DNA of 64,000 nucleotides from an uncultured Gammaproteobacteria bacterium (GTDB lineage: Bacteria > Patescibacteriota > Microgenomatia > Daviesbacterales > UBA10151), in the NCBI GenBank assembly GCA_964390595.1, contig CAYMIA010000004.1, positions 4,023 to 68,022 on the forward strand. Reading direction: 5' to 3'. Below are positions 1-64,000 of this stretch, one piece after another (within the stretch, counting starts at the first letter, position 1; each line of letters opens with the position of its first letter). The notes under the pieces are model-generated. The model had not been told where the DNA came from. It did not search any database and was given only the letters and a program-made list of their open reading frames with translations. The translations under genes were made by a program, and so were the position numbers.

Positions 1-201
1 CATCAGAGATGATTGGATTTTGAACTGGCATTTTGTAAAAATCAAACCAAGGTGAATAGCTACTGATTAATAGATCCCCAGGAAATGGGATTTTACCAAA
101 TGCGAAAAGTTTATAGTAAAGGGTAATAATAACTAAAATCAACAGAACTGGGACAATAATTTTTTGATTTTGGAATAAAAATTTTTGTAATTGATTCATC
201 T
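1..201 (-). CDS. 5'-partial membrane protein (N-terminus only; YfhO-like polytopic membrane protein family suspected); continues beyond window start
   Basis: The reverse complement of 199-201 is ATG. It translates to MNQLQKFLFQNQKIIVPVLLILVIITLYYKLFAFGKIPFPGDLLISSYSPWFDF... with one clear N-terminal TM helix. The reading frame stays open to nt 1. It is not in the ORF track because it runs off the window edge. Confidence 0.4.
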
Positions 202-240
202 TGCCTTTTAAAGTAGCTTAAAATCTTGTAATATGTTTAT

Positions 241-1146
241 GTGCAAGGGAAAATTTCCGTTGTTATTAATACTATAAACGAAGAGAAATCGATTGAGCAA
301 GCGATCCGCTCAGTTTTGGGATTTGCCGATGAGATTTTGGTTTGTGATATGCATTCTCACGACAATACTGCAGTTATCGCTAAAAAACTTGGTGCAACGG
401 TTATTTTTCATAAACCACTAAGCTTTGTTGAGCCAGCCCGCAATTTTGCTATCTCCAAAGCCTCTCATGAGTGGATTTTAGTTTTGGATCCGGATGAAGA
501 AATTCCTGAGTCACTATCCAAAGAGTTAAAAAGTATGGTAGACAGGCCAGTTGTGTCAACTTTTGTGGAGCTACCCAGAAAAAATTTAATTTTTGGTAAG
601 TGGATGAAGGCGGCGATGTGGTGGCCAGATTATAATATCCGTTTTTTTAAAGCAGGGAGTGTAGTTTGGAGTGACCGGATTCATATTCCGCCAAAGACTG
701 AAGGTCAAGGAATTAGGTTGCCTGAAGATGAGCGGTTTGCAATCATCCATCATCACTACGATAGTATCTCCCAATATCTAAAAAGACTAGACCGGTATAC
801 AGATGCTCAGGCCAGTGAGTTGCACAAAGATGGAGTCCGTTTTAAATGGGAGGATTTAATCAGCAAGCCATTGTCCGAGTTTTTGAGTAGATATTTTGCC
901 AACAGAGGATTTGAGGATGGGTTACATGGACTCTCGCTTAGCCTTTTGCAGGCTTTTTCCTTTCTAATAGTCTATCTAAAGCTTTGGGAGAAGGGTGAGT
1001 TTAAGACAGAAAATGTCACTTTAGAAGAAGTAAAGCAAGAATTTGATAAAGGTGGTAGCGAGCTTGCTTATTGGTTTAAATACGGCAATCTTTCTAAAAA
1101 CCCTCTCAAAAGATTTTTGCAGAGAGCCAAGAATAAACTACCCTAA
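241..1146 (+). CDS. family 2 glycosyltransferase (GT-A fold)
   Basis: GTG start. The N-terminus ISVVINTINEEKSIEQAIRSVLGFADEILVCDMHSHDNT and a DPDE acidic motif are typical of GT2. It is a paralog of the GT2s at 2011, 15966 and 48998 (shared WILVLDPDE / FGKWM..WPD..IRFFK segments). Confidence 0.8.
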   Translation: MQGKISVVINTINEEKSIEQAIRSVLGFADEILVCDMHSHDNTAVIAKKLGATVIFHKPLSFVEPARNFAISKASHEWILVLDPDEEIPESLSKELKSMVDRPVVSTFVELPRKNLIFGKWMKAAMWWPDYNIRFFKAGSVVWSDRIHIPPKTEGQGIRLPEDERFAIIHHHYDSISQYLKRLDRYTDAQASELHKDGVRFKWEDLISKPLSEFLSRYFANRGFEDGLHGLSLSLLQAFSFLIVYLKLWEKGEFKTENVTLEEVKQEFDKGGSELAYWFKYGNLSKNPLKRFLQRAKNKLP

Positions 1147-1152
1147 CTCTTC

Positions 1153-2010
1153 ATGAAAAAAGTTGGAGTTGTCATTTTAAATTATAAGGTCAAGGATTTA
1201 GCGATTCGGGCGGTTAAATCAGTTCTAGATTCGACATATCCAGAGCTGAGTATTATTGTCGTGGACAACAATTCAAAGGATGGTTTAGGTGAAGAGCTTA
1301 CAAAAGATCGATCAGTTATCTTTATCCAAAATTCAGCGAATCTTGGTTTTACTGGTGGAAATAATGTGGGAATAAAAAAAGCTTTAAATATGGGAGCAGA
1401 GTTGGTATTTATGTTAAACCCAGACGCTTACGTTGAAAAGGATACCATAGAAAAATTGGTCACCGGTTTGGAAAGATATCATGCGGGAATTGTTAATCCC
1501 AAGATCTATTTTGATAACTCGAAAACGATTTGGTTTGCGGGGAAAAAGTTTGATTATAAAAATGTGTTAGCCTCCCATATTGGAGTTGATAAAGAAGATC
1601 ATGGTCAATTTGATGAAGAAAAGGAGCTGGAAGATGCAACAGGTGCGGCACTCTTGATATCCAAAGAAGTTTTGGAAAAAGTGGGGGATTTTGATGACAG
1701 ATATTTTCTATATTATGAAGAAAGTGATCTGGTTTACCGGGCTAAAAAAGCTGGTTTTAAAGCTTATTATATTCCGAGCGCAGTGGTTTATCATAAGAAT
1801 GCTCAGTCAACTGGGGTGGGTTCACCGTTGCAGGATTATTTTATAACTAGAAACCGGATGCTTTTTGCATCAAAGTTTTTGCCCTTCCGAACTAGATTTG
1901 CGCTTTTCCGTGAGGCGTTAAGGCATCTCGGAAATCCTAACCGGAGACTGGCTCTGTTTGATTTTTTAACTGGTAAATTTGGTCAAGGAAGTTTTAAAAT
2001 GGATAGATAG
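1153..2010 (+). CDS. family 2 glycosyltransferase (rhamnosyltransferase-like subgroup)
   Basis: VGVVILNYK...IIVVDNNSKDG, NLGFTGGNN, a DAY motif and ATGAALLISKEVLEKVGDFDDRYFLYYEESDLVYR are all typical of GT2_2-type enzymes. Confidence 0.8.
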   Translation: MKKVGVVILNYKVKDLAIRAVKSVLDSTYPELSIIVVDNNSKDGLGEELTKDRSVIFIQNSANLGFTGGNNVGIKKALNMGAELVFMLNPDAYVEKDTIEKLVTGLERYHAGIVNPKIYFDNSKTIWFAGKKFDYKNVLASHIGVDKEDHGQFDEEKELEDATGAALLISKEVLEKVGDFDDRYFLYYEESDLVYRAKKAGFKAYYIPSAVVYHKNAQSTGVGSPLQDYFITRNRMLFASKFLPFRTRFALFREALRHLGNPNRRLALFDFLTGKFGQGSFKMDR

Positions 2011-2817
2011 ATGTTAAGTGTGATTGTTTTAACCCATAATGAAGAAGACCGGATTAAGGCTTGCCTGGAGTCTGTAAAGTGGGCTGATGAATTGATTGTC
2101 ATTGATGAAAAATCAACTGATCAAACTTTGGAGATCTCCAAAAAATATACTCCGAATGTTTTTTCCTTAAATACCACTGATTTTTCTGCTCGGCGGAATT
2201 TGGGGATGGAGAAATCAAAAGGTGATTGGGTTGTTTACATTGATGCTGACGAAAGGGTTCTGCAGCCGTTAAAGGAGGAGATTATCAAAATCACCGGTGA
2301 TGATAAAGCTAAATCAGCGTATGCGCTTGGTCGGGTAAATGTAATATTTGGTCAAGAAGTCTCTTACGGTCCATATAAAAACGATTGGATGATCCGAATG
2401 TTCAAAAGATCCGATTTTAAAACTTGGGTTGGTGAGGTTCATGAGCATGGGGAATTTTCTGGAGAGTTGGGTTATGCCAAAAATAAATTATTGCATTTAA
2501 CTCACCGGAACTTAGATCAATTTATGACCAAAGCATTAAATTGGTCGAAGATAGATGCCAAGTTAAGATTAGATTCTGGACATCCGGTAATGACAAAGTG
2601 GCGATTTATTAGAATTCTGCTAACTGAAACTTATCAGCAAGGAATAAGAAGAAGAGGATTTTTTGGAGGAACGGTTGGTTTTATTGACTCAATGCTTCAA
2701 GTAGTATTTTTCTTCTTAACCTATGTCCGGCTTTGGGAGATGCAACAGCCGAAGTCTCTAGATCTGGCTTACGATGAGTTAGATAAAAAATTAATTGAGA
2801 ATGGGTTTAATTACTGA
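2011..2817 (+). CDS. family 2 glycosyltransferase
   Basis: MLSVIVLTHNEEDRIKACLESVKWADELIVIDEKSTDQT and a YIDADE motif. It is a paralog of the 241 and 15966 genes. The start follows directly on the upstream stop. Confidence 0.8.
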   Translation: MLSVIVLTHNEEDRIKACLESVKWADELIVIDEKSTDQTLEISKKYTPNVFSLNTTDFSARRNLGMEKSKGDWVVYIDADERVLQPLKEEIIKITGDDKAKSAYALGRVNVIFGQEVSYGPYKNDWMIRMFKRSDFKTWVGEVHEHGEFSGELGYAKNKLLHLTHRNLDQFMTKALNWSKIDAKLRLDSGHPVMTKWRFIRILLTETYQQGIRRRGFFGGTVGFIDSMLQVVFFFLTYVRLWEMQQPKSLDLAYDELDKKLIENGFNY

Positions 2818-3893
2818 TGAGGTTTGCAGTTTATTCACCTTATTTAGATACCTTTGGAGGTGGCGAAAAGTATCTTTTAACGATCGCTGAGGCTTTAACT
2901 AAATTGGGGGAGGTGGATCTGTTAATTGATACAAATTTAGCTAAAAAAAATCCTAGAAAATTAAAAGAGGTGTTGGCGGACCGTTTTGCGCTGGATCTTG
3001 ATCAAGTCAATTTAGTTAATGCGCCTTTGGGGGCAGGAACCAATTTAGTTTCCAGGGCACTTTTTTTAAAGAAGTATCAGCTGCTTTTTTCTTTCACAGA
3101 TGGGAGTATTTTTTATGCTAGCGCTAAAAAAAATATCCTTCATATTCAAACTCCGCTTGCTAATATTAATTCAAAAAATATTTGGGGGAAAATTAAACTG
3201 AACAGTTGGGATTTAGTAGTTTATAATTCCCAATTTACCAAAAAAAATTCACAGAAAAATTGGTCAATTCCTGGGGAGGTAGTTTACCCGCCAGTTGATG
3301 TGGAAAAAATTGCTCCTTTGGAAAAGAAGAACTATATTTTAAATGTAGGTAGATTTTTTGGTTATCTAAAGATCAAAAAACATGAGTTAATGATTGAAGT
3401 TTTTAAAGAGTTAATTGATACGGGAGAATTAAAAGGATGGGAGTTATATTTAGTGGGGGCGGCAACTGAGGGAGACTTAGAGTATGTTGATGAGTTGAAA
3501 AAAATGGCTAAAGGCTACCCTGTTATATTTGAGGTGAATGCTTCATATGAGCAGTTAGTGAAGCTTTATGGAGAATCAAAAATTTATTGGCATGCGATGG
3601 GCTATGGTGAAGATGATCCAACTAAGATGGAGCATTTTGGAATATCCACAGTTGAGGCGATGTCTGGTGGATGTGTGCCGGTAGTGATTAATAAAGGAGG
3701 GCAACCGGAAATTGTTGAGGATAGAGTATCTGGTTTTTTGTGGGACGAGACCAATCATTTAAAAAAACAAACTTTAACTCTAGTTAAAGACAAAGATATT
3801 TGGAGAAAGTTATCGGTAGAGGCCAGAGTCCGGTCTAGGCAGTTTGGAAAAGAGCATTTTGTTAAAAAAATCTGGGAGCTAGCCAGGAAATGA
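2817..3893 (+). CDS. family 4 glycosyltransferase (GT-B fold)
   Basis: The C-terminal EHFGISTVEAMSGGCVPVVINKGGQPEIVED segment carries the E-x7-E motif of retaining GT4 enzymes. The ATG overlaps the upstream stop (TGATG). Confidence 0.8.
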   Translation: MRFAVYSPYLDTFGGGEKYLLTIAEALTKLGEVDLLIDTNLAKKNPRKLKEVLADRFALDLDQVNLVNAPLGAGTNLVSRALFLKKYQLLFSFTDGSIFYASAKKNILHIQTPLANINSKNIWGKIKLNSWDLVVYNSQFTKKNSQKNWSIPGEVVYPPVDVEKIAPLEKKNYILNVGRFFGYLKIKKHELMIEVFKELIDTGELKGWELYLVGAATEGDLEYVDELKKMAKGYPVIFEVNASYEQLVKLYGESKIYWHAMGYGEDDPTKMEHFGISTVEAMSGGCVPVVINKGGQPEIVEDRVSGFLWDETNHLKKQTLTLVKDKDIWRKLSVEARVRSRQFGKEHFVKKIWELARK

Positions 3894-5572
3894 TTAAAAA
3901 AAATTGGTTAGTCTTGGGTTTAGTGGGAATTTTTATTGCCGCCTTTGTAGTGCGGGTCTACCAGCTAAACTTAGTGCCAATTGAACTTTTTGGGGATGAA
4001 ATTGATGTTGGTTTGCAAGCCAATTCAATTTTAAAGACTGGTAATGATTATTTGGGAAATACTTTTCCGGTCATGTTTCACTCATTTGCTGAGTATCGCT
4101 TGCCCCTTTTTATCTATAGCGATGTACCTTTTGTTGCTTTATTCGGGTTAAATGAATGGGGGGTCAGGTTCTCGGGAGTTTTTTGGGGGATGCTGGGCGT
4201 TTTGGGGATGTATCTGCTTTCAAATAAATTATTGGGGCGAAAAGTTGCTCTGATATCAACGGGTCTGCTAGCTTTTTCGGCTTGGCATATTCAGCTATCA
4301 AGACAAGGTGGAGTTGAGGCGATTATGTTGCTCACTTTTCTAATTTTTGGAGTTTGGAGTTTTTTAAAAGGATTGGATAAATTTAGTTGGCTTATTATCA
4401 GCGTAGTCATCTTTGGACTGTCTTTTTATACTTATGCAATAGCCGATGTTTTAACACCACTTTTTATACTGATGCTTTTAGGTTTGTACCCAAAAAAACT
4501 AAGAGCTTTTGGACTTAGAAAAGCGGCTGTTTTACTGGTTGTTTTGGTGGTAGTTCTTTTACCTTTTATTAATATTACTTTGCAACAGAAATCAACAAAC
4601 CGTTTCTCAAATATATCTATTCTTCATGACTCTAAAATAATACAAAAGGACATCGATGATAGAAGAAAACAAGAAAATCTTTCGTTTGGTTCAGCGGTTT
4701 GGCATAATAAAGTGCTGTCTTTCACAGATTCCTTTTTGCATAATTATTTAGAAAGTTTTTCAAGCGAATTTTTGATTATCAGGGGTGATCCCAATTTACG
4801 CCAATCAGTGGCTGACCGTGGGCAGCTTTATATATTTGAGGTCATAATTTTACTTTTGGGAGTGTATTTTTTTATTGTCAACAAAAAGTTCCCGAAGCTT
4901 TTAATCGGCTGGCTGATTTTGAGTCCAATTCCTGCCGGTTTAACAATTGGTGGGGGAAATCATGCTTCAAGGTTGCTACCAATGTTAATTCCACTCGAGA
5001 TTATAGCTGCTGTTGGGTTATCTTTTTTGTTTGAGCGCAAGAGACTTAAATCTTTTCAAGTTGTCATAGCAGTTGTGGCAGTTCTAGCTTTAATTAACAT
5101 CTCCAGTTACCTTTACCGGTATTACTATGATTGGTCAAAAGATAGTTGGAAATTTTGGCAGTATGGTTATAAGCAGGCGGTAACTTATATCAAGGCCCAT
5201 GACAGCGAATACTCAAAAATTTATTTTAATAACTCATATGAGCCGGCCTTGCCCCGTTTCCTTTTTTGGTATGGATATGATCCAGCTTTATTCCAGCAGC
5301 AGTTTAAAACAGACAAACCAACAGATAACTTAGCTGATGGATTTTCTGGTTTTTCTTTAGGGGATAAATATTTCTTCGGAACTATCACAGATGCAGACAG
5401 AAGAAGAGGTTTGTCAGTCTTGCTGAAACAAAATGAACTGTATATGGTCAGCAGTAAGGATGAAGCTTTTGAGCTAAATTGGGCAAATGAGCTTCCAGTA
5501 GGTTTGCATACTCTTAAAACTGTCTTTAGTCCTTTTAACGATCCTATTTTTTATATAGTAGCAAAGCGGTAG
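3890..5572 (+). CDS. ArnT/PMT-family (GT-C, GT39/GT83-like) polyprenyl-phosphate-sugar dependent membrane glycosyltransferase
   Basis: About 12 predicted TM helices. The N-terminal loop LFGDEIDVGLQANSILKTGNDYLGNTFPVMFHSFAEYRLPLFIY matches the conserved first periplasmic loop of the ArnT/PMT family. It is a paralog of the 11049, 12625 and 14331 genes. Confidence 0.7.
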   Translation: MIKKNWLVLGLVGIFIAAFVVRVYQLNLVPIELFGDEIDVGLQANSILKTGNDYLGNTFPVMFHSFAEYRLPLFIYSDVPFVALFGLNEWGVRFSGVFWGMLGVLGMYLLSNKLLGRKVALISTGLLAFSAWHIQLSRQGGVEAIMLLTFLIFGVWSFLKGLDKFSWLIISVVIFGLSFYTYAIADVLTPLFILMLLGLYPKKLRAFGLRKAAVLLVVLVVVLLPFINITLQQKSTNRFSNISILHDSKIIQKDIDDRRKQENLSFGSAVWHNKVLSFTDSFLHNYLESFSSEFLIIRGDPNLRQSVADRGQLYIFEVIILLLGVYFFIVNKKFPKLLIGWLILSPIPAGLTIGGGNHASRLLPMLIPLEIIAAVGLSFLFERKRLKSFQVVIAVVAVLALINISSYLYRYYYDWSKDSWKFWQYGYKQAVTYIKAHDSEYSKIYFNNSYEPALPRFLFWYGYDPALFQQQFKTDKPTDNLADGFSGFSLGDKYFFGTITDADRRRGLSVLLKQNELYMVSSKDEAFELNWANELPVGLHTLKTVFSPFNDPIFYIVAKR

Positions 5573-5581
5573 AATTGATCT

Positions 5582-6853
5582 ATGAGCAAAGCATTTATAT
5601 CAGTCCTAGTTATTGGAGTTTTAATCAGACTGCTATTTTCTTTCAGCACTTTTCATACAGACATCCGGGCATTCGATTTAGGAGGGCAGATTGTCTCCCG
5701 CGGTCACATCTGGGATTTATATGATTATTTGGCTACCCTAGATCCAAAAGATCCATTGGTTGAGGTCTATAAGTCGGATTTGTTTATCTATCCGCCAGCG
5801 ATTTATCTATTACATGGAATCTTTAGCTCAGTTTTTTCTTCGTTTTTGCCTGCTCCGCTACTGCGCCAATTTTTAGTGGATTATAGTTTGACCTTTGGAA
5901 ATATTTTAATTAACTTGCATCTGCTGTTTTTAAAGCTACCTTATTTAATATTTGATATTGGTTGTGCTTTTTTACTAGCCAAGTTATTTACTGAGAAAAA
6001 ACAACAATTGCAAGCATTTAGTTTGTGGATGTTTAATCCAGTGACTATTTACGCTAGTTTTATGATGGGTCAGTTTGATGTCATACCAACTTTTTTTGTA
6101 ATACTGTCTTTGGTAGTTTTAAAAAAAAGGTGGTTGTTTTTAAGACTCGAGCCACTTTTTGTTAGTGCAATTTGTTTGGGGGTGGGGGCAGCTTTTAAAA
6201 TTTATCCATTGTTTTTGCTGATACCTTTAGCGAGTCTAACTACAGGTTGGAAAAAAAGATTTCTGATCTTACTTTTGGGAAGCTTGCCTTATTTTTTAAG
6301 CGTTTTTCCGTATTTATTTTCAGCTGGATACAGGTCTTCGGCTTTAGTGGCGGGACAGATACTAAAAAGTTTTTACGCAGTCGTTCCGATTTCGGCTGGG
6401 GAGAGTATTATTCTGTTCATGGGAGCGATGATTTTTTTGTTTTTACTCTTTTTGATAAAGAATTTGCCTAGTTCGCCGTCTCTTGTGGAAATGGCCTGGC
6501 GGAGATTTTTTACTATTTTACTGATCTTCTTTATCTTTACCCACTTCCATCCACAATGGTTTGTGTGGATAACGCCTTTTTTGATCATTGACCTGATTGA
6601 AAGCCGGTTCAAACATTGGTTGCTTGTTGTGGGAAGTCTGACCAGCTTTATAGGGATGCTTTTTTTCTTTGACCCTTCTTTGACCGTAGGGCTTTTTAGC
6701 CCAATTTGGAGTCAGTTAGGGCAAATGCCTAGTATTTGGCAGATATTAGGTAGATCGGTTGATTACAATTTGGCGAGAAGTTTGTTGCAGACAGGTTTAG
6801 TTGGTTGTGCTCTTTATTATATTTACGGGGTGTTAACCAAAGAAAAAATCTGA
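5582..6853 (+). CDS. polytopic membrane protein, GT87/DUF2029-like putative mannosyltransferase
   Basis: A multi-TM protein. The N-terminal loop DLYDYLATLDPKDPLVEVYKSDLFIYPPAIYLLHGIF resembles the DUF2029/GT87 signature (D..Y..a......Y......YPP). Confidence 0.5.
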   Translation: MSKAFISVLVIGVLIRLLFSFSTFHTDIRAFDLGGQIVSRGHIWDLYDYLATLDPKDPLVEVYKSDLFIYPPAIYLLHGIFSSVFSSFLPAPLLRQFLVDYSLTFGNILINLHLLFLKLPYLIFDIGCAFLLAKLFTEKKQQLQAFSLWMFNPVTIYASFMMGQFDVIPTFFVILSLVVLKKRWLFLRLEPLFVSAICLGVGAAFKIYPLFLLIPLASLTTGWKKRFLILLLGSLPYFLSVFPYLFSAGYRSSALVAGQILKSFYAVVPISAGESIILFMGAMIFLFLLFLIKNLPSSPSLVEMAWRRFFTILLIFFIFTHFHPQWFVWITPFLIIDLIESRFKHWLLVVGSLTSFIGMLFFFDPSLTVGLFSPIWSQLGQMPSIWQILGRSVDYNLARSLLQTGLVGCALYYIYGVLTKEKI

Positions 6854-9393
6854 TGAAACTTTCAGTAATTACAGTCACCTTTAACAATGAAGAAACAATT
6901 AGTGATCACCTGAAGTCTTTGCAAAAAACTTTGCCAGACCAGAGTGAGATTATTATTGTAGATAATGCTTCGTCGGATAGCACAGTTGAGATAGTTAAAA
7001 GTTTTAAAAGAGTTGAGTTAGTTTCTAACTCAGAGAATCTAGGTTTTTCTAAGGCTAATAATCAAGCTGCTAGAGTGGCCCGGGGTGAATTTTTATTTTT
7101 TATTAATCCTGATGTTCAAATTGAAGGTTCAATTAAGACCATGCTGGATTATATTGAAAGTAACCCTGAGGTGGGGATTTTAGCGCCAAAATTAATTGAC
7201 TCAACAGGTAAAACTCAGGAGTCGGTCTCCAAATTCCCAACTCTTTGGGGAGCGGTTAAGGAGTACCTACTGGATCAAAAAAACTCATACGATGAGTACG
7301 CGCCAAAAACAGACCAGCCAGTTGAAGTAGAGGTAGTATACGGCGCAGCGATGCTGCTACCCGCTCAAGTTTTTAAAAAAATTGGTGGATTCAATCAGAA
7401 ATATTTTCTTTTTTATGAAGATATTGATCTTTGTAAAAAAGTTCACCAACTAAGCTTGAAAGTGATTTATTTTCCTTCAGTTGTATTTAAACATTGGAAA
7501 GGGGTCAGTATGAAAGAGGCGGAAAGAATGCCTGTTGGAATCCGAACACTGTCTTGGTTTATACCGCTTCGAGCCAGTGGGAGTAGGTACTATATGATTA
7601 AAAGTACTCAACTTTATCATGGAGTAACTGTGGCAACTCTGATCCGGATTTTGATGTATTTGAGAACAAAAATAGAGCGGGTGAAATTGAATACTTTGGC
7701 TTGTCTTTTAATTATTTTAATTCTTAGTTTTCCTGCGGTTGCTCATTTAACTAAACCAGGTTTTTTTTCAATGCATGATGACATTCAGGTGATGCGGCTC
7801 TTTGAGATGAATAAGTGTTTGACTGATGGCCAGATTCCCTGCCGTTGGGTACCAGATATGGGAGCGGGTTTTGGACACCCACTTTTCAACTACCATCCGG
7901 TTTTGGGTTATTATACTGGAGCTTTAATTCACAGCTTGGGTTTTTCATATATTGATAGTGTCAAATTACTTTTTGCCCTGACGCTTGTTTTATCCGGTTT
8001 TTTTATGTTTTTTCTTACCCGGGAGTTTTTTGGCAAGTTAGCTGGAGTGGTGGCGGCAGTCTTCTTTGTTTATGCGCCGTATCATGCAGTGGATACATAC
8101 GTCAGAGGGGCGTTAACTGAAGATTTGGGGATACTGTTTTTACCGGTTATTTTTTTCTTTCTGTATAAGTATATTAAAAAACAGCACTTGGGGTTTTTTC
8201 TCGGGAGTATCCTATCTTTGTCAGCGCTTTTGTTAGCTCATAATATTACGGCGCTAATTTTTGTGCCAATAGCTTTAGTTTGGTCTTTGGTCTGGTTGGT
8301 TTATGAGCATAAATTGAAACTGCTTTGGTCTTTGGCGATGATTTTTGGTCTTTCGTTAGGGCTCTCGGCTTTTTTTGTTTTACCCTCAATTTTAGAGTTA
8401 AACCAGATTAATGTTTTGCAAAACTCTGGTTACTATAATTTCCATGATCATTTTGTATCTTTGGGCCAGCTGTTTCTTAAGAGAGAATTTGGTTATGGTG
8501 GTTCGCAGATTGGAAATGATGATTCATTGTCTTTTCAGATCGGTTGGCCACATTGGTGGATTTTGCTTTCATCGATAATTTTAGCAGTCATTTTGGCGAT
8601 AAAAAAGAAAAAATACCCAGTTGAGGTGATTTTTCTGATTTTGCTGACTGTAGGGGCGATTTTTATGACTCATTCTAAGTCAGTGGTGGTTTGGAACTTC
8701 TTTTCTTTTTTGACTTTTGTGCAATTTCCTTGGCGGTTTTTGGGAATTGTAATTTTTGGCTGTGCTTTTTTAGCGGCTTTTTTTATCAGTTTTTGGAGCA
8801 GGGGGGTAAAGTTTTTACTGACAGTGACATTAATTTTAATGGCAATTGTATTAAATGGTTATTATTTTCAGCCAGAGAAACACTTTTATGACCTAACCGA
8901 TCAGCAGATGTTAAGTGGAGAGAACTTTAAAAGACAGTCAATGACAACTTTGCTAGATTATGTTCCCAAAGATGTTAAAAAAGTTCCAGATCAGTTAGCT
9001 CCCAGCCGGCCTTATTCGAGTTTTCCTGAAGTGGAAAGTGGTGAGATGCAAAAAGGTTCTAACACCTGGAATTTTTTAGTCCAAAATCAGACTTCAATGC
9101 CTATTCTATTGCACATTCCAGTGTTTAATTACCCGCGGTGGAGAGTTTTAATAGATGGTAAAGACACCGTTGTTAGCAGTCAAGACCAAACGGGTGTTAT
9201 TGATATAATGGTGCCGGCTGGACAACATTTTGTCTTAGGCACGCTGACTAATACTTTTTGGCGAAGTTTTGGGAACAACTTATCGGTTGTAACTTTACTA
9301 GCCTTGATCCTTTTGGTTTTGACCCGCACCAAAGCATTGGGTACAATAGATTTAAGTGCTTGGATTAAAAATGCTCGCAAATCAACTGTTTAA
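6853..9393 (+). CDS. bifunctional fusion: N-terminal GT2 glycosyltransferase + C-terminal GT-C-like polytopic membrane domain
   Basis: The most likely real start is the ATG at 6853, overlapping the upstream TGA; the ORF track extends it to 6805. Residues 1-~250 are a GT2 (MKLSVITVTFNNEETI...IIIVDNASSDST...NLGFSKANN...FYEDIDLCKK). They are followed by about 600 aa with more than 10 TM helices. The segment FSMHDDIQVMRLFEMNKCLTDGQIPCRWVPDMGAGFGHPLFNYHP is collinear with the N-terminus of the next gene, and both share a QFPWRFLG motif. Confidence 0.65.
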   Translation: MKLSVITVTFNNEETISDHLKSLQKTLPDQSEIIIVDNASSDSTVEIVKSFKRVELVSNSENLGFSKANNQAARVARGEFLFFINPDVQIEGSIKTMLDYIESNPEVGILAPKLIDSTGKTQESVSKFPTLWGAVKEYLLDQKNSYDEYAPKTDQPVEVEVVYGAAMLLPAQVFKKIGGFNQKYFLFYEDIDLCKKVHQLSLKVIYFPSVVFKHWKGVSMKEAERMPVGIRTLSWFIPLRASGSRYYMIKSTQLYHGVTVATLIRILMYLRTKIERVKLNTLACLLIILILSFPAVAHLTKPGFFSMHDDIQVMRLFEMNKCLTDGQIPCRWVPDMGAGFGHPLFNYHPVLGYYTGALIHSLGFSYIDSVKLLFALTLVLSGFFMFFLTREFFGKLAGVVAAVFFVYAPYHAVDTYVRGALTEDLGILFLPVIFFFLYKYIKKQHLGFFLGSILSLSALLLAHNITALIFVPIALVWSLVWLVYEHKLKLLWSLAMIFGLSLGLSAFFVLPSILELNQINVLQNSGYYNFHDHFVSLGQLFLKREFGYGGSQIGNDDSLSFQIGWPHWWILLSSIILAVILAIKKKKYPVEVIFLILLTVGAIFMTHSKSVVVWNFFSFLTFVQFPWRFLGIVIFGCAFLAAFFISFWSRGVKFLLTVTLILMAIVLNGYYFQPEKHFYDLTDQQMLSGENFKRQSMTTLLDYVPKDVKKVPDQLAPSRPYSSFPEVESGEMQKGSNTWNFLVQNQTSMPILLHIPVFNYPRWRVLIDGKDTVVSSQDQTGVIDIMVPAGQHFVLGTLTNTFWRSFGNNLSVVTLLALILLVLTRTKALGTIDLSAWIKNARKSTV

Positions 9394-11071
9394 GCGGAAA
9401 AATTTAGTAATTCTGATAGCCTTAGTAATTTTAATCATTCCGACTTTTTGGAGGATGCTTCGTCCAGGAATATTTTCCATGCAGGACTTTCACATCTTTC
9501 GGCTTTTTGAGTACCACAAATGTGTACTGGATTTGCAAATTCCTTGCCGGTTTAGTCCAGATGCTTCGTTTGAATATGGTCAGCCGATCTTTAATTTTTA
9601 TGGGCAGCTCAGTTATGCTTTTGGAGAGGTCTTTCTTTTTCTGGGAGCTTCCCACATTGATACTTTAAAAATTTTATTTGCCCTTTCCTTGATATTATCT
9701 GGCCTGTCAATGTTTCTGCTTTCAAAGCAGATGTGGAAGAGTAATTTGGCGGCACTGGTTAGCGCTTTGGTTTATGTTTACGCGCCTTACCGGGCTGTTG
9801 ATGTGTATGTTCGGGGAGCCTTGCCTGAAGCATTTGCTTTTATTTTCTTTCCTTTAATCATTTATTTTTTGAACCGCTTTATTTCGAATCAAAGACAGCG
9901 TGATTTGGTATTTTTTTCTTTAACTTTGGCTGGTTTGATTTTGACACATAACATCTCAGCGTTAATGTTTACCATCTTCCTAGTTATATGGGGAGTGTTT
10001 GTAATCGTTAAAAATCGAGCTTGGAAAGTAATTCCTAAGCTTTTAGTTTCCTGTCTGTTAATCCTTGGTTTGGTGAGCTTTTACATCCTGCCGGTAATTG
10101 GAGAAAGTTCTTATACATCTTTGAATGCGACCACTCAAGGTTATTTTCAATACATCAATCATTATGTCACTCTAAATCAGCTGCTGTTTTCACGGTTTTG
10201 GGGTTATGGAGGGTCAGGCTTTGGAGATCAGGATGGGTTGAGTTTGTCAGTTGGACACTTGCAGTGGATCCTGCCTATTATTGGAGTTTTATTGCTGCTG
10301 GTTTTGCGTAAATGGAGAGAATATAGTGGAGCTCTAGTTTTGTTTGGATTGGGTTGGTTGTTTTTATTTTTGACTCATAATAAATCAACGCCGATCTGGC
10401 AGCTTATTTCACCATTTCATTACATTCAGTTTCCTTGGCGGTTTTTAGGGATGGCTGTTTTTAGTTTCGCGCTTGGTAGTGGAGTGATCATTACATTGAT
10501 CCGCCAGAATTTCTGGCAGAAAATGGCAGTAATTATTATTTGTGTAATGGTCATTGGTTTGAATTTTGGATTTTTCTTTGAAGATCTGTGGTTTAAGATC
10601 GATGATAGGGCTCAATTTAGCGGTAAGAATTATGAACAATTAATTAGCGCCTCGATTGAAGATTACTGGCCAAGATATGGGGCACATGTACCAAGCAAAA
10701 TAGCGCCAAAAGATCCATTGGTGACAGAGGGGGTTGGTTCATCCAAACCAGTTAGTAAATCCACCAATCAGGCTAAATATAATGTGGATATTAGGTCAAA
10801 ACAGGCCTTAGTGACTATTCCGGTAGTTTATTTTCCAGGTTGGGTGGGGTTTGTTGACGGTAAACCCACTAGTATTTTTCCTGAACCAGATTTGGGAGCG
10901 ATCACTTTTCAAGTTCCTCAGGGATTTCATACTGTTTCAGTTAAATTTACTGACACTCCAGTTCGGGTTATTGGCAATCTAATCTCCTTTTTAACTATTT
11001 TTTTATTCTGCCTGATCTTTTTTAAATATGAACTGATTAAAAAATACTATGAAAAAGTTTTTAAGAGATAA
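9356..11071 (+). CDS. polytopic membrane protein, standalone paralog of the C-terminal membrane domain of the preceding GT2 fusion (GT-C-like)
   Basis: FSMQDFHIFRLFEYHKCVLDLQIPCRFSPDASFEYGQPIFNFYGQ and YIQFPWRFLGM match the upstream fusion protein. The C-terminal VYFPGWVGFVDGKP motif resembles the C-terminal beta-domain of YfhO/AftD-like proteins. The start could be 9356 or the ATG at 9371. Confidence 0.55.
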   Translation: MLGLKMLANQLFKRKNLVILIALVILIIPTFWRMLRPGIFSMQDFHIFRLFEYHKCVLDLQIPCRFSPDASFEYGQPIFNFYGQLSYAFGEVFLFLGASHIDTLKILFALSLILSGLSMFLLSKQMWKSNLAALVSALVYVYAPYRAVDVYVRGALPEAFAFIFFPLIIYFLNRFISNQRQRDLVFFSLTLAGLILTHNISALMFTIFLVIWGVFVIVKNRAWKVIPKLLVSCLLILGLVSFYILPVIGESSYTSLNATTQGYFQYINHYVTLNQLLFSRFWGYGGSGFGDQDGLSLSVGHLQWILPIIGVLLLLVLRKWREYSGALVLFGLGWLFLFLTHNKSTPIWQLISPFHYIQFPWRFLGMAVFSFALGSGVIITLIRQNFWQKMAVIIICVMVIGLNFGFFFEDLWFKIDDRAQFSGKNYEQLISASIEDYWPRYGAHVPSKIAPKDPLVTEGVGSSKPVSKSTNQAKYNVDIRSKQALVTIPVVYFPGWVGFVDGKPTSIFPEPDLGAITFQVPQGFHTVSVKFTDTPVRVIGNLISFLTIFLFCLIFFKYELIKKYYEKVFKR

Positions 11072-12659
11072 CCTAGCTTTAATTCTGATACTGATTTTGG
11101 GAGGGTTCTTGATATTCTGGGGGAGTGTGCCTCCCTCTCTGAATTGGGATGAGGCTTCCTTGGGGTATAATGCCTATTCAATTTTAAAAACTGGCCGGGA
11201 TGAATGGGGCAGGGTAATGCCGCTGAGCTTTGAAGCCTTTGGAGATTACAAGCTACCAGGTTATATCTATACTTTAGTTCACTTTGAAGCGATCTTTGGA
11301 TTGCATCCTTGGGTGGTGAGACTCCCATCACAGCTAGCTGGACTTATTTCAATTGGTTTACTGTATTTAATCATTTGGAAAATGACTAAAAATAAAAGAT
11401 GGGCAGTTGCAGCAGGTTTACTTCTGGCTATTTCCCCCTGGCATAGTTTAGTTTCTAGAGTGGCCTTAGAAGCTAATTTGGCTTTGAGTTTTTTTCTGGC
11501 TGCCTTATATTTTGGTATCTTAGGTTTTAAGAAAAGAAGGTTTTGGCTCTTTGCCAGTGTTTTGCTGGGACTCTCTTTATTTACCTATAATTCAGCCAGA
11601 CTTTTTATTCCACTTTTTTTAATTTCTGCTGTAATAATTTACTGGAAAAAGATAATTCAACTAAAACGGTCGCTGGTTTTACCAGGGTTGATACTTTTAC
11701 CTTTTTTTCTGGGGGCGGTTTATCTAGCTGTTTTTGTAGATAGCAGTTCTAGATACTACTGGATAAGTATTGTTGATCAAGGTGCAATTAATTATTTAAA
11801 TGAGTCGAGAGCTCAAAGCCAGTGGCCAGAGGCTGTGACTAAATTGGTTTTTAACAGATTTACCTATTTTGGCTTTAAAGCTGGGGGGAATTACTTGAGC
11901 TATTTTTCCCCGCAATATCTGTTTTTTTCAGGTGGATCAAACTATCAATTTTCAACGCCTGGTTATGGAGAACTTTATCTGATAGAGTTTCCTTTTTTGA
12001 TTTTTGGATTATTTCAGTTGTTAAAAAAAAGATACCGCTTCGGTATATTACTGGCTTGGTTTTTAATTGCTCCAATTTCAGCTTCAATAACTAGAGAAGC
12101 ACCACATGTTTTAAGATCACTGTTTTTTCTGGCTGTTTTACCAATCATCTCTGGTTTAGGGTTGTTGTCACTCATTGATCTATTTAAAAGAAACACATAT
12201 AGAAAAATAGCTGTTGGATTTGTATCTTTGTTTTTTTTGTTAAGCGCCGGTCTATATTTTTACAATTACTTTAAAGTTTATCCAGTGAAATATTCTCAGT
12301 CTTTTCAATATGGGATGAAACAAGTAGTTGAGTATGTTAATACCCATCCTGGGAAGGTCATTTATATATCTAAACATTCAGGTGAACCGCATATTTTTTA
12401 TCTTTTTTTCAGCCAATACGATCCAGCTAGATACCAAAACAATCCAACTTTGATTAGATACGCAAAGAGTAACTGGAGATGGGTGGATAGAATTGATAAT
12501 ATATATTTTGTGAATGATTGGGAAGTTAAGAATAAGTTAAAAAATCAAGTTGGGGTGATTTTAATCACCTCTCCTGGAAATTATCCTAATGGGTGGAAAG
12601 TCCAAGAATCAATTTATTACTTAGATGGTACCAAAGCTTTTGATGTTGTTTCGGCCTAA
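11049..12659 (+). CDS. ArnT/PMT-family GT-C membrane glycosyltransferase (paralog 2)
   Basis: NWDEASLGYNAYSILKTGRDEWGRVMPLSFEAFGDYKLPGYIYTLV is the conserved family loop. It is multi-TM and overlaps the upstream gene by 23 nt. Confidence 0.7.
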   Translation: MKKFLRDNLALILILILGGFLIFWGSVPPSLNWDEASLGYNAYSILKTGRDEWGRVMPLSFEAFGDYKLPGYIYTLVHFEAIFGLHPWVVRLPSQLAGLISIGLLYLIIWKMTKNKRWAVAAGLLLAISPWHSLVSRVALEANLALSFFLAALYFGILGFKKRRFWLFASVLLGLSLFTYNSARLFIPLFLISAVIIYWKKIIQLKRSLVLPGLILLPFFLGAVYLAVFVDSSSRYYWISIVDQGAINYLNESRAQSQWPEAVTKLVFNRFTYFGFKAGGNYLSYFSPQYLFFSGGSNYQFSTPGYGELYLIEFPFLIFGLFQLLKKRYRFGILLAWFLIAPISASITREAPHVLRSLFFLAVLPIISGLGLLSLIDLFKRNTYRKIAVGFVSLFFLLSAGLYFYNYFKVYPVKYSQSFQYGMKQVVEYVNTHPGKVIYISKHSGEPHIFYLFFSQYDPARYQNNPTLIRYAKSNWRWVDRIDNIYFVNDWEVKNKLKNQVGVILITSPGNYPNGWKVQESIYYLDGTKAFDVVSA

Positions 12660-14334
12660 TATAATTTTGAGCGGGCTGGTTTTAATCCTTTTACTAGGTG
12701 GACTGCTTAGAGCTTATCAGATTGGTAGTAATCCACCAGGTTTAACTTGGGATGAGGCCTCCTTTGGTTATAACGCCTATTCAATTTTAAAAACAGGTAA
12801 AGATGAATACGGCAATTTTTTGCCATTACAACTTAAATCTTTTGGTGACTATAAACCAGCAGTTTATACTTACCTCTCGATTCCATTTATAGCCACCTTA
12901 GGTTTAACTGAAACCGCTGTTAGGTTGCCAAATGTTATATTGGGGACTTTAACAATATTGATGGTTTATCTTTTGGTTAACTTACTTTTTAAGAATAAGT
13001 TTCTGGCTTTGGCCTGCGCCTTGATGATGGCGATTTCGCCTTACGCGATTCAATTTTCGCGTCCAGCTTATGAGGTTAGTACAGCTTTGTTTTTTAATAT
13101 TTCAGCGGCTTATTTTTTTGTCCGGGGGTTAAAAAAACCGCAATTTTTTATATTGTCGGCTTTATTTTTTGGATTATCACTTTTTACCTATCAAGCCTCC
13201 AGGCTGTTTGTGCCATTGATAGTTTTGGCTTTAGTTATTACCAATATAAAAGAACTGAAGCTATCCAAGTTTTTGGTGGCATCTGGGGTAACGCTGGCAG
13301 TTTTTATGGCTTTGGCTGGTTTGCTGATTATACTTTTCCATCAGTCTAATCGAATTGCTGCAACCAGCTATTTTAAATATGCTGATAACAGGGCTACCAT
13401 TTCCCTGGCTAAACAAGAGAGCCCGAATGGTTATTCGAATTTAGGATTTCAGATCTTGCATGGAGATTGGTTTTACAACATTAGGGGGCTTGGGGAGCAT
13501 TATTTGATCTATTTTTCCCCATCAATTTTATTTGTTAATGGTGATTATGATCTGAGACACAAAGTTCCAGACTTGGGAGTTTTGTATTATATATCAGCAG
13601 TATTGATACCCCTTGGACTGGTTTTGGCCTTCAAAAAAAAGGAATCAAAGATTATTCTACTCTGGCTTTTGATTGCTCCACTGCCTGCAGTGCTTTCCAG
13701 GGATTTAATTAATTTTCAGCGGGCTTTTAATTTAAGTTTACCTCTATCTGTGCTGGAGGGGTTTGGGTTATATTTTCTGGTCAAGTACCTACTAACTTTA
13801 CCAAAAGTTAAATCCAGTATCCTTCTTTCTATAGTTAGTTTGGTAATTTTGGGAAATTTTTTAATCTATCTGGACCGGTATTTTGTTCATGGTCCAAAGG
13901 AACTTTCCAGAGGTTGGTTGTATGGTTACAAAGAAGTAATGTTGGGTTTAGCGCCTGAGAAGTACCAGCAAGTTATTATGACAGATTTTTATAAACAACC
14001 ATATATTTTCTATCTATTTTATAAACAGTATCCGCCTGAAAAGTTCCAAAAACAGGCAGTTTTGGATCAGCCAACTGCAGATGTAGGAGAGATTAAAAGG
14101 ATTGATAATATTGAGTTTAGACATGTTTATTTTCCTGATGATAGAAATCTGAAGAATACCTTGCTGATTGGGATAGAAGATGAGTTGCCAGATAATGATG
14201 TTAAGGGAGCGCAGGGTAGTCAGTTAATTGGTCAAATTAACTTTTTAGATCAGACACCAGCTTTTAGAATAGTGGAGAATGAATCTTCACGAGCAGGTAC
14301 TCGCAGCTTTTCTTCTGGAGAAAAAAATAGATGA
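12625..14334 (+). CDS. ArnT/PMT-family GT-C membrane glycosyltransferase (paralog 3)
   Basis: LTWDEASFGYNAYSILKTGKDEYGNFLPLQLKSFGDYKPAVYTYL. It is multi-TM. The alternative start at ATG 12643 is also possible. Confidence 0.7.
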   Translation: MVPKLLMLFRPNIILSGLVLILLLGGLLRAYQIGSNPPGLTWDEASFGYNAYSILKTGKDEYGNFLPLQLKSFGDYKPAVYTYLSIPFIATLGLTETAVRLPNVILGTLTILMVYLLVNLLFKNKFLALACALMMAISPYAIQFSRPAYEVSTALFFNISAAYFFVRGLKKPQFFILSALFFGLSLFTYQASRLFVPLIVLALVITNIKELKLSKFLVASGVTLAVFMALAGLLIILFHQSNRIAATSYFKYADNRATISLAKQESPNGYSNLGFQILHGDWFYNIRGLGEHYLIYFSPSILFVNGDYDLRHKVPDLGVLYYISAVLIPLGLVLAFKKKESKIILLWLLIAPLPAVLSRDLINFQRAFNLSLPLSVLEGFGLYFLVKYLLTLPKVKSSILLSIVSLVILGNFLIYLDRYFVHGPKELSRGWLYGYKEVMLGLAPEKYQQVIMTDFYKQPYIFYLFYKQYPPEKFQKQAVLDQPTADVGEIKRIDNIEFRHVYFPDDRNLKNTLLIGIEDELPDNDVKGAQGSQLIGQINFLDQTPAFRIVENESSRAGTRSFSSGEKNR

Positions 14335-15962
14335 AATTATTCTGGCAAAAATATTGGATCAGTTTGATATTGGTGGCCATTTTGGGGTTGGGACTTTTTT
14401 TGCGGACAGCTTGGTTAAGTAGCTTCCCAGCTGGGTTTAACGCTGATGAAGCGGCAATTGGCTACAATGCTTACTCTTTACTCCAAACAGGTAAGGATGA
14501 ATATGGAACAGCGTTTCCACTGGCCTTTAAATCATTCGGGGATTTTAAACCGGGACTTTATTTTTATTTTGTCTTACCTTTTGTGGCTATTTTTGGATTA
14601 ACTGAGTTAGCAGTGCGTTTACCCTCAGCTCTTTTTGGGGTGGGGACTATCTTTTTGATTTTTCTGCTTTCAAATGAGGTCTTTAAAGACCGGAGAATTG
14701 GACTAATCAGTGCTTTTTTGCTTTCAATTACTCCTTGGCATATTCATTTTAGTAGAGGTGGATGGGAGACTAATGTTGCCACTTTTTTTATAACTTTAGG
14801 CGTTTTTCTTTTTATAAAGGGCTTGCGGTCAAATTGGGTGATGTTTTGGAGTCTATTTTCTTTTCTGATCTCGATGTATCTTTACCAATCACCCCGGTTG
14901 GTAGTGCCAGTTTTGGTTTTAGGTTTAGGATTATTTTTTAGGAAGCAGCTTAAAGTTAACTTTAAAGCCAAAATTAAATATCTAATTGTCCTTTTGGTTT
15001 TAACGGTTCCACTAGTTTTACAATTTACCTCTGGTGGTGGAAGCTCACGCTTTTCAGGTCTGTCTTTTTTGTCTGATGCTGGGCCTAAGTCCCGGGTGGA
15101 GCAGCTGCGGGGTGAGCATGATAGCAAATTAATTGCCACTCTTTTACATAATAAAGTGACAGGTTATGGAACTAATTTTTTAGGACATTATTTGGATCAT
15201 TTTAGTTTAGATTTCTTATTTATTAATGGGGATCCATTGATCCGCAATAAAGTTCCAGAGGTTGGTCAGTTTTATCTAATTGAGGCTTTGTTTTTGGTGG
15301 TTGGATTTTGGGGGTTGGTTAAACAGAAAATTAAATTAGGGCTTTTATTAATTCTTTGGATATTGATCTCGCCGCTTGCCTCTTCACTGACTTACCAAAC
15401 GCCAAGTGCGCTTAGAGCATTAAGTATGGTTGTGCCGTTAACTATGATCATGGGGTTTGGATTGTGGAGCTTGCTAACCTCGGTTAAAAAATTACCTTGG
15501 CGGTTTTTAGCAGTTGGTTTAATTGGAGTAATTTTAATTTTTGAAACAGCCCACTACCTGGATGCTTATTTTATTCATTACCCAAAACGATACCCGCTAT
15601 CATGGGAGTATGGATTTAATCAAATGGTTGATAAGTTGCAACAATATCAGAGTCAATATAAAAGAGTGGTTATAACTGACCGTTATGATCAACCCTACAT
15701 TCTGGTTTTGTTTTATGAAAAATATGACCCTAAAAAATATCAGCCCCAAGCTAAGTTAACTGACCGGGACAAATTTAATTTTGGGACTGTCAGGAGTTTT
15801 GATAAATATGAATTTCACAGTATTACTACCAAAGAGTTTAAGGGAGCTAAGGACACACTTTTTATTGGAACAGAAAGTGAGATAGAAGACAAGGCCCGGA
15901 TATTTGATAGAATTAAATTTCCAAACGGAGAAGACGTCTTTGTATTTGCCAAGAGTGATTAA
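14331..15962 (+). CDS. ArnT/PMT-family GT-C membrane glycosyltransferase (paralog 4)
   Basis: FNADEAAIGYNAYSLLQTGKDEYGTAFPLAFKSFGDFKPGLYFY. It is multi-TM and the start overlaps the upstream stop (ATGA). Confidence 0.7.
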   Translation: MKLFWQKYWISLILVAILGLGLFLRTAWLSSFPAGFNADEAAIGYNAYSLLQTGKDEYGTAFPLAFKSFGDFKPGLYFYFVLPFVAIFGLTELAVRLPSALFGVGTIFLIFLLSNEVFKDRRIGLISAFLLSITPWHIHFSRGGWETNVATFFITLGVFLFIKGLRSNWVMFWSLFSFLISMYLYQSPRLVVPVLVLGLGLFFRKQLKVNFKAKIKYLIVLLVLTVPLVLQFTSGGGSSRFSGLSFLSDAGPKSRVEQLRGEHDSKLIATLLHNKVTGYGTNFLGHYLDHFSLDFLFINGDPLIRNKVPEVGQFYLIEALFLVVGFWGLVKQKIKLGLLLILWILISPLASSLTYQTPSALRALSMVVPLTMIMGFGLWSLLTSVKKLPWRFLAVGLIGVILIFETAHYLDAYFIHYPKRYPLSWEYGFNQMVDKLQQYQSQYKRVVITDRYDQPYILVLFYEKYDPKKYQPQAKLTDRDKFNFGTVRSFDKYEFHSITTKEFKGAKDTLFIGTESEIEDKARIFDRIKFPNGEDVFVFAKSD

Positions 15963-15965
15963 ATT

Positions 15966-16826
15966 ATGTCAATAAAAATATCGGCAGCAATAGCGACATT
16001 TAATGAAGAAGATAATATTAGAGATTGTTTAAATTCAATCAAAGAAATTGTCGATGAGATCGTCATTGTTGACGGGACTTCAACTGACAGAACAGTTGAG
16101 ATAGCTAAAGAATTTGGTGCCAAAGTTATTATCAAAGATAACCCAGCTAATTTTCATATTAATAAACAGCGATCGTTTGAGGAGTGTAGTGGCGAGTGGA
16201 TTTTGTATCTGGATGCAGATGAGCGGGTTTCTAAAAAATTGGCTAATGAGATAGTCAGTGTAACTCAGATGGATCAAGAAGAACTGGCCAAATATCAAAT
16301 GAAACTACCACACAGAAAACTTTTTTTAAGACATCAGAAGTTAGTAGAGCGACGTGATGGAAATGTCGGAACAGGGGAGGGAGATTATGTAGCTTTTTTC
16401 TTTCCTAGGTTGAACTTTTTTTTGGGGAAATATTTGAGGTATGGTGGAGTTTATCCTGATGGGGTGATTAGGTTCTTTAAAAGAGGCCGAGCCTATTTGC
16501 CAGCCAAAGATGTGCATGAGCAGATGGTGGTTGAGGGGAAAGTCGGTTGGCTTGAACATGACCTACTTCATATTGATTCTCCGACCTTTGGCCGCTATTT
16601 AAAGAGAAATACCCGTTATGTCCAACTTTTAGCGGACCAATTAGCTGATGAAAAAGTTGGAAAAAATTTCCAACAGTTGGTAAATTATATGCTCATCAAA
16701 CCAATACTTTGGTTTTTAATGACTCAAATCCGTCACAAAGGGATTCTGGATGGAATCCCTGGGATTATCTTTTCTTTTTTCTCTGCTCTTAGATTTCCTA
16801 GAGCATATATCTTATACTTAAGATAA
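15966..16826 (+). CDS. family 2 glycosyltransferase
   Basis: ISAAIATFNEEDNIRDCLNSIKEIVDEIVIVDGTSTDRT and a YLDADE motif. It is a paralog of the 241 and 2011 genes. Confidence 0.8.
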   Translation: MSIKISAAIATFNEEDNIRDCLNSIKEIVDEIVIVDGTSTDRTVEIAKEFGAKVIIKDNPANFHINKQRSFEECSGEWILYLDADERVSKKLANEIVSVTQMDQEELAKYQMKLPHRKLFLRHQKLVERRDGNVGTGEGDYVAFFFPRLNFFLGKYLRYGGVYPDGVIRFFKRGRAYLPAKDVHEQMVVEGKVGWLEHDLLHIDSPTFGRYLKRNTRYVQLLADQLADEKVGKNFQQLVNYMLIKPILWFLMTQIRHKGILDGIPGIIFSFFSALRFPRAYILYLR

Positions 16827-16830
16827 GTTT

Positions 16831-17871
16831 ATGAAAATAGGAATTTATTCTCCAGTAGAGCCTTTGGGCCATAGTGGCAGAGGAATTGGTAATTATATTG
16901 TCAATTTAATAGAGGCACTCTCTAGGCGGCATGATTTAGAGGTAGTTGAGTTTAAAAATTCAGCAAAATTACCCGAAGTTGATTTAATTCATTATCCTTT
17001 TTTTGATTTTTTTGACCGGACGCTACCCTTGATAAAGTCTCTTCCGACTGTGGTGACCATTCATGATGTGACACCACTTTTATTTCCTGAACATTATCCG
17101 CCAGGAATCCGGGGTAGAATTAACTTGGCATTTCAAAAGCAATCTTTGAAAAGTGTTGGTGCAATTATAACTGATTCAAAGGTCTCTAAAAAGGATATTA
17201 CATCAGTTTTAAAAGTTTCCGAAGAAAAGATCTTCGTGACTTATTTATCGGCCGCCAAAGATTTTAAAGTGATTGAGGATAAAAAAGTTTTAACAGACAT
17301 AAAAACCAAATATAACTTACCTGAGAAATTTGGACTTTTTATAGGTAATGTCAACTGGAATAAGAATATCCTTAATCTGGCAAGAGCTTGTGCGCAGGCC
17401 CACTTGCCGCTGGTTTTAGTGGGTAAGAGCTTTGAGCAAAGAGATAACTTAAAACACCCGGAGATGAGAAGTTTTACCCAATTTTTGAAGGAATTTAAGG
17501 GTAACCCTTTGGTTTTGATGCTAGGCTTTGTGCCAACAGCAGATTTGGTGGGGATTTTGAATTTAGCCTCAGTTTTTTTATTTCCATCTTTTTATGAAGG
17601 ATTTGGGATGCCTGTTCTGGAGGCGCAAGCCTGTAGGGTACCCGTTATTACTTCAAACAGAGCCTCATTACCTGAGGTGGCAGGGGGAGGAGCTTTGTTT
17701 GTTGATCCATATTCAGTTGAGGAGATCGCCCGGATGATAACCAAGCTGCTATCAGATCAAGCACTGCAAAAAGATTTGATCAAAAAAGGAGTGGAAAATT
17801 TTCATAAGTTTTCTTGGGAGAAAACAGCTGAGGAGACTGTCTTGGCCTACCGGTTTGTACTTAGGATTTGA
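16831..17871 (+). CDS. family 4 glycosyltransferase
   Basis: The C-terminal FPSFYEGFGMPVLEAQACRVPVITSNRASLPEV is the GT4 EX7E region. Confidence 0.75.
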   Translation: MKIGIYSPVEPLGHSGRGIGNYIVNLIEALSRRHDLEVVEFKNSAKLPEVDLIHYPFFDFFDRTLPLIKSLPTVVTIHDVTPLLFPEHYPPGIRGRINLAFQKQSLKSVGAIITDSKVSKKDITSVLKVSEEKIFVTYLSAAKDFKVIEDKKVLTDIKTKYNLPEKFGLFIGNVNWNKNILNLARACAQAHLPLVLVGKSFEQRDNLKHPEMRSFTQFLKEFKGNPLVLMLGFVPTADLVGILNLASVFLFPSFYEGFGMPVLEAQACRVPVITSNRASLPEVAGGGALFVDPYSVEEIARMITKLLSDQALQKDLIKKGVENFHKFSWEKTAEETVLAYRFVLRI

Positions 17872-17874
17872 GGG

Positions 17875-17891
17875 ATGAGGCAAAGCCTCTT
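17875..17891 (+). terminator. short GC hairpin motif ATGAGGCAAAGCCTCTT (GAGGC-AAA-GCCTC + TT), copy 1
   Basis: A 5-bp stem with a 3-nt loop, directly after the stop of the 16831-17871 GT4 gene. It lies in the 57-nt gap before the Wzx gene. The same 17-mer recurs at 56023. Confidence 0.3.
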
Positions 17892-17928
17892 GTAAGCGGA
17901 GCTTGATGCTACGCATTAGAATGCCACA

Positions 17929-19182
17929 ATGAAAAAAAAGATTCAATTACTGCTAAATAATCAGCTGCTTGGTAACAGCGTCTTAATGATAATTGGTTTT
18001 AACGGTGGGAATGCGATCAATTATCTATACCACTTGATTATGGCTAGAATTTTAGGGCCGGCTCATTACGGAGAGTTAGCCACCTTAATAAATGTGATTG
18101 GGATTGTTAGCATGATACCAGCTTCGCTGTCTTTGGTAATTGTTAAGTTTGTATCGTCGGCTAAGTCGGCTGATCAGATTAGCGGGTTACTTAATTGGTT
18201 CGTCAAAAAAACTTATATCGCATCCGGTGTTGTTTCATTGGTTTTTTTAATTCTTAGTCCAGTTTTAGCTAAGTTTTTAAATATTGATAATGTATCACTG
18301 CTAGTGATTCTAGCTTTGACGTTTTTATTTATTTTACCAGCGCTTTTTTATCGTTCAGTTTTGCAGGGACTTTTAAAATTTAAAGAATATGTTATCTCGG
18401 TTTTATCTGAGAATACAATTAAATTAGTCTTTGGAATAGGGTTTGTTTTAGCTGGTTTTTCTGTTTTTGGAGCGATGATTGGATTTGTAGCTGCCACTTG
18501 TTTGGGGTTTTTTCTGAGCAGACACTTTATTAGGATACACCGTAGCCGGGATGTTCAGCCACCCAATTTAGGGAGTCTCTTTAGCTACTCGTTGCCAGTG
18601 CTGATTCAGTCAGTGGCGGTTACATCTTTACTATCAGTTGATGTCATTTTAGTGAAACATTTTTTTGATTCTTACCAAACCGGAATTTATGCAGCTTTTT
18701 CATCTTTAGGAAAGATTATCTTTTATGGTGCCGGACCGATCAGCGCGGTGATGTTTCCTCTGGCTTCGGCCAAAGCTGCCCGCGGCGAAAGTTCGTCAAG
18801 GGTATTTTTATATAGCGTTGGCGCAACTGCGCTACTTGTTTTTGGGGTGGTGTTGATTTATCTATTCTTTCCGAGACTCGCTATTAATATTCCTTTTGGG
18901 AGCTCATATCTGCAGTATTCACAACTGCTAGTTTATTTTGGTTTGTTTATGGGAATGTTTACAATTGGCTATTTATTTACCAACTACTTTTTATCAATCT
19001 CTAAGACTAAAGCGATTGTTTTACCAGTAATAGCTGCTCTAGTTCAGGTAGTTGGGATATTTATTTTTCATAAAAGTTTGCAGTCGGTCATATTAGTTTC
19101 ACTTTTTGCTGGGTTTTTACTGCTTGTTTCATCAGTTGGCTATTTCTTATATCTCTTGCAAACTGACAAAAAAATAGGCTAA
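17929..19182 (+). CDS. Wzx-like oligosaccharide flippase (MOP/polysaccharide biosynthesis protein family)
   Basis: About 12 TM helices at 417 aa. The N-terminal LGNSVLMIIGFNGGNAINYLYHLIMARILGPAHYGELATL matches the Polysacc_synt N-terminal signature. Confidence 0.7.
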   Translation: MKKKIQLLLNNQLLGNSVLMIIGFNGGNAINYLYHLIMARILGPAHYGELATLINVIGIVSMIPASLSLVIVKFVSSAKSADQISGLLNWFVKKTYIASGVVSLVFLILSPVLAKFLNIDNVSLLVILALTFLFILPALFYRSVLQGLLKFKEYVISVLSENTIKLVFGIGFVLAGFSVFGAMIGFVAATCLGFFLSRHFIRIHRSRDVQPPNLGSLFSYSLPVLIQSVAVTSLLSVDVILVKHFFDSYQTGIYAAFSSLGKIIFYGAGPISAVMFPLASAKAARGESSSRVFLYSVGATALLVFGVVLIYLFFPRLAINIPFGSSYLQYSQLLVYFGLFMGMFTIGYLFTNYFLSISKTKAIVLPVIAALVQVVGIFIFHKSLQSVILVSLFAGFLLLVSSVGYFLYLLQTDKKIG

Positions 19183-19191
19183 GCTTGGCGT

Positions 19192-20004
19192 ATGGATTCT
19201 ATCCGGTTGATTTCGGTGATTGTTCCTTCATACAAACAGGAACAAACTATTCTACAGAATTTAAAAAGAATTAAATTGGTTTTAGATCAATTGCGCTATC
19301 CTACTGAGTTAATTTGCGTGGTGGATGGAACAAATGTCGATCAAACTTTTGAAAAGGCGCTTAAGTTTGCTAAATTGCAAAAAAACGTTAAAGTGGTGGG
19401 ATATGAACACAACAAAGGTAAGGGGTATGCAGTCCGCTTTGGGATGGCAGAAAGTAAAGGGGACATCATTGCTTTTATTGATGCTGGGACTGATTTAGAT
19501 CCGAATGGGTTGTCGATGCTTCTGGAACATTTTGAATGGTATAAAGCCGATATTGTGATTGGTTCAAAAAGACACCCCGCTTCTAAAGTTAACTATCCTT
19601 GGCAAAGAAAGATCTTGTCTTTTGGTTATCAAATTTTAGTCCGATTACTTTTTGGTTTGACAGTTAAAGATACTCAGGTGGGGATGAAGTTTTATAGGCG
19701 GGAAGTTTTAGAAAAAGTTTTGCCACGTCTTTTAGTCAAAGCTTTTGCTTTTGATATTGAAATTTTGGCAGTGGCTAATTATTTGGGGTATAAAAGGATC
19801 TTTGAAGCACCAGTGGAGATTAAATTGGACTTTGGAGGAACTTCAACTGTGACCAGCCGGAAGTTTATAAGAACAGTATTATTAATGGTTCAGGATACTT
19901 TAGCTGTTTTTTACAGACTGAGGATAACTAAATATTACTCGGATAAAAATCAACGCAAATGGCGCTTTGATCCTGAGTTGAATTTCCGGGTTAATGTAGG
20001 TTAA
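19192..20004 (+). CDS. polyprenyl-phosphate sugar synthase (DPM1/GtrB/ArnC-like GT2)
   Basis: ISVIVPSYKQEQTI..., IDAGTDLDP, and the C-terminal TQVGMKFYRREVLEKVLPRLLVKAFAFDIEILAVANYLGYK are typical of dolichyl/undecaprenyl-phosphate mannose/glucose synthases. Confidence 0.75.
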   Translation: MDSIRLISVIVPSYKQEQTILQNLKRIKLVLDQLRYPTELICVVDGTNVDQTFEKALKFAKLQKNVKVVGYEHNKGKGYAVRFGMAESKGDIIAFIDAGTDLDPNGLSMLLEHFEWYKADIVIGSKRHPASKVNYPWQRKILSFGYQILVRLLFGLTVKDTQVGMKFYRREVLEKVLPRLLVKAFAFDIEILAVANYLGYKRIFEAPVEIKLDFGGTSTVTSRKFIRTVLLMVQDTLAVFYRLRITKYYSDKNQRKWRFDPELNFRVNVG

Positions 20005-20016
20005 AATACTGGGGTT

Positions 20017-21015
20017 ATGCCAGAAAAACTCGATTTAGTTCCACCTAAACCACCCGCGATTATAGTTCCGAGTCCAATTCCTATGGAAATAATTCCTGGA
20101 GCGACACTTACGTCTGGCAAAGAATTGGAAAGACAGAGTAAATGGATGGTGGCAGCCTCGTATTTCTATACAGTCTATCAAACCTCTGATGATTTGGTAG
20201 CGGCGGGAGAAGGTTTGACCAATTGGGCGCAAATGGATATTAATTTGGGTAATTTGAATGAGGCTGCCAAAACTTTAAATCATGATCAAGACCCCAAGTT
20301 TGCTGGTTTGAAAAATATCGATTGGCAGTATCTCCAAGCTGATATAGCTTTTAGAAGAGCTTGGATTGCTGATGAGTTGGGAGATTTTAGAGAAGCATTG
20401 AGTCAAGTTAAGGCGGCTAGAGTTTTGGTAGATCAGGTGCTTGAGAAAGAGCGCACAGCCAGAGTTTGGGATTTGGATCAATCGGTTAGTCATTTTGAGG
20501 CTAGAGCTTTTTTTGGATCAGGGGTGCAAGGGATAAATAGAGATCATTTAGAGACCGCTGAGAATTTATTTGCTAATGAGTTAATGAGGTACAAAGCCTT
20601 AAGAAGAGAAGGCGAACCTTATCCGGCTAATGAAGGGTTTCAGCAACTCTGGTTGGCTAGGATTTACTTAGTGACTGGGGAACTGGAGAGAGCTGAAGGG
20701 AGAGCAGAAGCAGCTAGAGAATTGTTTAGTGAATATTCTAGGGAGGTACCAACTAGTGGAATTAGTGCTCATTACGATCGAATGATAGGTAGTATTGCTT
20801 TGCGTAAAGGGTTAATTGAAGAAGCCAAGAGATCATTTGTGTTCGCGTTTTCAGTTAACACTGAATTTGAAAAATACCCCAAAGGCGCTGGCGAGGCAGC
20901 TTGGGGTTTAGCTAAAGCTTTTGCAATGGAGGGGAAAGGTGAGAGAGCGGTTGGATGGAGTAATTATGCTGTATCAGTCTATCCTCAAATTTTGCTGCGG
21001 GGCTTCATTGAGTAA
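20017..21015 (+). CDS. hypothetical soluble alpha-helical protein (TPR-like?), compositionally atypical
   Basis: A 332-aa ORF with an ATG start. It has no TM helices. It is Ala/Glu/Arg/Gly-rich, and its local GC is visibly higher than in its neighbours. No recognisable catalytic motif. Confidence 0.5.
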   Translation: MPEKLDLVPPKPPAIIVPSPIPMEIIPGATLTSGKELERQSKWMVAASYFYTVYQTSDDLVAAGEGLTNWAQMDINLGNLNEAAKTLNHDQDPKFAGLKNIDWQYLQADIAFRRAWIADELGDFREALSQVKAARVLVDQVLEKERTARVWDLDQSVSHFEARAFFGSGVQGINRDHLETAENLFANELMRYKALRREGEPYPANEGFQQLWLARIYLVTGELERAEGRAEAARELFSEYSREVPTSGISAHYDRMIGSIALRKGLIEEAKRSFVFAFSVNTEFEKYPKGAGEAAWGLAKAFAMEGKGERAVGWSNYAVSVYPQILLRGFIE

Positions 21016-21040
21016 TTAACTTTATGATACTATTTTCTTT

Positions 21041-24118
<3,078 letters not shown>

Positions 24119-24150
24119 TGCTTGCCAGTATAGCAAAGCCTTCAAAGCTA

Positions 24151-24178
24151 TTGCAAAACTTTAATTGATTTGTATAAT
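24151..24178 (+). promoter_or_regulatory. candidate sigma70-like promoter in divergent intergenic region (TTGCAA-16nt-TATAAT)
   Basis: TTGCAA at 24151-24156, a 16-nt spacer, then TATAAT at 24173-24178. It sits immediately upstream of the ATG at 24189, implying a very short leader or a leaderless transcript. Confidence 0.35.
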
Positions 24179-24188
24179 CCAGTTAAGC

Positions 24189-25580
24189 ATGGACCAAGTA
24201 AAATCTTTAATAAAAAGTGAGATATCGGAGTGGAGAAAATATTACAACCAGAATATTTTTTACCACCAAGATCTGCAAAGACTGGCAATAAATTTAATTC
24301 CTCAGGACGCATCGGTAATTGAATTTGGTTGTAGGGGAGGAGAGTTACTAGGTAAACTGCCGAATAAAATAAGAGTTGGGGTTGATGATAATCGATCAAT
24401 TTTAGAGTACGCTAGAAAAAGAAATCCTAAGATAAAATTTGTTGATAGTGGACATCTTCCAAAAATAAAATTTGATTATATTCTACTCTCTCACAATTTA
24501 ATGAACGAAGATGATATTCAAGGGTTTATTAGGTCACTTAGAAAAATCAGCCAAACTGATACCAGAATTGTTGTAACTTATTTTAATTACACCTGGAAGC
24601 CTTTTTTTGATGTGGCTTCTAAATTGGGACTGATGTTTCCTTTAAGGAGTGAGCCAAATTGGTTGACTTCTTCGGATGTTAGTAATTTCTTTTACTTAGA
24701 GGGATATGAAAACATAAAAGATGGCAGGCGGTTTATCTGGCCCTATAATTTTTTAAAGATAGGGTACCTTTTCAATAAATATATCTCACCTTTGCCGATT
24801 ATTAATGCTTTTTGTCTAATTAATTATGCGGTTTACCGTTCTAGACCTATCCCCAAAGATTATTCAGTTTCAGTGATCATTCCGGCTAGAAATGAGTCAG
24901 GTAATATGAAAGGGGTTTTGGCAAAAATTCCTAAGATGGGTCGAGGAGTGGAGGTGATTTTTGTTGAAGGGCACTCCAAAGATGATACTTATGATGTTAT
25001 CAAAAAGGAAATTGCAGATTACAAAGGTCGTATGAGACTTCAATTATTTAAACAAAAAGGGGTTGGTAAGGGGGATGCGGTTAGACTTGGGTTTACAAAA
25101 GCCAAAAATGATATTCTGATGATTTTGGATGCTGACTTAACTGTAGCTCCAAAAGATTTGCCAAAGTTTTATAAGATTGCTGCCTCTGGTAGAGGGGATT
25201 TTGTAATGGGTTCCAGACTGGTTTATCCAATGGAAAAACTGGCGATGAGAACCTTGAATATCTTGGGTAATAAGTTTTTTAGCTTAGCATTTTCATTTCT
25301 TTTGGGGCAAAAAATTAAGGATACATTGGCTGGAACAAAGGTTTTGACCAAGGAGAATTATAGAAAGATTGAAAAAAATAGAAAGTTTTTTGGAGATTTT
25401 GATCCTTTTGGAGATTTTGACTTAATATTTGGTGCTGCCAAGTTAAATCTAAAAATTGTTGAGATACCAATTAGATATAAACAGAGAACTTATGGAACTA
25501 CTAATATTAGCCGGTTCAGACATGGTGTGCTCCTCTTGAGGATGGTATTGTTTGCTGCCTTGAAGATTAAATTTATTTAA
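24189..25580 (+). CDS. fusion protein: N-terminal SAM-dependent methyltransferase-like domain + C-terminal DPM1/GtrB-like GT2 domain
   Basis: The start is taken at ATG 24189 (MDQVKSL...). The N-terminal half carries VIEFGCRGGELLG, a class I MTase motif I-like segment. The C-terminal half carries SVSVIIPARNESGNM, MILDADLTV and the AGTKVLTKENYRKI segment shared with DPM1-like enzymes. Confidence 0.65.
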   Translation: MDQVKSLIKSEISEWRKYYNQNIFYHQDLQRLAINLIPQDASVIEFGCRGGELLGKLPNKIRVGVDDNRSILEYARKRNPKIKFVDSGHLPKIKFDYILLSHNLMNEDDIQGFIRSLRKISQTDTRIVVTYFNYTWKPFFDVASKLGLMFPLRSEPNWLTSSDVSNFFYLEGYENIKDGRRFIWPYNFLKIGYLFNKYISPLPIINAFCLINYAVYRSRPIPKDYSVSVIIPARNESGNMKGVLAKIPKMGRGVEVIFVEGHSKDDTYDVIKKEIADYKGRMRLQLFKQKGVGKGDAVRLGFTKAKNDILMILDADLTVAPKDLPKFYKIAASGRGDFVMGSRLVYPMEKLAMRTLNILGNKFFSLAFSFLLGQKIKDTLAGTKVLTKENYRKIEKNRKFFGDFDPFGDFDLIFGAAKLNLKIVEIPIRYKQRTYGTTNISRFRHGVLLLRMVLFAALKIKFI

Positions 25581-26475
25581 GTTTTTTTGGTTTGTAGCCC
25601 ATTGAGGTGGTGTGAATGCCGAAGATCCTAATTGGATCAAAACCATCAAGCAAGGTAGCTAAAGCGATAAACGGTTTAATCATTAAATTATTCCAAATTG
25701 TTAAAATAGTTTTTGAGCCAAATTTCCAGTTGATAAATAGGTCACCATAGCGGATTAGATGAGGAAACATTAGCATGCCGGTTGTTTTAACTTTTTCAAA
25801 ACCCACATTTTTAAGCCAGCCCCGCTGCTCCCAAGGGAAATATGATGGTTCATAACTGGTAATATCTTTAAAGACCCGGTTGGTGGCCTCGTTGACAAGA
25901 TAGGATCCCCACAGATCTAGTTTGTTGTTGATGCCAGTTATAAAAAATCCACCTGGTTTTAAAACTCTAAAAGCTTCAGCGCATGACTTCTCATTTTCTC
26001 TGATGTGCTCAATCGTTCCAAAGCTAAAAACCACATCAAAACTGTTACTTTTAAAAGGTAATTTTCTGATATCACCTACTTTGAAATGACCGGTGTTAAT
26101 AATTTTAGTGAAATTTTTCTTGGCTAGTCTGACTACTTCTTTGGAGATATCAACTCCGTAAAGATCGTAGCCCTGTTTGAGTAACCAATGAGAGATTTCC
26201 GCAGTACCAGTGGCTTCATTGTAGAGATCGTATTTTAAAAGTTTAGCCCCTTTTTTTCTAGGTAGAAATTGTTTTAGTTGACGGGTAATTCCTTGAATAA
26301 AATATTCATCTGTGAGTGTTTTTCCAACTAATTCTTTATGGGGACTATTTTTTACCACACTGTCCCAGCGTTCTCCAAGATTTTTATTAACCTTTTCCCA
26401 ATTCTGATAAAAATCTTTTTTGTCATAAGTTTTTAACTTGGAATTTTTACTAAAATTAAATGTTCGGTCGCTCAT
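25573..26475 (-). CDS. class I SAM-dependent methyltransferase
   Basis: The likely ATG start is at 26475 (MSDRTF...); the ORF track extends it to a TTG at 26493. It carries DLYGVDISKEVV, FDVVFSFGTIEHI and LKPGGFFITG (motifs I, II and post-I). Confidence 0.65.
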   Translation of the reverse strand: MSDRTFNFSKNSKLKTYDKKDFYQNWEKVNKNLGERWDSVVKNSPHKELVGKTLTDEYFIQGITRQLKQFLPRKKGAKLLKYDLYNEATGTAEISHWLLKQGYDLYGVDISKEVVRLAKKNFTKIINTGHFKVGDIRKLPFKSNSFDVVFSFGTIEHIRENEKSCAEAFRVLKPGGFFITGINNKLDLWGSYLVNEATNRVFKDITSYEPSYFPWEQRGWLKNVGFEKVKTTGMLMFPHLIRYGDLFINWKFGSKTILTIWNNLMIKPFIALATLLDGFDPIRIFGIHTTSMGYKPKKLK

Positions 26476-26499
26476 ATCTTTGAGATGGTACAAAAAAGA

Positions 26500-27483
26500 T
26501 TATCGTTTCGCAAGTGTTTTTTGAATACCTTGCTGGTAATCGACTTTGGGATTGTAGCCTAATTCTTTTTTGGCTTTATTGATATTATAGTGCCAGTTAT
26601 CAGCAACTGTGATTACCTTTTGGACTGTCAAGGGTGGTTCATTCCTGAAAATTTGTGGAGAGATTTGATAACCTAATTTATAGAGAGTTTCAAAAACAAA
26701 GGCTGCACTTTGCAGCGGGAATTTGGGAATAGTTTTAGACTTTGAAAAGATCTTTAGATTTTTCTTAACTAAATTTACTAGATCAATTAATTTAATTGGT
26801 TTGCTTGACGCGATGAGATATGTTTGGTTTTGTCCGCCTTTTTTAATTGCTTTGATGTAGGCTTCCGTTAGGTCATCGATATAGACTAAATGTAGCAGAT
26901 TATTACCGCTACCGATTATTGGAAATTTGTTTTTTTTGATTAACTCCACCATTTTAGTAACCATGCCGAGTTCAGTATCGTTTGGACCGTAGACAATAGC
27001 GGGACGGATTACAGTGTAGGGGATGCCGTATTTTAAGCAAACTTCTTGCAAGTTATTTTCAGCGATTATTTTGCTTTTTCCGTAAATATCTTTAGCGAGC
27101 AGTGGACTGTTTTCATCGGTTGGGTGATCTTTCAGCCGGCCATAAACATAGACTGAGCTAGTGTCGATAATATGTTTAAGTTGGCTGTTTGGAGTGATCA
27201 ATTTCTTTAAAACATGAGCGTTAACTTCTAAAAAATTACTGGGGATGTTCCAATTGGCGCGGATAGCGGCTAAGTGGATAAAAACATCATTGCTATTTAG
27301 TTCTTTTGTAAAAGTCTCTGGTTTGAGCAGATCTCCAATGACTGTTTTGACGCCCTGTTTTTTAAGTAGTTCAGCCTTTGATTTATCTCGGGCTAAAGCG
27401 GTGATCTGATACTTTTCTTTTTTTAGTTTCTTAATCAGTTCTCGACCGATGAAACCGGTTGCACCTGTAATAAATATCTTCAT
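26500..27483 (-). CDS. NAD-dependent epimerase/dehydratase (extended SDR, UDP-sugar 4-epimerase-like)
   Basis: MKIFITGATGFIGREL and the catalytic YGKSK. About 327 aa. Confidence 0.75.
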   Translation of the reverse strand: MKIFITGATGFIGRELIKKLKKEKYQITALARDKSKAELLKKQGVKTVIGDLLKPETFTKELNSNDVFIHLAAIRANWNIPSNFLEVNAHVLKKLITPNSQLKHIIDTSSVYVYGRLKDHPTDENSPLLAKDIYGKSKIIAENNLQEVCLKYGIPYTVIRPAIVYGPNDTELGMVTKMVELIKKNKFPIIGSGNNLLHLVYIDDLTEAYIKAIKKGGQNQTYLIASSKPIKLIDLVNLVKKNLKIFSKSKTIPKFPLQSAAFVFETLYKLGYQISPQIFRNEPPLTVQKVITVADNWHYNINKAKKELGYNPKVDYQQGIQKTLAKR

Positions 27484-29234
27484 AGTCCTTTCAATTTAAT
27501 GCGCGTTTGATCGGTTGTGTCAACGAGCTCATTTTGATCGTTAATCCGGTAGCTGTAAATATTTTCAATTGGAACAGGTTTAACCGGATTATTAAATCTG
27601 GCGATAGATTGACCGTTTTGATAAGCGGAAACGATTTCTAGCCAATTATCAGTATAGACTAAGGTGGGGTCAAATTTAAGATGTTGTTCAATAGCGACAA
27701 AGGCGGGGAAACCAAAGAGGATATTTTGATAAAGAATTTTGTAATCGCTACCTTCGAAGTAAAAAACTAGTGGCGAGTTGTGGGTTTTAAGTTGGGAGAT
27801 TTTAGGGAATGAACGATGAATTTTAGTGGCTATTGCGGTGTCGCGATTGTAACGAAGATCCATTAAATAATTAAACGAGGCAATTCCCTGAATTAGTATG
27901 AGGGCGCAGATAACTGAGCTTAGAATAAGTTGTTTTTTTCTAGTTTCACCTAAACTAACTGTTGTTCCGAAAAGTATTGCGATAGCTACAGCTGTAACGA
28001 TCAGATAGCGCTGAGTGGTAATTTGAACGGTCAAAGGAAACCTCATCCAAGCTAGCAAAAAAGAGCAAAAGAGCCAACTAAAGGAGGTAAAAAGGGCAAT
28101 TCCAGCTTTTTCATTTCGATAATAAAAAATAACCTCAAGTAGCATAATAAGAGTGAAGCCGCCGATTAATGACCAATGTACTCCGGCGACATTTTGATAA
28201 GAACCGAGACCTAAAGTGGCAAGTAGGATTTTAACAGCTATGATCCAAATAAATGTCAAAAAGGCGGTGAGAATTAGAAATTTGTTATCTAGTTTGGAGA
28301 CGCATTTTTTAAGGAGCCAGCTGATGAGTAATGCAACCACCCAGATTTTGAGAATATTCAGATCTGAATATTCTGGGTGGACTAACTCAAGAGCGTGGGG
28401 AATCATTGAATCGGGTAATAGAACTGACCCAATTTGAATGATAGGATTGATAATAATCTGATATTGCCCACTAGAGATTAATTTGGAAGGAGTAGCTGTG
28501 CCTCCATTTAGGGTATTTCCCCATGTGCTGTTAATTCTTTCAAAAAGATTGTGGCCATTTCCGATGCTGTTGCCAATGGATAGAATTAAAATAAAAGTTA
28601 AGGAGATACCAATCAGCTGAAAGAGACTCCAGCGGATGTCGGTAAATTTATGATGGAAGATCAGCCAAAAAATTTCGATTAACACTAAAAAAATCGGTAG
28701 GCCGGTCATCCGGATCGGTTGGGTGACTATGGTTAAGAAAAAAAGTAAGAATGACAGAAATAGAAATTTAGTGCTCGTTAACTCTTTAGATTTAAAATAG
28801 GTAGTTATAAAAAGATTCAAGAAAAAAATTGAAATATAACTGGCCATATTAAAAGCCCAATTACTAGTTTCTAAACCAGCAGTTGTTAAAGCAAAAAAAA
28901 GCATCGAGATAAAAATTGCTAGTTTGTTTTTAGTGAAATAATTTAGGAGAGGATAGAAAGAAAAAACTGCCAAGGTGCGCAGAACAAAAGAGAGTAGATA
29001 AAAGTAGACCGATTTTAGTCCAATTGACTGATAGAGGATACCAACAATGGTGTCAGCCATGCCATAGGGGGAGAGTAGAAATTTCCAACTAATTAGATGA
29101 GCACCTGGATCTTGAGCTAGTGCAAAAAGATAATCATTAATTGCTAAATAATCATCTCCGGATAGCCCAATATGAAAAGTTGGCCGGAGAATTAGCAGAT
29201 GAGCTATTAAAATGACAAAAAATATGATTACCAT
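27480..29234 (-). CDS. polytopic membrane protein, putative GT-C-type glycosyltransferase / YfhO-like
   Basis: At 584 aa with more than 12 predicted TM helices. It has an N-terminal GDDY acidic motif in its first loop and a C-terminal non-membrane domain. Confidence 0.5.
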   Translation of the reverse strand: MVIIFFVILIAHLLILRPTFHIGLSGDDYLAINDYLFALAQDPGAHLISWKFLLSPYGMADTIVGILYQSIGLKSVYFYLLSFVLRTLAVFSFYPLLNYFTKNKLAIFISMLFFALTTAGLETSNWAFNMASYISIFFLNLFITTYFKSKELTSTKFLFLSFLLFFLTIVTQPIRMTGLPIFLVLIEIFWLIFHHKFTDIRWSLFQLIGISLTFILILSIGNSIGNGHNLFERINSTWGNTLNGGTATPSKLISSGQYQIIINPIIQIGSVLLPDSMIPHALELVHPEYSDLNILKIWVVALLISWLLKKCVSKLDNKFLILTAFLTFIWIIAVKILLATLGLGSYQNVAGVHWSLIGGFTLIMLLEVIFYYRNEKAGIALFTSFSWLFCSFLLAWMRFPLTVQITTQRYLIVTAVAIAILFGTTVSLGETRKKQLILSSVICALILIQGIASFNYLMDLRYNRDTAIATKIHRSFPKISQLKTHNSPLVFYFEGSDYKILYQNILFGFPAFVAIEQHLKFDPTLVYTDNWLEIVSAYQNGQSIARFNNPVKPVPIENIYSYRINDQNELVDTTDQTRIKLKGL

Positions 29235-29289
29235 GTTTACAGCCTGAGTTGGTTTAATAGTATAATACTACAGAGAATTTACCGGGCCT

Positions 29290-30108
29290 ATGGTTTCCAT
29301 CATTATTACTACCAGAAATGAAGAGCAAGTTCTAGAGCGGCTTTTAAAAAGTATTGCCAAACAGACCTACAAAAAAATTGAAACGATTGTTGTGGATAAT
29401 AAATCGGCCGATAAAACTGTTTCCATTGCTAAAAAATATACCAAAAATGTTTATGATTTTGGACCAGAGAGATCAGCCCAAAGAAATTATGGAGCCAAGA
29501 AAGCTAAAGGTGAGTATCTATTAGTTTTGGATGCAGACATGGAGTTGACTCCAACTGTTGTTGAGCAATGCTTGATGGTGATTGAGAAAGATCAAAAGAT
29601 CGGGGCAGTGGCAATTCCTGAAATATCAGTTGCCAAGACTTTTTGGGAAAGGGTTAAAGCTTACGAAAGGTCTTTTTATAATAAGGAAGGTGATTCAACG
29701 ACAGATGCAGCTCGTTTTTTTAGAAGAGAAGCCTTTGAAAAAGTTGGCGGTTATGATGAAACGATTACTGGTCCTGAAGATTGGGATCTACCAGAGAATA
29801 TTAAAAAAAGAGGCTACAAGACCACCCGGATTACCGCCTCAATTAATCATTATGAAAGAGTTCCTTCTCCAGTTAAATTAGCCCAAAAAAAATATTATTA
29901 TGCCCTAACATCGCATAGATATCTTAAGAAGCATGATATTCCAGTCGTTTCAGCCAAAACAATCTATTTTTTAAGGCCAGTTTTCTATAAAAATTGGCCA
30001 AGGCTAGTATTCCATCCAGTGATGGCTGTAGCCCTTTTTTGGATGTTTACTCTAGAGCTTTTTGGGGGAGGGCTGGGGTATTTAGTTGGTAGATTCAAAA
30101 AGCTATGA
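29290..30108 (+). CDS. family 2 glycosyltransferase
   Basis: MVSIIITTRNEEQVLERLL...IVVDNKSADKT, GPERSAQRNYG and a VLDADME motif. It is a close paralog of the 37560 gene. Confidence 0.8.
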   Translation: MVSIIITTRNEEQVLERLLKSIAKQTYKKIETIVVDNKSADKTVSIAKKYTKNVYDFGPERSAQRNYGAKKAKGEYLLVLDADMELTPTVVEQCLMVIEKDQKIGAVAIPEISVAKTFWERVKAYERSFYNKEGDSTTDAARFFRREAFEKVGGYDETITGPEDWDLPENIKKRGYKTTRITASINHYERVPSPVKLAQKKYYYALTSHRYLKKHDIPVVSAKTIYFLRPVFYKNWPRLVFHPVMAVALFWMFTLELFGGGLGYLVGRFKKL

Positions 30109-31247
30109 AGGTTTTGCAGCTGACAGTCCATTTTTCTCCTAATGTTGGTGGTGTTGAAACTCACTTGTCTGATCTGGTAGCGGGTTTAATTAAGAGAAAT
30201 TTTAAAGTCTTTGTTTTGGCCTACCGCCCATTGATGATTAAGGCCCCTTGGCAGGTGTTGGAAAAATCCAAGAATTTAACTATCTTGAGATTGCCCTGGT
30301 TGCCTGGTTTTTTTTACAAGTTAGTTGGTCAGCCGGCTTTGGAATTTCTCTATCTAACACCTGGGCTTTTTTTGGTTGCGCCTTTTGTTTTAATCAAAGA
30401 GCGGCCTAATGTGATTCACGCCCACGGGTTAATCGCCGGATTTGTAGGAGTTTTTTGGGGAAAGATCTTTGGTATTAGAACAGTTGTATCAACGCATTCG
30501 ATTTATGATTTCCCTAAATCAGGAATGTACTACCTGCTAGCTAAATTTATTTTTGGTAACGCAAGTAAGACAATTTGTTTATCGAACCAATCAGTTAAGG
30601 AAATTCAGCGGCTAGGAGTAAGTGATGAAAAGATAGGTAGGTTTACCTACTGGATAGATCTGGATATTTTTTCTAGAGTGGTTAAGGCCAGAGATAGCTT
30701 GGGGTGGAAAGATGGTTTTATTGTTTTTTTTGTTGGCCGGTTGGTTGAAATCAAAGGTGTCCGGGAGTTATTGGAGGCTAGTAAATTGTTTAATAAATCA
30801 ATAAAGTTGGTCATTGCTGGAGATGGACCACTTAGAGATGAAGTTCAGTCTTTTGCAAATTCCTCTTCTGGTCGGGTGTTGTTTTTAAACCGAATTGATA
30901 ATACGAAGCTACCAACATACTATAGTGGAGCTGATGTTTTAATCGTTCCTTCGACTCATGAAGAAGGTTTTGGGAGGGTGATTTTGGAGGCATTAGCTTG
31001 TGGCACGCCTGTGATTGGGTCTAGAAGAGGAGCGATACCCGAGGCGATGGATGAAAGTGTAGGTAGATTGATTGATGTGACGCCAGAAAATATTGCTCAA
31101 GTCATCAATGAATTGCCAAAAAAACCGAAGCTGATTAAGTCTTGGGGTACTCAGGCGAGAAAATTGGCTGTGAGCAGATTTAGTGAAAAAAATATCGATG
31201 AAATTATTAACAGCTATATAGTGTCAAATGACAGTTCGACTGAATAA
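30105..31247 (+). CDS. family 4 glycosyltransferase
   Basis: VPSTHEEGFGRVILEALACGTPVIGSRRGAIPEAM is the EX7E region. Confidence 0.75.
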   Translation: MKVLQLTVHFSPNVGGVETHLSDLVAGLIKRNFKVFVLAYRPLMIKAPWQVLEKSKNLTILRLPWLPGFFYKLVGQPALEFLYLTPGLFLVAPFVLIKERPNVIHAHGLIAGFVGVFWGKIFGIRTVVSTHSIYDFPKSGMYYLLAKFIFGNASKTICLSNQSVKEIQRLGVSDEKIGRFTYWIDLDIFSRVVKARDSLGWKDGFIVFFVGRLVEIKGVRELLEASKLFNKSIKLVIAGDGPLRDEVQSFANSSSGRVLFLNRIDNTKLPTYYSGADVLIVPSTHEEGFGRVILEALACGTPVIGSRRGAIPEAMDESVGRLIDVTPENIAQVINELPKKPKLIKSWGTQARKLAVSRFSEKNIDEIINSYIVSNDSSTE

Positions 31248-33229
31248 CTGCCTGGTTGCTTAACATACCAAGCATTAGCATAACCATTAACCCGGAAGTG
31301 TGGTGAAATTGGTTGATTGTCAACTTTTGCTTGCCAAGATTGATTGAAGCTCGTTGATAAAATAATAAAGAAGGGTGTCGTAGCATTATTAATGGACATA
31401 AGGTAATGTTCAGCATTTAACTTTTGAATTGCAAAGTGGGGGTTATTTAATAATTGACCGATACTACTGGGAAAATTTGAATCTTCGGTAAAGGCTTCTT
31501 TTGTAGGATTTAGCTGGCCGTTAATAATTAGATCTAAACCAGCTTTGGTTGAGGTAACCGGAAAAATTTTATTTGCCGTGTAACCCCAGTAAACAGGTTG
31601 AGTGTAGCGAAACAGCGATAAGGTATTAGATTGATAAGCTGGAGAGATGTCTCGCCATTTATTAATGATGTTTCGGGAATCTTGATAACTTTCAAAATAG
31701 CCAGCTTGACTGGAAATATCTTGATGGAGGATTACTTGGTTGATAGCAAAGAGAGGAAAAAGTTTGGAGAAATTAGGATTTTGAATGTATTGATAAAGTA
31801 AAGGATAAGGATCGCCTGGATTGTAATAAGTTCTCGAGAGAGCCGGTCTGACAAAAAAAAGTTCTGATTGTTCTTCACCTCTATAGCCCCAGGAGTAAGT
31901 TAGACTTGAGGTTAGCAAAAAAGGCATACTTAGAAGCCGCAAACTGTCCGATTTTTTTAAAATGTCATTAACTTGGTCATAAGAATTGGGGACTTGGTTA
32001 GCGTAGCCATCAAGTAATTCCCCATTCCACATTGGGAAAACTACGAATCCACAGATACTAATTAAACAAATAATTGAAAAAAATTTATTGTGGTTAGTGA
32101 TTTTAGCTAAACCTAGGCTCAAAAATAATGAATATGGTAGTAAAAAAACTAATCCAAATTTTTCATAAGGATTACGAAGAACCTGAGTTAGTTGGAAGTG
32201 ACTAAATAAAAACCCAAAAAACTCATTACCAAAAGGTGGGTTGGCTCCCTTGCTGACAAACCAGCCAACAGCTAGGATGCTGGCAAAAAGTTTGCCTGCG
32301 CTTCTCCTAACAGAGAAAATCAGACCAGCTAACATTATTCCGGTGATCAGCAAGAGTTCGTAGTTTTGATGAAGAAAGAAAGACCAATTTGGGTTGAGTG
32401 TAAAGTAATAATTTTGCTTTAGAAAAAGGACTGATAAATTGGGGAAAAAACGAGTGACCTCCTGAAGGGCGTTGAGATTTTTGTTTGGATCAAGTAACTG
32501 CGAATAATAATTATCTTTGACCAAGAGAAGCGGTCTGATCCACCAGATGTTGCTTAGCAGCCAAATGATTAATGTAGTTGCTCCAAGCAGACTAGTCTTG
32601 AGCCAGTTGGGCCGACCGATAATTATGAAATAAAGGCAAATAGCAGCTGCTGGAAGCCATAAAACAAATGATGCGGAGACAAAGCTGTACATTAGAGAAT
32701 AGATAAATGAACTTAAAGTTAAGGCCGCGAGGTAGCGAATCTTTCTGGATTTTAGAAATAGAGTAAATAAGAGTAAAAAAAGAGGTAAATATGACCATAA
32801 AAAAATTTGAGGAAATAAAAAACGGTACCAAACTTGAGACTCGGTATATAAATTAAAGGTGTAAAAAAAGGCGGCAATTTGAGCTTCGAATTGTTGTTTA
32901 GGCAGGAAAAGTTTAATTAGTAGGGGCATTGAAATTAATGGAACTAATATCAGAGCGAAAAAAATAACTTGCTGGATTAAGACCGGAGGAATATTTAAAT
33001 AACTGAGGGAGGAGATAAATAAGTAGAAGGGAATCCTTGGGACTGCTAGTGGATTGGCTAAACCGAGACCGCTATCTGTCCAAATGGTACTATATAACTG
33101 ATAGGTATGTATGGGCCGGTAAAAAATTGGTCCTTCCTCATTGGCCATTAAGGTAAGTCCTTTTCTAAACCAAACTAAACTTAAGAAAGCCGCGATAATT
33201 AAACATAAAAAGAGATACTTTTTCATCAA
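31214..33229 (-). CDS. large polytopic membrane protein, YfhO/AftD(DUF3367)-like putative glycosyltransferase
   Basis: At 671 aa. Its N-terminal membrane region is paralogous to the 44939 gene (..W.....GLG..N....). The C-terminal soluble domain ends in PHFRVNGYANAWYV, matching the GYANGW motif of the 39053 gene. Confidence 0.55.
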   Translation of the reverse strand: MMKKYLFLCLIIAAFLSLVWFRKGLTLMANEEGPIFYRPIHTYQLYSTIWTDSGLGLANPLAVPRIPFYLFISSLSYLNIPPVLIQQVIFFALILVPLISMPLLIKLFLPKQQFEAQIAAFFYTFNLYTESQVWYRFLFPQIFLWSYLPLFLLLFTLFLKSRKIRYLAALTLSSFIYSLMYSFVSASFVLWLPAAAICLYFIIIGRPNWLKTSLLGATTLIIWLLSNIWWIRPLLLVKDNYYSQLLDPNKNLNALQEVTRFFPNLSVLFLKQNYYFTLNPNWSFFLHQNYELLLITGIMLAGLIFSVRRSAGKLFASILAVGWFVSKGANPPFGNEFFGFLFSHFQLTQVLRNPYEKFGLVFLLPYSLFLSLGLAKITNHNKFFSIICLISICGFVVFPMWNGELLDGYANQVPNSYDQVNDILKKSDSLRLLSMPFLLTSSLTYSWGYRGEEQSELFFVRPALSRTYYNPGDPYPLLYQYIQNPNFSKLFPLFAINQVILHQDISSQAGYFESYQDSRNIINKWRDISPAYQSNTLSLFRYTQPVYWGYTANKIFPVTSTKAGLDLIINGQLNPTKEAFTEDSNFPSSIGQLLNNPHFAIQKLNAEHYLMSINNATTPFFIILSTSFNQSWQAKVDNQPISPHFRVNGYANAWYVKQPGSYSVELSFDTI

Positions 33230-33258
33230 ACTTTATTTGGCATATTGTACTATACACC

Positions 33259-33287
33259 TTGAAAGTTGAATTTCTTAAGAATAAAAT
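33259..33287 (+). promoter_or_regulatory. candidate sigma70-like promoter (TTGAAA-17nt-TAAAAT) upstream of GNAT gene
   Basis: TTGAAA at 33259-33264, a 17-nt spacer, then TAAAAT at 33282-33287. It lies in a 76-nt divergent intergenic region, 18 nt upstream of the ATG at 33306. Confidence 0.35.
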
Positions 33288-33305
33288 GCAAAAAAGTCTG
33301 AAATT

Positions 33306-33839
33306 ATGAAAGTTAATGTAATTGTAATTAGAAGATTGAGATGGGAGGACGTTGACCGACTGAATGATTTTGTTAACCGTCTTTCTAAGGAAGATACTTT
33401 TGTCATGTTGTCTGGAGAGACGGTTACTAGAGAAGATCAGATTAATTATGTAGTTAACTCACTTTTGCAAACTGAAAGGTTAAATAAAATTCACTTAATT
33501 GCAGTTCAAAATGGGCAGGTTTTAGGTAACGCTGAAGTCCGACCTTTTGAGAAGAGAAAAAAACATGTGGGAGTGGTGACTATCGCTATTGATCAATCTG
33601 CCCGGGGCCAAGGGTTGGGGACTAAATTGCTTAAGAGGCTAATTGAAGAAGCTAAAAGAACTCATTTTAGAATGCTGACTCTTTCCTCAATGGAAAACAA
33701 TGTAGCTGGTCGTGCAGTTTACAAAAAGTTAGGGTTTGTGCAAGTGGGAATTATTCCAGAGTCCTTTATTTACAAGGGCGAATATGTTGGTGAAGTTTTC
33801 TATTATCTACCTTTACGAAAAGTTCTTGGAAAAAGCTAA
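33306..33839 (+). CDS. GNAT-family N-acetyltransferase
   Basis: VGVVTIAIDQSARGQGLGTKLLKRLIEEAK is the Q/RxxGxG/A acetyl-CoA binding motif A. Confidence 0.7.
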   Translation: MKVNVIVIRRLRWEDVDRLNDFVNRLSKEDTFVMLSGETVTREDQINYVVNSLLQTERLNKIHLIAVQNGQVLGNAEVRPFEKRKKHVGVVTIAIDQSARGQGLGTKLLKRLIEEAKRTHFRMLTLSSMENNVAGRAVYKKLGFVQVGIIPESFIYKGEYVGEVFYYLPLRKVLGKS

Positions 33840-34334
33840 CTTTTTTTGTTTTGAAGAAAATCGATTCTTAATAAAGCGAGCTGGGATCCCCCCAACGATG
33901 GTATAGGGGGCGATATTTTTGGTGACTACCGCGTTTGATCCAACGATGGCGCCTTTGCCAATTCTGACGTTTGGCATTATCACAGCGTTTGCCCCAATCC
34001 AAACATCATCCTCTATACTGATTGGACCTCCATTAAAACCTTGTTTTTTAATTGGCAGATTGGGGCTTTCATACGAGTGATCTTCAGAGACGAGATTAAC
34101 GTTATAACTGAGCATGACGTAATTTCCAATTTTAACTCCACACTGCCCGCCAATTTTTGTATCTTTGTTAAGTAAGGTATGATGTCCAATTTCTACTTTA
34201 TGGGGACTCATAATGACAACCCCACTCATAATGTCGACGCTCCTGCCGAGTTTTTTTAAAAAGAATCTCCAGAAAAAGGATCTAATTTGGGAGATTGAAT
34301 GAATATATAATTTGAAAACAAGCTGTAATTTCAT
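33813..34334 (-). CDS. hexapeptide-repeat (LbH) sugar O-acetyltransferase
   Basis: DDVWIGANAVIMPNVRIGKGAIVGSNAVVTKNIAPYTIVGGIPARFIK carries classic [LIV]-G-x4 hexapeptide repeats. The start could be M1 or the internal MSGVV. Confidence 0.7.
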   Translation of the reverse strand: MKLQLVFKLYIHSISQIRSFFWRFFLKKLGRSVDIMSGVVIMSPHKVEIGHHTLLNKDTKIGGQCGVKIGNYVMLSYNVNLVSEDHSYESPNLPIKKQGFNGGPISIEDDVWIGANAVIMPNVRIGKGAIVGSNAVVTKNIAPYTIVGGIPARFIKNRFSSKQKKLAFSKNFS

Positions 34335-35453
34335 TTAGTTATTTTGCAGGTAATCAGCGATAATTCTAGAAGGCTTTTTTTTAGGAGTAATTCCCTTTTT
34401 CTGATAGATGGGATAATTTAATAGAAAATCTTTCATGATTGTTGTATCGCCTAGACTAATGACGACATTTTCTCCGATGCCTTCAGTTTGCTCAACTCTT
34501 TCTCTTAGAGCTAAATAGGGTTTGCCAAGGAGGTAGGATTCATATTGATTGGTTGCGCTATCAGAGGCGATATACTCAGCATTTCTCATTAAATTTAAGA
34601 AATCTGAGTAAGAAAGTAGCGGGAGAGTGACGATTCTTTTTCGGTTGTCTGGAGAAAGTGTGGGTTTGATTGAGGAAATGATTTGATTGGAGAGTGGATG
34701 ATCAAAGATGATGCATTTGAGTTTGGGATCGGAGTTTTTTAGGACAAATTTGAGAATTCTTTTTGTCCATTCCTTCCTGAAAAAGACATGCTCTTGGCGA
34801 TGCATGATTAATATGTAATATTTTCCAAAGTCCTTGATCAATTTTTGGATGTTTTGACTGGGCTTTTTTTTCAAAGAAAATTGAAAGACCTCGGTTTGAG
34901 TGTTGTAGTAAGTGTTGATTCTTTTTTTGGTTAACCCATGGACTTTGTTTAAATTATTCATTGCCCAATCACCTGGAGGGAAAAGGACATTGGCTAAGTG
35001 AATGTTAATATTCCGGCAGATCTCTTCTGGGAAGGGTTCTCTTAAATCAAAAGACAGATCACCTGATTCCAGATGAATTAAATTTAACCGATAGAACTTA
35101 GCTAAAATGGCGCCTATAGAGGTTGAGATTGGATCTCCAAAAATTATAAAGTGACAGTTTTTGATACTGAGGTCTTTAAATTCACCTCTTAACTTAAAAA
35201 GGGCAGTGAAGAAGACGTTAATACTCCAAAGGGCAAAGTGAAGTGCAGAGGATTTATCGCCCTTTTCCTTAAGGGTGATATCGATTTTGATTTCTCCAAC
35301 GTATTCTTTCAGTTGATCAGTATGAATTTTATTTTGACCAGAAGAGATTATTTTAAAAGGCATCCGCCTTTTTTTAAGCTCTTTTAAAATTGGCGAAATT
35401 CTCACCAACTCGGTAGTTGTCCCAATGAAAAAATAAATTCTTTTGTTTGGCAT
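34335..35453 (-). CDS. UDP-N-acetylglucosamine 2-epimerase-like protein (Epimerase_2 / GT-B-like fold)
   Basis: The likely start is the ATG at 35453 (MPNKRIYFFIGTTTELVRISP); the ORF track extends it to 35510. HLESGDLSF...PFPEEICRNINIHLANVLFPP and ILIMHRQE resemble the WecB/NeuC H(V/L)EAG...P(W/F)PEE and HR-E segments. The similarity is only moderate. Confidence 0.5.
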   Translation of the reverse strand: MPNKRIYFFIGTTTELVRISPILKELKKRRMPFKIISSGQNKIHTDQLKEYVGEIKIDITLKEKGDKSSALHFALWSINVFFTALFKLRGEFKDLSIKNCHFIIFGDPISTSIGAILAKFYRLNLIHLESGDLSFDLREPFPEEICRNINIHLANVLFPPGDWAMNNLNKVHGLTKKRINTYYNTQTEVFQFSLKKKPSQNIQKLIKDFGKYYILIMHRQEHVFFRKEWTKRILKFVLKNSDPKLKCIIFDHPLSNQIISSIKPTLSPDNRKRIVTLPLLSYSDFLNLMRNAEYIASDSATNQYESYLLGKPYLALRERVEQTEGIGENVVISLGDTTIMKDFLLNYPIYQKKGITPKKKPSRIIADYLQNN

Positions 35454-35542
35454 TCTTGACAAATGTATCTGTATTATATAGTAAGAATAGCCTAGAGGAT
35501 AGCTGGTCAAAGGTTAAATTCCATAGTATGATGGTTGAATAA

Positions 35543-36373
35543 ATGGCAGGTATTTTGGAAAAATTAAATCTCTTGCTAGCCAATACTGGCGATATGGCGC
35601 TAAAAAGAAGGGCGAAAGATTTAGTTTTGGCTCTAGAATTAACAGATGGGGATAAAGTTCTGGATATGGGTTGTGGAGATGGGTATTATGCTTATTTAAT
35701 GTCTAATTTAGGGTTAAAATTAAATATTACAGCTTCTGATTTTGATCCGGTTGGGCTTTTGAACGCCAAGAAAAATTTAAAGAGTTCAATTAAAGTTATT
35801 CAGTCTGATTTGATGCAAAAAACACCTTTTAAAAATTCCGAGTTTGATAAAATAGTTATGTCGGAGGTTGCAGAGCATTTACCAGATGATTTAAAGGGGT
35901 TAAAGGAGGTCTACAGAATTTTAAAACCAGATGGAATTTTGGCTTTAAGCGTACCGGATCACAACTATCCAATTTTATGGGACCCGGTCAATTGGATTTT
36001 GGAGCGAACTTTGGGGATACATGTTAAGAGTGGTTTTTTTGCAGGCATTTGGAATCAACATATTAGGCTTTATAAAAGGTCTCAGATAGTAAATGTTGTT
36101 GAAAGGGCTGGTTTTAAAGTGGAGGAAGCTAAAGCGATTACCTTATGGAGCTTGCCCTTTAATCATTATTTAGTGAATCTAGTTGCCAGGGCTTTACATG
36201 GAGGAGCTTTGTCAAAAGAAGCTGCCAGTGCGCTTAATAAATATGAGAAGTCTCCCAAGCGGCCAGGGGTAATCAATTTAGCTTTTGGTTTGGTAAATTT
36301 AGTCGATAAATTGAATGACTTATGTAGTTCTAAGGAAATTGGGGTATCTATATTTGTGAAGGCAAGAAAATGA
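35543..36373 (+). CDS. class I SAM-dependent methyltransferase
   Basis: VLDMGCGDGYYA (motif I), FDKIVMSEVAEHL and LKPDGILALSVP. Confidence 0.7.
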   Translation: MAGILEKLNLLLANTGDMALKRRAKDLVLALELTDGDKVLDMGCGDGYYAYLMSNLGLKLNITASDFDPVGLLNAKKNLKSSIKVIQSDLMQKTPFKNSEFDKIVMSEVAEHLPDDLKGLKEVYRILKPDGILALSVPDHNYPILWDPVNWILERTLGIHVKSGFFAGIWNQHIRLYKRSQIVNVVERAGFKVEEAKAITLWSLPFNHYLVNLVARALHGGALSKEAASALNKYEKSPKRPGVINLAFGLVNLVDKLNDLCSSKEIGVSIFVKARK

Positions 36374-37563
36374 AAAAAAAGATCCGCTTTTACTTTTTTG
36401 CTTTAGCTGCTTTGGGGAGTGGTATCTCAGGAAGTGACCGTATTTTTATTGAATTTGCTAAGCGTTGGTCTAAAGAAAATCCAATTGATATTTTTGTGTG
36501 GATGGAAGGTTACAAGATGTGTAAACGGTCGGATCTGTTGGGAGAAAATATTTTTTATCACGTTTCTCCAATGCAACCTTGGATAAAGTTGGGTTTTGTA
36601 ATTAACTATTTGGCTAGAATTATCGAGTCAGTCAGAGTGGCGCTGTTTTATAAGCTTCCGAAAGAGGAAGAAATTATTTGCTACTCGGCTTCTGACTTTT
36701 GGATGGATGTATTGCCTTGTTTGGTTTTGAGATTAAGGTCCAAAGATGTGGTTTGGGTTGCCAGTTGGTATCAAACTGCACCTTCACCTATCAATGGATT
36801 TAGTGAAGGGAGTAGAGAGCATACTTATCGGTTTAATGCGTTTTTATACTGGTTTATGCAACTGCCAATGAAGCCTTTGGTTGCTCATTTAGCTGATTTT
36901 ATTTTTATTAACAATGAAAGTGAGAGAAAACAGTTTAGACAAAAAAATAAATTAGTTGTAGTATTGGGTGCGGTAGATTTGGATAAAGCTGATGAATATC
37001 AGAGAACGCACAAAGCCGTGACCAAAAAGTATGAGGCTGTTTTTCAGGGCAGATTTCATCCTCAAAAGGGTGTAGTTGAATTGGTTAGTATTTGGGAGCG
37101 GGTTGTTCAAGTTTTTCCAAAAGCGAAATTGGCTATGATTGGCGACGGCGGATTGATGGGTGAGGTAAAATCAAAGATTGAGGAAAAAGGATTGGAAGAT
37201 AATATTGATTTATTTGGGGTGGTATTGGATGGTCCAAAAAAATATCAAATTTTTTCAGAGAGCAAAATGGTTGTTCATCCAGCATTTTATGACAGTGGAG
37301 GTATGGCCGCAGCTGAGGCGATGGCTTTTGGGCTTCCGGCTGTGGGCTTCGATCTACCTGCCTATAAATCGTATTATCCTCAAGGTATGGTGAAAGTGGA
37401 GATTGGTAATTTGGATCAGTTTGCCTCAACCATACTTGATTTAATACAAAACCCGGACAAGCGACAAAAAATTGGCAAGTTGGCTCAAGCTCAAGTTGTG
37501 GAGAACTTTGATTGGAATAAACGGGCTGACCAAATTTACTCACAAATAACAGCTAGAATATGA
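36370..37563 (+). CDS. family 4 glycosyltransferase
   Basis: HPAFYDSGGMAAAEAMAFGLPAVGFDLPAY is the EX7E-like region. The start overlaps the upstream stop (ATGA). Confidence 0.75.
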   Translation: MKKKIRFYFFALAALGSGISGSDRIFIEFAKRWSKENPIDIFVWMEGYKMCKRSDLLGENIFYHVSPMQPWIKLGFVINYLARIIESVRVALFYKLPKEEEIICYSASDFWMDVLPCLVLRLRSKDVVWVASWYQTAPSPINGFSEGSREHTYRFNAFLYWFMQLPMKPLVAHLADFIFINNESERKQFRQKNKLVVVLGAVDLDKADEYQRTHKAVTKKYEAVFQGRFHPQKGVVELVSIWERVVQVFPKAKLAMIGDGGLMGEVKSKIEEKGLEDNIDLFGVVLDGPKKYQIFSESKMVVHPAFYDSGGMAAAEAMAFGLPAVGFDLPAYKSYYPQGMVKVEIGNLDQFASTILDLIQNPDKRQKIGKLAQAQVVENFDWNKRADQIYSQITARI

Positions 37564-38375
37564 AAGATCCCAAGGTGTCAATTATTATCCCAACCAAAAA
37601 TTCAGGTCAGTTTATCGGAAACTGTTTAAAAAGTATTAAAAAACAGACTTATTTGAATATTGAAATAGTTATTGTGGATAATTTCTCTAGGGATAAGACT
37701 CCTGAGATCGCCAAAATTTATACTAAAAATTTTTATCAAATTGGACCGGAACGCTCAGCGCAAAGAAATTATGGTGCTAAGAAATCAACCGGTAAATATA
37801 TCTTTTTTGTTGATTCAGATATGGAGTTGTCACCTGAGGTTGTTGCTGCGGCGGTTAGAGTAATGGAAGCAGAAAAATTGGTTGGATTGGTTATACCGGA
37901 AGAATCATTTGGTGAAGGATTTTGGGCAGCTTGCAAAAAATTGGAGAGAAGTTTTTATGTCGGAATCGATTTTATGGAGGCATCAAGATTTTTTCGAAAA
38001 TCGGCTTTCGTTCAGGTGGGTGGCTACGATGAAGATTTGATTAGTGGGGAAGATTGGTATTTATCTCAGCGTTTGGAAAAGATTGGACAGACCCTGAATA
38101 TACCGAATTTGGTTTATCATAATGAGGGGCAGATTACTTTGTTATCAAGCATGAGAAAGAAATTCTATTATGCCAAACACTTTGCTAAATATATGAATTT
38201 AAAGGATAATGAGCACTTAAAAGATCAGATTAGTATAACTCGGCGTTACGCACTGTTTTTATCACACCCGATTAAGTTATTTAAAAATCCGATTTTAGGG
38301 CTTGGGATGTTACTTATGAAAACTAGCGAGTTTGCAGCTGGGGGGGTTGGATATTTGCTTTCACTTAGAGGGTAA
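37560..38375 (+). CDS. family 2 glycosyltransferase
   Basis: VSIIIPTKNSGQFIGNCL...IVIVDNFSRDKT, GPERSAQRNYG and a VDSDME motif. It is a paralog of the 29290 gene. Confidence 0.8.
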   Translation: MKDPKVSIIIPTKNSGQFIGNCLKSIKKQTYLNIEIVIVDNFSRDKTPEIAKIYTKNFYQIGPERSAQRNYGAKKSTGKYIFFVDSDMELSPEVVAAAVRVMEAEKLVGLVIPEESFGEGFWAACKKLERSFYVGIDFMEASRFFRKSAFVQVGGYDEDLISGEDWYLSQRLEKIGQTLNIPNLVYHNEGQITLLSSMRKKFYYAKHFAKYMNLKDNEHLKDQISITRRYALFLSHPIKLFKNPILGLGMLLMKTSEFAAGGVGYLLSLRG

Positions 38376-38377
38376 CT

Positions 38378-38971
38378 ATGAAGAATATATTTGATGAAGT
38401 TAAAAAAAGAGGTATTTGGGAATCTGTTTTTTTGGTGTTTTACCTATTAAATATTAAGATAAGATCAATGATTGCGGTACCCTGGTTTAGATTCCGAGGG
38501 TATGATATAGATTATTCAGCAACTCTTTACAAAAAAGTAATCTTGCGGATCTCTACTCCTGGTTCAATAAAGATTGGTCAAAATTGTGGAATTGGGGACT
38601 ACTCAAGAATTCGCTGTTTTGGCTTAGGTCAGATTAAAATTGGGAAAAATGTGTCAATTAATGAATATGCAATTATCCATTCAGGCCAAATGATTAAGAT
38701 TGGAGATAATGTGACTCTGGGAGCTTTTTGTTACATTAATGATACCAATCACTCTTTTGAAAAGAAAGACCGCCCAATTAATCTGCAGGAGTGGAAGGCT
38801 CAGGGAATTGAAATAGAAGATGATGTTTGGTTGGGAGCCAATGTGACTGTTTTAGATGGGGTTAAAATTGGGAAAGGAGCAGTGGTTGGGGCAGGGGCTG
38901 TAGTGACTAAAAATATTGACTCTTACTCTGTGGCGGTTGGTGTGCCTGCTAAAGCGATTTATTCGCGCTAG
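38378..38971 (+). CDS. hexapeptide-repeat (LbH) acetyltransferase (WcaF-like)
   Basis: DDVWLGANVTVLDGVKIGKGAVVGAGAVVTKNIDSYSVAVGVPAKAI. Confidence 0.75.
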   Translation: MKNIFDEVKKRGIWESVFLVFYLLNIKIRSMIAVPWFRFRGYDIDYSATLYKKVILRISTPGSIKIGQNCGIGDYSRIRCFGLGQIKIGKNVSINEYAIIHSGQMIKIGDNVTLGAFCYINDTNHSFEKKDRPINLQEWKAQGIEIEDDVWLGANVTVLDGVKIGKGAVVGAGAVVTKNIDSYSVAVGVPAKAIYSR

Positions 38972-39052
38972 AAGTTACTTTCTATTGATAATCTGAGGTC
39001 AATTATATATTGTATGTATGAATTAGCCGGGAGTCTCGGGCTTTTAGGTAAT

Positions 39053-42000
39053 ATGAAAAAAATTTTGTTCATTCTCTTTGTTTCACTGGTAGTTGTGATT
39101 AGTTGGAGGTTGATAGCTTATGTTCAGCAAGATATTAGCAAAAATGGTTTTTATACTATTGTTAGTAATGAGTATCGGAATGGTTTTTTCGCTCATGGAG
39201 GTGTTGTTGCTTGGCAGGGGGATAAGCTAATTGGGCAATTTAGCGCGCATGATGATAATTTGGGAATCATTCAAATTCCCACTAAATATCTGCCTCTAAG
39301 TTTGGCTGGTCAAACTGTTTTTAAATTAAAAAGCTTAAGTCAAAATGACTGGTCTTTTCAGGGGACATATGAAAATAAGGGGATACTAATTTATGATTCC
39401 TACCCGTTTGGCCTACCTTTAATTACTGATTCAAAGAAGCGGACTTATCAGTTTGAGATAACATCAACTAACATTGATTCAACTAAAAATCCAGATTTTA
39501 GCTCGAATCACTTGTTCACTGAAAAGTATGTTTTTCCTCATCAATCAACCAAGCAATATCCTTTGATTCTAATCAAAAAGATCTCTTCAGCTTTCTCTGA
39601 TGAAAGTTTTTGGCGCTGGGATTGTCTACTCGTGCCGACATTATTATTCGCATTTCTTTTGCTGGGAATTTTTACCAAGACAATTAGGGATAATTTAATT
39701 AAACCCTTTGTTTTAGAACTGCTTCCTTCATTGTTCAAAAAAAGACCTGTCTTGATTCTTATATCGGCGGTGGTTTTGTTTTTTTTCTATCTGTCAAATT
39801 TAAATTCTAATCTATTTTTTTTACTTTTCCTATTTACTTGGTCAACTTTAATCTTATGTTTTAAATTGAAACCTGATTTTTCATTTAAAGCAGCTATAAC
39901 TGTTCTTTTATTAATACCGGTTTTTATCTTTTTAGGCCATGACAAATTATCTGAAGAGATCGCAGTTTTTGTTTGGGCTTTTTTTATTATTGGGGTGGGA
40001 CATTATTTAGTAGATTACTATTTTTCAAAACAGGCTAAAATCCGTTCCTTAGAACGAGCTTGGGTTGAGTTATCCAAAAAGCAAAAATTCCTTATCGGAG
40101 CGGCAGTTGTACTGGGAATTTTTGGCATTTCGATTTTTTTTAAAAGTTACTATTTAGGTGGGGATGATACTAAATTTTATTATCTGTATCCGGATCTTTT
40201 TTATCAAAATTTTGTGTCCAAAATTGGTCCTGATACATCAGTTAGTAGCCTGCTGAGTTTGCTTCCCCCGACTAGCATTGCTCCCTTTATTTTGCCACTA
40301 GTTGCTATAAAATTTATCTTTAGAGCAGCGAACCTGCAATTTGTCTTGTATTCTTTAAATATATTCTTTGGAGTTTTTTTCTTCTATAAGTTTATCGACT
40401 ATTTAATTCCAAGGTCGGACATCTTTAGTAAGTGGGCTAAGTTTTTGGGAGCTTTACTTTATTGTTTTTCGATTTTTAATTTTTATTCGTACTTTAATTC
40501 TCAGCTTCTGGTGATGTACTTGCTGAGTACTTTTCCTTTAAGCATGCTTTTGTTTATTAAAGCTGTGAGAGAGCAAAAAATTCATTTGGTGGTGATTTGT
40601 GCATTGATCAGTACTATTTTTGGCTTTCTGTCAGTTTATATCCCATGGCTCTCAGCGCTATTCATTGTTTCTTTACCCCTTTATCTACTGTTTTTTTTGG
40701 AGCATAAAAAAAGGTTTTTAGCATACTCAGGCCTTTTGATTGGATTGTTGATTTTGCTCAACTGTCATTGGTTTGTTTATCTGACTTTCTCATCAGTTTT
40801 AAACCAGTCGTTTGGTTATACGGATCCCAGTATTACAACTGATGCATTTAGGAAGTTAAATGAGCAGGGAATTAAGATAGCTTCATCGATTAATTCACCC
40901 ATTTATCCGTTACTTAATTCTTATCATTATGATATCCAAAAGAATTTTAACTGGCCATTTTTGGCGATTTACGAGTCTTGGTATAAAAATTTGCTTTGGA
41001 TTAATATTTTCTTTATAGGGATTATTTTATGGGCGGTTTTTTTAAACAGCAAAGAAAAGGGTTCGAATTGGCCATTTGTTACAACTGTGTCAAGTTTGCT
41101 TATTGGAGTCTACTTTTTTACAGTCAATATTGGGGGATGGGGGCAGCCACTTTTTATCTGGTTAAATAATACTATTCCTGGTTTTGTAATGTTTAGAAAT
41201 ATGTATGATAAATTTGCTCCTGCCATGGCTTGGAGTTTTGCTTTAGCATTTAGTGCAAGTTTAATATCAATAATTTTAAGAATTCATTCAAAGCAGACAA
41301 AACAGATTTTGTTGGGATTTAGTCTGTTTTTAATTGCACTTAATGCGAAGCCTTTTTTGTTAAACGAGTTCAATAATGTGCCAATTTGGACAACTAAAGC
41401 TACTTACAATACTATTTCGGGTTTGAATCAAGATTACTTAAATCTCCTCGAGTTTGTTAGAAGTCAGGATACTTCGGCAAGGTATTTGGAATTACCTCTA
41501 AGCTATGGAAACATTTCACAAATCCAAGATCAAAGTTTATCTAATCACTACTATAACGGTTTGGCGCCGCTTTTAATATTAACTGGCAAAAATGATTATT
41601 CTGGGGCAATGAGCTTTGGTAGTTTTGGGCAGGAATTGATCGATGATATCCAAGAACACCGGTACCAAGAGTTTGGTTTATTACTTAGGCAGTTTAATGT
41701 AAAGTATGTGATTGTTAATAAGAGTCTCAATGATGAGTTAATTAATAGTTATATTTTTGGTGGTTTGTATCAAAAACAAAACGATGAGTTTAAGAGAGTT
41801 ATTTTGGGTCAGAAAATTAAAGATTTTGGTAGTAGATACTCGATGTATGAAATAAATCCCGAGTTTGCAGTTGACAAGATTTATCTGGCGGCGGATTTTA
41901 AACAATTACCAACGGTTAATGAACTTCAATTTAAAAAGCTTTCAAGTACTAAATATCAAATTAACATTCCCTCTATCCATCAAGATTCTGACCTGGTTTT

Positions 42001-42316
42001 GCTTGATCCATATTTGAAAGAGTGGGAGGTAACAAGCAGTGATGGAAAGCAGCCAATATTACAAGGTGATCATTTTAAACCGTTTGGATATGCTAATGGT
42101 TGGCATTTGAATTTAGAGGAGTTGATAAAAAAGCTACCGGCTAACTCATATAGCCGGAATCCGGATGGGACGCTTTCTCTAAACTTGCTTTTGCAATTTA
42201 AATTAATGGGTTTCCATTACTTGTTTTTATATATCTCTATTGCTACTTTTGGGCTCGCGGTTATGTATTTGGTAAAGATTTATTTAATAGATAATTGGAG
42301 AAAAAGTCATGTCTAA
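39053..42316 (+). CDS. very large polytopic membrane protein, YfhO/AftD-like putative glycosyltransferase with N-terminal extracytoplasmic domain
   Basis: The start is taken at ATG 39053 (MKKILFILFVSLVVVI, signal/TM). An extracytoplasmic domain of about 170 aa follows, then more than 12 TM helices and a C-terminal soluble domain of about 330 aa carrying the HFKPFGYANGWHLN motif. Confidence 0.55.
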   Translation: MKKILFILFVSLVVVISWRLIAYVQQDISKNGFYTIVSNEYRNGFFAHGGVVAWQGDKLIGQFSAHDDNLGIIQIPTKYLPLSLAGQTVFKLKSLSQNDWSFQGTYENKGILIYDSYPFGLPLITDSKKRTYQFEITSTNIDSTKNPDFSSNHLFTEKYVFPHQSTKQYPLILIKKISSAFSDESFWRWDCLLVPTLLFAFLLLGIFTKTIRDNLIKPFVLELLPSLFKKRPVLILISAVVLFFFYLSNLNSNLFFLLFLFTWSTLILCFKLKPDFSFKAAITVLLLIPVFIFLGHDKLSEEIAVFVWAFFIIGVGHYLVDYYFSKQAKIRSLERAWVELSKKQKFLIGAAVVLGIFGISIFFKSYYLGGDDTKFYYLYPDLFYQNFVSKIGPDTSVSSLLSLLPPTSIAPFILPLVAIKFIFRAANLQFVLYSLNIFFGVFFFYKFIDYLIPRSDIFSKWAKFLGALLYCFSIFNFYSYFNSQLLVMYLLSTFPLSMLLFIKAVREQKIHLVVICALISTIFGFLSVYIPWLSALFIVSLPLYLLFFLEHKKRFLAYSGLLIGLLILLNCHWFVYLTFSSVLNQSFGYTDPSITTDAFRKLNEQGIKIASSINSPIYPLLNSYHYDIQKNFNWPFLAIYESWYKNLLWINIFFIGIILWAVFLNSKEKGSNWPFVTTVSSLLIGVYFFTVNIGGWGQPLFIWLNNTIPGFVMFRNMYDKFAPAMAWSFALAFSASLISIILRIHSKQTKQILLGFSLFLIALNAKPFLLNEFNNVPIWTTKATYNTISGLNQDYLNLLEFVRSQDTSARYLELPLSYGNISQIQDQSLSNHYYNGLAPLLILTGKNDYSGAMSFGSFGQELIDDIQEHRYQEFGLLLRQFNVKYVIVNKSLNDELINSYIFGGLYQKQNDEFKRVILGQKIKDFGSRYSMYEINPEFAVDKIYLAADFKQLPTVNELQFKKLSSTKYQINIPSIHQDSDLVLLDPYLKEWEVTSSDGKQPILQGDHFKPFGYANGWHLNLEELIKKLPANSYSRNPDGTLSLNLLLQFKLMGFHYLFLYISIATFGLAVMYLVKIYLIDNWRKSHV

Positions 42317-43859
42317 GCTATCTTTAGTTTTGATTACTTTCACCATACTGAGTTTACTTGGTTTTATTTTTTACCACCCTCATTTTAATTTGGCCGATCA
42401 AAGTTTATTTGGACAGGCGGATTCCCGTTTTTCTTTAACTACGACTGATTGTAAGCTATTGGCTATCAATCCAGTTTATTTACCGCCAGTGACCCACAAT
42501 CCAGCTGATTCAAAGTATCGATTGATTACCTTTTTGGAATCTTATCAGCTAGCGACGAATCAGCACGACCGGCTTTTTTTTGCTGAAAAAAGAGTAGCCG
42601 AGATGCAAAATTGGAAGGATAGTTTGTTGGTTAGTTCAAACATTGATTTGAATAGAAGGTATGATTCATGGGACTTTGAGCTGGCGAGGTACTATTCGCT
42701 GATGAATGAGTCGATTAGTAGCGATTTGATGGTTAGAACGGGGGACATTCAAAGAAGCCTCTTTCAAAATAGAATTCTGATCGAGGAGGTAATTAAGTCG
42801 GCCAATATTTCGCCAGAAAATAGATTAAGGATCCTTGGTTTGTCCGGGTCAATCTTTGATGATTTATTTGCTAAGGCTGACTTGAAGTCATGTTTAAATG
42901 ATCAAGTGGGAACCTATTCCTTAAAAAAGATTCAGGACAATACCGATTTTGGTATTTACCAGGTATCATTTAGTCTGGATGATAAAAACTTGAGTCATAA
43001 TGCCTCGTCGTCCGCGACGCTAGAGGTGGGAGATAAAATATATACTCCCGAAGTTTCGGCAAAAAATCAGTTTCGGCGAGTTTTATTCGAGAACGTCGAA
43101 ATTAATTCGGGGGCCGATCTACTAAGATTAAATCTTGAGCCAATGAATCAGAATCAGCCAAATGCATTCCCCCGACTTTTAATGGAAAAGGTGGAAAATT
43201 TAAATAACTTTAGTGTTAATTTTAAATCTTTAGGGGGTGATAGTTACAAGGTAGTTTTAGATAATTTTTCAGCTGAACAAAAAAATATATTACTGAGCAG
43301 TGTTAATTTAGCGTTTCATCCGTCTTCGATGAAATATATTAGTGGTTCAAAGTTACAAATTGAATTTAAACCTTGGTTGAAGAATTTACTTTGGAGTTTG
43401 TTTTGCCTTTTTAGTATTCTCGCAATTCTAAGTTTACTTCTTAAAAAAATCAGAGGAGTTGGTGAAAAATTGCAAGTAAGAATATATAAATCCTCAGGCG
43501 GGATAGCAAGAGCTGCGAGATTTATTAGTAAATGGAGCGTTTTTATTGTGATAGTTGATGTGCTTCTCATCGGAGGTGATATTTTTCTCCTCAAGCTAAA
43601 TTTTGACTTAATCACCTTTTTGATATCGGTCACTTTGATAATGGTATTATTGTCTTCAGAAAAATATAACAAGTTGCTGTTGGCTTTAGTGACTTTGTTG
43701 TTAATACTTAGCTTGACTCTGGCTAGCACTAATCCAGTTATTTCTCATCCAATTATTTCTCACAAAGCGGCTGACTGGGTGTTTATTTTAATTTTAATTG
43801 GAATCGTTAAACTGGTTATAAAACAAACTTTGAGAAAGTTAAACAATGAAGAAAGTTAA
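42309..43859 (+). CDS. hypothetical membrane protein (N-terminal TM + ~340 aa extracytoplasmic domain + 3-4 C-terminal TM helices)
   Basis: A 516-aa ORF whose start overlaps the upstream stop. It has no recognisable enzymatic motif. Its topology recalls polysaccharide co-polymerase (Wzz-like) proteins, but sequence similarity is not evident. Confidence 0.45.
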   Translation: MSKLSLVLITFTILSLLGFIFYHPHFNLADQSLFGQADSRFSLTTTDCKLLAINPVYLPPVTHNPADSKYRLITFLESYQLATNQHDRLFFAEKRVAEMQNWKDSLLVSSNIDLNRRYDSWDFELARYYSLMNESISSDLMVRTGDIQRSLFQNRILIEEVIKSANISPENRLRILGLSGSIFDDLFAKADLKSCLNDQVGTYSLKKIQDNTDFGIYQVSFSLDDKNLSHNASSSATLEVGDKIYTPEVSAKNQFRRVLFENVEINSGADLLRLNLEPMNQNQPNAFPRLLMEKVENLNNFSVNFKSLGGDSYKVVLDNFSAEQKNILLSSVNLAFHPSSMKYISGSKLQIEFKPWLKNLLWSLFCLFSILAILSLLLKKIRGVGEKLQVRIYKSSGGIARAARFISKWSVFIVIVDVLLIGGDIFLLKLNFDLITFLISVTLIMVLLSSEKYNKLLLALVTLLLILSLTLASTNPVISHPIISHKAADWVFILILIGIVKLVIKQTLRKLNNEES

Positions 43860-44775
43860 ATGTTTGATTTGTGGGGGGGAGTTAAAATTTGTTTTTAATG
43901 GTTTTGATCTACTTTATAAAACAACCGAGAAAAATTTTCCAATCTATAGATGTCAAACATGTCTGCTAGAAATAATAAATCCGCTACCATCCCCAAGTCA
44001 GGAAAAAGTCTTTTATTCTAATAACTACTATTCCTATTATAAGCAAACTGATAAAAATTTCTTTCTAAAATTAAGGGAGAAAATAGTAGAAAATGCCTAT
44101 ACAAAAAATTCAAAAAAAGATTTGATGTATATTCTGGCGGTTCTGGCTAAGGCTCTATTTCAGGGTCTACCACTCAGGAGATTAGGTAAGGGCCGATTTT
44201 TGGATGTGGGCTGTGGAAACGATTACAACATTGAAATTCTTAAGAAATATGGTTGGCAAGCAAAGGGCTTTGAGGTTGGGGAGAGGAAGATAGTGGGGGA
44301 GGTCTTTTTTGATACGGACATTAAGAAGGTAAATTTTAGACAAAAATTTGATTACATTAGAGTTTGGCATGTATTAGAACATGTTAGAAATCCGGATCAA
44401 TTTTTAGACAAACTTTATTCGCTTCTTGAGGATCAAGGCCGAGTTGTATTTGGATTGCCAAACACTAAAAGCTTTTATGCCATGATATTTGGCAAATATT
44501 GGTACAATCGAGATATACCTAGACATCTGATTAATTATAATGTGGATAATTTAAAGATCATACTGAGTAGACATGGTTTTAATGTAGAGAAAGTGAAATA
44601 TCTTTCAACAGGTGGATTTGTTGGAAGTATTCAGCATCTAATAAATGACAAATTTGGATTAAAGATTAATTTAATTAATAGTTGGTTGTTAATTTTTTTG
44701 TTTTTACCATTGGATTTACTTTCTAATCTCTTTAAGAGGGCCGATGTAATTGTAGTTGAGGCGGCTAAAAAATGA
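43846..44775 (+). CDS. SAM-dependent methyltransferase with N-terminal Cys4 zinc-ribbon
   Basis: It carries CLICGG...CQTC (C-x2-C ... C-x2-C), LDVGCGNDYN (motif I), FDYIRVWHVLEHV and a GRVVFGLP segment. It resembles Methyltransf_23 / C-methyltransferase architecture. Confidence 0.65.
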   Translation: MKKVKCLICGGELKFVFNGFDLLYKTTEKNFPIYRCQTCLLEIINPLPSPSQEKVFYSNNYYSYYKQTDKNFFLKLREKIVENAYTKNSKKDLMYILAVLAKALFQGLPLRRLGKGRFLDVGCGNDYNIEILKKYGWQAKGFEVGERKIVGEVFFDTDIKKVNFRQKFDYIRVWHVLEHVRNPDQFLDKLYSLLEDQGRVVFGLPNTKSFYAMIFGKYWYNRDIPRHLINYNVDNLKIILSRHGFNVEKVKYLSTGGFVGSIQHLINDKFGLKINLINSWLLIFLFLPLDLLSNLFKRADVIVVEAAKK

Positions 44776-44942
44776 CTAGCTGGTTCTTGAGATTAATGGC
44801 TGTTGGGTTTTTAATCGATTTGTTTGGTTTGGTGGTTTTACTTTCAATTCATCGGCTGGCCCATATTCAGGAGCTATTAAATATTTTGCTAGTGATAATT
44901 ATTTTTTCATTAGTTTTATACCTACTTGATTTAAGAAAATGA
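44772..44942 (+). CDS. small (56 aa) two-TM membrane protein, translationally coupled micro-ORF
   Basis: The ATG at 44772 overlaps the TGA of the upstream MTase. Its TGA at 44940-44942 overlaps the ATG of the downstream gene at 44939. It translates to MTSWFLRLMAVGFLIDLFGLVVLLSIHRLAHIQELLNILLVIIIFSLVLYLLDLRK. It is absent from the ORF track because it is under 60 aa. Confidence 0.3.
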   Translation: MTSWFLRLMAVGFLIDLFGLVVLLSIHRLAHIQELLNILLVIIIFSLVLYLLDLRK

Positions 44943-47668
44943 AATCCAAAAGAATTTATCTACTGTTTCTGGCTGTATTAATTTTTGTTTTTTCTAACTT
45001 ATTACTATTTTCTCCGAGAGGCGCTAATGATTTTCCTTATATTTTTTCGGAGCAGCTTAAGACTGGGTTCTCGCTACCTTTGACCTGGATTACTAAATAC
45101 AGCGATGGTTTGGGGGCTGTTAATACTCCAATACTTTGGAGCTTTCCAATTGATTTTATTTATGGAATGCTGTCTTGGCTGGGTTTTGATTTTGCTGTTT
45201 TAGAACTAGTTGTGGGTATTTTACCGATTCTAGTAGTTGGACTTTTTAGCATCAATGCTTTTTTAAAACATTTTGAATTTTCTTTAAAAGCGCGGCTGGT
45301 CGCAACGCTATTTTTCCTGACAAATACTTATGTTTTGTCTTTGATTGATGGAGGTCAATTGCAGATTGCATTAGCATATAGTCTGTTTCCATTGGTTTTC
45401 TTAAAATCAATCCAATCAATCTCTGAGTCTTTTAAGTCAAAATTGGTGGCTAGCCTACTGATAGTTGGGTTGGGTTTTTGCGATATTAGGTTTGTGGTTA
45501 TTTTGGCGATTTTACTTTTGGTTTATTTTATCTTTAATTTAACCAGAAATTTTAAAGATCAGGCTTACCTTTGGAAATGGATTTATTTTGGTGTTATAGC
45601 TGGGATAGTGATTTTGTTAGCTAATTTTTATTGGATATTACCGCTGATTGCTCATGAAGTCGCCTTTTTACCAGCAACTTACTTGCGGGCTAGCCAGGTT
45701 GGTTTTTTAAGTTTTGCTAATTTGGGTCAGGCGTTTTTTGTTCAACAGCCGCACTGGTACCGAAATATATTTGGATTGACCACCCCACTTTTGCCAGCAT
45801 TTGCTGGAATTCCCCTAATTGCTTATTTGGCAATTTTTATAAAACGCAGGGATTTAAATGTAGTCTTTTGGGTAATTATTAGTTTGATGGGAGTGTTTTT
45901 GGTTAAGGGTGAAAATGCACCTTTAACTCAAGTCTATCCTTGGCTTTTTTCTCATATTCCGGGTTGGGTGCTCTTTCGTGATCCGACTAAGTTTTATGTA
46001 CTGATTTGTTTAGCTGATGCGTTTTTAATAGCGGTGACTTTGGACTGGATAGTCAAATATTTTAAGCGATTTTTGTGGCTTTCAACTATTTTGATTTCAC
46101 TGATCGTAGTGTATTTTGTATTGCTAATTTACCCGGTCTATACGGGGAAAATGACAGGGATGTTAAACACGCCAGTCTGGCGTGAGCAATACACTAAACT
46201 AGCGGATATCTTAAGAAGGGATGCTAGTTATTCACAAGTTCTTTGGTTGCCTACCAAGAGTCCACTTGGTTATTCCAGCCCCACTCATCCATCACTTGAG
46301 GGTTTAACCATATACCAAAAAAGGCCTTTTTTGATTGGAGTTGTTGGGAGTTATGAATTATTTAATTTTATTAGGGAGTCTAATTTTGTTTCACAGCTAA
46401 TGGATATATCATCTGTTGGTTATATTGCTTATCCACCTCTTGATCCGCGAAGAATCGATCAGCGCGATCAATATAGTCCTGATTTATACAAATATTACAA
46501 TCAATTTTTGGATCAACTAAGTCAGCTGCCATGGCTTTCCAGGGTTACTGATTCGCCGATCCCTTTATTTAAAACTAAGCATAATCAACCAAAGATATTT
46601 GTCGCTCAAAATTTATGGTGGGTGATTGGTTCAGATGATATTTATGAACAGGCCAGCCAAAGCGGAACATTAAAAAACAACGCTTTAGTTTTTGGGCAGC
46701 AAAATCCACAGGTTGGGGAAAGATTAACTGATTTTAGAAATGCCAAGGTTGTTTTACATCAAACTCATGAGTTAGATTTAGCAGCTAGTTTGATTGATCA
46801 GAAAGAGCTATTATTTCCAGCCTCAAAGCTGGCTTTTGATCCAGATTCAACTGGATGGTGGAAAAGAGAGAGTTCAGATCTACTAAATTGGCGGGATTTT
46901 CTGCAAACCAAGTATCAGCTAGATAACTTAGACTTTGATTTAGGTGGGGGTTTTGCAGTTGCTGAAGGGAGCAAGCAGTTGAATGTGGGAACAGGCCGGG
47001 ACTATAAAGGATCATTGCTTTTAGCTAGGGTAATGGAGAGTACCAGGAGTGGTCAACTGACATTTAGTCAAAAAGGTGAACAGATTGGTACCGCCACTAC
47101 CAAGAATGAGAGGCCAGATTTAGTCACTATTAAAATGACTGGCTATGGAAGAATACCTGATAAGATCTCAACTTTTGAAAAAACTCACTTCTACTGGAAG
47201 GAGATTGGAGTATTAACTCAAAACTCACCCATAACTATTGAGTCAATGGGCGACATTAATGTAGTTAATTCTTTGGCGGTTGTTCCTCAAGATATCTGGA
47301 AAGTAAAAAAGCAATTTGTTGCGGCACTGTCAAAAGAGGGTCGGATTGTTCCCTTTGAGCCGAGCAATGAAGATCTCTCAGCTGTTAGTTTTCAAGAGAT
47401 CAATCCGGCTAAATTTAAGGTTAACATAAGTGGTCTAACTCATCCGGTAATGTTAATTCTCGCTCAGAATTATGATTCAGGGTGGGTTATTGGGAAAACC
47501 TCATCCTTACCCATTTATAGTTTGTTAAACGGCTATAAGATTGAGGGTGATGGAGAGTTTATTCTTGAGTACTATCCGCAAAGATTTGTTGTTCCAGGTT
47601 TGGTGGTTTCAGGAGGGGCATTTCTGTTGATTTTATCTTTGCTTCTTTGGAAAGTAAGGAGAAATTAG
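44939..47668 (+). CDS. very large polytopic membrane protein, YfhO/AftD-like putative glycosyltransferase
   Basis: At 909 aa. The N-terminal TM core is paralogous to the 31214 gene. The C-terminal soluble domain ends in AQNYDSGWVIG...LNGYKIEGDGEFILEYYPQ. Confidence 0.55.
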   Translation: MKSKRIYLLFLAVLIFVFSNLLLFSPRGANDFPYIFSEQLKTGFSLPLTWITKYSDGLGAVNTPILWSFPIDFIYGMLSWLGFDFAVLELVVGILPILVVGLFSINAFLKHFEFSLKARLVATLFFLTNTYVLSLIDGGQLQIALAYSLFPLVFLKSIQSISESFKSKLVASLLIVGLGFCDIRFVVILAILLLVYFIFNLTRNFKDQAYLWKWIYFGVIAGIVILLANFYWILPLIAHEVAFLPATYLRASQVGFLSFANLGQAFFVQQPHWYRNIFGLTTPLLPAFAGIPLIAYLAIFIKRRDLNVVFWVIISLMGVFLVKGENAPLTQVYPWLFSHIPGWVLFRDPTKFYVLICLADAFLIAVTLDWIVKYFKRFLWLSTILISLIVVYFVLLIYPVYTGKMTGMLNTPVWREQYTKLADILRRDASYSQVLWLPTKSPLGYSSPTHPSLEGLTIYQKRPFLIGVVGSYELFNFIRESNFVSQLMDISSVGYIAYPPLDPRRIDQRDQYSPDLYKYYNQFLDQLSQLPWLSRVTDSPIPLFKTKHNQPKIFVAQNLWWVIGSDDIYEQASQSGTLKNNALVFGQQNPQVGERLTDFRNAKVVLHQTHELDLAASLIDQKELLFPASKLAFDPDSTGWWKRESSDLLNWRDFLQTKYQLDNLDFDLGGGFAVAEGSKQLNVGTGRDYKGSLLLARVMESTRSGQLTFSQKGEQIGTATTKNERPDLVTIKMTGYGRIPDKISTFEKTHFYWKEIGVLTQNSPITIESMGDINVVNSLAVVPQDIWKVKKQFVAALSKEGRIVPFEPSNEDLSAVSFQEINPAKFKVNISGLTHPVMLILAQNYDSGWVIGKTSSLPIYSLLNGYKIEGDGEFILEYYPQRFVVPGLVVSGGAFLLILSLLLWKVRRN

Positions 47669-47680
47669 TAGTATTAAGAC

Positions 47681-48955
47681 ATGTACCTAAAGCCAGTTAG
47701 ATTGATCCTAAAAACAAAAACACTGCAGCAGAGTTTGGTTACTGTTGGGGCGACACTTTTAAACGGAGCATTGGGGGCGGCTTTCTATATTAGTTTGGCC
47801 CGTTTTTTGGGTCCAGAAGATTTTGGAGTTGTAGTCATTGCAATCTCTTTAATGACAGTTATAGGAGATATCGCCGATTTTGGTATTAATAGCAGTTTGG
47901 TCCGATTTGTGCCAGCGGACCTGCGGGATAATCCTAAAAACGCATATAAACTTTTAAAAATTAGTTTGGAGATTAAACTAGTGGTGTGGTTGTTGATTTT
48001 TGGCTTGGGTTACTTTCTAGCTCCTATGCTAGCTGCTTATTTTGGAAGAGGTGAGTTAGTTTTACCGCTTAGATTAGTTTTATTTGGAGTTGGGGGGGCA
48101 ATCTTATTTTCATTTAGCGCGGCAGCTATTCAATCTTTTCAAAGATATTGGATTTGGTCAGCCCTTTTTGTAACAACTAATTTTTTAAGGTTGATTTTAA
48201 TAATAATCTTAATTTTGTTCGGTAGTTTGTCAATCACAACTGGGCTGATGAGCTTTATTCTCTTTCCATTTATTGGCTTTATTTTGGCTAGTTTTTTTCT
48301 GCCAGTCAGAGCAGTTTTAAAAGCCAAAAACGATAGACAAGTATTTAGTAATTTGTTTCAATATAGCCGCTTTGTGGCTTTGTCGGCCATCATTTATGCT
48401 CTCTATTCCCGGGTGGATATTTTTTTAAATGGGCATTTTACTTCTGTCTTCCAAACAGGTATTTATGGGGCAGCAAGTCAACTAGTTAACTTTGTTCCAC
48501 AGCTAATTGGAGCCTTAGGTGTGGTGGCAGCTCCTAAGTTTGCTAGTTTTACGAGTCATCAGCAAATGATGGAGTACTTGAAGAAGTTTCAACTACTGGT
48601 GCTATTTCTAGTGATAGTAGGTCTCTTGAGTTTGCCTTTGTTAGTTTACTTAATTCCACTGATATTTGGGTCAATTTATGCTCAGTCGGTAGTTGTTTTT
48701 GGAATATTACTAATGTCGACTTTGGTTTTACTTTTGGCGATTCCTTATCACGATGCGATCAGATACTATTTTAAGAATTCGCGGATCTTTGTTTGGATTA
48801 ATTTTTTCCAATTACTTTTGATGATTATACTCGGTAGTATTTTAGTGACGAGCTTTGGAATTGTGGGGACTGCCTTTGCAGTTTTACTTTCGACTATTTT
48901 TAATTTTGTTTTTTCCTTGTTATACTTCCTATATCTTTTAAAAAAAGTTAAATGA
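47681..48955 (+). CDS. Wzx-like flippase (MOP / polysaccharide biosynthesis protein family)
   Basis: At 424 aa with about 12-14 TM helices. The N-terminal LQQSLVTVGATLLNGALGAAFYISLARFLGPEDFGVVVIAISL matches the Polysacc_synt N-terminal signature. Confidence 0.7.
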   Translation: MYLKPVRLILKTKTLQQSLVTVGATLLNGALGAAFYISLARFLGPEDFGVVVIAISLMTVIGDIADFGINSSLVRFVPADLRDNPKNAYKLLKISLEIKLVVWLLIFGLGYFLAPMLAAYFGRGELVLPLRLVLFGVGGAILFSFSAAAIQSFQRYWIWSALFVTTNFLRLILIIILILFGSLSITTGLMSFILFPFIGFILASFFLPVRAVLKAKNDRQVFSNLFQYSRFVALSAIIYALYSRVDIFLNGHFTSVFQTGIYGAASQLVNFVPQLIGALGVVAAPKFASFTSHQQMMEYLKKFQLLVLFLVIVGLLSLPLLVYLIPLIFGSIYAQSVVVFGILLMSTLVLLLAIPYHDAIRYYFKNSRIFVWINFFQLLLMIILGSILVTSFGIVGTAFAVLLSTIFNFVFSLLYFLYLLKKVK

Positions 48956-48997
48956 GCTCTGATACATCATCAAAGATTTTGACTACAATTTAATCCA

Positions 48998-49768
48998 ATG
49001 ATCTCAGTGGTAATAGTAACTTTTAATGAAGCGGATAAATTAATTAGATGTTTAAAAAGCATTAAGGATTTTGTTCAGGAGATAGTAGTGGTTGATATTG
49101 GTTCAACTGATTCAACAGAGGAAGTTTTAAAAAAATTCAACGCGAGAGTTTTTAAACATAGATGGGTGCCTTACGCGGATCCAATTAGAAATTTCGCTTT
49201 GTCTAAAGCGTCGGGTGACTGGGTACTGATGTTGGATCCAGATGAGGTAGTTCCGGTAAAGTTAAAAAGATATTTGAAGGATTTTACTAAAATTGCTAAG
49301 GACCAAGATTTGGTGGCAATCAACATACCTTTTAAAAATGTTTTTTTTGGTCAATGGATCGCTCATACTAATTTTTGGCCAGATAAACATATTAGATTTT
49401 TCAAAAAGGGCCGGGTGGTTTGGCAGAGTCAGGTTCACTCTTACCCTCAGGTTTCAGGACAAATTTGGGAGGCCCCAAATGATTCAGACCTCGCGATTGT
49501 TCATCTTGGATATGAAACTTATCAGCAATTCATTATCAAGCAAAGAAAATATGCTTTGGCGGCGGCTCAAAATATCGTTTCCTCCGGAGGTGGATTTTCA
49601 TTTTTGAATTTGATTTGGATGCCAACAAGAGAGTTTTTAGCCCGTTTTATTAAACATCAAGGCTATAAAGATGGCAAACACGGGGTTTTTTTGGTTGGAG
49701 TATTGATGTGGTACCATCTGTTGATTCAGCTGAATATAATTAAGCTGAAAACTGGTAGAATAAAGTAA
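48998..49768 (+). CDS. family 2 glycosyltransferase
   Basis: MISVVIVTFNEADKLIRCLKSIKDFVQEIVVVDIGSTDST and a MLDPDE motif. It is a clear paralog of the 241 gene (FGQWIAHTNFWPDKHIRFFKKGRVVW). Confidence 0.8.
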   Translation: MISVVIVTFNEADKLIRCLKSIKDFVQEIVVVDIGSTDSTEEVLKKFNARVFKHRWVPYADPIRNFALSKASGDWVLMLDPDEVVPVKLKRYLKDFTKIAKDQDLVAINIPFKNVFFGQWIAHTNFWPDKHIRFFKKGRVVWQSQVHSYPQVSGQIWEAPNDSDLAIVHLGYETYQQFIIKQRKYALAAAQNIVSSGGGFSFLNLIWMPTREFLARFIKHQGYKDGKHGVFLVGVLMWYHLLIQLNIIKLKTGRIK

Positions 49769-50784
49769 TGAGGGTTGGTTTTGATATCTCCCAAGCAGCT
49801 CATGGTGGTGGCGTTTCTGTTTATACAAAAAATTTATCGAAAGAGTTAGAAAAAAACAGTGCTTTGAAAATGGTCTATTTTTATAGCTCACTGCGGCGTC
49901 CTTATCTGGGAGATCTGAGAAATGTTAAGCAATTTAGAATTCCCCCAACCTTGCTTGAGCCTTGGTTTAACAAAGTCCATAAAATTGAAATTGAAAGACT
50001 AATTGGTGAGCTGGATATATTCCATAGCTCTGATTGGACACAGCCTCCAACTAAGGCCAAAAAAATAACAACTTATCATGATGTAGTGCCACTCAAATAC
50101 CCGCAGTGGTCAGTATCTAAAGTTATTAATGTTCATAAAAGAAGATTGAAGTGGGTAGAAAAAGAGATTGATCAAGTAATCGCTGTATCAAATGCTACTA
50201 AACAAGATTTAATTAGTCTGTCAAAAATTCCGGCAGATAAAATAACTGTTGTGTACTCTGGTGTAGATCAAAAGGTTTTTTGCAAACAAGATGAAAAAGA
50301 TATCGAACAATTTAGAAAAAAGTATAACCTGCCTGAGAAATTCATTTTGGCTATTGGCGGAGTGGGGGTAAGAAGGAATTTGGATAGAGTTAAAGAGGCA
50401 GCTGGCGATATCCTGGTCGTTACATCTGGAATTAGTATTCCTTTTTTGCCTGAAAAAGAGATGCCGATTTTGTATGCCAGTTCGCAGATGTTGGTTTATC
50501 CGTCACTCTATGAGGGTTTTGGTTTTCCGATTTTAGAGGCAATGGCCTGTGGAGTACCAGTTATAACCTCAAATATCTCAGCTATGCCTGAGGTTGGTGG
50601 TGATGCGGCTTTATATGTGGATCCGATGAATGCAAATGATATTTCAGAAAAGATACAGGAGTTGTTATCTGATCAGAATTTAAGAAAAGATCTCATCTCC
50701 AAAGGTTTTAAACAGGCTGATAAATTTAGCTGGGAAGAAACTGCCAAACAGACTGCTCAGATTTATCATCAAGTCCTTAAATGA
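49768..50784 (+). CDS. family 4 glycosyltransferase
   Basis: [33 protein letters not shown]. Confidence 0.75.
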   Translation: MRVGFDISQAAHGGGVSVYTKNLSKELEKNSALKMVYFYSSLRRPYLGDLRNVKQFRIPPTLLEPWFNKVHKIEIERLIGELDIFHSSDWTQPPTKAKKITTYHDVVPLKYPQWSVSKVINVHKRRLKWVEKEIDQVIAVSNATKQDLISLSKIPADKITVVYSGVDQKVFCKQDEKDIEQFRKKYNLPEKFILAIGGVGVRRNLDRVKEAAGDILVVTSGISIPFLPEKEMPILYASSQMLVYPSLYEGFGFPILEAMACGVPVITSNISAMPEVGGDAALYVDPMNANDISEKIQELLSDQNLRKDLISKGFKQADKFSWEETAKQTAQIYHQVLK

Positions 50785-51623
50785 GAGCTTTGAATTTTTT
50801 CTTCTTAAAATTTAACGATAACTTATTAACTGATCAAGCTATTTTTAGATCTAGATCGCTAATTTTTTTTGAAAAATTACTCTTTGTAATCCGAAAATAT
50901 CTGACCATTATAACCAATCAGAATCAGATCATTTATTTCAATCATTCTTTTGGGTATGATAATCGATTCACGCCGGCCTTATTGGAATTATACCCTCAGG
51001 AGATTGAAAAGATCGATGAGGTAATCGGACTTAGAAATCAGGTTAACGTTTTGGATATTGGGGCGAACGTTGGACAATGGGGATATACACTGAAATCAAT
51101 TTATCCTAATTTAAATCTATATTCTTTTGAGCCAAATCAGAATATCTTCAAGTTATTAAAAGCCAATTCGAGTTACTTTGAGAATTGGCAGGTGTTTAAC
51201 TATGGAGTAGGTGATAAAAATTCCGCATCAGTACTTTTTTATCAACCAGACGCATCTGCAGAAGGAAGTATTTATGCAGAGGCTGCTTTAGCAGGTAGAT
51301 CACCCGATGGTTTACTAAAGATACCGATAAAATTAATTGGGTTAAATAAAAAAAACATCAGGGAGCTAGGACTTCCCCAAAAATTTGATGTAATAAAAAT
51401 TGATGTTGAAGGGGCAGAGGAGGAGGTATTAGAAATGATTAAATCTGTTCCTTGCCGCTATTTAATTATTGAAGTTTCAGTCAATCGGACTAAAGGGATG
51501 AGTGTTGAAGACGTTAAGCAATTTATTCAGAAAAAGTGGAAAAAACCAGCTAAGTTGTTATTTTGTCATCAGCTTCGTGATGATGCCCCGGCAGCTAATG
51601 CAATTTTCTCTTTTGATGATTAA
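50781..51623 (+). CDS. FkbM-family methyltransferase
   Basis: VLDIGANVGQWGYTL...LYSFEPNQNIFKLLKAN...NYGVGDKN is the Methyltransf_21 (FkbM) signature. Confidence 0.7.
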   Translation: MRALNFFFLKFNDNLLTDQAIFRSRSLIFFEKLLFVIRKYLTIITNQNQIIYFNHSFGYDNRFTPALLELYPQEIEKIDEVIGLRNQVNVLDIGANVGQWGYTLKSIYPNLNLYSFEPNQNIFKLLKANSSYFENWQVFNYGVGDKNSASVLFYQPDASAEGSIYAEAALAGRSPDGLLKIPIKLIGLNKKNIRELGLPQKFDVIKIDVEGAEEEVLEMIKSVPCRYLIIEVSVNRTKGMSVEDVKQFIQKKWKKPAKLLFCHQLRDDAPAANAIFSFDD

Positions 51624-51626
51624 AAA

Positions 51627-52769
51627 ATGAAAAAAATATGGCCCAAGTCAGTTATTCTAACGATTGTTTTAGTAGCTTTTGTGGTCGTACAGCAAGCAAT
51701 TGTATTCCAAAAAAATAGTGATGAAATTCTGAAGCCTTTCTACCCTTTAGTTTATAAAGAGTACAAGGACTTGTACGATCACTCACAGTATATTCAAGAA
51801 AAAAATCCAGTTATCATTCCAGATGAATTTGATTATGCATATGCAGGGTGGGAATATACCCATGGAAGTGATCCTCTGTTAATAAATGCTGAGCAACCTC
51901 CACTAGGAAAGTATATTATCGGTTTTTTGGAAATTGTTTTAAACAGTAGTCGGGTTTCAGGAATTCTATTTAATATCTTGTCGCTAGTTACCTTATTTTT
52001 TTTGAGCAAGTTACTTCTAAAAAATACCAATTGGTCACTTTTGGTGGTGATTTTTTTCCAACTGGAAAAAATCTTTATGGTTCAGGTCCAATATGCGCCA
52101 CTTTTAGATAATATCCAACTTTTGTTTATTTTAAGTAGTTTTGTTTTTTATTTGTTGGGACTTAGAAAAAAGATCTTTTTTATACCAGCCTTTATTTTTT
52201 TGGGACTCTCCATCGCAACTAAATTCTGGATAACTGGGGCGATCATTTTACTAGTCTGGATTTTGCATCAAATAATATTCCGGGGTAAAGTTTTTTTTCA
52301 ATTTTTAATTTTTGCACCAATTAGTTTGCTGGTTTTATTTTTGTCCTATTTAGCATTGCCATTTCACGGCTACCCGCTTTTAAAATTCTTGAGCGTTCAA
52401 AAATATATTTTTGCTTATTTTCACCAAACGATCCGCTTTAATTTTTTCTCTTTTCTAGATCTGGTTTTTTTAAATAGGTGGCATGCTGATGCTGAGCAGG
52501 TTATTAAACCTTCAGTTGACTTTCAAATTAGCTGGCCCGTAATTTTTACTATTTTATTAATCTTTGTAGTCTTCCACCTACGCAAAAAGGACTTTTCAAA
52601 AATGCTTAAGGAACCAATTGGGGTAATTGTAATCTGGGTTTTGGTTTACATTTTATTTTTGTCCTTTGGGTCGATACTAGCTAGGTATTTGTTACCAATT
52701 TTGCCATTTTTATATATACTGTCTTTGAAATTTATCAAAGATAGACTTGCTCAAATTTTTTCTACCTGA
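51627..52769 (+). CDS. PMT/ArnT-like (GT39-like) membrane glycosyltransferase, short form
   Basis: At 380 aa and multi-TM. Its first loop DEFDYAYAGWEY...AEQPPLGKYIIG matches the D-E ... (E/H)PPLGKY motif of polyprenyl-phosphate-mannose protein mannosyltransferases. Confidence 0.55.
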   Translation: MKKIWPKSVILTIVLVAFVVVQQAIVFQKNSDEILKPFYPLVYKEYKDLYDHSQYIQEKNPVIIPDEFDYAYAGWEYTHGSDPLLINAEQPPLGKYIIGFLEIVLNSSRVSGILFNILSLVTLFFLSKLLLKNTNWSLLVVIFFQLEKIFMVQVQYAPLLDNIQLLFILSSFVFYLLGLRKKIFFIPAFIFLGLSIATKFWITGAIILLVWILHQIIFRGKVFFQFLIFAPISLLVLFLSYLALPFHGYPLLKFLSVQKYIFAYFHQTIRFNFFSFLDLVFLNRWHADAEQVIKPSVDFQISWPVIFTILLIFVVFHLRKKDFSKMLKEPIGVIVIWVLVYILFLSFGSILARYLLPILPFLYILSLKFIKDRLAQIFST

Positions 52770-52786
52770 TACTCTTTTAACTACTT

Positions 52787-53905
52787 ATGAAAAAGATTTG
52801 GATTGATGGTTACGAAGCTAATGTGCCAGCGAGGCTGGGTTCAGGTCAGGTGGCCTTTGAGCTTTTAAAAAATATTGCCAAATTTGATCATCAAAATGAG
52901 TACACTATTCTACTGCCTTCTGAGCCGCTTGATGACATGCCAAAACAAAGGCCTGGTTTTTTATATAGAGTTTTACGTCCCAGCCAGTTATGGACTCGAA
53001 TCGCTTTGCCAGTTTCACTTTTTACAGCTAAACAAAAACCAGATGTGATTTTTTCTCCGACTCATTATATTCCGTTTCTCTCGCCTGTTAAAAGGGTAGT
53101 AACTATTTTTGATCTGTCTTATCTTTTTTTCCCAGAACTGTTTAAGAAAAAAGATTTATGGCAACTAACCAATTGGACTGCTACTTCAATTAAAAAAGCC
53201 GATCATATAATTACTATATCTCAAAAAACTAAAAAAGATATTATGACGCGCTACAATGTGAATGCTAGTCGTATTACCGTGGCTTACCCCGGTAAAGACG
53301 AGGAACACTATTTTCCAATTAAGGAAAAAGGGGAAGTTTTGAGGCTGGCTGAAAAATTTGGGATAACTAAGCCCTATCTGATTTTTGTGGGAACGATTCA
53401 ACCCAGAAAAAACTTAGCTAAATTAATTGAGGCGTTTGCCAAAATTGATAATTTACAATTGGTGATTGTGGGAAAGACCACAGGTGATGGGAGGCAGGGT
53501 TGGATGTTTGAGGAGGTGTTGGAGTTGCCTAAAACATTAGGAATTGAGGATCGGGTCATCTTCACTGGTTTTTTAAAAGCCACGGAGGTAAATTTATTGA
53601 TGAATGGGGCAATTTGTTTTTGTCTGCCTTCTTTGTACGAGGGTTTTGGTATTCCAGTAGTTGATGCTATGGCGACCGGTTTGCCTGTAATTGTTTCCAA
53701 CGTTTCTTCTCTGCCTGAAGTGGTTGGCAGATCGGGCTTGTTAGTTGATCCCAAGTCGGTTGATCAGATAGAGCAAGCAATTCGAATTATCAGTAGTGAT
53801 AAGAAGTTGAGGGTTAAGTTAGCTAAAAGAAGTTTAGAGCGGGCTAAGAAATTTTCTTGGGAGAAGATGGCCAGAGAAGTGATTGAGGTTTTGGAGAATA
53901 TATGA
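52787..53905 (+). CDS. family 4 glycosyltransferase
   Basis: [33 protein letters not shown]. Confidence 0.75.
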
Positions 53906-54780
53906 AATTAAGTGTGAGCATTGTCATTCCAAATTGGAATGGTGAGGAAAAATTAAGAAAAAACTTACCCAAAGTGCTAAAAACAAGAGGAGTTCAAGAA
54001 GTGATTGTGGTTGATGATGCTTCACCGGATAAAAGTGTCGAGGTTTTAAAGAATGAATTTTCTGAGGTAGTATTAATTGAAAAAAAGGTTAATACTAGGT
54101 TTGCGGATACTGTTAATTTAGGAGTTAAACGGGCTCGTGGAGAGTTAGTTTTTGTTCTAAATAATGATGCATCGACTAAAGAAGATACTGTTGAGAAAGC
54201 GATTCACCATTTTGAAAATCCGGAAGTTTTTAGCGTCAGTTGTAGCACTGGAGGGAACTGGAGTTGGGCTAAATTTAAAGGGGGCTTTTTTTGGCATTAT
54301 ATGAGTGATCAAAAAAGCGAGGAGGCCCATCAAACTCTTTGGGCATCAGGAGGGAGTGGCATTTTCAGAAGAGATTTATGGGAGAGATTAGGTGGATTTG
54401 ATACGTTATTCGCGCCTTTTTATGAGGAAGATACTGACTTAGGATATCGGGCAACTAAGCGGGGATTTATTAATATCTTCGAGCCAAAGTCAAAAGTTGA
54501 TCACTATAAAGAGGTTGGGGTAAATCAACAATATTTTTCAAAGCAGTTTGTTTCTAAAGTGGCAGAGCGCAATCAATTGTTATTTATTTGGAAAAATATT
54601 CATGATTTAGAGATGATTAGATCTCACATACTCGCTTTAGTAAAAATGTTACTGCTTCATCCAAAATACTGGGTGACTTTTATTTCAGCTTTAACTAAGC
54701 TTCCTAAAGTATTAAAAAAGCGGCAAATTGAAAGAAATTTTATAAAGGTTAGTGATAAGGAGATTCTGACCCATTTCTAG
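53902..54780 (+). CDS. family 2 glycosyltransferase
   Basis: LSVSIVIPNWNGEEKL...VIVVDDASPDKS, a NNDAS motif and FYEEDTDLGYRA. Confidence 0.75.
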   Translation: MKLSVSIVIPNWNGEEKLRKNLPKVLKTRGVQEVIVVDDASPDKSVEVLKNEFSEVVLIEKKVNTRFADTVNLGVKRARGELVFVLNNDASTKEDTVEKAIHHFENPEVFSVSCSTGGNWSWAKFKGGFFWHYMSDQKSEEAHQTLWASGGSGIFRRDLWERLGGFDTLFAPFYEEDTDLGYRATKRGFINIFEPKSKVDHYKEVGVNQQYFSKQFVSKVAERNQLLFIWKNIHDLEMIRSHILALVKMLLLHPKYWVTFISALTKLPKVLKKRQIERNFIKVSDKEILTHF

Positions 54781-54794
54781 TATATAATGAATGT

Positions 54795-55436
54795 ATGTTT
54801 TATCTAGAACACATCTCTTTTTCGGCGAGTAAAGGGTTGGTTTTGAAGGACAAGATGGGTCAATCACTAACATTATCTTCAGGCATTGGCAAAATTTTGA
54901 ACAGAGTTTATAATTATATTTTGGATTTGGAGCTTTTGGTTTTAAGAATTGTTAGCTTTTTTCCGTCTTTTTTAGTTCGGAGGTTTTTCTTTGGTTTAGG
55001 AGGAGTAGGGATTGGCAGAAGGGCCTTTATCCATATGGGCGTGGATTTTTTTAATCCCAGAGGAGTCAGAATTGGTGAGGGAAGTATTATTGGCCGGAAT
55101 GCTTTTTTAGATGGGCGGGCCAGGTTGACTATTGGCAAGCATGTCGATATTGCCTCGGATGTAATGATATATAACAGCGAGCATGATATTAACTCAGCTG
55201 ATTTTGTAGCAAATGTGGCTGAAGTTGAAATTGGCGACTTTGCTTTTATCGGACCTAGAGCAATTATCTTACCCGGAGTAAAAGTGGGTAAAGGGGCTGT
55301 TGTTGCAGCTGGGGCGGTGGTGACTCATGATGTGAATGATTTTCAGATAGTTGCTGGAGTGCCGGCTAAAGTGATTGGTGAAAGGGCAAAACAGGATCTC
55401 CATTATAAATTAGGTCGGGCTAGACTTTTTCAATGA
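54795..55436 (+). CDS. hexapeptide-repeat (LbH) acetyltransferase
   Basis: FAFIGPRAIILPGVKVGKGAVVAAGAVVTHDVNDFQIVAGVPAKVIG. It is a paralog of the 38378 gene. The start is uncertain; there is an internal MGQSL. Confidence 0.65.
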   Translation: MFYLEHISFSASKGLVLKDKMGQSLTLSSGIGKILNRVYNYILDLELLVLRIVSFFPSFLVRRFFFGLGGVGIGRRAFIHMGVDFFNPRGVRIGEGSIIGRNAFLDGRARLTIGKHVDIASDVMIYNSEHDINSADFVANVAEVEIGDFAFIGPRAIILPGVKVGKGAVVAAGAVVTHDVNDFQIVAGVPAKVIGERAKQDLHYKLGRARLFQ

Positions 55437-56026
55437 AGCGCATTATTGTTTGTGGAATTTTATTTGCCATAGGGCTGATCTATATTTTGCTTCCCGCTCC
55501 GAGTTCGATCCAGGAGATCCCTGGAGTTCCCGGATCGCTTAAATCAGATGAACCAGGTGATACTTGGCAGAATCCGAATATTGCTGGTTACTATACAAAC
55601 GCGAGGCGGGCTGAGGTAACCTCGTTTTACAGAGATTCTTTTTGGCAGTTGCATTGCTGTTTGGATTTTAATAATTTTTTGAACCGCATCTTTTTTTTAA
55701 TTCCACCAATTCGAATCAACCGTCCGCCTGAGGAGGCCTATACTTATATCCGGGATCAGCAAAGAAGTACCTACCTTGAGGAGTATTTATATCCTTTGCG
55801 TGAATCTTTGTTTGTTAATGGATATGAACCGTTTGATGAAAATGGTGTTGCCTTTAATAACAAGTCCTTTACAATGTTAATCGATGGAAAAGTTTATGAT
55901 AGTAAGGTGACAATTCGTTACTATCCATCAGCTTGGGGTTCTAGACTGCTAGTTTATTTAGGGATTTGGGCCGGTTTAATTGGTCTATTTATAGTACTGA
56001 GAAGGATTTTTAAGAAAAAATTATGA
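55433..56026 (+). CDS. hypothetical bitopic membrane protein (TM at both termini)
   Basis: At 197 aa. Its N-terminal TM is IVCGILFAIGLIYILL and its C-terminal TM is LVYLGIWAGLIGLFIVL. The middle domain has no recognisable motif. Its start overlaps the upstream stop. Confidence 0.4.
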   Translation: MKRIIVCGILFAIGLIYILLPAPSSIQEIPGVPGSLKSDEPGDTWQNPNIAGYYTNARRAEVTSFYRDSFWQLHCCLDFNNFLNRIFFLIPPIRINRPPEEAYTYIRDQQRSTYLEEYLYPLRESLFVNGYEPFDENGVAFNNKSFTMLIDGKVYDSKVTIRYYPSAWGSRLLVYLGIWAGLIGLFIVLRRIFKKKL

Positions 56027-56067
56027 GGCAAAGCCTCTTTCCTTCGAAAATGAGGCAAAGTTTTTTT
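56023..56067 (+). terminator. same hairpin motif ATGAGGCAAAGCCTCTT (copy 2) followed by partial third copy ATGAGGCAAAG + T7 run
   Basis: The motif at 56023-56039 overlaps the TGA of the 55433-56026 ORF. A second ATGAGGCAAAG at 56050-56060 is followed by TTTTTTT at 56061-56067, ahead of the GT2 start at 56082. Confidence 0.3.
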
Positions 56068-56081
56068 AAAAAGGTTAAAAA

Positions 56082-56960
56082 ATGAAAATAGCTGTTAGTA
56101 TTGTCAGTTTTAATACCAGAGATTTACTAAGAAATTGCTTGAGACAGGTGTTCCGGCAAGTGGGGGATTTTAGTTTAGATGTTTGGGTGATCGATAATGC
56201 TTCCTTAGATTTTTCAGCAGAAATGGTCGAGAAAGAGTTCTCTAAAGTTCATCTGATTACAAGTGATAAAAATAGTGGTTTTGCTCGTGGTCATAATCAA
56301 ATTTTAAAACAGATTAAGGCCGATTATGTATTAATACTCAATCCTGATACTAAAATTCCGGAAGACGCAATTACTAAAATGGTTGATTTTATGCAAAAAG
56401 AGAACTGTCAGATCGCTAGTTGCAAAATAATTGGTTTCGATAAAAAGCTCCACTCAAATGGGGGTGATCTACCATTTGGAATGGCTCTTTTTTCCTGGTT
56501 ATTTAATTTGGAAGGCTTGGGGGTAAAACCAAACTTTCACAGACAAGAGGGCGACTATTACCAAAAAGCTCGGGAAGTTGGATGGGTGGGGGGAACTTTT
56601 TTAATGGTTAAACAGGAAGTCTTTTCCAGGACCGGTTTTTTAAATGAGGATTATTTTATGTACTTTGAAGATGTGGATTTTTGTTTTAAGGCCAAGAAGG
56701 CTGGCCTGAAAGTGATGATAAATCCAGGAGTGGTAGTTGAACATGCCAGTGGGGCGAGTTCCTCAGATCCCAGACTTTTTCAATGGAAAAGTGAACTTTG
56801 GGGATTGATCCATTTTTACAAAAAAAACACTTCTGCTTTGGAGGCATTTTTGGTTAAAATTTTAGTATATAAGTCGATCATTTTAAGGATGATTGCTTTT
56901 GGTCTATTGGGGCGGCTCACGGTCGCTAAAACTTATGGAAAAGTTCTGGTCTCGATCTAA
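56082..56960 (+). CDS. family 2 glycosyltransferase (rhamnosyltransferase-like subgroup)
   Basis: MKIAVSIVSFNTRDLL, IDNASLD, GFARGHN and YFMYFEDVDFCFKAKKAG. It is a paralog of the 1153 and 59556 genes and of the GT2 half of the 6853 gene. Confidence 0.8.
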   Translation: MKIAVSIVSFNTRDLLRNCLRQVFRQVGDFSLDVWVIDNASLDFSAEMVEKEFSKVHLITSDKNSGFARGHNQILKQIKADYVLILNPDTKIPEDAITKMVDFMQKENCQIASCKIIGFDKKLHSNGGDLPFGMALFSWLFNLEGLGVKPNFHRQEGDYYQKAREVGWVGGTFLMVKQEVFSRTGFLNEDYFMYFEDVDFCFKAKKAGLKVMINPGVVVEHASGASSSDPRLFQWKSELWGLIHFYKKNTSALEAFLVKILVYKSIILRMIAFGLLGRLTVAKTYGKVLVSI

Positions 56961-58371
56961 TATCATTTTTTTTAGTTTGGTAGGGGTACTAATTTTTGTA
57001 ATTTTATACCCTAAGTTTCCGCTGATTAATATCTACGGAACATATGTAGCAGTCCGGGTTGAAGACTTGTTAATCGCCATACTTTTGTTGGCATGGTTTA
57101 TATTAAACTTGAAAAGTTTACCTAGGCTTTTAAAGCAGCCGGTCACTCAAGTGATCTTACTTTTTTGGTTTATAGGATTTTTATCGGTTGTATCGGGAAT
57201 TCTAGTGACTTTTTCAGTTACACCATCGTTAGGTTTCTTGCATTGGTTGCGCCGAATTGAGGTAATGTCTTTGTTTTTTGTAGCGGCCACTTCTTTAAAA
57301 AGTAAACAGCAACTGAAAATAGTTTTAATTAGTTTTGCCTTGGTCAGCGCGATTGTAGTTTTGTATGGGTTGGGACAAGTTTTTCTGCAATTTCCGGTGG
57401 TATCAACTAATAATAAGGAATTTTCTAAGGGGTTGATTTTAAAGTTGACTTCAGGTGCAAGGCCCAATTCGACCTTTGCTGGGCATTATGATCTGGCGGT
57501 TTTTTTGTCAATTGTGTTAATTTTTATGACCAGCTTGTTTTTTTTCATTAGAAAAATTTGGGTCAAAGCTTCGATGTTTATAGTTGGACTTTTGAGTCTC
57601 TTTTTATTAGGTCTAACAGCGGCTAGAATCTCATTTGCGGCAACGGTTTTTGGGATTGGGGGAATTTTTTGGTTGTCTGGTAAAAAGATGTTTATTATTG
57701 CGCTTTTGGCAGTGACAATTTTAACGGTTTTGACAATACCTCAATTGAGGAATAGGCTTCTAGCAACGATTACGATTAACGTTTTGCACAATACTGGTCC
57801 GACTTATCAACCAAAAGCGAGTGCCCCTTTGGTTGACCGGCGACAAATTACCTCAGAAGCGGAGTTATTAGATGTAATAAAAAAAGAGGCGACGTTGTCA
57901 GCAAGTAAAAGTGGAGTACCCGTGGATATAGTTCCGGGGGAGCCAACTAATTACAATGAGTTGGATGTGGCCAGATCTTTGAACATCCGAACTGAGGTGG
58001 AGTGGCCAAGGGCAATTGCCGCGTTTGAGAAAAATCCAGCTTTGGGGACTGGTTATTCGTCTTTAACGATTGCCACAGATAATGATATTTTAAGATCGTT
58101 TGGGGAAACAGGAGTTTTGGGGACGGTCTTTTTAGGGGCAGTTTTCCTAGTTATTTTAAGAGAGTTTTTGGGTTACTTGAAAAAGTTAAAAACTTTAAAG
58201 ATTGAGTCATCTAAATTAGAGAATGTTTATATAATTTCAGCGGTATCTGTCGTTGGGGCAGTTTTTATTACCGGGCTATTTATTGATGTTTTAGAGGCTT
58301 CGAAGATTGCGATTCTTTTTTGGATCATGCTTGGGTTTGGTTGGGCGATTGTTCGAGATTACCGGGATTAA
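56935..58371 (+). CDS. O-antigen ligase / Wzy-like polymerase family membrane protein
   Basis: The start is taken at ATG 56935 (MEKFWSRSNIIFF). About 10-12 TM helices precede a large late loop and the C-terminal NPALGTGYSSLTI...DNDILRSFGETGVLGTVFL. This is typical of Wzy_C / O-antigen ligase proteins. Confidence 0.55.
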   Translation: MEKFWSRSNIIFFSLVGVLIFVILYPKFPLINIYGTYVAVRVEDLLIAILLLAWFILNLKSLPRLLKQPVTQVILLFWFIGFLSVVSGILVTFSVTPSLGFLHWLRRIEVMSLFFVAATSLKSKQQLKIVLISFALVSAIVVLYGLGQVFLQFPVVSTNNKEFSKGLILKLTSGARPNSTFAGHYDLAVFLSIVLIFMTSLFFFIRKIWVKASMFIVGLLSLFLLGLTAARISFAATVFGIGGIFWLSGKKMFIIALLAVTILTVLTIPQLRNRLLATITINVLHNTGPTYQPKASAPLVDRRQITSEAELLDVIKKEATLSASKSGVPVDIVPGEPTNYNELDVARSLNIRTEVEWPRAIAAFEKNPALGTGYSSLTIATDNDILRSFGETGVLGTVFLGAVFLVILREFLGYLKKLKTLKIESSKLENVYIISAVSVVGAVFITGLFIDVLEASKIAILFWIMLGFGWAIVRDYRD

Positions 58372-58372
58372 T

Positions 58373-59563
58373 ATGAGAATTTTAATGTTAACTCCATATC
58401 TGCCTTATCCGCCTTCCTCGGGAGGGCAGATCCGCAGTTACAACCTGATCAAGCAACTGTCAGTTGATCACCAGATAACTCTTTGCTCACTGATAAAATC
58501 TGATGGTGACAAAAAGTATATTGATAAATTAAAACCTTTTTGCAAGGAGGTCTTTGTTTTTAAAAGAGCTGAAAAACCATGGACTTTAAAAAATATTTTA
58601 AAGACTGGCTTTTCTAGTTTCCCTTTTTTGGTGATTAGAAACTATTCTGATGAAGAAAAAAAAGCACTGCCGGAGATAATCGGCAGAGGTGATTTTGATA
58701 TTATTCATGCTGAAACTTTTTATGTGAGTCCCCATATTCCCAAGGTTGGTATTCCCGTTGTATTGGTTGACCAGACGATTGAATATGATGTTTACCGTCA
58801 TGTAGCCAAAAACTTTAAGTTTCCAGCTCTTAAGCCAATGCTTTGGGTGGATGTTTTAAAGATTAAGTATTGGGAGAGTTTTTATTGGAAGAAAGCTGCC
58901 CGGGTGGTGGCAGTTTCAGAACAAGATGCCAAGGTGATGAAAAAAATGGTACCGGGGTTAAAGGTAGCAGTTGTTCCGAATGGAGTTGGAGAAGATTTAT
59001 CTGCTGACTTGCCAAGTCATTTTAATAAGACCGCCTTGTTTATGGGCAACTATGCTTGGCTGCAAAATATTGAAGCGGCCAGAATTTTAGCTAAAGAAAT
59101 TTTCCCTCTAATTTTAAAAGAGGTACCAGATGCCAAATTGGTAATTGCTGGCCAAGATACTAACAAGATCGCTGGTTTGCAATCAGATCAAATTAACTTG
59201 TTGAATTTGTCAGCAGATGATGTAGAGGGTGTCAAGAGAGCTTACAGGGAGAGTGGGGTTTTAATTGCTCCTCTCTATGGGCCGGGGGGGACTAGACTAA
59301 AGATATTGGGGGCGATGGCTTCCCGGTTACCGGTAGTGACTACTACGGTTGGGATATCGGGGATAGATGCCATTAATGGTGAGTCAGTATTAGTAGCTGA
59401 TAAAAAAGAGGATATCGCCAAATTGGCAGTCAAACTGTTTAATGACCGGAAGCTTTATGAAAAAATTGAGAAAAATGCGAGGATGCTAGTTGATTCTAAA
59501 TATTCGTATGAGGCGATCGCCAAAAAGTTAAGTAGTGTTTATGCGGAGGTTACCCGTGGCTAA
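58373..59563 (+). CDS. family 4 glycosyltransferase
   Basis: The start is taken at ATG 58373 (MRILMLTPYLPYPPSSGGQIRSYNL), a GT4 N-terminal signature. The C-terminal GGTRLKILGAMASRLPVVTTTVGISG is an EX7E-variant region. Confidence 0.7.
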   Translation: MRILMLTPYLPYPPSSGGQIRSYNLIKQLSVDHQITLCSLIKSDGDKKYIDKLKPFCKEVFVFKRAEKPWTLKNILKTGFSSFPFLVIRNYSDEEKKALPEIIGRGDFDIIHAETFYVSPHIPKVGIPVVLVDQTIEYDVYRHVAKNFKFPALKPMLWVDVLKIKYWESFYWKKAARVVAVSEQDAKVMKKMVPGLKVAVVPNGVGEDLSADLPSHFNKTALFMGNYAWLQNIEAARILAKEIFPLILKEVPDAKLVIAGQDTNKIAGLQSDQINLLNLSADDVEGVKRAYRESGVLIAPLYGPGGTRLKILGAMASRLPVVTTTVGISGIDAINGESVLVADKKEDIAKLAVKLFNDRKLYEKIEKNARMLVDSKYSYEAIAKKLSSVYAEVTRG

Positions 59564-60425
59564 GCTGTCAATAATAGTTGTCAATTATAATGCGGGGGAT
59601 TATTTATTAGCTTGTTTGCGGTCAATTCAGCGGGTTTCAAAAGAGGTAGATCTAGTTACTTATGTTGTGGATAATGCATCAACGGATGATAGTATTGAAA
59701 AGATTAAAAAAAAGAATTTTAAAATACATTTGAAATTAAATGAGGAAAATTTGGGCTTTGGGAGAGCGAATAATCAAATTCTAAAGGAGATTACCTCGGG
59801 GTTTGTATTGTTACTGAATCCTGATACTGAGCTTGAGGAAGGAGTTTTACTAAAAATGATTCAGTTTATGGAAGAGAACGAGGATGTGGGAGCGGCCACT
59901 TGTAAAATTTTGTTAGCCAATGGCAAAGTTGATTTAACTGCTCATAGGGGATTTCCAACTCCCTGGGCGTCATTGCTTTATTTTTTAGGTGATGATAGTT
60001 TGTATCATTTATCCAAAAAAGATATGAGTCAACCTCACGAAGTTGATGCGATTTCTGGAGCTTTTTTTCTAGCTAGAACTGAAGTTTTAAAAAAAGTTAA
60101 ATACTTTGATGAAGATTACTTTATGTATGCTGAAGATATTGATCTTTGCTACAAAATTAAGCAAGCTGGTTTTAAAGTCATGTATATACCCTCAGTTAAG
60201 ATCTTGCATCATAAAGGAGTATCAAGTGGTTTAAAAAAGCAGACTCAAGAGGTTAGCTCGGCCAATTTTGAAACGAGAAGGCGTTCCTTAAATGCCTTTT
60301 ATTCAACCATGAAAATCTTTTACAAAAAGCACTACGCGGAAAAATATCCCTTCTTTGTTAATTGGCTGATTTATTTAGCGATTAACATCAAATGGTGGTT
60401 GGCTAAAAGAAAGTTAACAGTCTAG
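59556..60425 (+). CDS. family 2 glycosyltransferase (rhamnosyltransferase-like subgroup)
   Basis: A GTG start at 59556 (or the ATG at 59541) overlaps the upstream stop. KLSIIVVNYNAGDYL, VDNASTDDS, LGFGRANN and YFMYAEDIDLCYKIKQAG. Confidence 0.75.
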   Translation: MAKLSIIVVNYNAGDYLLACLRSIQRVSKEVDLVTYVVDNASTDDSIEKIKKKNFKIHLKLNEENLGFGRANNQILKEITSGFVLLLNPDTELEEGVLLKMIQFMEENEDVGAATCKILLANGKVDLTAHRGFPTPWASLLYFLGDDSLYHLSKKDMSQPHEVDAISGAFFLARTEVLKKVKYFDEDYFMYAEDIDLCYKIKQAGFKVMYIPSVKILHHKGVSSGLKKQTQEVSSANFETRRRSLNAFYSTMKIFYKKHYAEKYPFFVNWLIYLAINIKWWLAKRKLTV

Positions 60426-60426
60426 T

Positions 60427-61545
60427 ATGAGGATAGGGATTGATGCTAGATTTTGGGATGAGGCGGGGGTGGGGAGGTATATTAGGAATCTGATAGCAGA
60501 ACTCAGCAAAATTGATAGTCAAAATGAGTATGTGATCTTTTTTTTAAAAAAAAATCTTGGTCAGAATTTGCCAAAAAATTTTCAGGAAGTTGAGACCAAT
60601 TTTAAATGGTATGGACTTGCTGAACAGCTTAAGTTTCCCAGAGTACTTAGGTCACATAAACTAGATTTAGTTCATTTTCCCCATTTTAATACACCTGTTT
60701 TTTATAAAGGCAGATTTGTAGTAACGATTCATGATCTAATCCATCAAAGGTTTGCTATGAAGAGGTCGACTACTCATGGAGGTTTGATATACGCCATAAA
60801 ACAGCTGGGCTACAGATTTGGATTTGCTAGTTCTCTGAAAAAATCCAAAAAAATTATTACGATCTCAGACTATGTCAAAAATGACTTAGTGAGATATTGG
60901 CAGGTTCCAGATGATAAAATCATCATTACTAAAGAGGCGGCTGAGGAGGGAATAATTCAGCTGGCTAAAAAAATGGATCAATCGCAAATCAAAAAAGTGC
61001 TAAATAAGTTTAATGTTCAGCCGCCATTTATTTACTACATTGGTAATGCTCATCCACACAAAAACGTTGAAGGTTTAATTAAAGCTTTTTTAATTTTGAG
61101 AAAAAGATACCAATATTTGCAGCTAGTTTTATCAGGGCATGATCATTATTTTTGGCAGCGGGTTAAGGATGAGTTCAGGGAAAAAAATATTATCTATACA
61201 GGCTATGTTTCTGATGAGGAAGCAGTGGCTTTTAGAAAATCGGCCCAAGTTTATGTTCAACCTTCTTTTGAAGAGGGATTTGGGATTCCGCTGCTTGAGG
61301 CATTTGCTTGTCAGGTTCCCGTCGTTTCCTCAAACGCTGGATCGCTTCCAGAAGTGGGGGCAGATGCGGCGCTTTACTTTGATCCCAAAGATACAAATGA
61401 CATGGTAGAAAAATTAGCAATGGTTTTAAACAGTCATAAATTGGCCAGAGAGTTAGTGGAAAAAGGGTTAAAGAGATACAGGCAATTTAGTTGGAAAAAA
61501 TTGGCTGAGGAGACTTTAAAAGTTTATCAGGAAAGTGTAGATTAG
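60427..61545 (+). CDS. family 4 glycosyltransferase
   Basis: QPSFEEGFGIPLLEAFACQVPVVSSNAGSLPEV. Confidence 0.75.
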   Translation: MRIGIDARFWDEAGVGRYIRNLIAELSKIDSQNEYVIFFLKKNLGQNLPKNFQEVETNFKWYGLAEQLKFPRVLRSHKLDLVHFPHFNTPVFYKGRFVVTIHDLIHQRFAMKRSTTHGGLIYAIKQLGYRFGFASSLKKSKKIITISDYVKNDLVRYWQVPDDKIIITKEAAEEGIIQLAKKMDQSQIKKVLNKFNVQPPFIYYIGNAHPHKNVEGLIKAFLILRKRYQYLQLVLSGHDHYFWQRVKDEFREKNIIYTGYVSDEEAVAFRKSAQVYVQPSFEEGFGIPLLEAFACQVPVVSSNAGSLPEVGADAALYFDPKDTNDMVEKLAMVLNSHKLARELVEKGLKRYRQFSWKKLAEETLKVYQESVD

Positions 61546-61550
61546 AGACC

Positions 61551-62615
61551 ATGAAAGTGGCTTTAGTTCATGATGACTTGATGCAATGGGGTGGAGCGGA
61601 AAGAACGTTGCTGGCTATCTCTGAGGTTTTTCCAGAAGCACCAATTTATACCTCGATTTATGACTCTAAGAACCGGTTAATTAAGAAAAAATTTGCTGAT
61701 AAAAAAATTATCACTTCTTTTGTTCAAAACTTACCAGCTTGGCGAAAGTTATACCGGGCTTACCTGCCGCTTTACCCGATCGCTTTTGAGCAATTTGATC
61801 TGTCAGACTATGATTTGGTGATCTCTCAAACAACCCGCTTTGCTAAATCGGTTATTACCAAACCAGAAACCAGACATGTTTGTTATTGTCATACTCCCCC
61901 TAGGTTTTTATGGAACTATTCCGGTGAAAAAACTGCCAGCTGGTTAAATCCAGTGCTTAGTTTGCTGCGGGTGGTTGACTTGGTTAGTAGTTTTAGAGTG
62001 GATCGCTGGTTTTCAGGATCTAGGAATGCAGCTAAGAGGATGAAAAAGGTCTACAGAGTAAATTCAGAAGTTTTATATCCATTTGTTGATCTGGACAGCT
62101 TTAAAGATGTCAAAACAGTTGAAGGAGACTACTACGTAGTTATTGCCAGATTGAATCCATATAAACGAATTGATTTAGCAGTTGAGGCGTTCAATCAGTC
62201 TGGGAAAAAATTAAAGATAATTGGGGTGGGACCAATGTTAAGCGTGTTAAAGCTAAAAGCTAAAAAAAATATTCAATTTCTCGGATCGCTTGAAGAGAAA
62301 GAATTAATTGCAGTTTTAGCTGGAAGCAGGGGGCTCTTGGTTTGTGGTGAAGAGGACTTTGGACTGACCCCCCTTGAGGCACAGGCTTTGGGAAAAGGGG
62401 TGATTGCTTATGGGAAAGGTGGAGTGAGGGAAACAGTGGTAGAGGATAAAACGGGAGTTTTTTTTGATTCTCAAGACAGTAAATCTTTAAACGGCGCGAT
62501 TGATAGGTTTGAGAAACTTCGGATTGATCCAAAAAAATGCCTGGAAAATGCGGCTTTGTTTTCTAAAGAAAAATTTCAGAACAGACTGCTTGAATTACTA
62601 GATCAAACACAGTAA
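61551..62615 (+). CDS. family 4 glycosyltransferase
   Basis: MKVALVHDDLMQWGGAERTL is a GT4 N-terminal signature. CGEEDFGLTPLEAQALGKGVIAYGKGGVRETV is the EX7E-like region. Confidence 0.75.
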   Translation: MKVALVHDDLMQWGGAERTLLAISEVFPEAPIYTSIYDSKNRLIKKKFADKKIITSFVQNLPAWRKLYRAYLPLYPIAFEQFDLSDYDLVISQTTRFAKSVITKPETRHVCYCHTPPRFLWNYSGEKTASWLNPVLSLLRVVDLVSSFRVDRWFSGSRNAAKRMKKVYRVNSEVLYPFVDLDSFKDVKTVEGDYYVVIARLNPYKRIDLAVEAFNQSGKKLKIIGVGPMLSVLKLKAKKNIQFLGSLEEKELIAVLAGSRGLLVCGEEDFGLTPLEAQALGKGVIAYGKGGVRETVVEDKTGVFFDSQDSKSLNGAIDRFEKLRIDPKKCLENAALFSKEKFQNRLLELLDQTQ

Positions 62616-62625
62616 CCTATTTATT

Positions 62626-63261
62626 ATGCTTTATGATGGTTTGAAAAGATTGATTGATATAGCATGTAGTTTGATTGGAATAATTATTCTTTCTCCGGTG
62701 ATGATTGGGATCGCGATTGCGATAAAATTGAACTCGAAAGGGCCGGTGTTTGCTGATACTCCGAAGCGGGTTGGTAAAAACGGTAAGCTTTTTAATATGT
62801 TTAAGTTCCGCTCAATGGTGGTTGGTGCGTGGGATGTGTTGCAGCAAAATCCAGAATTGTTAAAAAAATACAAGCAAAATAGCTATAAGCTGGATATTCA
62901 TGAAGATCCGAGAATTACCAAGGTAGGAAGATTTATCCGCAAAACCTCAATTGATGAGCTACCTCAGCTGTTTAATATTTTTAGGGGAGAGATGAGTATT
63001 GTTGGGCCCCGGGCGTATTATCCTTTTGAACTGGAAGAGCAGCAAAAAAAGTTTATTAACTCCAAAGAGTTTGTTAGAATCATCTTATCCTCAAAGCCTG
63101 GGTTAACAGGAGTTTGGCAGGTTTCTGGGAGATCAGAGATTAACTTCGACAAAAGAGTGGAGATGGATGCTCAATATGTTCAAAGAAGATCGATAGTTTA
63201 TGATATTTGGATTATTTTAAAGACGGTACCAGCTGTTTTGCTTGGACGTGGGGCTGTCTGA
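62626..63261 (+). CDS. small monotopic phosphoglycosyl transferase (PglC/WbaP-C-terminal-like bacterial sugar transferase; polyprenyl-phosphate hexose-1-phosphate transferase)
   Basis: At 211 aa with a single N-terminal re-entrant helix (LIGIIILSPVMIGIAIAI). KGPVFADTPKRVGKNGKLFNMFKFRSM, DELPQL and MSIVGPR match the Bac_transf signature. Confidence 0.8.
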   Translation: MLYDGLKRLIDIACSLIGIIILSPVMIGIAIAIKLNSKGPVFADTPKRVGKNGKLFNMFKFRSMVVGAWDVLQQNPELLKKYKQNSYKLDIHEDPRITKVGRFIRKTSIDELPQLFNIFRGEMSIVGPRAYYPFELEEQQKKFINSKEFVRIILSSKPGLTGVWQVSGRSEINFDKRVEMDAQYVQRRSIVYDIWIILKTVPAVLLGRGAV

Positions 63262-63275
63262 TATACTTACTTAAT

Positions 63276-64000
63276 ATGTCTTTTGTTAATTTAAACCGCC
63301 GCCTAGATAATTCAAGACCGATTAGCCGTCCGCCTAGGAAAAGGAGTTACAAAAAGTTGCTTATCCGATTAGGAGTAATTATTTTAATCTTGATTGTGGT
63401 TATTTATTTACCTCTTCGCGGAGTCTATTCCTCAGTTAAAAAGATCATGGCGGATGGCCGTAGTGCTTCAGATGGGTTTAAGAATGCCAACTTAGATGTG
63501 ATTAGGTCAAATATTAAAGATATGAAATCTCAGGCGGGAAGTTTGAATACCTCGCTTAATTTTCTAATTTGGGTTCAATTTGTGCCTTATTTTGGCGGAT
63601 TCTATGCGGATATGAGGCATTTTGCCAGAGCAGCGGAGTCGGAATTGACAGCTGGTGAAATTATTGCTGATTCGCTTGACCCTTTTAAAAATGAATTGGG
63701 GTTTACCGGTCAGCCGACTCCTGGAACTGATAAAGTGGCCCAAATTACTAAAGTTTTAGATAAAGTTATTCCGAACCTGGATAAAATTGAGCCGGAACTG
63801 CATCAGGCTTCCGCGGAGGTTGCATCGATTGATGTGAACAAATATCCAGAGAAGTGGGGAAACCGGAATATCCGTTCTTTAATTGACACTGCTAAGAACT
63901 TCATAATGGGAGCGTCCTATGCGGTAACTGATGCTAGGCCAGCTTTAGAGATCGCTCCAAGTGCGCTGGGACAGCCGAACGCCAAGACTTATTTGATCAT
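63276..64000 (+). CDS. 3'-partial membrane-anchored protein of unknown function (basic N-terminus + single TM + large extracytoplasmic domain)
   Basis: The ATG at 63276 begins MSFVNLNRRLDNSRPISRPPRKRSYKKLLIRLGVIILILIVVIYL. The reading frame stays open to the window end. Its position next to the initiating sugar transferase suggests a glycan-associated role. Confidence 0.4.
   Translation, partial: MSFVNLNRRLDNSRPISRPPRKRSYKKLLIRLGVIILILIVVIYLPLRGVYSSVKKIMADGRSASDGFKNANLDVIRSNIKDMKSQAGSLNTSLNFLIWVQFVPYFGGFYADMRHFARAAESELTAGEIIADSLDPFKNELGFTGQPTPGTDKVAQITKVLDKVIPNLDKIEPELHQASAEVASIDVNKYPEKWGNRNIRSLIDTAKNFIMGASYAVTDARPALEIAPSALGQPNAKTYLI

Follow-up and report, generated by a model that had tools for sequence, protein, structure and literature searches.

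The 64-kb stretch of DNA analysed here (the window, from a 77-kb source contig of which 13 kb lie outside it) raises the question of what a nearly unbroken run of glycan-assembly genes makes, and whether these genes act as one machine. We consider it likely that the window, which comes from an uncultured Microgenomates (CPR/Patescibacteria) bacterium, is a composite region for the biosynthesis of cell-envelope glycans, working by a lipid-linked mechanism.

Gene content and integrity of the window

The window holds 53 complete ORFs and two cut edge genes, with coding bases making up 98.9% of its length and almost no intergenic space between contiguous genes:

Edge gene, 1..199, minus: first 66 aa of a membrane protein without an assigned family, a single TM followed by an 'FPGD' loop
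g01, 241..1146, plus: GT2, paralog of g39 (37.5% identity); PF00535 63 bits
g02, 1153..2010, plus: GT2, weakly rhamnosyltransferase-like; PF00535 70.7 bits
g03, 2011..2817, plus: GT2; PF00535 71.6 bits
g04, 2817..3893, plus: GT4; PF00534 74.9 bits
g05, 3890..5572, plus: PMT_2-type GT-C, paralog of g09, g10, g11; PF13231 47.8 bits
g06, 5582..6853, plus: GT-C, GT87/PIG-M-like mannosyltransferase type, ~10 TM; PF09594 and PF05007 in homologs
g07, 6805..9393, plus: fusion of N-terminal GT2 and C-terminal GT-C (PTPS_related type); PF00535 82 bits, PF10131 25.9 bits
g08, 9356..11071, plus: PTPS_related-type GT-C, 35% identical to g07 across 536 aa; PF10131 45 bits
g09, 11049..12659, plus: PMT_2-type GT-C; PF13231 47.1 bits
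g10, 12625..14334, plus: PMT_2/PMT-type GT-C; PF13231 44.9 bits, PF02366 41.7 bits
g11, 14331..15962, plus: PMT_2-type GT-C; PF13231 39.2 bits
g12, 15966..16826, plus: GT2; PF00535 75.4 bits
g13, 16831..17871, plus: GT4; PF00534 97.8 bits
g14, 17929..19182, plus: Wzx-type (MOP) flippase; PF01943 77.5 bits
g15, 19192..20004, plus: GT2, weak ArnC/PgfS/Dol-P-hexose-transferase-like matches; PF00535 90.6 bits
g16, 20017..21015, plus: TPR-like, every match below gathering score
g17, 21041..22156, plus: GT4; PF00534 111.5 bits
g18, 22156..23124, plus: SDR, GDP-L-fucose-synthase-like; PF01370 183 bits, NF047922 280 bits (cutoff 500)
g19, 23117..24145, minus: SDR epimerase/dehydratase/reductase; PF01370 82 bits
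g20, 24165..25580, plus: fusion of SAM-methyltransferase-like domain and AglJ/Dol-P-hexose-transferase-like GT2; PF00535 75 bits
g21, 25573..26493, minus: SAM methyltransferase; PF08241 81 bits
g22, 26500..27483, minus: SDR sugar epimerase/reductase; PF01370 132 bits
g23, 27480..29234, minus: probable GT-C (hhalign), ~13 TM, 'GDD' at residues 26-28
g24, 29290..30108, plus: GT2, paralog of g32 (44% identity); PF00535 103.8 bits
g25, 30105..31247, plus: GT4; PF00534 112.6 bits
g26, 31214..33229, minus: AftD-like GT-C (hhalign), family of g37 and g34
g27, 33306..33839, plus: GNAT acetyltransferase; PF00583 62 bits
g28, 33813..34334, minus: hexapeptide (WcaF-like) O-acetyltransferase; PF00132 54 bits
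g29, 34335..35510, minus: UDP-GlcNAc 2-epimerase-like; PF02350 111.7 bits, TIGR00236 105 bits (cutoff 210)
g30, 35543..36373, plus: SAM methyltransferase; PF13489 75 bits
g31, 36370..37563, plus: GT4; PF00534 82 bits
g32, 37560..38375, plus: GT2; PF00535 96.8 bits
g33, 38378..38971, plus: hexapeptide O-acetyltransferase; PF00132 66.7 bits
g34, 39014..42316, plus: 1100-aa AftD-like GT-C, extra ~350-aa N-terminal module
g35, 42309..43859, plus: membrane protein, one TM, ~330-aa outside domain, C-terminal TMs
g36, 43846..44775, plus: SAM methyltransferase; PF13489 81.6 bits
g37, 44939..47668, plus: AftD-like GT-C opening the core, ~11-TM module, CBM-like beta domains, C-terminal TM
g38, 47681..48955, plus: Wzx-type flippase; PF01943 65.5 bits
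g39, 48998..49768, plus: GT2; PF00535 73 bits
g40, 49768..50784, plus: GT4; PF00534 88.8 bits
g41, 50781..51623, plus: FkbM-type methyltransferase; PF05050 52 bits
g42, 51627..52769, plus: 12-TM protein, possible small GT-C or polymerase (hhalign)
g43, 52787..53905, plus: GT4 (conserved core); PF00534 130 bits
g44, 53902..54780, plus: GT2; PF00535 75 bits
g45, 54795..55436, plus: hexapeptide O-acetyltransferase (conserved core); PF00132 53.5 bits
g46, 55433..56026, plus: small protein, kept after g45 in two related loci (L031, L040)
g47, 56082..56960, plus: GT2 (conserved core); PF00535 74 bits
g48, 56893..58371, plus: Wzy/ligase-like polytopic protein, sub-threshold; PF04932 26.0 bits (gathering score 31.7)
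g49, 58307..59563, plus: GT4; PF13692 65.7 bits
g50, 59535..60425, plus: GT2; PF00535 72 bits
g51, 60427..61545, plus: GT4; PF00534 109 bits
g52, 61551..62615, plus: GT4; PF00534 84 bits
g53, 62626..63261, plus: small monotopic (PglC-type) polyprenyl-phosphate phosphoglycosyltransferase; PF02397 207 bits, TIGR03025 258.6 bits (cutoff 295.55)
g54, 63276..64000, plus: DUF4012 membrane-anchored protein, truncated where the window ends; PF13196 85 bits (from the longer copy carried by an identical Logan contig, L001)

The last of these adjoins the glycan genes on their right. A glycan-assembly-type assignment was made for about 49 of the 53 genes, a count that takes in the sub-threshold g48 and the probable GT-Cs g23 and g42, so that the more than 50 of the first-pass annotation is slightly generous; those left over include the TPR-like g16 and, without a family, g46 and g35, the latter also without a homolog in 80 related loci. 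Profile searches against Pfam and NCBIfam give assignments for 44 genes and bear out the families named before. The glycosyltransferase families had been named correctly, with 13 GT2 (g01, 02, 03, 07, 12, 15, 20, 24, 32, 39, 44, 47 and 50, all above the PF00535 gathering score) in place of about 15 and 10 GT4 (g04, 13, 17, 25, 31, 40, 43, 49, 51 and 52) in place of about 11. The three SDR sugar enzymes, accompanied by one UDP-GlcNAc 2-epimerase, include one that is Fcl-like, its score lying below the equivalog cutoff for the Fcl proposed earlier, and of five announced methyltransferases four genes exceed the gathering score, the fifth being the N-terminal domain of g20, below it. Four acetyltransferases, two Wzx flippases and one PglC-type initiating transferase (g53) were found as predicted. 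As also claimed, nothing foreign intervenes: the window contains no tRNA (ARAGORN), no Rfam RNA at gathering score, no Pfam match to transposase, integrase or housekeeping families among its proteins, and no DNA repeats except a conserved GT2-motif coding stretch.

Overlaps between genes are real in nine ATGA cases (4 nt), three of 1 nt and one same-strand case of 8 nt, while overlaps of 23-68 nt were dismissed as artefacts of having taken the most upstream start codon. The minus strand carries seven genes, which implies at least three transcription blocks and not one operon; the overlaps noted earlier thus stand, the very long operons do not.

Given that the window comes from a metagenome assembly, that glycan loci vary between strains, and that one independent contig (L085) differs from it at 5 positions and 1 indel, it could conceivably be a chimera joining glycan loci of several related populations. 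However, GC content stays at 33-41% without a break, GC skew is positive throughout, and all 8-kb segments correlate with one another in tetranucleotide usage at 0.96-0.98. Three sequencing runs supplied five independent Logan contigs that are collinear with the window at 99.8-100% (715-4127, 22912-25137, 33734-36898 and 62468-64000) and span both main strand-switch junctions, and between 35.5 and 58 kb the genes stand in an order mirrored in relatives. Both the independently assembled contigs and the even composition speak against a chimera, which we regard as highly improbable. All named homologs belong to Woese-, Davies-, Ames-, Blackburn-, Levy- or Gottesmanbacteria or are labelled Microgenomates or Patescibacteria, in agreement with the low-GC, reduced-genome, CPR-like host proposed before.

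Membrane glycosyltransferases of the GT-C fold

Ten GT-C enzymes are supported and two more (g23, g42) are probable, in keeping with the earlier figure of at least ten; they comprise four PMT_2, two PTPS_related, one GT87-like and three AftD-like enzymes and the two probable members. Six match Pfam directly, g23, g42 and g06 have no direct Pfam match, and g06, g26, g34 and g37 were recovered through their homologs, by comparing profiles, and from a structure model of high confidence (best match mycobacterial AftD). The former family label 'YfhO-like' is dropped, as no window protein matches PF09586. GT87 and PIG-M domains are present in homologs 45-55% identical to g06, and residues H25, D27 and D48 of g06, located after TM1, are invariant. 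By hhalign probability, g34 (a very rare family with an invariant GGDD at 382-385) matches g37 at 99.8%, and the g37 family is matched by g26 at 99.5% and by the PTPS_related pair g07C/g08 at 97.2%. The rare g23 family (280 relatives among 1.84 billion representatives; GT2 fusion in 5 of 39 relatives) aligns to the PMT_2 and PTPS_related groups at 90%, the GDD/GDE motif included, and g23 is probably a GT-C. The same grade applies to g42, whose 91.7% match to the PMT_2 group spans just 98 columns.

In each of the 10-12 polytopic GT-C-type enzymes the loop that follows TM1 carries a conserved acidic residue, and one structure model (pLDDT 95) has AftD, PglB, Pmt and ArnT as best PDB matches, which makes extracytoplasmic glycosylation, as first proposed, a sound inference. 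Transmembrane glycosylation systems combine a GT-A, a flippase, which may be of the Wzx type, and a GT-C (PMC8035078).

The four paralogous PMT_2 enzymes, of which g10 also exceeds the PF02366 gathering score of 22.7, could be PMT-type protein O-glycosyltransferases and the Wzy_C-like g48 a PglL/WsaB-type O-oligosaccharyltransferase, in a region devoted mainly to O-glycosylation of an S-layer protein, pilins or other surface proteins. The Wzy_C family includes O-OTases as well as ligases, and comparable general clusters are known: Tannerella reportedly has one for protein O-glycosylation with Wzx, GTs, methyl- and acetyltransferases. However, ArnT is a PMT_2 member too, as are the teichoic-acid or wall-polysaccharide glycosylating enzymes GtlB, CsdD, GacL and GtsC, and large GT-Cs such as AftD have carbohydrate-binding domains whose presumed ligand is the acceptor polymer (PMC8035078). 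The CBM-like domains of the AftD-like enzymes lead us to lean towards a polysaccharide over a protein acceptor; moreover, the window contains neither an S-layer nor a pilin gene, and g48, the one Wzy/ligase-like protein expected and found, stays under its Pfam threshold. We consider a mainly protein-directed role fairly unlikely. Protein glycosylation and polysaccharide uses are not mutually exclusive.

Conserved core and variable surroundings

Gene order was compared by searching 80 loci, each reaching 10 kb to the left and right of a g37 homolog, with the window proteins (tblastn), and this revealed a shared core. Across Microgenomates the order GT-C (g37), Wzx, GT2, GT4, GT4, acetyltransferase, GT2, Wzy-like (g48) is kept. 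Of 67 related loci, 32 have a Wzx gene (g38 in the window) immediately downstream of their g37 homolog and 47 have one no more than 10 kb from it, and g43, g40, g45, g47 and g48 recur farther along. The g05-g11 GT-C array and most of the mixed-strand block g19-g29 do not accompany the core, and we infer that both are variable additions because they are absent within 10 kb of g37 homologs.

The contiguity of the genes, the lack of unrelated genes between them and the single initiating transferase would suit one pathway of about 53 genes leading to a single, extremely complex glycoconjugate. Yet the window has two Wzx genes and is divided into three strand blocks, g37-g48 alone recurs in relatives and sits beside different neighbours in different ones, and paralog pairs at 30-44% identity within the window point to module accretion and divergence; a single pathway is thus quite unlikely. 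In place of the one dedicated machinery first suggested, the window, judging from gene order, appears to be a composite of the class-wide core g37-g48 and variable surrounding modules.

Proposed pathway and product

What the data show are the family and fold assignments, the synteny and the lineages of the homologs. In the composite region, with donors, acceptors, step order and the role of each Wzx as we infer them, sugar nucleotides would be tailored by the Fcl-like SDR, the two other SDRs and the UDP-GlcNAc 2-epimerase, and the glycan would be started on polyprenyl phosphate by g53. Soluble or monotopic GT4 and GT2 enzymes would extend it on the cytoplasmic face, where methyl- and acetyltransferases may modify it, before the two Wzx-type flippases carry lipid-linked intermediates across the membrane. 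The Wzy-like g48 would polymerise or ligate the glycan, and on the outer face the 10-12 GT-Cs, an unusually large number, may elongate, branch or decorate the polymer, using polyprenyl-phosphate-monosaccharides from membrane-associated GT2 enzymes. Candidate donor synthases are g20, g15 and the GT2 half of g07. No window GT2 reaches an equivalog cutoff for polyprenyl-P-sugar synthases; the DPM1-like synthase claimed earlier is reduced to a sub-threshold best candidate, g20, whose GT2 domain is AglJ-like (TIGR04182 112 bits, cutoff 325; NF041391 57 bits). Since g53 is the only initiating transferase in the window, alongside two Wzx genes, and no GtrA-type flippase, Wzz/PCP co-polymerase, LCP ligase or export component was found there, the pathway is incomplete as seen in the window.

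Wzx/Wzy-dependent CPS and EPS loci have the same layout of PGT, Wzx, Wzy-like protein, GTs and acetyltransferases, and together with the absence of an LCP-type wall ligase from the window this layout is compatible with a capsule or exopolysaccharide that is secreted or loosely bound to the cell and serves in biofilms or in attachment to a host, in place of a wall-anchored polymer or lipoglycan. We hold this to be unlikely, as Wzz/PCP, a tyrosine kinase and an export component are equally absent from the window and a large GT-C complement is typical of wall and lipoglycan elaboration, not of capsules. The core probably makes a lineage-wide wall-associated heteropolysaccharide. Many GT-C enzymes are a feature of Mycobacteriales and of Gram-positive teichoic acids and wall polysaccharides (in part PMC8035078). 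The type of locus is already familiar; its size and enzyme mix are unusual.

Gene content and integrity of the glycan region

The six-frame ORF list of the window comprised 53 complete genes, of which 46 are read from the plus and 7 from the minus strand, with a partial gene at either end; these ORFs accounted for 98.9% of the bases. Neither a tRNA gene (ARAGORN) nor an Rfam match at the gathering score was found in the window, and its only repeat families were one conserved coding stretch with the GT2 motif and short matches attributable to chance. The first-pass annotation had described the window as a glycosylation super-island of more than 60 kb, and Pfam scans, which took in all 53 proteins, bore out the glycan-type families on which that description was built, 13 GT2, 10 GT4 and 2 Wzx genes among them. 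In total, 35 glycosyltransferase genes lie within 64 kb, and 12 of these, about a third, are GT-C (two of the 12 being only probable).

Table. Family assignments of window genes (Pfam)
GT2, PF00535 above the gathering score (n = 13): g01, g02, g03, g07, g12, g15, g20, g24, g32, g39, g44, g47, g50; g07 and g20 are fusions
GT4 (n = 10): g04, g13, g17, g25, g31, g40, g43, g49, g51, g52
GT-C with a direct Pfam match: g05, g09, g10, g11 (PMT_2); g08 (PTPS_related); C-terminal half of g07
Wzx-type flippase, MOP family, PF01943: g14 (77.5 bits), g38 (65.5 bits)
Wzy_C-like protein: g48 (26.0 bits, under the gathering score of 31.7)
Initiating polyprenyl-phosphate phosphoglycosyltransferase: g53 (Bac_transf, 207 bits; PglC-sized, 211 aa)
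SDR sugar enzymes: g18, g19, g22
UDP-GlcNAc 2-epimerase-like: g29
Methyltransferases: g21, g30, g36, g41, and a sub-threshold N-terminal domain of g20
Acetyltransferases: g27 (GNAT); g28, g33, g45 (hexapeptide)

In NCBIfam no GT2 gene attained an equivalog cutoff, so that sugar specificity cannot be assigned. The GT2 domain of g20 was AglJ-like at 112 bits (cutoff 325) and dolichyl-phosphate-hexose-transferase-like at 57 bits, g15 gave weak ArnC and PgfS matches, and the Fcl-like g18 scored 280 bits vs. an equivalog cutoff of 500. Further, g16 was only TPR-like, and g35 and g46 were without any family; counterparts of g46 (55433–56026, 197 aa) directly follow a g45-type acetyltransferase in two related loci (L031 and L040, at 52% and 37% identity). 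Among the 53 proteins no Pfam match was found to the Wzz, LCP, Poly_export or tyrosine-kinase families, and no GtrA-type flippase, Gmd or clear donor synthase was recognised within the window; genes for a chain-length regulator, a ligase or export could lie elsewhere in the genome. The gene cut by the right edge, read from a longer, identical Logan contig, encodes a DUF4012 protein and directly follows the initiating transferase gene g53 (window 63276–64000; L001 809–1945).

The genes fall into three blocks, with g01–g18 on the plus strand, g19–g29 on mixed strands and g30–g53 again on the plus strand. The real overlaps are nine of the ATGA type, three of 1 nt and one same-strand overlap of 8 nt, while larger ones vanish with a downstream start codon. 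As to the very long operons proposed earlier, promoter- and terminator-like motifs were as frequent as expected from shuffled sequence, and operon boundaries therefore could not be set. Paralog pairs are 30–44% identical and duplication at the DNA level is absent, which indicates that the duplications are old.

Composition and independent contigs argue against a chimeric assembly. GC content stays within 0.33–0.41, the tetranucleotide profiles of eight 8-kb segments correlate at 0.96–0.98, and five independent Logan contigs, drawn from SRR9179559, -560 and -562, are collinear with the window at 99.8–100% identity. These contigs span 715–4127, 22912–25137, 33734–36898, 34764–36742 and 62468–64000, covering both main strand-switch junctions, though not all junctions. 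One of them (L085, SRR9179559) shows 5 mismatches and 1 indel against the 3.2 kb of window 33734–36898, which is minor strain variation within the locus; another (L086, SRR9179562) is identical over 34764–36742. GC skew is positive in each 2-kb bin, the minus-strand stretches included, which fits a single replichore.

The AftD-like family and other membrane enzymes

For g37, the AftD-like GT-C beside the flippase gene g38, we found 156 homologs, the named ones all from Microgenomates, and the best relative in the scanned GTDB representatives was 44% identical. The AlphaFold model of g37, based on an 87-sequence alignment, reached a pLDDT of 95 and a pTM of 0.93 and shows about 11 TM helices and a C-terminal TM; after the best match, mycobacterial AftD, it resembled PglB, Pmt4, Pmt1/2, STT3B, ALG12, AftA, ArnT and AglB. 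The GT-C gene g26 belongs to the same family (hhalign 99.5%), as does g34, residues 355–960 of which align to residues 2–557 of g37 (hhalign 99.8%, E 4e-30). With 1100 aa, g34 is very rare, having only 14 homologs among 5.8 billion clustered sequences; its own model was poor (pLDDT 62), with AftD still the top match. In g34 (39014–42316) a module of about 350 aa, made up of a beta-rich domain and extra TMs, precedes the g37-like part. A hydropathy scan gave 8–22 segments for g26, g34 and g37, which we took to agree with the 8–13 TM helices of a GT-C, and a predicted structure places their family in the GT-C fold class.

Conserved motifs further unite these proteins. D31, directly after TM1, is at least 90% conserved in the g37 family, D384 and D385 are invariant inside a conserved GGDD in the g34 family, and these acidic motifs align with each other; besides them, g34 and g37 have in common the motif PGFxxFR(D/N)xxKF. 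The loop bearing the acidic motif probably lies outside the membrane, since the N-terminus is basic. Sequence gave no sign of AftD/DUF3367 membership, g26, g34 and g37 being without a Pfam match at E ≤ 10, and the likeness to AftD seen in the models is thus one of architecture and fold only. MmpA, a membrane protein that corynebacteria require for the surface transport of trehalose lipids (PMC11175481), matched residues 298–456 of g37 at 39 bits vs. an NCBIfam cutoff of 210, and this match was not relied on; it spans the conserved PGFxxFRDPTKF region.

These three are among seven polytopic proteins (g06, g23, g26, g34, g35, g37 and g42) that have no usable match in Pfam (E ≤ 10) or NCBIfam (E ≤ 1), and a PDB sequence search returned no match for the g34 and g37 family profiles or for g06, g23 and g35 alone. 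For g06 there were 568 homologs, many at 45–55% identity carrying GT87/DUF2029 (PF09594) and PIG-M (PF05007) domains at 27–31 bits, just over the gathering scores, with g06 itself giving no match; H25, D27 and D48, which follow TM1, are invariant. Kinship between g06 and g42 was hinted at by the short DNA repeats D5 and D7, and BLASTP shows none. For g23 there were 280 relatives among 1.84 billion representatives, the GDD at residues 26–28 is nearly invariant, and hhalign gave about 90% against each of the PMT_2 and PTPS_related groups; g42 reached 91.7% against the PMT_2 group over only 98 aligned columns. Single-sequence hhalign linked neither g35, g46 and g48 nor the left-edge fragment to the GT-C groups. 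No family accounts for g35: it matched nothing in Pfam, NCBIfam or the PDB and had no homolog in 80 related loci. In this 516-aa protein (42309–43859), a single TM precedes an outside domain of about 330 aa and C-terminal TMs; its gene shares 8 nt with the end of g34.

Altogether, 10 GT-Cs are supported and 2 more are probable, in agreement with the earlier count of at least 10. The label YfhO-like attached to that count has to be dropped as a family name, because no window protein matches PF09586. A distant relative, P0125, bears that label in precomputed annotation only and showed no match at E ≤ 0.001 on rescanning.

Fusions of GT2 and GT-C recur, being present in g07 (6805–9393) and in 5 of 39 sampled g23 relatives (P0358, P0370, P0373, P0383 and P0403). 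Judged by sequence, they suggest that donor synthesis may be physically coupled to extracytoplasmic transfer. Another fusion, g20 (24165–25580), joins a SAM-methyltransferase-like domain with an AglJ/Dol-P-hexose-transferase-like GT2, and homologs of g20 at 61% identity adjoin a pair of g26-like and g37 genes in two related loci (L017 and L033).

A core conserved among Microgenomates

All window proteins were compared by tblastn with 80 loci, taken as 10 kb on each side of a g37 homolog. This comparison, proposed in the first-pass annotation, revealed that the core order from g37 to g48 recurs in relatives. A g26-like or g34-like GT-C is followed by g37, Wzx (g38) and, optionally, a methyltransferase or a g15-like GT2; then come a GT2 (g39/g01-like), the GT4 genes g40 and g43, the g45 acetyltransferase, the GT2 gene g47 and the Wzy-like g48. 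In 32 of 67 loci Wzx is the next gene downstream of the g37 homolog, and in 47 of 67 the two are no more than 10 kb apart. The annotated locus of Microgenomates Gr01-1014_16 reads methyltransferase, GT4, g34 homolog, g37 homolog, Wzx and GT2. Within the 10-kb flanks of the 80 loci, the g05–g11 GT-C array and most of g19–g29 did not accompany the core. Window proteins match, at the median, 40% of the relatives' 20-kb neighbourhoods (8 genes), and these regions are therefore glycan-rich too. Such clusters are not always uninterrupted, since that of Gr01-1014_16 holds a uracil-DNA-glycosylase gene, and a HEPN/NUDIX and Polbeta (toxin-antitoxin-like) pair adjoins (L002 16162–16647 and 20702–21815).

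Database copies of g06, g34 and g37 with 100% identity lie on an NCBI contig of 77,122 bp. Homologs with a named source belong to Woese-, Davies-, Ames-, Blackburn-, Levy- or Gottesmanbacteria, or bear the label Microgenomates or Patescibacteria. Among the MAG records of GTDB representatives, dozens named 'uncultured Gammaproteobacteria bacterium isolate binchicken_*/SRP*' (L004, L008–L010, L012 and others) carry g37 homologs in a Microgenomates-type gene order, and their Gammaproteobacteria names look like placeholders or errors. The genes of the core, common to Woese-, Davies-, Blackburn-, Levy- and Gottesmanbacteria, are concrete candidates for making the lineage's main surface polymer.

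Proposed pathway and comparison with known systems

The best-supported reading of the window is that of a composite envelope-glycan region. The PglC-type enzyme would start a glycan on polyprenyl phosphate, which GT4 and GT2 enzymes would lengthen in the cytoplasm, with methylation and acetylation; Wzx would move it across the membrane, the Wzy-like protein may polymerise or ligate it, and the GT-C set would elaborate it outside the membrane from polyprenyl-phosphate sugars. In this scheme we infer the donors, the acceptors and the order of steps, and observe the families, fold, synteny and host. A GT-A/flippase/GT-C scheme, in which the flippase may be of Wzx type (GacK is an example), is known from Gram-positive wall polymers, and the carbohydrate-binding domains of large GT-Cs such as AftD are thought to hold the acceptor polymer (PMC8035078). 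By analogy with this scheme, the CBM-like domains, which g37 carries and which homology assigns to g26 and g34 as well, would favour a polysaccharide acceptor.

It is conceivable, if on balance improbable, that Microgenomates assemble an envelope heteropolysaccharide or lipoglycan common to the class, mostly outside the membrane and in a GT-C-driven, 'mycobacterial-style' manner, that the conserved AftD-like, CBM-bearing tandem pair by Wzx is a new GT-C family, lacking a Pfam model, that acts as extracytoplasmic polymerase, brancher or ligase, and that the variable GT-C arrays around it give the surface a diversity useful in recognising hosts or evading phages. If true, a reduced-genome symbiont would spend about 7% of a genome of about 0.8–1 Mb on surface glycans, an estimate based on how large the chromosomes of relatives are. 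Attachment to other cells is the presumed way of life of CPR/Patescibacteria, and to our knowledge their envelope chemistry is almost unknown. The locus is noteworthy for the biology of the CPR envelope.

The window combines the parts of known Wzx/Wzy loci with those of transmembrane glycosylation systems, and the mechanism is not a new one. What is unusual is that 35 glycosyltransferase genes, including the 12 GT-Cs, are packed into 64 kb of a genome that is presumably about 1 Mb in size; the locus suggests that a Microgenomates genome concentrates them in one block in which about a third act outside the cytoplasm. Also unusual are the GT-C families without curated models, the GT2::GT-C and methyltransferase::GT2 fusions and the class-conserved core. 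The literature searched on glycan loci of CPR, Patescibacteria and Microgenomates yielded no account of an island like this one, nor of GT-C arrays in these organisms, which is not proof of novelty. The groups without a curated model, namely the g37/g26/g34 family, the g23 family and the g34 subgroup, are targets for structural, functional and annotation work.

With Wzx/Wzy loci for O-antigen, capsule, secondary cell-wall polysaccharide and S-layer glycan the window has in common a PglC/WbaP-type initiator, MOP flippases, GT2/GT4 sets, a sub-threshold Wzy_C-like protein, tight packing, O-acetyl- and methyltransferases and sugar-nucleotide enzymes. Such loci are usually smaller than this window of 64 kb and 53 genes, and the window differs from them in that 12/35 of its glycosyltransferase genes are GT-C and in that it held nothing recognisable as a chain-length regulator, ligase or exporter.

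The Gram-positive transmembrane glycosylation systems (CsbB/GtcA/YfhO; GacI/J/K/L; CsdAB-EF; GtsABC) work by GT-A, flippase and GT-C, a logic that the window may share; PMT_2-type GT-Cs occur in both, and the conserved adjacency of GT-C, Wzx and GT2 at g37-g38-g39 fits that pattern. They usually hold one to three scattered GT-A/GT-C pairs, however, whereas the window clusters 10–12 GT-Cs, has neither a GtrA-type flippase nor a YfhO Pfam match, and gives only a sub-threshold donor synthase match.

PTPS_related (PF10131) includes g08, at 45 bits, of which the C-terminal half of g07 is a paralog, at 35% identity. The g37 family is tied to PTPS_related by hhalign (97.2% with this pair) and by its member P0121, which scores 29.4 bits on PF10131, above the gathering score; g26, g34 and g37 differ in carrying about 450 aa of extra CBM-like domains and a C-terminal TM anchor.

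From the arabinogalactan/lipoarabinomannan machinery of Mycobacteriales (AftA-D, EmbA-C, PimE/GT87, Ppm1) the window differs in several respects: none of g26, g34 and g37 matches a DUF3367, Emb or arabinosyltransferase model in Pfam, no decaprenyl-P-arabinose synthesis genes were seen in the window, its GT-Cs are accompanied by Wzx, a Wzy-like protein and an initiator of the PglC type, and the host is a monoderm-like CPR bacterium rather than an actinobacterium. Yet both would set many GT-Cs to work on one envelope polymer outside the membrane, and both have large GT-Cs with carbohydrate-binding domains and, with g06 as the candidate here, a GT87-type enzyme; the putative GT2 donor synthase fused to a membrane domain in g07 is, we presume, loosely comparable to the two-domain Ppm1. 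As an analogy, this machinery is the nearest one for the GT-C richness of the window.

Follow-up and report, generated by a model that had tools for sequence, protein, structure and literature searches.

Gene neighbourhood of ORF1 and ORF2

In a candidate-phyla-radiation (CPR) bacterium, ORF1 and ORF2 are adjacent genes of a 64-kb glycan island, which is the whole stretch of DNA analysed here (hereafter the window), and they belong to a row of seven genes encoding GT-C or GT-C-like proteins. The surrounding features relevant to both genes are the following:

3890-5572, + strand: PMT_2-type GT-C gene (Pfam PF13231, 47.8 bits)
5582-6853, + strand: polytopic membrane protein of 423 aa upstream of ORF1, a conserved cluster member as judged from its orthologues
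6853-9393, + strand: ORF1, GT2 domain fused to a subfamily A GT-C module (Pfam GT2 and PF10131/PMT_2)
9371-11071, + strand: ORF2, a GT-C paralogue of subfamily B encoded on its own (566 aa; PF10131 at 45 bits; database protein P0121)
11049-15962, + strand: three more tandem PMT_2/PMT-type GT-C genes (11049-12659, 12625-14334 and 14331-15962; Pfam)
17929-19182, + strand: Wzx-type flippase candidate (Pfam Polysacc_synt, 77.5 bits)
19192-20004, + strand: DPMS/GtrB/ArnC-like GT2, candidate polyprenyl-phosphate sugar synthase (PDB phmmer)

The reading frame of ORF1 (846 aa) is open throughout from the ATG at 6853, which shares 1 nt with the stop codon of the upstream gene, to the stop at 9393, and the protein that starts at this ATG is identical to the database protein P0001; the mechanical ORF call opened at TTG 6805. 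For ORF2, the ATG at 9371 (as in P0121) is the likelier start, with GTG 9356 as an alternative, and the gene shares a 23-nt overlap with ORF1. The 423-aa protein encoded upstream of ORF1 had no Pfam match; it has orthologues with 44-48% identity in L087, L004, L010 and L015, and weak matches to GT87 or Mannosyl_trans (GT87/PIG-M) are known among its orthologues. The GT2 at 19192-20004 matched DPMS (5mlz, E 1.1e-15, residues 7-219) as well as GtrB and ArnC, and is a candidate for the enzyme that would supply the donors of the GT-C proteins. Wzx-like genes were found twice in the island (17929-19182 and 47681-48955), which also encodes one Wzy_C-like protein and one Bac_transf protein (62626-63261).

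Domain organization of ORF1 and its GT2 module

Residues 4-125 of ORF1 matched the Pfam family Glycos_transf_2 and residues 3-223 matched Glyco_tranf_2_3; the further Pfam matches were a weak one to PMT_2 and one to PTPS_related (PF10131) at residues 345-699, the latter with 26.0 bits and thus 0.4 bits short of the cutoff of 26.4. We therefore confirmed the claim of a preliminary description of this DNA that an intact GT2 domain is joined in frame, within one continuous reading frame, to a polytopic domain, which comprises about 570 aa. The following parts were delimited from the sequence, from alignments and from an AF2 model (pLDDT 83, pTM 0.77):

6853-7512, + strand: catalytic core of the GT2, with GT-A fold (residues 1-220; Pfam and NCBIfam matches, Foldseek, invariant columns)
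7582-7680, + strand: helix pair at the C-terminal end of the GT2 module, at residues 244-256 and 258-276 (assigned by DSSP in the AF2 model)
7668-7683, + strand: fusion junction with an A5 run (7668-7672), an out-of-frame TAG (7673-7675) and an in-frame GTG (7681-7683, V277), as read in the sequence
7681-9393, + strand: GT-C module of subfamily A (AF2 secondary structure, invariant columns, NJ tree)
7765-7857, + strand: motif of the first outside loop (EL1), FSMHDDIQVMRLFEMNKCLTDGQIPCRWVPD (invariant residues in alignments)
8722-8745, + strand: QFPWRFLG motif, residues 624-631 (Q624-R628 invariant in the 45-fusion alignment)

A PF00535 score of 82 bits (cutoff 23.3) and an invariant NPD motif (N85/D87) place the GT2 module in family 2. 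Its further motifs are VDN (D37), YEDID (E189/D190/D192) and H214, and the conservation of E189, D190 and D192 fits a catalytic base. Foldseek matched the module to GalNAc-T2 and WrtF (E ~1e-10). When a profile of the GT2 (A1) was compared to the PDB, the full-domain matches were GlfT2 (positions 53-260, E 7e-5) and TgGalNAc-T3 (positions 3-218); DPMS, GtrB and ArnC were aligned across the first ~105-130 positions only, the alignments to 5mlz, 5ekp, 9hwj, 9bhc and 8vxh running from positions 1-2 to 105-128. Among NCBIfam models, the rhamnosyltransferase family TIGR01556 gave a sub-threshold match of 55.8 bits (cutoff 200), and PgaC/IcaA matched weakly across the N-terminal 110 residues. Profile coverage and the sub-threshold family matches support a resemblance of the module to WbbL/GlfT-like elongating GT2s. 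Assignment to the GtrB/DPMS/ArnC/CsbB polyprenyl-phosphate glycosyltransferases was considered and rejected, as the similarity to these enzymes does not extend over the whole domain including the acceptor half.

The GT2 module has five paralogues among the other GT2s of the island, and BLAST found no similarity between it and the DPMS-like GT2 at 19192-20004. The QxxRW motif (searched as Q..RW) is absent from all of ORF1; its sole Q..WR-like motif is QFPWR, part of the membrane module and common to the standalone proteins. The closest orthologues (44-57% identity) are all standalone proteins 276-286 aa long, which span 99-100% of the GT2 query. They end with the same two helices, as seen with the standalone GT2 of L003, which aligns with ORF1 as far as its own stop codon; these helices presumably lie at the membrane interface.

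The membrane module and its standalone paralogue

The gene following ORF1 had been described as a paralogue of only the membrane half, and this holds: BLASTP aligned residues 294-821 of ORF1 with residues 29-554 of ORF2 collinearly over the whole length (35% identity, 56% positives, E 6e-97). The motifs quoted at that time were also recovered, FSMHDDIQVMRLFE (residues 305-318) and QFPWRFLG in ORF1, and FSMQDFHIFRLFE and QFPWRFLG in ORF2; similarity and motifs together are far above chance. ORF2 passes the gathering threshold of PF10131 (PTPS_related; 45.0 bits vs 26.4), a family that belongs to the GT-C clan in Pfam and carries no assigned function (PMC7801869). Among 45 family members, 26/45 matched PF10131 (E<=1e-3), 13/45 YfhO and 6/45 PMT_2, and a PF09586 (YfhO) match at E<=0.01 was absent from both ORF1 and ORF2. 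By this Pfam criterion, the two proteins appear related to YfhO within the clan, yet outside YfhO sensu stricto.

Structure prediction agreed with the GT-C-like character suggested earlier for the membrane domain. Using the AF2 model of ORF2 (pLDDT 93, pTM 0.92), the best 30 Foldseek matches in the PDB were GT-C enzymes in 30/30 cases, including AftD, PglB/STT3, EmbA/B, Pmt4, AftA, ArnT and DPY19 (probability 0.94-1.00, E 1e-3 to 8e-2, TM 0.30-0.47), and the membrane domain of ORF1 and ORF2 accordingly has the GT-C fold, that of polytopic membrane proteins with 8-13 or more TM helices. In ORF1, the AF2 model places TM1 at residues 281-300, about 12 further helices after the first outside loop, an extracytoplasmic beta-sandwich at residues 727-798 and a final TM helix at residues 802-828.

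EL1 of ORF1 holds the catalytic candidate D309; R315, D335 and the Cys pair C322/C330 lie in the same loop. D309, R315, C322, C330, R331 and D335 were invariant across 45 fusions, and the equivalents of the EL1 set were also invariant in 45 A/B-type proteins; in these two 45-sequence alignments the corresponding ORF1/ORF2 positions are D309/D39, R315/R44, C322/C51, C330/C59 and D335/D64. EL1 would face outward because it comes after TM1, and TM1 after the cytoplasmic GT2, and because the invariant Cys pair suits an outside location; the topology of the GT-C proteins is fixed by the cytoplasmic GT2 in ORF1 and by the KRK cluster that precedes TM1 in ORF2. With the first extracytoplasmic loop so placed, the invariant D309/D335 of ORF1 and D39/D64 of ORF2 are the acidic residues typical of GT-C enzymes. 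Since ORF2 has the same conserved residues as the GT-C module of ORF1, it is probably active too. It may in addition partner the subfamily A module, because proteins of 1096-1120 aa join an A-type module head to tail with a D2-type module and because tandem arrays of GT-C genes are kept across Woese-, Davies- and Shapirobacteria.

Subfamilies and recurrent fusions

At least four subfamilies of the GT-C family are found in the CPR (A, B, C and D2); they occur in tandem and are sometimes fused to a GT2 or to each other. The membrane half of ORF1 is 51-56% identical to standalone A-type proteins in other genomes and ORF2 55% identical to B-type proteins, with 53-56% identity of either copy to its orthologues in other Microgenomates; in an NJ tree the two fell into clade A (bootstrap 87/100) and clade B (100/100), respectively. 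Because relatives hold A and B side by side and unfused, and A and B share 35% identity, the tree and synteny indicate two distinct, old subfamilies and a separate, much later fusion. The preliminary view that a duplication and fusion is visible in situ is thus not upheld.

A search for the same fusion in relatives, as proposed earlier, recovered the architecture in no fewer than 45 other CPR proteins, one of them from the complete genome CP055308.1, but there the membrane part is of subfamily C: among ~53-62 subfamily-A clusters, ORF1 is the only fused one, a singleton represented by a single sequence on a single contig. This GT2 lineage is further fused to subfamily B in P0184/L084 and to the GT87-like neighbour in L088, adjoins GT-C or GT-C-like genes as a separate gene in L087 and L015, and lies near such genes in L003 and L001. 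Its occurrence in fused, adjacent or nearby form across several genomes supports a functional link between this GT2 lineage and the polytopic GT-C or GT-C-like proteins. A different fusion, P0376, joins a GtrB/ArnC-like GT2 (5eke, E 9e-20) to the same GT-C family, which indicates that polyprenyl-phosphate synthase partners of this family also occur. In most genomes, the GT-C membrane domain is found alone.

Most CPR bacteria are uncultured, and the construction of their surfaces is poorly understood. In the Microgenomates, tandem GT-C glycosyltransferases form a conserved battery, to which one GT2 lineage is recurrently adjacent or fused. The fusions act as a 'Rosetta stone' that ties a cytoplasmic elongating transferase to the PF10131-type GT-C family, annotated as 'function unknown'; they fix the membrane topology of this family and yield concrete candidates for reconstitution, and, if active, a GT-A::GT-C enzyme would be a compact tool for the coordination of inner- and outer-face lipid-linked glycosylation. 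As a caveat, the copy of the fusion in the window rests on one nucleotide.

The fusion junction depends on a single A

The join is real in the sequence as read, though dependent on one extra A. An earlier warning of a possible frameshift at nt 7600-7700 was apt, as one A of the A5 run at 7668-7672 decides whether ORF1 is fused. In silico loss of this A produced a GT2 of 273 aa ending in ...MYLRTK* (ACA AAA TAG), and the restored TAG directly follows the Lys that corresponds by homology to the C-terminal residue of the standalone GT2 of the syntenic relative L087, which finishes with ...YLARK* (AGA AAA TAATG). The GTG at 7681-7683 (V277), likely the ancestral start of the membrane gene, lies 5 nt past the restored stop, where standalone A/B proteins begin. 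P0184, the second singleton fusion, reads TTA AAA ATG at this point and, minus one A, AAA TGA overlapping the ATG.

An alternative explanation, which we consider unlikely but by no means negligible, is that the fusion is an assembly or sequencing indel, or a private mutation without functional meaning, and that the locus contains two translationally coupled genes, a 273-aa GT2 and an A-type GT-C starting at GTG 7681, whose functions would be the same as in our preferred explanation. It is favoured by the positions of the restored stop and of the GTG, by the one-A signature shared with P0184, by the isolation of ORF1 within its clade, and by the standalone nature of both its nearest GT2 orthologues and its nearest A-type relatives. 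On the other hand, the window is 98.9% coding and contains 809 A/T runs of at least 5 nt, with 53 genes intact and none split; since 0/809 runs break a gene, the per-run indel rate is below ~0.4%. Such GT2 fusions also do arise and persist, because independent datasets, one of them a complete genome, show this lineage joined to three other partners. An exact-match search of metagenome contigs with the junction gave no match supporting either form. We consider it fairly likely that the ORF1 fusion is genuine and very recent; it would have originated by a +1 A insertion at the ancestral stop/start boundary in the source genome.

Proposed function and alternative explanations

GT-C enzymes take lipid-linked donors at the outer face of the membrane. 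With moderate confidence in the explanation as a whole, we propose that ORF1 is a two-module membrane glycosyltransferase, whose N-terminal module would be a cytoplasmic, inverting GT2 that uses a nucleotide sugar to glycosylate a hydroxyl of a lipid-linked glycan, and whose end helices would run directly into TM1 of the PF10131/YfhO-like GT-C module of subfamily A. In the proposed order of steps, either the DPMS-like GT2 at 19192-20004 or the Bac_transf enzyme at 62626-63261 would prime polyprenyl phosphate, the GT2 module of ORF1 and other GT2/GT4 enzymes of the island would lengthen the lipid-linked glycan at the inner face, a Wzx flippase would carry it across the membrane, and the GT-C modules A and B, with the neighbouring PMT_2-type GT-Cs, would hand the lipid-borne sugar or oligosaccharide on to a protein or glycopolymer at the cell surface. 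In this scheme, the fusion would tether the inner-face step to the outer-face step of one pathway and form no channel. A point against tethering is that a kinetic gain from joining the two enzymes is not obvious, because a flipping step intervenes between them.

It appears improbable that ORF1 is instead a fused version of a three-component system, in which its own GT2, like CsbB, GtrB, GacI or PgfS, would make a polyprenyl-phosphate sugar for its own GT-C, acting outside like YfhO, GtrX, GacL or PgfM1. Known systems do pair a GT-A with a GT-C enzyme (PMC12041528; PMC10821137), the GT-C family shares Pfam matches with YfhO, and P0376 has the corresponding GtrB/ArnC-like partner; however, the GT2 of ORF1 aligns to GtrB, DPMS and ArnC in its nucleotide-binding N-terminal third only, its acceptor half aligns with GlfT2 and GalNAc-T, its conserved E/D fits the catalytic base expected for a hydroxyl acceptor, and it clusters with the WbbL-like paralogues of the island, apart from the DPMS-like GT2. 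The self-contained synthase or translocase envisaged in the preliminary description, in which the GT2 would polymerise a glycan and the membrane domain translocate it as in cellulose, hyaluronan and PNAG synthases, is extremely improbable, and a processive BcsA/HAS/PgaC-type enzyme was rejected as a candidate. Such a synthase would account for a GT2 and a large polytopic domain sharing one polypeptide and for the weak PgaC/IcaA matches, but the GT2 half lacks QxxRW, resembles WbbL/GlfT-type enzymes, stands at the N-terminus rather than between TM helices and exists in relatives as a separate soluble or peripheral protein. The membrane domain is of the GT-C fold with a predicted outward acidic loop, and the island has separate genes for Wzx flippases and a DPMS-like GT2. 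A highly improbable extension is that the CPR GT2/GT-C enzymes form a physically coupled carrier-lipid cycle and thus a self-contained glycosylation machine, as might be suggested by the repeated, independent fusion of the GT2 lineage to four partners (A, B, C and the GT87-like neighbour) and by the fusion of a GtrB-like GT2 to the same GT-C family. The GT-C module would then free polyprenyl phosphate outside and, perhaps acting as a scramblase itself, return the lipid straight to the tethered cytoplasmic GT2 for re-loading, an adaptation to a scarce, possibly scavenged, polyprenol pool.

Comparison with known glycosylation systems

The GT2 plus GT-C architecture is a variant of known surface-glycosylation machinery, and no covalent GT-A::GT-C enzyme was found in the literature searched. 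The multicomponent transmembrane glycosylation systems are GtrB/GtrA/GtrX, CsbB-GtcA-YfhO, GtlA/GtlB, GacI/J/K/L, GtrB-PgtC2 and PgfS-PgfM1, of which CsbB-GtcA-YfhO and GtlA/GtlB serve lipoteichoic acid, and GtrB-PgtC2 and PgfS-PgfM1 serve Ser/Thr-rich proteins. Common to them and the locus are a cytoplasmic GT-A/GT2 and an outward GT-C that serve one pathway and are co-encoded (PMC12041528), and the GT-C here overlaps YfhO and PMT_2 of Pfam and carries acidic residues in a loop on the extracytoplasmic side. In contrast, their GT2 is a polyprenyl-phosphate sugar synthase and a separate protein, whereas the GT2 of ORF1 is WbbL/GlfT-like and covalently fused, and the GT-C here is of a CPR-specific PF10131 type with tandem paralogues, a beta-sandwich and a final TM helix. 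Within the PF10131/PF09586 GT-C clan, ORF2 lies over the PF10131 gathering score and ORF1 just under it, and relatives match PF10131, YfhO or PMT_2.

The lactococcal PSP pathway starts from a C55-P-linked sugar, which cytoplasmic glycosyltransferases lengthen and a Wzx-type protein flips before GT-C enzymes polymerise or transfer it (PMC10821137). The window has candidates for each step of this pathway for rhamnose-rich cell-wall polysaccharide (WpsA/B, WpsC, the flippase WpsG and the GT-C enzymes WpsH and WpsJ), a likeness drawn from the order of the steps; unlike ORF1, the lactococcal elongating and GT-C enzymes are separate proteins. BcsA, HAS, PgaC and NodC share with ORF1 the combination of a GT2 and many TM helices in one polypeptide, but ORF1 differs in the missing QxxRW, in a GT2 located outside the TM helices and in a membrane part with a GT-C fold that exists alone.

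GT2s of the WbbL/GlfT1/GlfT2 type act on polyprenyl-diphosphate-linked glycans. ORF1 differs from them in its C-terminal helices, in its GT-C fusion and in scores under the family cutoffs (55.8 vs 200 bits), and resembles them in the full-domain GlfT2 profile match, the sub-threshold rhamnosyltransferase family match and the NPD and EDxD motifs. Automated JGI names of the homologues of its GT2 are likewise of the WbbL type.

The GT2::GT-C protein and its standalone paralogue

The window has a GC content of about 37% and carries nearly all of its genes on the + strand, among them two overlapping genes (by 23 nt) that were analysed here.

6853-9393 (+): ORF1, with an ATG start and open throughout to its stop, 846 aa, identical to database protein P0001
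9371-11071 (+): ORF2, from the ATG at 9371, 566 aa, identical to database protein P0121; alternative GTG at 9356

The ATG of ORF1 overlaps the stop of the upstream gene by one base (TGATG). Pfam assigns Glycos_transf_2 (residues 4-125) and Glyco_tranf_2_3 (residues 3-223) to the N-terminal half of ORF1 and PF10131 "PTPS_related" (residues 345-699), with a weak PMT_2 match, to its membrane half, while ORF2 matches PF10131 alone. Residues 294-821 of ORF1 align with residues 29-554 of ORF2 at 35% identity (BLASTP, E 6e-97). Because the ORF is continuous and these domain and paralogy assignments agree, the preliminary description was correct in reporting a GT2 domain fused to a membrane domain and followed by a standalone paralogue of the latter.

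The membrane module has a GT-C fold

PF10131 is a member of the Pfam GT-C clan with no assigned function (PMC7801869). Among 45 relatives of the module, PF10131 was matched in 26, YfhO in 13 and PMT_2 in six. PDB sequence searches with ORF1 and with the sequence profile A2 yielded no solved structure related to the membrane domain, and only fold comparison succeeded. AlphaFold models built on 45-sequence alignments were confident for both proteins (ORF1, pLDDT 83 and pTM 0.77; ORF2, pLDDT 93 and pTM 0.92). GT-A enzymes (GalNAc-T2, WrtF) dominated the Foldseek PDB matches of the whole ORF1 model. For ORF2, the best 30 matches were all GT-C enzymes (AftD, PglB/STT3, EmbA/B, Pmt4, AftA, ArnT, DPY19), with probabilities of 0.94-1.00, although E-values (1e-3 to 8e-2) and TM-scores (0.30-0.47) were both modest.

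The module runs from TM1 through a long first loop to a beta-sandwich domain and a final TM helix. An Asp (D309 in ORF1, D39 in ORF2), an Arg, a Cys pair and a second Asp (D335 and D64) are invariant in the first loop, and the motifs APY..VD.YVRGA, HN and QFPWR characterise the module; all of these conserved residues are kept in both paralogues. As the GT2 domain is necessarily cytoplasmic, TM1 must enter the membrane from inside and the acidic loop must face outward, which is the canonical GT-C arrangement.

The two paralogues belong to old subfamilies

Homologues were labelled throughout as CPR/Patescibacteria (Woese-, Davies-, Shapiro- and Blackburnbacteria, Microgenomates group). Among GTDB representative contigs with this CPR-type cluster (L005-L080), many go under the title "uncultured Gammaproteobacteria bacterium" or "Clostridia bacterium", probably placeholder or wrong labels for Patescibacteria MAGs.

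Neighbour-joining trees of 243 and of 448 membrane modules (100 bootstraps) resolved at least four subfamilies: A with the ORF1 module (87/100), B with ORF2 (100/100), C with the "canonical" fusions and standalone proteins, and D2. Best-hit labels for the membrane paralogues in GTDB loci were misleading because of this fourth subfamily, and the 448-sequence tree was used instead. The ORF1 module shares 51-56% identity with standalone A-type proteins elsewhere and ORF2 shares 55% with B-type proteins, compared with merely 35% between the two. A syntenic Logan contig (L003) has A and B as unfused neighbours, with the same three PMT_2 genes, a GT2 and a GT4 after them. Woese-, Davies- and Shapirobacteria have also conserved tandem arrays like [C][A][D2], along with the flanking GT2-GT2-GT2-GT4 genes and the GT87-like gene. 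The A/B duplication is therefore ancient, and the proposal that it is visible in situ was not borne out.

Three database proteins (P0002-P0004, 1096-1120 aa) join an A-type and a D2-type module head to tail. Such a topology requires both termini to lie in the cytoplasm, and it hints that tandem GT-C paralogues act together as a unit.

The GT2 module resembles elongating transferases

A profile of 45 fusions matched DPMS, GtrB and ArnC over the first ~105-130 positions only, i.e. the nucleotide-binding part, whereas its alignments to GlfT2 (positions 53-260) and TgGalNAc-T3 (3-218) continued through the acceptor half. Sub-threshold NCBIfam matches of the ORF1 GT2 were to the rhamnosyltransferase TIGR01556, MftF and EpsD; E189, D190 and D192 (YEDID) are conserved, as expected of a catalytic base for a hydroxyl acceptor, and the domain has five paralogues among the other GT2s of the window, the GT2 at 19192-20004 not being one of them. 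On these grounds, it looks like an elongating, WbbL/GlfT-like transferase. Reading ORF1 as a fused CsbB-YfhO is considered unlikely, as its GT2 matches GtrB, DPMS and ArnC in the nucleotide-binding part only. The GT2 at 19192-20004, which gave full-length alignments to DPMS (5mlz, E 1e-15), GtrB and ArnC, is a separate candidate polyprenyl-phosphate sugar synthase.

The fusion depends on a single nucleotide

The junction codons of ORF1 (nt 7660-7683) read TTG AGA ACA AAA ATA GAG CGG GTG (LRTKIERV) and include an A5 run at 7668-7672. With one A fewer, the sequence becomes ACA AAA TAG, placing a stop right behind the Lys whose homologue ends the GT2 in the related locus L087, where the order is [GT87-like][GT2][B-type] and the GT2 ends in YLARK with a stop/start overlap (TAATG). 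The GTG at 7681 is the position at which standalone A and B proteins start. P0184, a singleton GT2::B-type fusion (L084:257-2755, Logan SRR21686417), reads TTA AAA ATG AGG at its junction (TTAAAAATGAGG), and removal of one A yields AAA TGA overlapping the ATG. Both fusions share the signature of one extra A in an A-run, which in P0184 precedes an ancestral ATGA stop/start overlap. From this anatomy, a single +1 insertion separates ORF1 from a pair of coupled genes, and its fusion is either very recent or an indel error in the sequence of a locus that holds two separate, coupled genes.

The latter explanation draws on the fact that one A decides the fusion, and on ORF1 being a singleton. However, genes cover 98.9% of positions 241-63261, and none of these 53 genes is split despite 809 A/T runs of at least 5; independent fusions of the same kind are known elsewhere in public CPR data. 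No exact match to the junction with either A4 or A5 was found in metagenome contigs, and a protein-guided scan of such contigs recovered relatives of at most 67% identity over the best-matching segment, none fused at the ORF1 junction. Overall, we consider it reasonably likely that the ORF1 fusion is real. The earlier warning of an artefact at nt 7600-7700 was apt in that the decisive A5 run lies there, but the ORF itself is uninterrupted.

Related fusions have arisen with several partners

The suggested search for the same fusion in related genomes found full-length GT2::GT-C proteins to be common, but in subfamily C (at least 45 clusters at 90% identity; JGI, ENA, NCBI, Logan), including one in a complete genome (CP055308.1); ORF1 is the sole fused member of subfamily A. 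Clusters at 50% identity comprise about six that are fused and over 100 that are standalone. A homologue search with the GT2 half returned standalone proteins only and missed P0001 and the subfamily C fusions, and is unusable for fused-versus-unfused counts.

In its GT2 half, ORF1 groups with P0184, which has a B-type module as partner, and with the standalone GT2s from L003 (45% identity as far as the stop) and from locus L001. The closest relatives of this half (44-57% identity) are all standalone proteins of 276-286 aa that include the two C-terminal helices. In L088:3-1646 (JGI contig Ga0172379_10022719), the same GT2 lineage runs in frame, without a stop or start codon, into a GT87-like protein orthologous to window 5582-6853, a fourth fusion partner. 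Taken with the neighbourhoods, these fusions indicate that the lineage persistently adjoins polytopic GT-C(-like) genes, with at least four partners joined. The adjacent GT2 in L035 was rejected as a split fusion because it belongs to a different GT2 lineage.

P0376 (821 aa) combines a GtrB/ArnC/DPMS-like GT2 (5eke, E 9e-20) with the same GT-C family and keeps the motifs GYFPMHDD, IPCRW and QFPWR; judged from its sequence, it would amount to a covalent polyprenyl-phosphate sugar synthase::GT-C enzyme and fits the CsbB-YfhO reading. Separately, giant proteins of 1,200-4,400 aa (P0429-P0505), each with 3-9 separate GT2-profile stretches, look like multi-GT2 "megaenzymes".

A putative role within a glycan-assembly island

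The entire 64 kb is a glycan-assembly island.

Whole window: about 14 GT2 genes
Whole window: about 11 GT4 genes
Whole window: two Wzx-like flippases
Whole window: one Wzy_C-like protein
Whole window: one Bac_transf initiating transferase
Whole window: epimerases/dehydratases, methyltransferases and hexapeptide acyltransferases

Within it, 3890-15962 is an uninterrupted series of seven polytopic GT-C(-like) genes (PMT_2, GT87-like, GT2::A, B and three PMT_2). Scans of the window for tRNAs and Rfam families were both empty.

The best-supported reading makes ORF1 a transferase of two modules that acts in a lipid-linked pathway, with its substrates, its acceptor and any gain from tethering all inferred. 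The GT2 module would extend a polyprenyl-(di)phosphate-linked glycan at the inner face, Wzx would flip the glycan across the membrane, and the GT-C modules, A and B perhaps working in partnership, would pass it to a surface acceptor. Documented precedents are the lactococcal PSP pathway (PMC10821137) and the three/four-component systems of Gram-positive bacteria (PMC12041528). The idea of a self-contained synthase or translocase is not supported, and a sequence search found no QxxRW motif in ORF1. The preliminary description is confirmed in its observation and partly supported in its interpretation. Literature searches on GT-A/GT-C fusions, PF10131 and CPR GT-C enzymes yielded no description of the GT2::GT-C architecture. 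As a combination of domains it is uncharacterised, but it follows the known logic of lipid-linked glycosylation by GT-A plus GT-C enzymes, and public CPR data already contain it without comment.

Tandem GT-C "batteries" of 3-6 genes also occur in Woese-, Davies- and Shapirobacteria loci (L001, L004, L010, L016, L019), and in the Davies-/Shapirobacteria loci L016 and L019 two to three DPMS-like GT2 genes are interleaved with the arrays. In the window, the DPMS/GtrB-like GT2 at 19192-20004 lies directly downstream of a Wzx-like flippase (17929-19182). Another bifunctional enzyme of the island (24165-25580, 471 aa) carries an N-terminal Methyltransf_23 methyltransferase and a C-terminal GT2. Four large ORFs had no Pfam match even at E<=1.

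27480-29234 (-): 584 aa
31214-33229 (-): 671 aa
39014-42316 (+): 1100 aa
44939-47668 (+): 909 aa

The second of these aligned weakly by BLAST with a B-type GT-C (E 1e-8; 25% over 303 aa) and may belong to the GT-C family as a highly diverged member.

Follow-up and report, generated by a model that had tools for sequence, protein, structure and literature searches.

A tandem trio of predicted ArnT/PMT-like GT-C glycosyltransferase genes with conserved order across Microgenomates

Adjacent paralogs of GT-C glycosyltransferases are encoded by the mycobacterial embCAB operon and by the clustered rgt genes of Rhizobium, where the three ArnT-like paralogs RgtA, RgtB and RgtC are galacturonosyltransferases that add GalA at different positions of LPS. 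According to the titles of their PDB entries, EmbA and EmbB form a heterodimer and EmbC a homodimer. Brown et al. 2012, a reference of PMC9393093, names rgtA-E in its title. In three-component systems the polyprenyl-phosphate sugar made by a GT2 enzyme is moved by a flippase, after which a GT-C enzyme transfers the sugar outside the membrane (PMC11127046, PMC5836110, PMC8035078). An acidic DE or DxD motif after TM1, located in the first extracytoplasmic loop and upstream of the first juxtamembrane helix, defines GT-C enzymes (PMC12331936, PMC6801728). The outer loop EL4 is described as their acceptor-recognition element (PMC12331936), and in GT136 a C-terminal domain binds the acceptor glycan (PMC11127046). 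Two motifs of periplasmic loop 1 mark ArnT, namely RYA and YFEKP, the latter containing an essential Lys (PMC5377068), and the PMT core is defined by PF02366 together with a C-terminal PMT_4TMC module, PF16192 (PMC12331936).

We analysed a 64-kb stretch of DNA (the window) in which an earlier note had pointed out three related genes in tandem and a fourth family member. Judged by the relatives of its proteins, the window derives from a CPR bacterium of Microgenomates type that is allied to Daviesbacteria. Both the array and its coordinates were borne out, with B, C and D forming three intact, co-directional open reading frames. The four paralogs are:

3890..5572, + strand: paralog A, 560 aa, same family as B, C and D; Asp-Glu pair at 3995-4000
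11049..12659, + strand: paralog B, predicted GT-C (PMT_2) glycosyltransferase of 536 aa; Asp-Glu pair at 11148-11153, loop 1 at 11130-11270
12625..14334, + strand: paralog C, predicted GT-C glycosyltransferase of 569 aa; Asp43-Glu44 at 12751-12756, loop 1 at 12733-12873
14331..15962, + strand: paralog D, predicted GT-C glycosyltransferase of 543 aa; Asp-Glu pair at 14445-14450, loop 1 at 14427-14567

The genes overlap by 35 nt (B/C) and 4 nt (C/D). BLASTP identities were 35% between B and C, 36% between C and D and 31% between B and D over 516-532 alignment columns, with E-values of 3e-64 to 8e-85 that are far beyond chance. A was approximately 31% identical to each of the three (E-values 1e-49 to 6e-56), passed the same Pfam model (see below) and can be regarded as the fourth member. 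The paralog alignment contained 64 invariant columns from end to end, indicating full-length homology. Identity among B, C and D reached 55-66% in loop 1; in the membrane core it was ~30% and in the C-terminal domain 22-34%, so that the proposed contrast between a conserved loop and a divergent remainder held, yet within proteins homologous over their full length. The loop motifs read NWDEASLGYNAYSILKTGRDEWG...FEAFGDYKL in B, TWDEASFGYNAYSILKTGKDEYG...LKSFGDYKP in C and NADEAAIGYNAYSLLQTGKDEYG...FKSFGDFKP in D; the single expression that had been offered for all three fitted B fully, but C only in its first half and D only in its second. DNA-level repeats between the paralogs were not found beyond 53 nt at 72%, which argues against recent amplification. 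Promoter and terminator scans performed no better than on shuffled sequence.

All four paralogs scored above the gathering threshold of Pfam PMT_2 (PF13231, 26.1 bits), with 47.8 (A), 47.1 (B), 44.9 (C) and 39.2 bits (D). The AF2 model of C (pLDDT 89.3, pTM 0.89) ended in a soluble alpha/beta domain (residues ~430-555), and its top 43 Foldseek matches in the PDB were all GT-C enzymes (STT3/PglB/AglB, ArnT, Pmt4, ALG9, DPY19, AftD, Emb, AftA/B and PIG-U). The best TM-scores, 0.54-0.55, were to ArnT; those to PMTs were lower, with only ~265 columns aligned for Pmt1/2, and the match to Emb proteins was much weaker (E-values 1e-3 to 1e-1). Compared with PDB sequences, the profile of the B/C/D family matched ArnT 5ezm (E-value 5e-6) over one third of the protein and STT3 with an E-value of 3e-3. 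ArnT was reached by the family profile only, and a phmmer search of the PDB sequences with C as a single sequence found nothing.

The Asp-Glu pair after TM1, which had been proposed as catalytic, was invariant in A-D and in a 40-sequence alignment, and it was present in 359-360 of the 362 family proteins from 81 related loci and the window, across all orthogroups. In the model of C, D43/E44 lie at the start of a helix (42-57) that follows TM1 (11-30). R100, R146, R243 and R366 (numbering of C) were kept along with the pair. With the catalytic residues retained throughout the orthogroups, none of the paralogs appears to be a dead copy, and we rejected the possibility of non-catalytic paralogs.

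Pfam PMT (PF02366, gathering threshold 22.7 bits) was passed by C with 41.7 bits; D and B stayed below with 21.2 and 17.6 bits, and A had no match. PMT_4TMC had no match in A-D at E-values of up to 0.01, and no MIR domain was found in these proteins by Pfam. The RYA motif was absent, the paralogs reading 'DEAS(L/F)GYNAYS' or 'DEAAIGYNAYS' compared to 'DETRYAEIS' in E. coli ArnT. The counterpart of YFEKP was 'FGD(Y/F)KP', which the profile aligned with 'KPPF' of C. metallidurans ArnT; its K was kept in 63/65 C-group and 64/66 D-group proteins, while the B group showed K40/P22 and the A group R. Since the proteins have neither the PMT_4TMC module of a true PMT nor the RYA of a true ArnT, 'ArnT/PMT-like' is the right naming level.

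Among the related loci, 81 of 81 carried at least two tandem copies, usually three and up to seven, and 51 of the 81, from different species, showed the contiguous order B-C-D. Mean identity was 37.5-44.5% between orthologs, with D as the best conserved orthogroup (44.5%), versus 27-33% between paralogs; this comparison is partly circular because the orthogroups were set by similarity to the paralogs of the window, a circularity that affects neither the conservation of position nor the nearest-neighbour test. In this test the nearest neighbour was a protein of the same orthogroup from another locus for 216 of 220 proteins. Paralogs of the same locus were no closer to each other than paralogs from different loci, which indicates that there was no concerted evolution. 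Orthologs being closer than paralogs, the duplications are old, in agreement with the old duplication and diversification suggested before. Recent amplification, gene conversion and an assembly artefact were rejected given the lack of long DNA repeats and the same order in 51 independent loci. In the related loci 32 proteins were clear A orthologs (bit-score margin of at least 40), and their genes mostly preceded the trio. Gottesman-, Levy- and Chisholmbacteria also carried arrays, but their copies did not sort into B, C and D orthologs. The ratio of within-orthogroup to between-paralog identity was highest in EL4 (1.77) and the C-terminal domain (1.50), whereas the membrane core (1.19) and loop 1 (1.26) gave the lowest values, a pattern that points to specialisation of the paralogs. 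Judged from these comparisons, the B-C-D trio is of ancient origin and conserved within one CPR group, and not a one-off.

Downstream of the trio, the window encodes several proteins that might supply its donors or act in the same pathway:

15966..16826, + strand: GT2 of 286 aa, adjoining D in 39 of the 47 loci with room for it
16831..17871, + strand: GT4 of 346 aa with NCBIfam GT4-type matches, in that position in 29 of 44 loci
17929..19182, + strand: Wzx-like MOP-family membrane protein, candidate flippase (Pfam Polysacc_synt, 77.5 bits)
19192..20004, + strand: GT2 of 270 aa, candidate polyprenyl-phosphate-sugar synthase by its PDB sequence matches
24165..25580, + strand: methyltransferase fused to a DPMS/AglJ-like GT2, second candidate polyprenyl-phosphate-sugar synthase

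For the GT2 that follows D, the nearest PDB matches of the N-terminal GT2 domain were GmaR and SunS, a similarity restricted to the N-terminal ~100 residues. For the first candidate synthase the best PDB sequence matches were DPMS (5mlz, E-value 1e-15), GtrB sll0501 (5e-9) and ArnC (8e-7), and in 25 of 37 loci its gene followed the trio at a distance of no more than 6 kb, with a median identity of 54.6%. Of 37 loci, 17 had a Wzx-like gene no further than 6 kb from the trio. The fused protein scored 111.8 bits with the AglJ model and 57 bits as a Dol-P-hexose transferase, and matched DPMS 5mlz with an E-value of 5e-11. Genes for GT-C enzymes, the synthase-candidate GT2 and the Wzx-like candidate flippase all lie within 9 kb.

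Further genes of GT-C type were distributed over the window:

5582..6853, + strand: X, polytopic membrane protein of 423 aa, probable GT-C (hhalign against the E family 92.7%, E-value 4e-7)
6805..9393, + strand: Y, GT2 domain fused to a PTPS_related-type membrane (GT-C-like) domain
9356..11071, + strand: Z, PTPS_related membrane protein of 571 aa, AftD-like GT-C group (PF10131, 45 bits)
31214..33229, - strand: N, AftD-like GT-C of 671 aa whose relatives at 37% identity pass GT-C_AftD (PF11847)
39014..42316, + strand: O, 1100 aa, homologous to N from ~residue 438 (hhalign 99.5%, E-value 3.5e-23, 537 columns)
44939..47668, + strand: P, 909 aa, homologous to N and Z
51627..52769, + strand: E, minimal GT-C of 380 aa without C-terminal soluble domain, with a PPLGK motif and Asp66 (IPDE) at 51822-51827

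The sequence of E itself had no significant BLAST or Pfam match. Its relatives passed PMT_2/PMT (P0150 and P0151 with 33.7 and 29.0 bits for PMT_2), its family profile matched that of B/C/D (hhalign 97.3%, E-value 2e-11, 267 columns), and the E. coli ArnT sequence, which aligned weakly to the B/C/D profile (48%), aligned better to the E family (87%). D66 in 'IPDE' was invariant and aligned with 'PDET' of E. coli ArnT. The AF2 model of E (pLDDT 94.7) had ArnT 5f15 as top Foldseek match (E-value 1.8e-5, TMq 0.58), and the top 32 matches were all GT-C. The earlier note had called E a minimal PMT-like protein, and the GT-C fold assumed there is supported for E as well as for A-D. Y scored 82 bits with Glycos_transf_2 and, just below the cutoffs, 25.9 bits with PTPS_related and 22.3 bits with PMT_2; its C-terminal part was 35% identical to Z, which in turn matched N (hhalign 98.7%). 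X had no Pfam match. A to E are all GT-C, but the count of five given before was too low: besides them, Y, Z, N, O and P belong to the GT-C type and X and gene M probably do, giving 10 to 12 such genes in the 64-kb window. Nor does the description of such a locus as unusual for bacteria fully hold, since arrays of this kind are the rule in this lineage (all 81 loci) and tandem GT-C paralogs are known elsewhere.

We consider it likely that B, C and D are catalytically competent GT-C enzymes of the ArnT/PMT_2 type that perform three non-redundant extracytoplasmic transfers from polyprenyl-phosphate sugars. The results above show the fold, family, catalytic-residue conservation, duplication age, conserved gene order and conserved neighbours, whereas the donor class, the membrane sidedness, the kind of acceptor and the way in which B, C and D divide their work are inferred. 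Each enzyme would use a polyprenyl-monophosphate sugar that is made on the cytoplasmic face, probably by the DPMS/GtrB/ArnC-like GT2 (19192-20004), and crosses the membrane, possibly via the Wzx-like protein (17929-19182), both being candidates assigned by similarity. The sugar would be transferred to the acceptor at the outer face of the cytoplasmic membrane, with the loop-1 Asp-Glu pair as catalytic acid/base centre. As ancient paralogs are kept in fixed order across much of Microgenomates, they most likely catalyze different, non-redundant transfers to one cell-envelope glycoconjugate, differing in position, linkage or acceptor stage; its cytoplasmic part would be built by the co-conserved GT2 and GT4. 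The acceptor is more likely a glycan or glycolipid than a protein, although the resemblance of the GT2 after D to GmaR/SunS and the Pfam PMT match of C would be compatible with the latter.

A protein acceptor is central to the alternative that B, C and D are PMT-like O-glycosyltransferases whose targets are Ser/Thr residues of proteins that are secreted or exposed at the surface (for example pilins, S-layer proteins or disordered Ser/Thr-rich regions), either with separate substrate classes or as obligate hetero-oligomers like yeast Pmt1-Pmt2. C passed Pfam PMT and B and D matched it weakly, Pmt4 and Pmt1/2 were among the structural matches of the C model, and GmaR and SunS, the nearest relatives of the conserved GT2, are protein or peptide glycosyltransferases. 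PMTs work as homo- or heterodimers (PMC12331936), and bacterial GT-C/GT39-type enzymes are known to glycosylate proteins (PMC6151902, PMC12041528). We nevertheless regard this alternative as rather unlikely: the PMT_4TMC module that is part of the PMT definition is missing (PMC12331936), ArnT was the better match both by sequence profile and by TM-score, the C-terminal soluble domain is an ArnT-type feature, and no acceptor protein was evident within the window.

That the trio represents true ArnT or Rgt-type enzymes, which add charged sugars to lipid A or another membrane lipid, seems highly improbable. CPR bacteria are not known to possess an outer membrane or to synthesise LPS, and the 64-kb window showed no lipid A genes. 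ArnT was the best match by profile and TM-score, the loop-1 grammar DE...[ST]G...KP parallels E. coli ArnT and Rhizobium rgtA/B/C offers a precedent of three ArnT-like paralogs; however, the proteins lack RYA and retain YFEKP only in part, as FGDYKP with a K that is variable in the B group and replaced by R in the A group (PMC5377068). Equally hard to credit is that the copies are redundant, reflect strain-level surface variation or include one or two non-catalytic partners, for although copy number varies from 2 to 7 and surface-glycan loci are often variable, the core order is kept in 51 of 81 species-level loci, concerted evolution and recent DNA-level duplication are not visible and every orthogroup retains the catalytic residues.

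Returning to three distinct transfers by B, C and D, the fold, the chemistry class, tandem GT-C paralogs (embCAB, rgtABC) and the public label 'glycosyltransferase family 39 protein', by which NCBI names the relatives, are already known, and the trio does not reveal a new mechanism. What is added here is an ordered B-C-D + GT2 + GT4 + DPMS-like GT2 arrangement conserved across many Microgenomates lineages. Literature searches that paired CPR, Patescibacteria or Microgenomates with GT39, PMT_2 or mannosyltransferase yielded no account of such arrays, and the CPR cell envelope is almost uncharacterised, so the conserved trio offers concrete targets for heterologous expression. It might further serve as a marker operon for a glycoconjugate displayed to hosts or partners. 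The entire 64 kb of the window are given to glycosylation, with 10-12 GT-C-type enzymes. More speculatively, and in our view improbably, the trio and the surrounding GT-C genes could be a lineage-defining Microgenomates machine that builds a major envelope polymer largely outside the membrane from polyprenyl-phosphate sugars, as in mycobacterial arabinan, with B, C and D possibly forming an obligate hetero-oligomer. Extracytoplasmic glycan assembly would then be a core trait of ultra-small, probably host-dependent bacteria, and a costly one for so small a genome (~0.6-1.3 Mb in chromosome-scale Microgenomates records).

Among known systems, ArnT (CAZy GT83; C. metallidurans 5EZM/5F15, E. coli b2257) is closest in fold, TM-score and profile match, in its similar size and C-terminal soluble domain, and in having an Asp-Glu pair early in loop 1 with a K-P motif ~30 residues on; its operon likewise encodes a GT2 polyprenyl-phosphate-sugar synthase, ArnC. 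It differs in that sequence similarity to the trio is marginal and a single ArnT stands against three to seven paralogs here. We do not know of lipid A production in the host lineage of the trio. In addition to the absence of RYA, the spacing to the YFEKP counterpart 'FGDYKP' is four residues longer (PMC5377068). PMTs (GT39; yeast Pmt1-Pmt2, M. tuberculosis PMT) share the DE motif upstream of the first juxtamembrane helix, the Pfam PMT match of C and, in the Pmt1-Pmt2 heterodimer, a precedent for paralogs working together (PMC12331936), whereas the trio has a C-terminal soluble domain instead of PMT_4TMC and MIR and aligns with Pmt1/2 over ~265 columns.

The mycobacterial embCAB arabinosyltransferases and Rhizobium rgtA/B/C resemble what we propose for the trio: each set comprises three neighbouring GT-C paralogs that draw on a polyprenyl-phosphate sugar and serve distinct acceptor sites within a single envelope glycoconjugate. 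Both sets fall into other GT-C subfamilies, and the Emb proteins are larger (~1,050-1,090 aa) and carry carbohydrate-binding domains. Arabinan and LPS core, to which these enzymes transfer, would not be expected of CPR bacteria. The same pathway logic is found in GtrABC, CsbB/GtcA/YfhO, GacI/K/L and the GT136 systems, the flippase being represented here by the weakly assigned Wzx-like candidate; these systems employ one GT-C each, whereas three to seven are encoded in series in the loci described here.

Three consecutive genes of the window, here B, C and D, encode paralogous membrane glycosyltransferases, and two further genes, A and E, belong with them:

3890-5572, + strand: A, fourth family member, 560 aa
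11049-12659, + strand: B, intact ORF, 536 aa
12625-14334, + strand: C, intact ORF, 569 aa
14331-15962, + strand: D, intact ORF, 543 aa
51627-52769, + strand: E, short fifth member, 380 aa

The trio, which an earlier note had proposed from the sequence alone, stands as three intact ORFs at the coordinates proposed, overlapping by 35 nt (B/C) and 4 nt (ATGA, C/D). BLASTP identities were 35% (B-C), 36% (C-D) and 31% (B-D) over 516-532 alignment columns (E-values 3e-64 to 8e-85), and A is likewise a family member as proposed, with about 31% identity to each of B, C and D. Identity among B, C and D was 55-66% in loop 1, about 30% in the membrane core and 22-34% in the C-terminal domain. The strong divergence outside loop 1 that the note had described is thus real, yet homology extends over the full length, with 64 invariant columns in a four-way alignment of A-D. 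The loop motif assigned to all three proteins is present, but its exact wording is complete only in B, with the first half in C and the second half in D. No DNA-level repeats between the paralog genes exceeded 53 nt at 72%.

Proteins A, B, C and D matched Pfam PMT_2 at 39-48 bits (gathering threshold 26.1), and C also scored above threshold for Pfam PMT (41.7 bits). In the AlphaFold (AF2) model of C, TM1 comprises residues 11-30 and the first juxtamembrane helix residues 42-57, an outer loop at about 240-290 is predicted poorly, and a C-terminal alpha/beta domain occupies about 430-555; this predicted layout is an ArnT-like architecture. Profiles and model therefore agree with the GT-C membership claimed earlier, and the GT-C fold and Pfam PMT_2 are the home of these proteins. 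None of A-D matched Pfam PMT_4TMC, one defining feature of true PMTs, and RYA, the signature of true ArnTs, is missing from B, C and D. The right level of naming is therefore 'ArnT/PMT_2-like GT-C'; the 'GT39' used in public annotation is generic.

A scan of one genome per GTDB species yielded at least 563 relatives. The closest relatives of C showed 47-55% identity; the few with names were annotated as 'glycosyltransferase family 39 protein [Candidatus Daviesbacteria]' or with the JGI label '4-amino-4-deoxy-L-arabinose transferase-like glycosyltransferase'. Among the best 80 of these at least 563 relatives, those with informative titles were nearly all from Microgenomates-type CPR bacteria (Davies-, Woese-, Shapiro-, Gottesman-, Levy-, Collier-, Blackburn- and Chisholmbacteria). 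Among loci L003-L081, many representative GTDB records titled 'uncultured Gammaproteobacteria/Pseudomonadales bacterium' also carry Microgenomates-type arrays, two of them chromosome-level at 0.6 and 0.8 Mb; the taxonomy in such titles looks erroneous or like a placeholder. One 'Clostridia bacterium' locus (L023) shares its seven-gene array with a Microgenomates locus (L007), and its label or its binning is probably wrong. At least two tandem family genes were present in all 81 related loci (each a match +/-10 kb), the largest tandem run being 2 genes in 17 loci, 3 in 37, 4 in 15, 5 in 9, 6 in 2 and 7 in 2, so that a three-gene tandem array is the norm for this lineage. A literature search found no description of these arrays in CPR bacteria.

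Each family gene was assigned to an orthogroup by its most similar window paralog. Contiguous B-C-D order was found in 51 of the 81 loci, with every assignment margin at least 40 bits in 42 of the 51; several of the other loci were cut by contig ends, and Gottesman-, Levy- and Chisholmbacteria had arrays without clear B/C/D orthology. Mean identity across genomes within orthogroups was 40.0% (B), 37.5% (C), 44.5% (D) and 38.8% (A). Between paralogs it was 27-33% and equal for pairs from the same and from different loci, so concerted evolution is absent. For 216 of 220 proteins the nearest neighbour belonged to their own group but to another locus. Since orthologs are closer than paralogs, the duplications are older than the divergence of these lineages, in agreement with the old duplications suggested previously. 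Redundancy of the paralogs is contradicted by the conserved gene order and the absence of concerted evolution.

The DE/DxD motif of GT-C enzymes is located after TM1 and before the first external helix (PMC12331936, PMC6801728), and D43-E44 of C occupy this same position, directly past TM1. The Asp-Glu pair is invariant in A-D and across a 40-sequence alignment. Among 362 family proteins (81 related loci and the window) the Asp is present in 359 and the Glu in 360, so the acidic loop 1 residues on which the proposed assignment depended are in place; R100, R146, R243 and R366 are also near-invariant. None of the paralogs looks, from its sequence, like a dead copy, a possibility contradicted by retention of the pair in all orthogroups. 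Loop 1 of B, C and D is also parallel in grammar to the E. coli ArnT loop 'PDETRYAEISREMLASGDW...YFEKP': both have DE, [ST]G 14-15 residues on, and K-P after 30 residues in ArnT versus 34 here. The counterpart of ArnT YFEKP is 'FGDYKP', with the Lys firmly retained only in the C and D groups (RYA and YFEKP are defined in PMC5377068). The B orthogroup contains two subtypes at the columns of K77 and E150 of C (K/E, n=40, versus P/Q, n=22); both columns are otherwise conserved and one is the ArnT-Lys equivalent, a pattern suggestive of sub-functionalisation in one B lineage.

The ratio of within-group to between-group identity for the B, C and D orthogroups (regions in C numbering) was 1.19 in the membrane core (84-240), 1.26 in loop 1, 1.34 in membrane region 321-430, 1.50 in the C-terminal domain and 1.77 in the outer loop 241-320 (EL4). 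EL4 has been described as the main acceptor-recognition element in GT-C enzymes (PMC12331936), and in the GT136 system the acceptor glycan is bound by a C-terminal domain (PMC11127046). The regional ratios would fit a shared donor chemistry with paralog-specific acceptors.

For E itself no Pfam, NCBIfam or BLAST link was found. Its relatives (24-48% identity; those named are from CPR bacteria and archaea) include several titled GT39 or with PMT_2/PMT matches. In hhalign the E family profile (A3) matched the B/C/D family profile with 97.3% probability (E-value 2e-11, 267 columns), and the model of E (pLDDT 94.7) had ArnT 5f15 as top PDB match (E-value 1.8e-5, TMq 0.58), with Pmt4 and STT3 next. 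Its 'IPDE', with D66 invariant, and 'PPLGK' motifs align with ArnT 'PDET' and 'FEKP'. The 'minimal PMT-like protein' of the earlier note is therefore a genuine GT-C enzyme without the C-terminal soluble domain. This 380-aa type occurs in both CPR bacteria and archaea (Pacearchaeota and Bathyarchaeia are among the source names), a distribution suggesting either that small-celled lineages have exchanged it or that the family is ancient and shared.

The earlier count of five such transferases was too low. Between 3890 and 15962 there are seven consecutive polytopic membrane proteins of two GT-C subfamilies: A, X (5582-6853), Y (6805-9393), Z (9356-11071), B, C and D. Z matched Pfam PTPS_related above threshold (45 bits), and Y, which probably starts in truth at the ATG near 6853, fuses a cytoplasmic GT2 domain (82 bits) to a PTPS_related/AftD-like membrane domain 35% identical to Z. 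The genes N (31214-33229, - strand), O (39014-42316, 1100 aa) and P (44939-47668, 909 aa) had no Pfam match themselves but are homologous to one another (hhalign 99%). In hhalign O and P aligned with N, and N in turn with Z, at 98.7-99.5%; relatives of N passed Pfam GT-C_AftD (PF11847), which places N, O and P in the AftD-type GT-C family. X matched the E family at 92.7% and M (27480-29234, - strand) the B/C/D profile at 81%. The 64 kb thus hold 10 well-supported and 2 probable (X, M) GT-C-type genes, a very large fraction for a genome whose size is likely only about 1 Mb. About 20 GT2/GT4 genes, two Wzx-like proteins, a Wzy_C-like protein and an initiating sugar transferase are also encoded, and the whole window is a glycosylation island.

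Several neighbours of the trio recur in the related loci (the first four below); a further gene of interest, the fusion at 24165-25580, is listed with them:

15966-16826, + strand: GT2, directly 3' of D in 39 of 47 loci with room
16831-17871, + strand: GT4, the next gene in 29 of 44 loci
17929-19182, + strand: Wzx-like gene, within 6 kb in 17 of 37 loci
19192-20004, + strand: GT2, candidate polyprenyl-phosphate-sugar synthase, in 25 of 37 loci at a distance within 6 kb, median identity 54.6%
24165-25580, + strand: methyltransferase-GT2 fusion (SAM-methyltransferase and DPMS/AglJ-like GT2), second candidate synthase, this type in only 1 of 81 loci

The top PDB sequence matches of 19192-20004 were dolichol-phosphate mannose synthase 5mlz (E-value 1e-15), GtrB (5e-9) and ArnC (8e-7), all polyprenyl-phosphate glycosyltransferases. 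The fusion gene hints, by its domains, at a methylated sugar or lipid-linked donor. In a Daviesbacteria relative (L002, 563-6679) the trio is preceded by genes for a GHMP kinase, two SIS-domain proteins, a nucleotidyltransferase, a HAD-type phosphatase and an epimerase. These genes are reminiscent of a nucleotide-heptose pathway and could give a hint of which sugars are used.

The reading with the best support is a multi-step form of the known pathway of extracytoplasmic glycosylation, whose three components are a GT2 for synthesis of a polyprenyl-phosphate sugar, a flippase for its passage through the membrane and a GT-C for its transfer on the outside (PMC11127046, PMC5836110, PMC8035078). 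A GT2 would make the polyprenyl-phosphate sugar, a flippase would carry it across the membrane, and B, C and D would act outside as three non-redundant GT-C enzymes on one envelope glycoconjugate. The GT2 directly following D is closest to GmaR and SunS, which are protein/peptide glycosyltransferases, over the N-terminal ~100 residues only; it is one of four paralogous GT2 genes (241-1146, 2011-2817, 15966-16826, 48998-49768) whose N-terminal domain is SunS/GmaR-like and whose C-terminal tail is hydrophobic. A protein acceptor for the trio, as for PMTs, is a serious rival, although we consider it rather improbable. An acceptor of the lipid A type is unlikely, given that RYA is absent and that the lineage is not known to have LPS.

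Division of labour by tandem GT-C paralogs on one glycoconjugate, as proposed for B, C and D, is already known. The mycobacterial embCAB operon is such a case, and the EmbA-EmbB and EmbC2 complexes were among the PDB structural matches for the model of C. Rhizobium rgtA/B/C, together with the GT2 rgtE, are further tandem GT-C paralogs acting on one glycoconjugate. The Pmt1-Pmt2 heterodimer is another precedent (PMC12331936). The kind of system is thus familiar, and its novelty is confined to the lineage-wide conservation of the trio.
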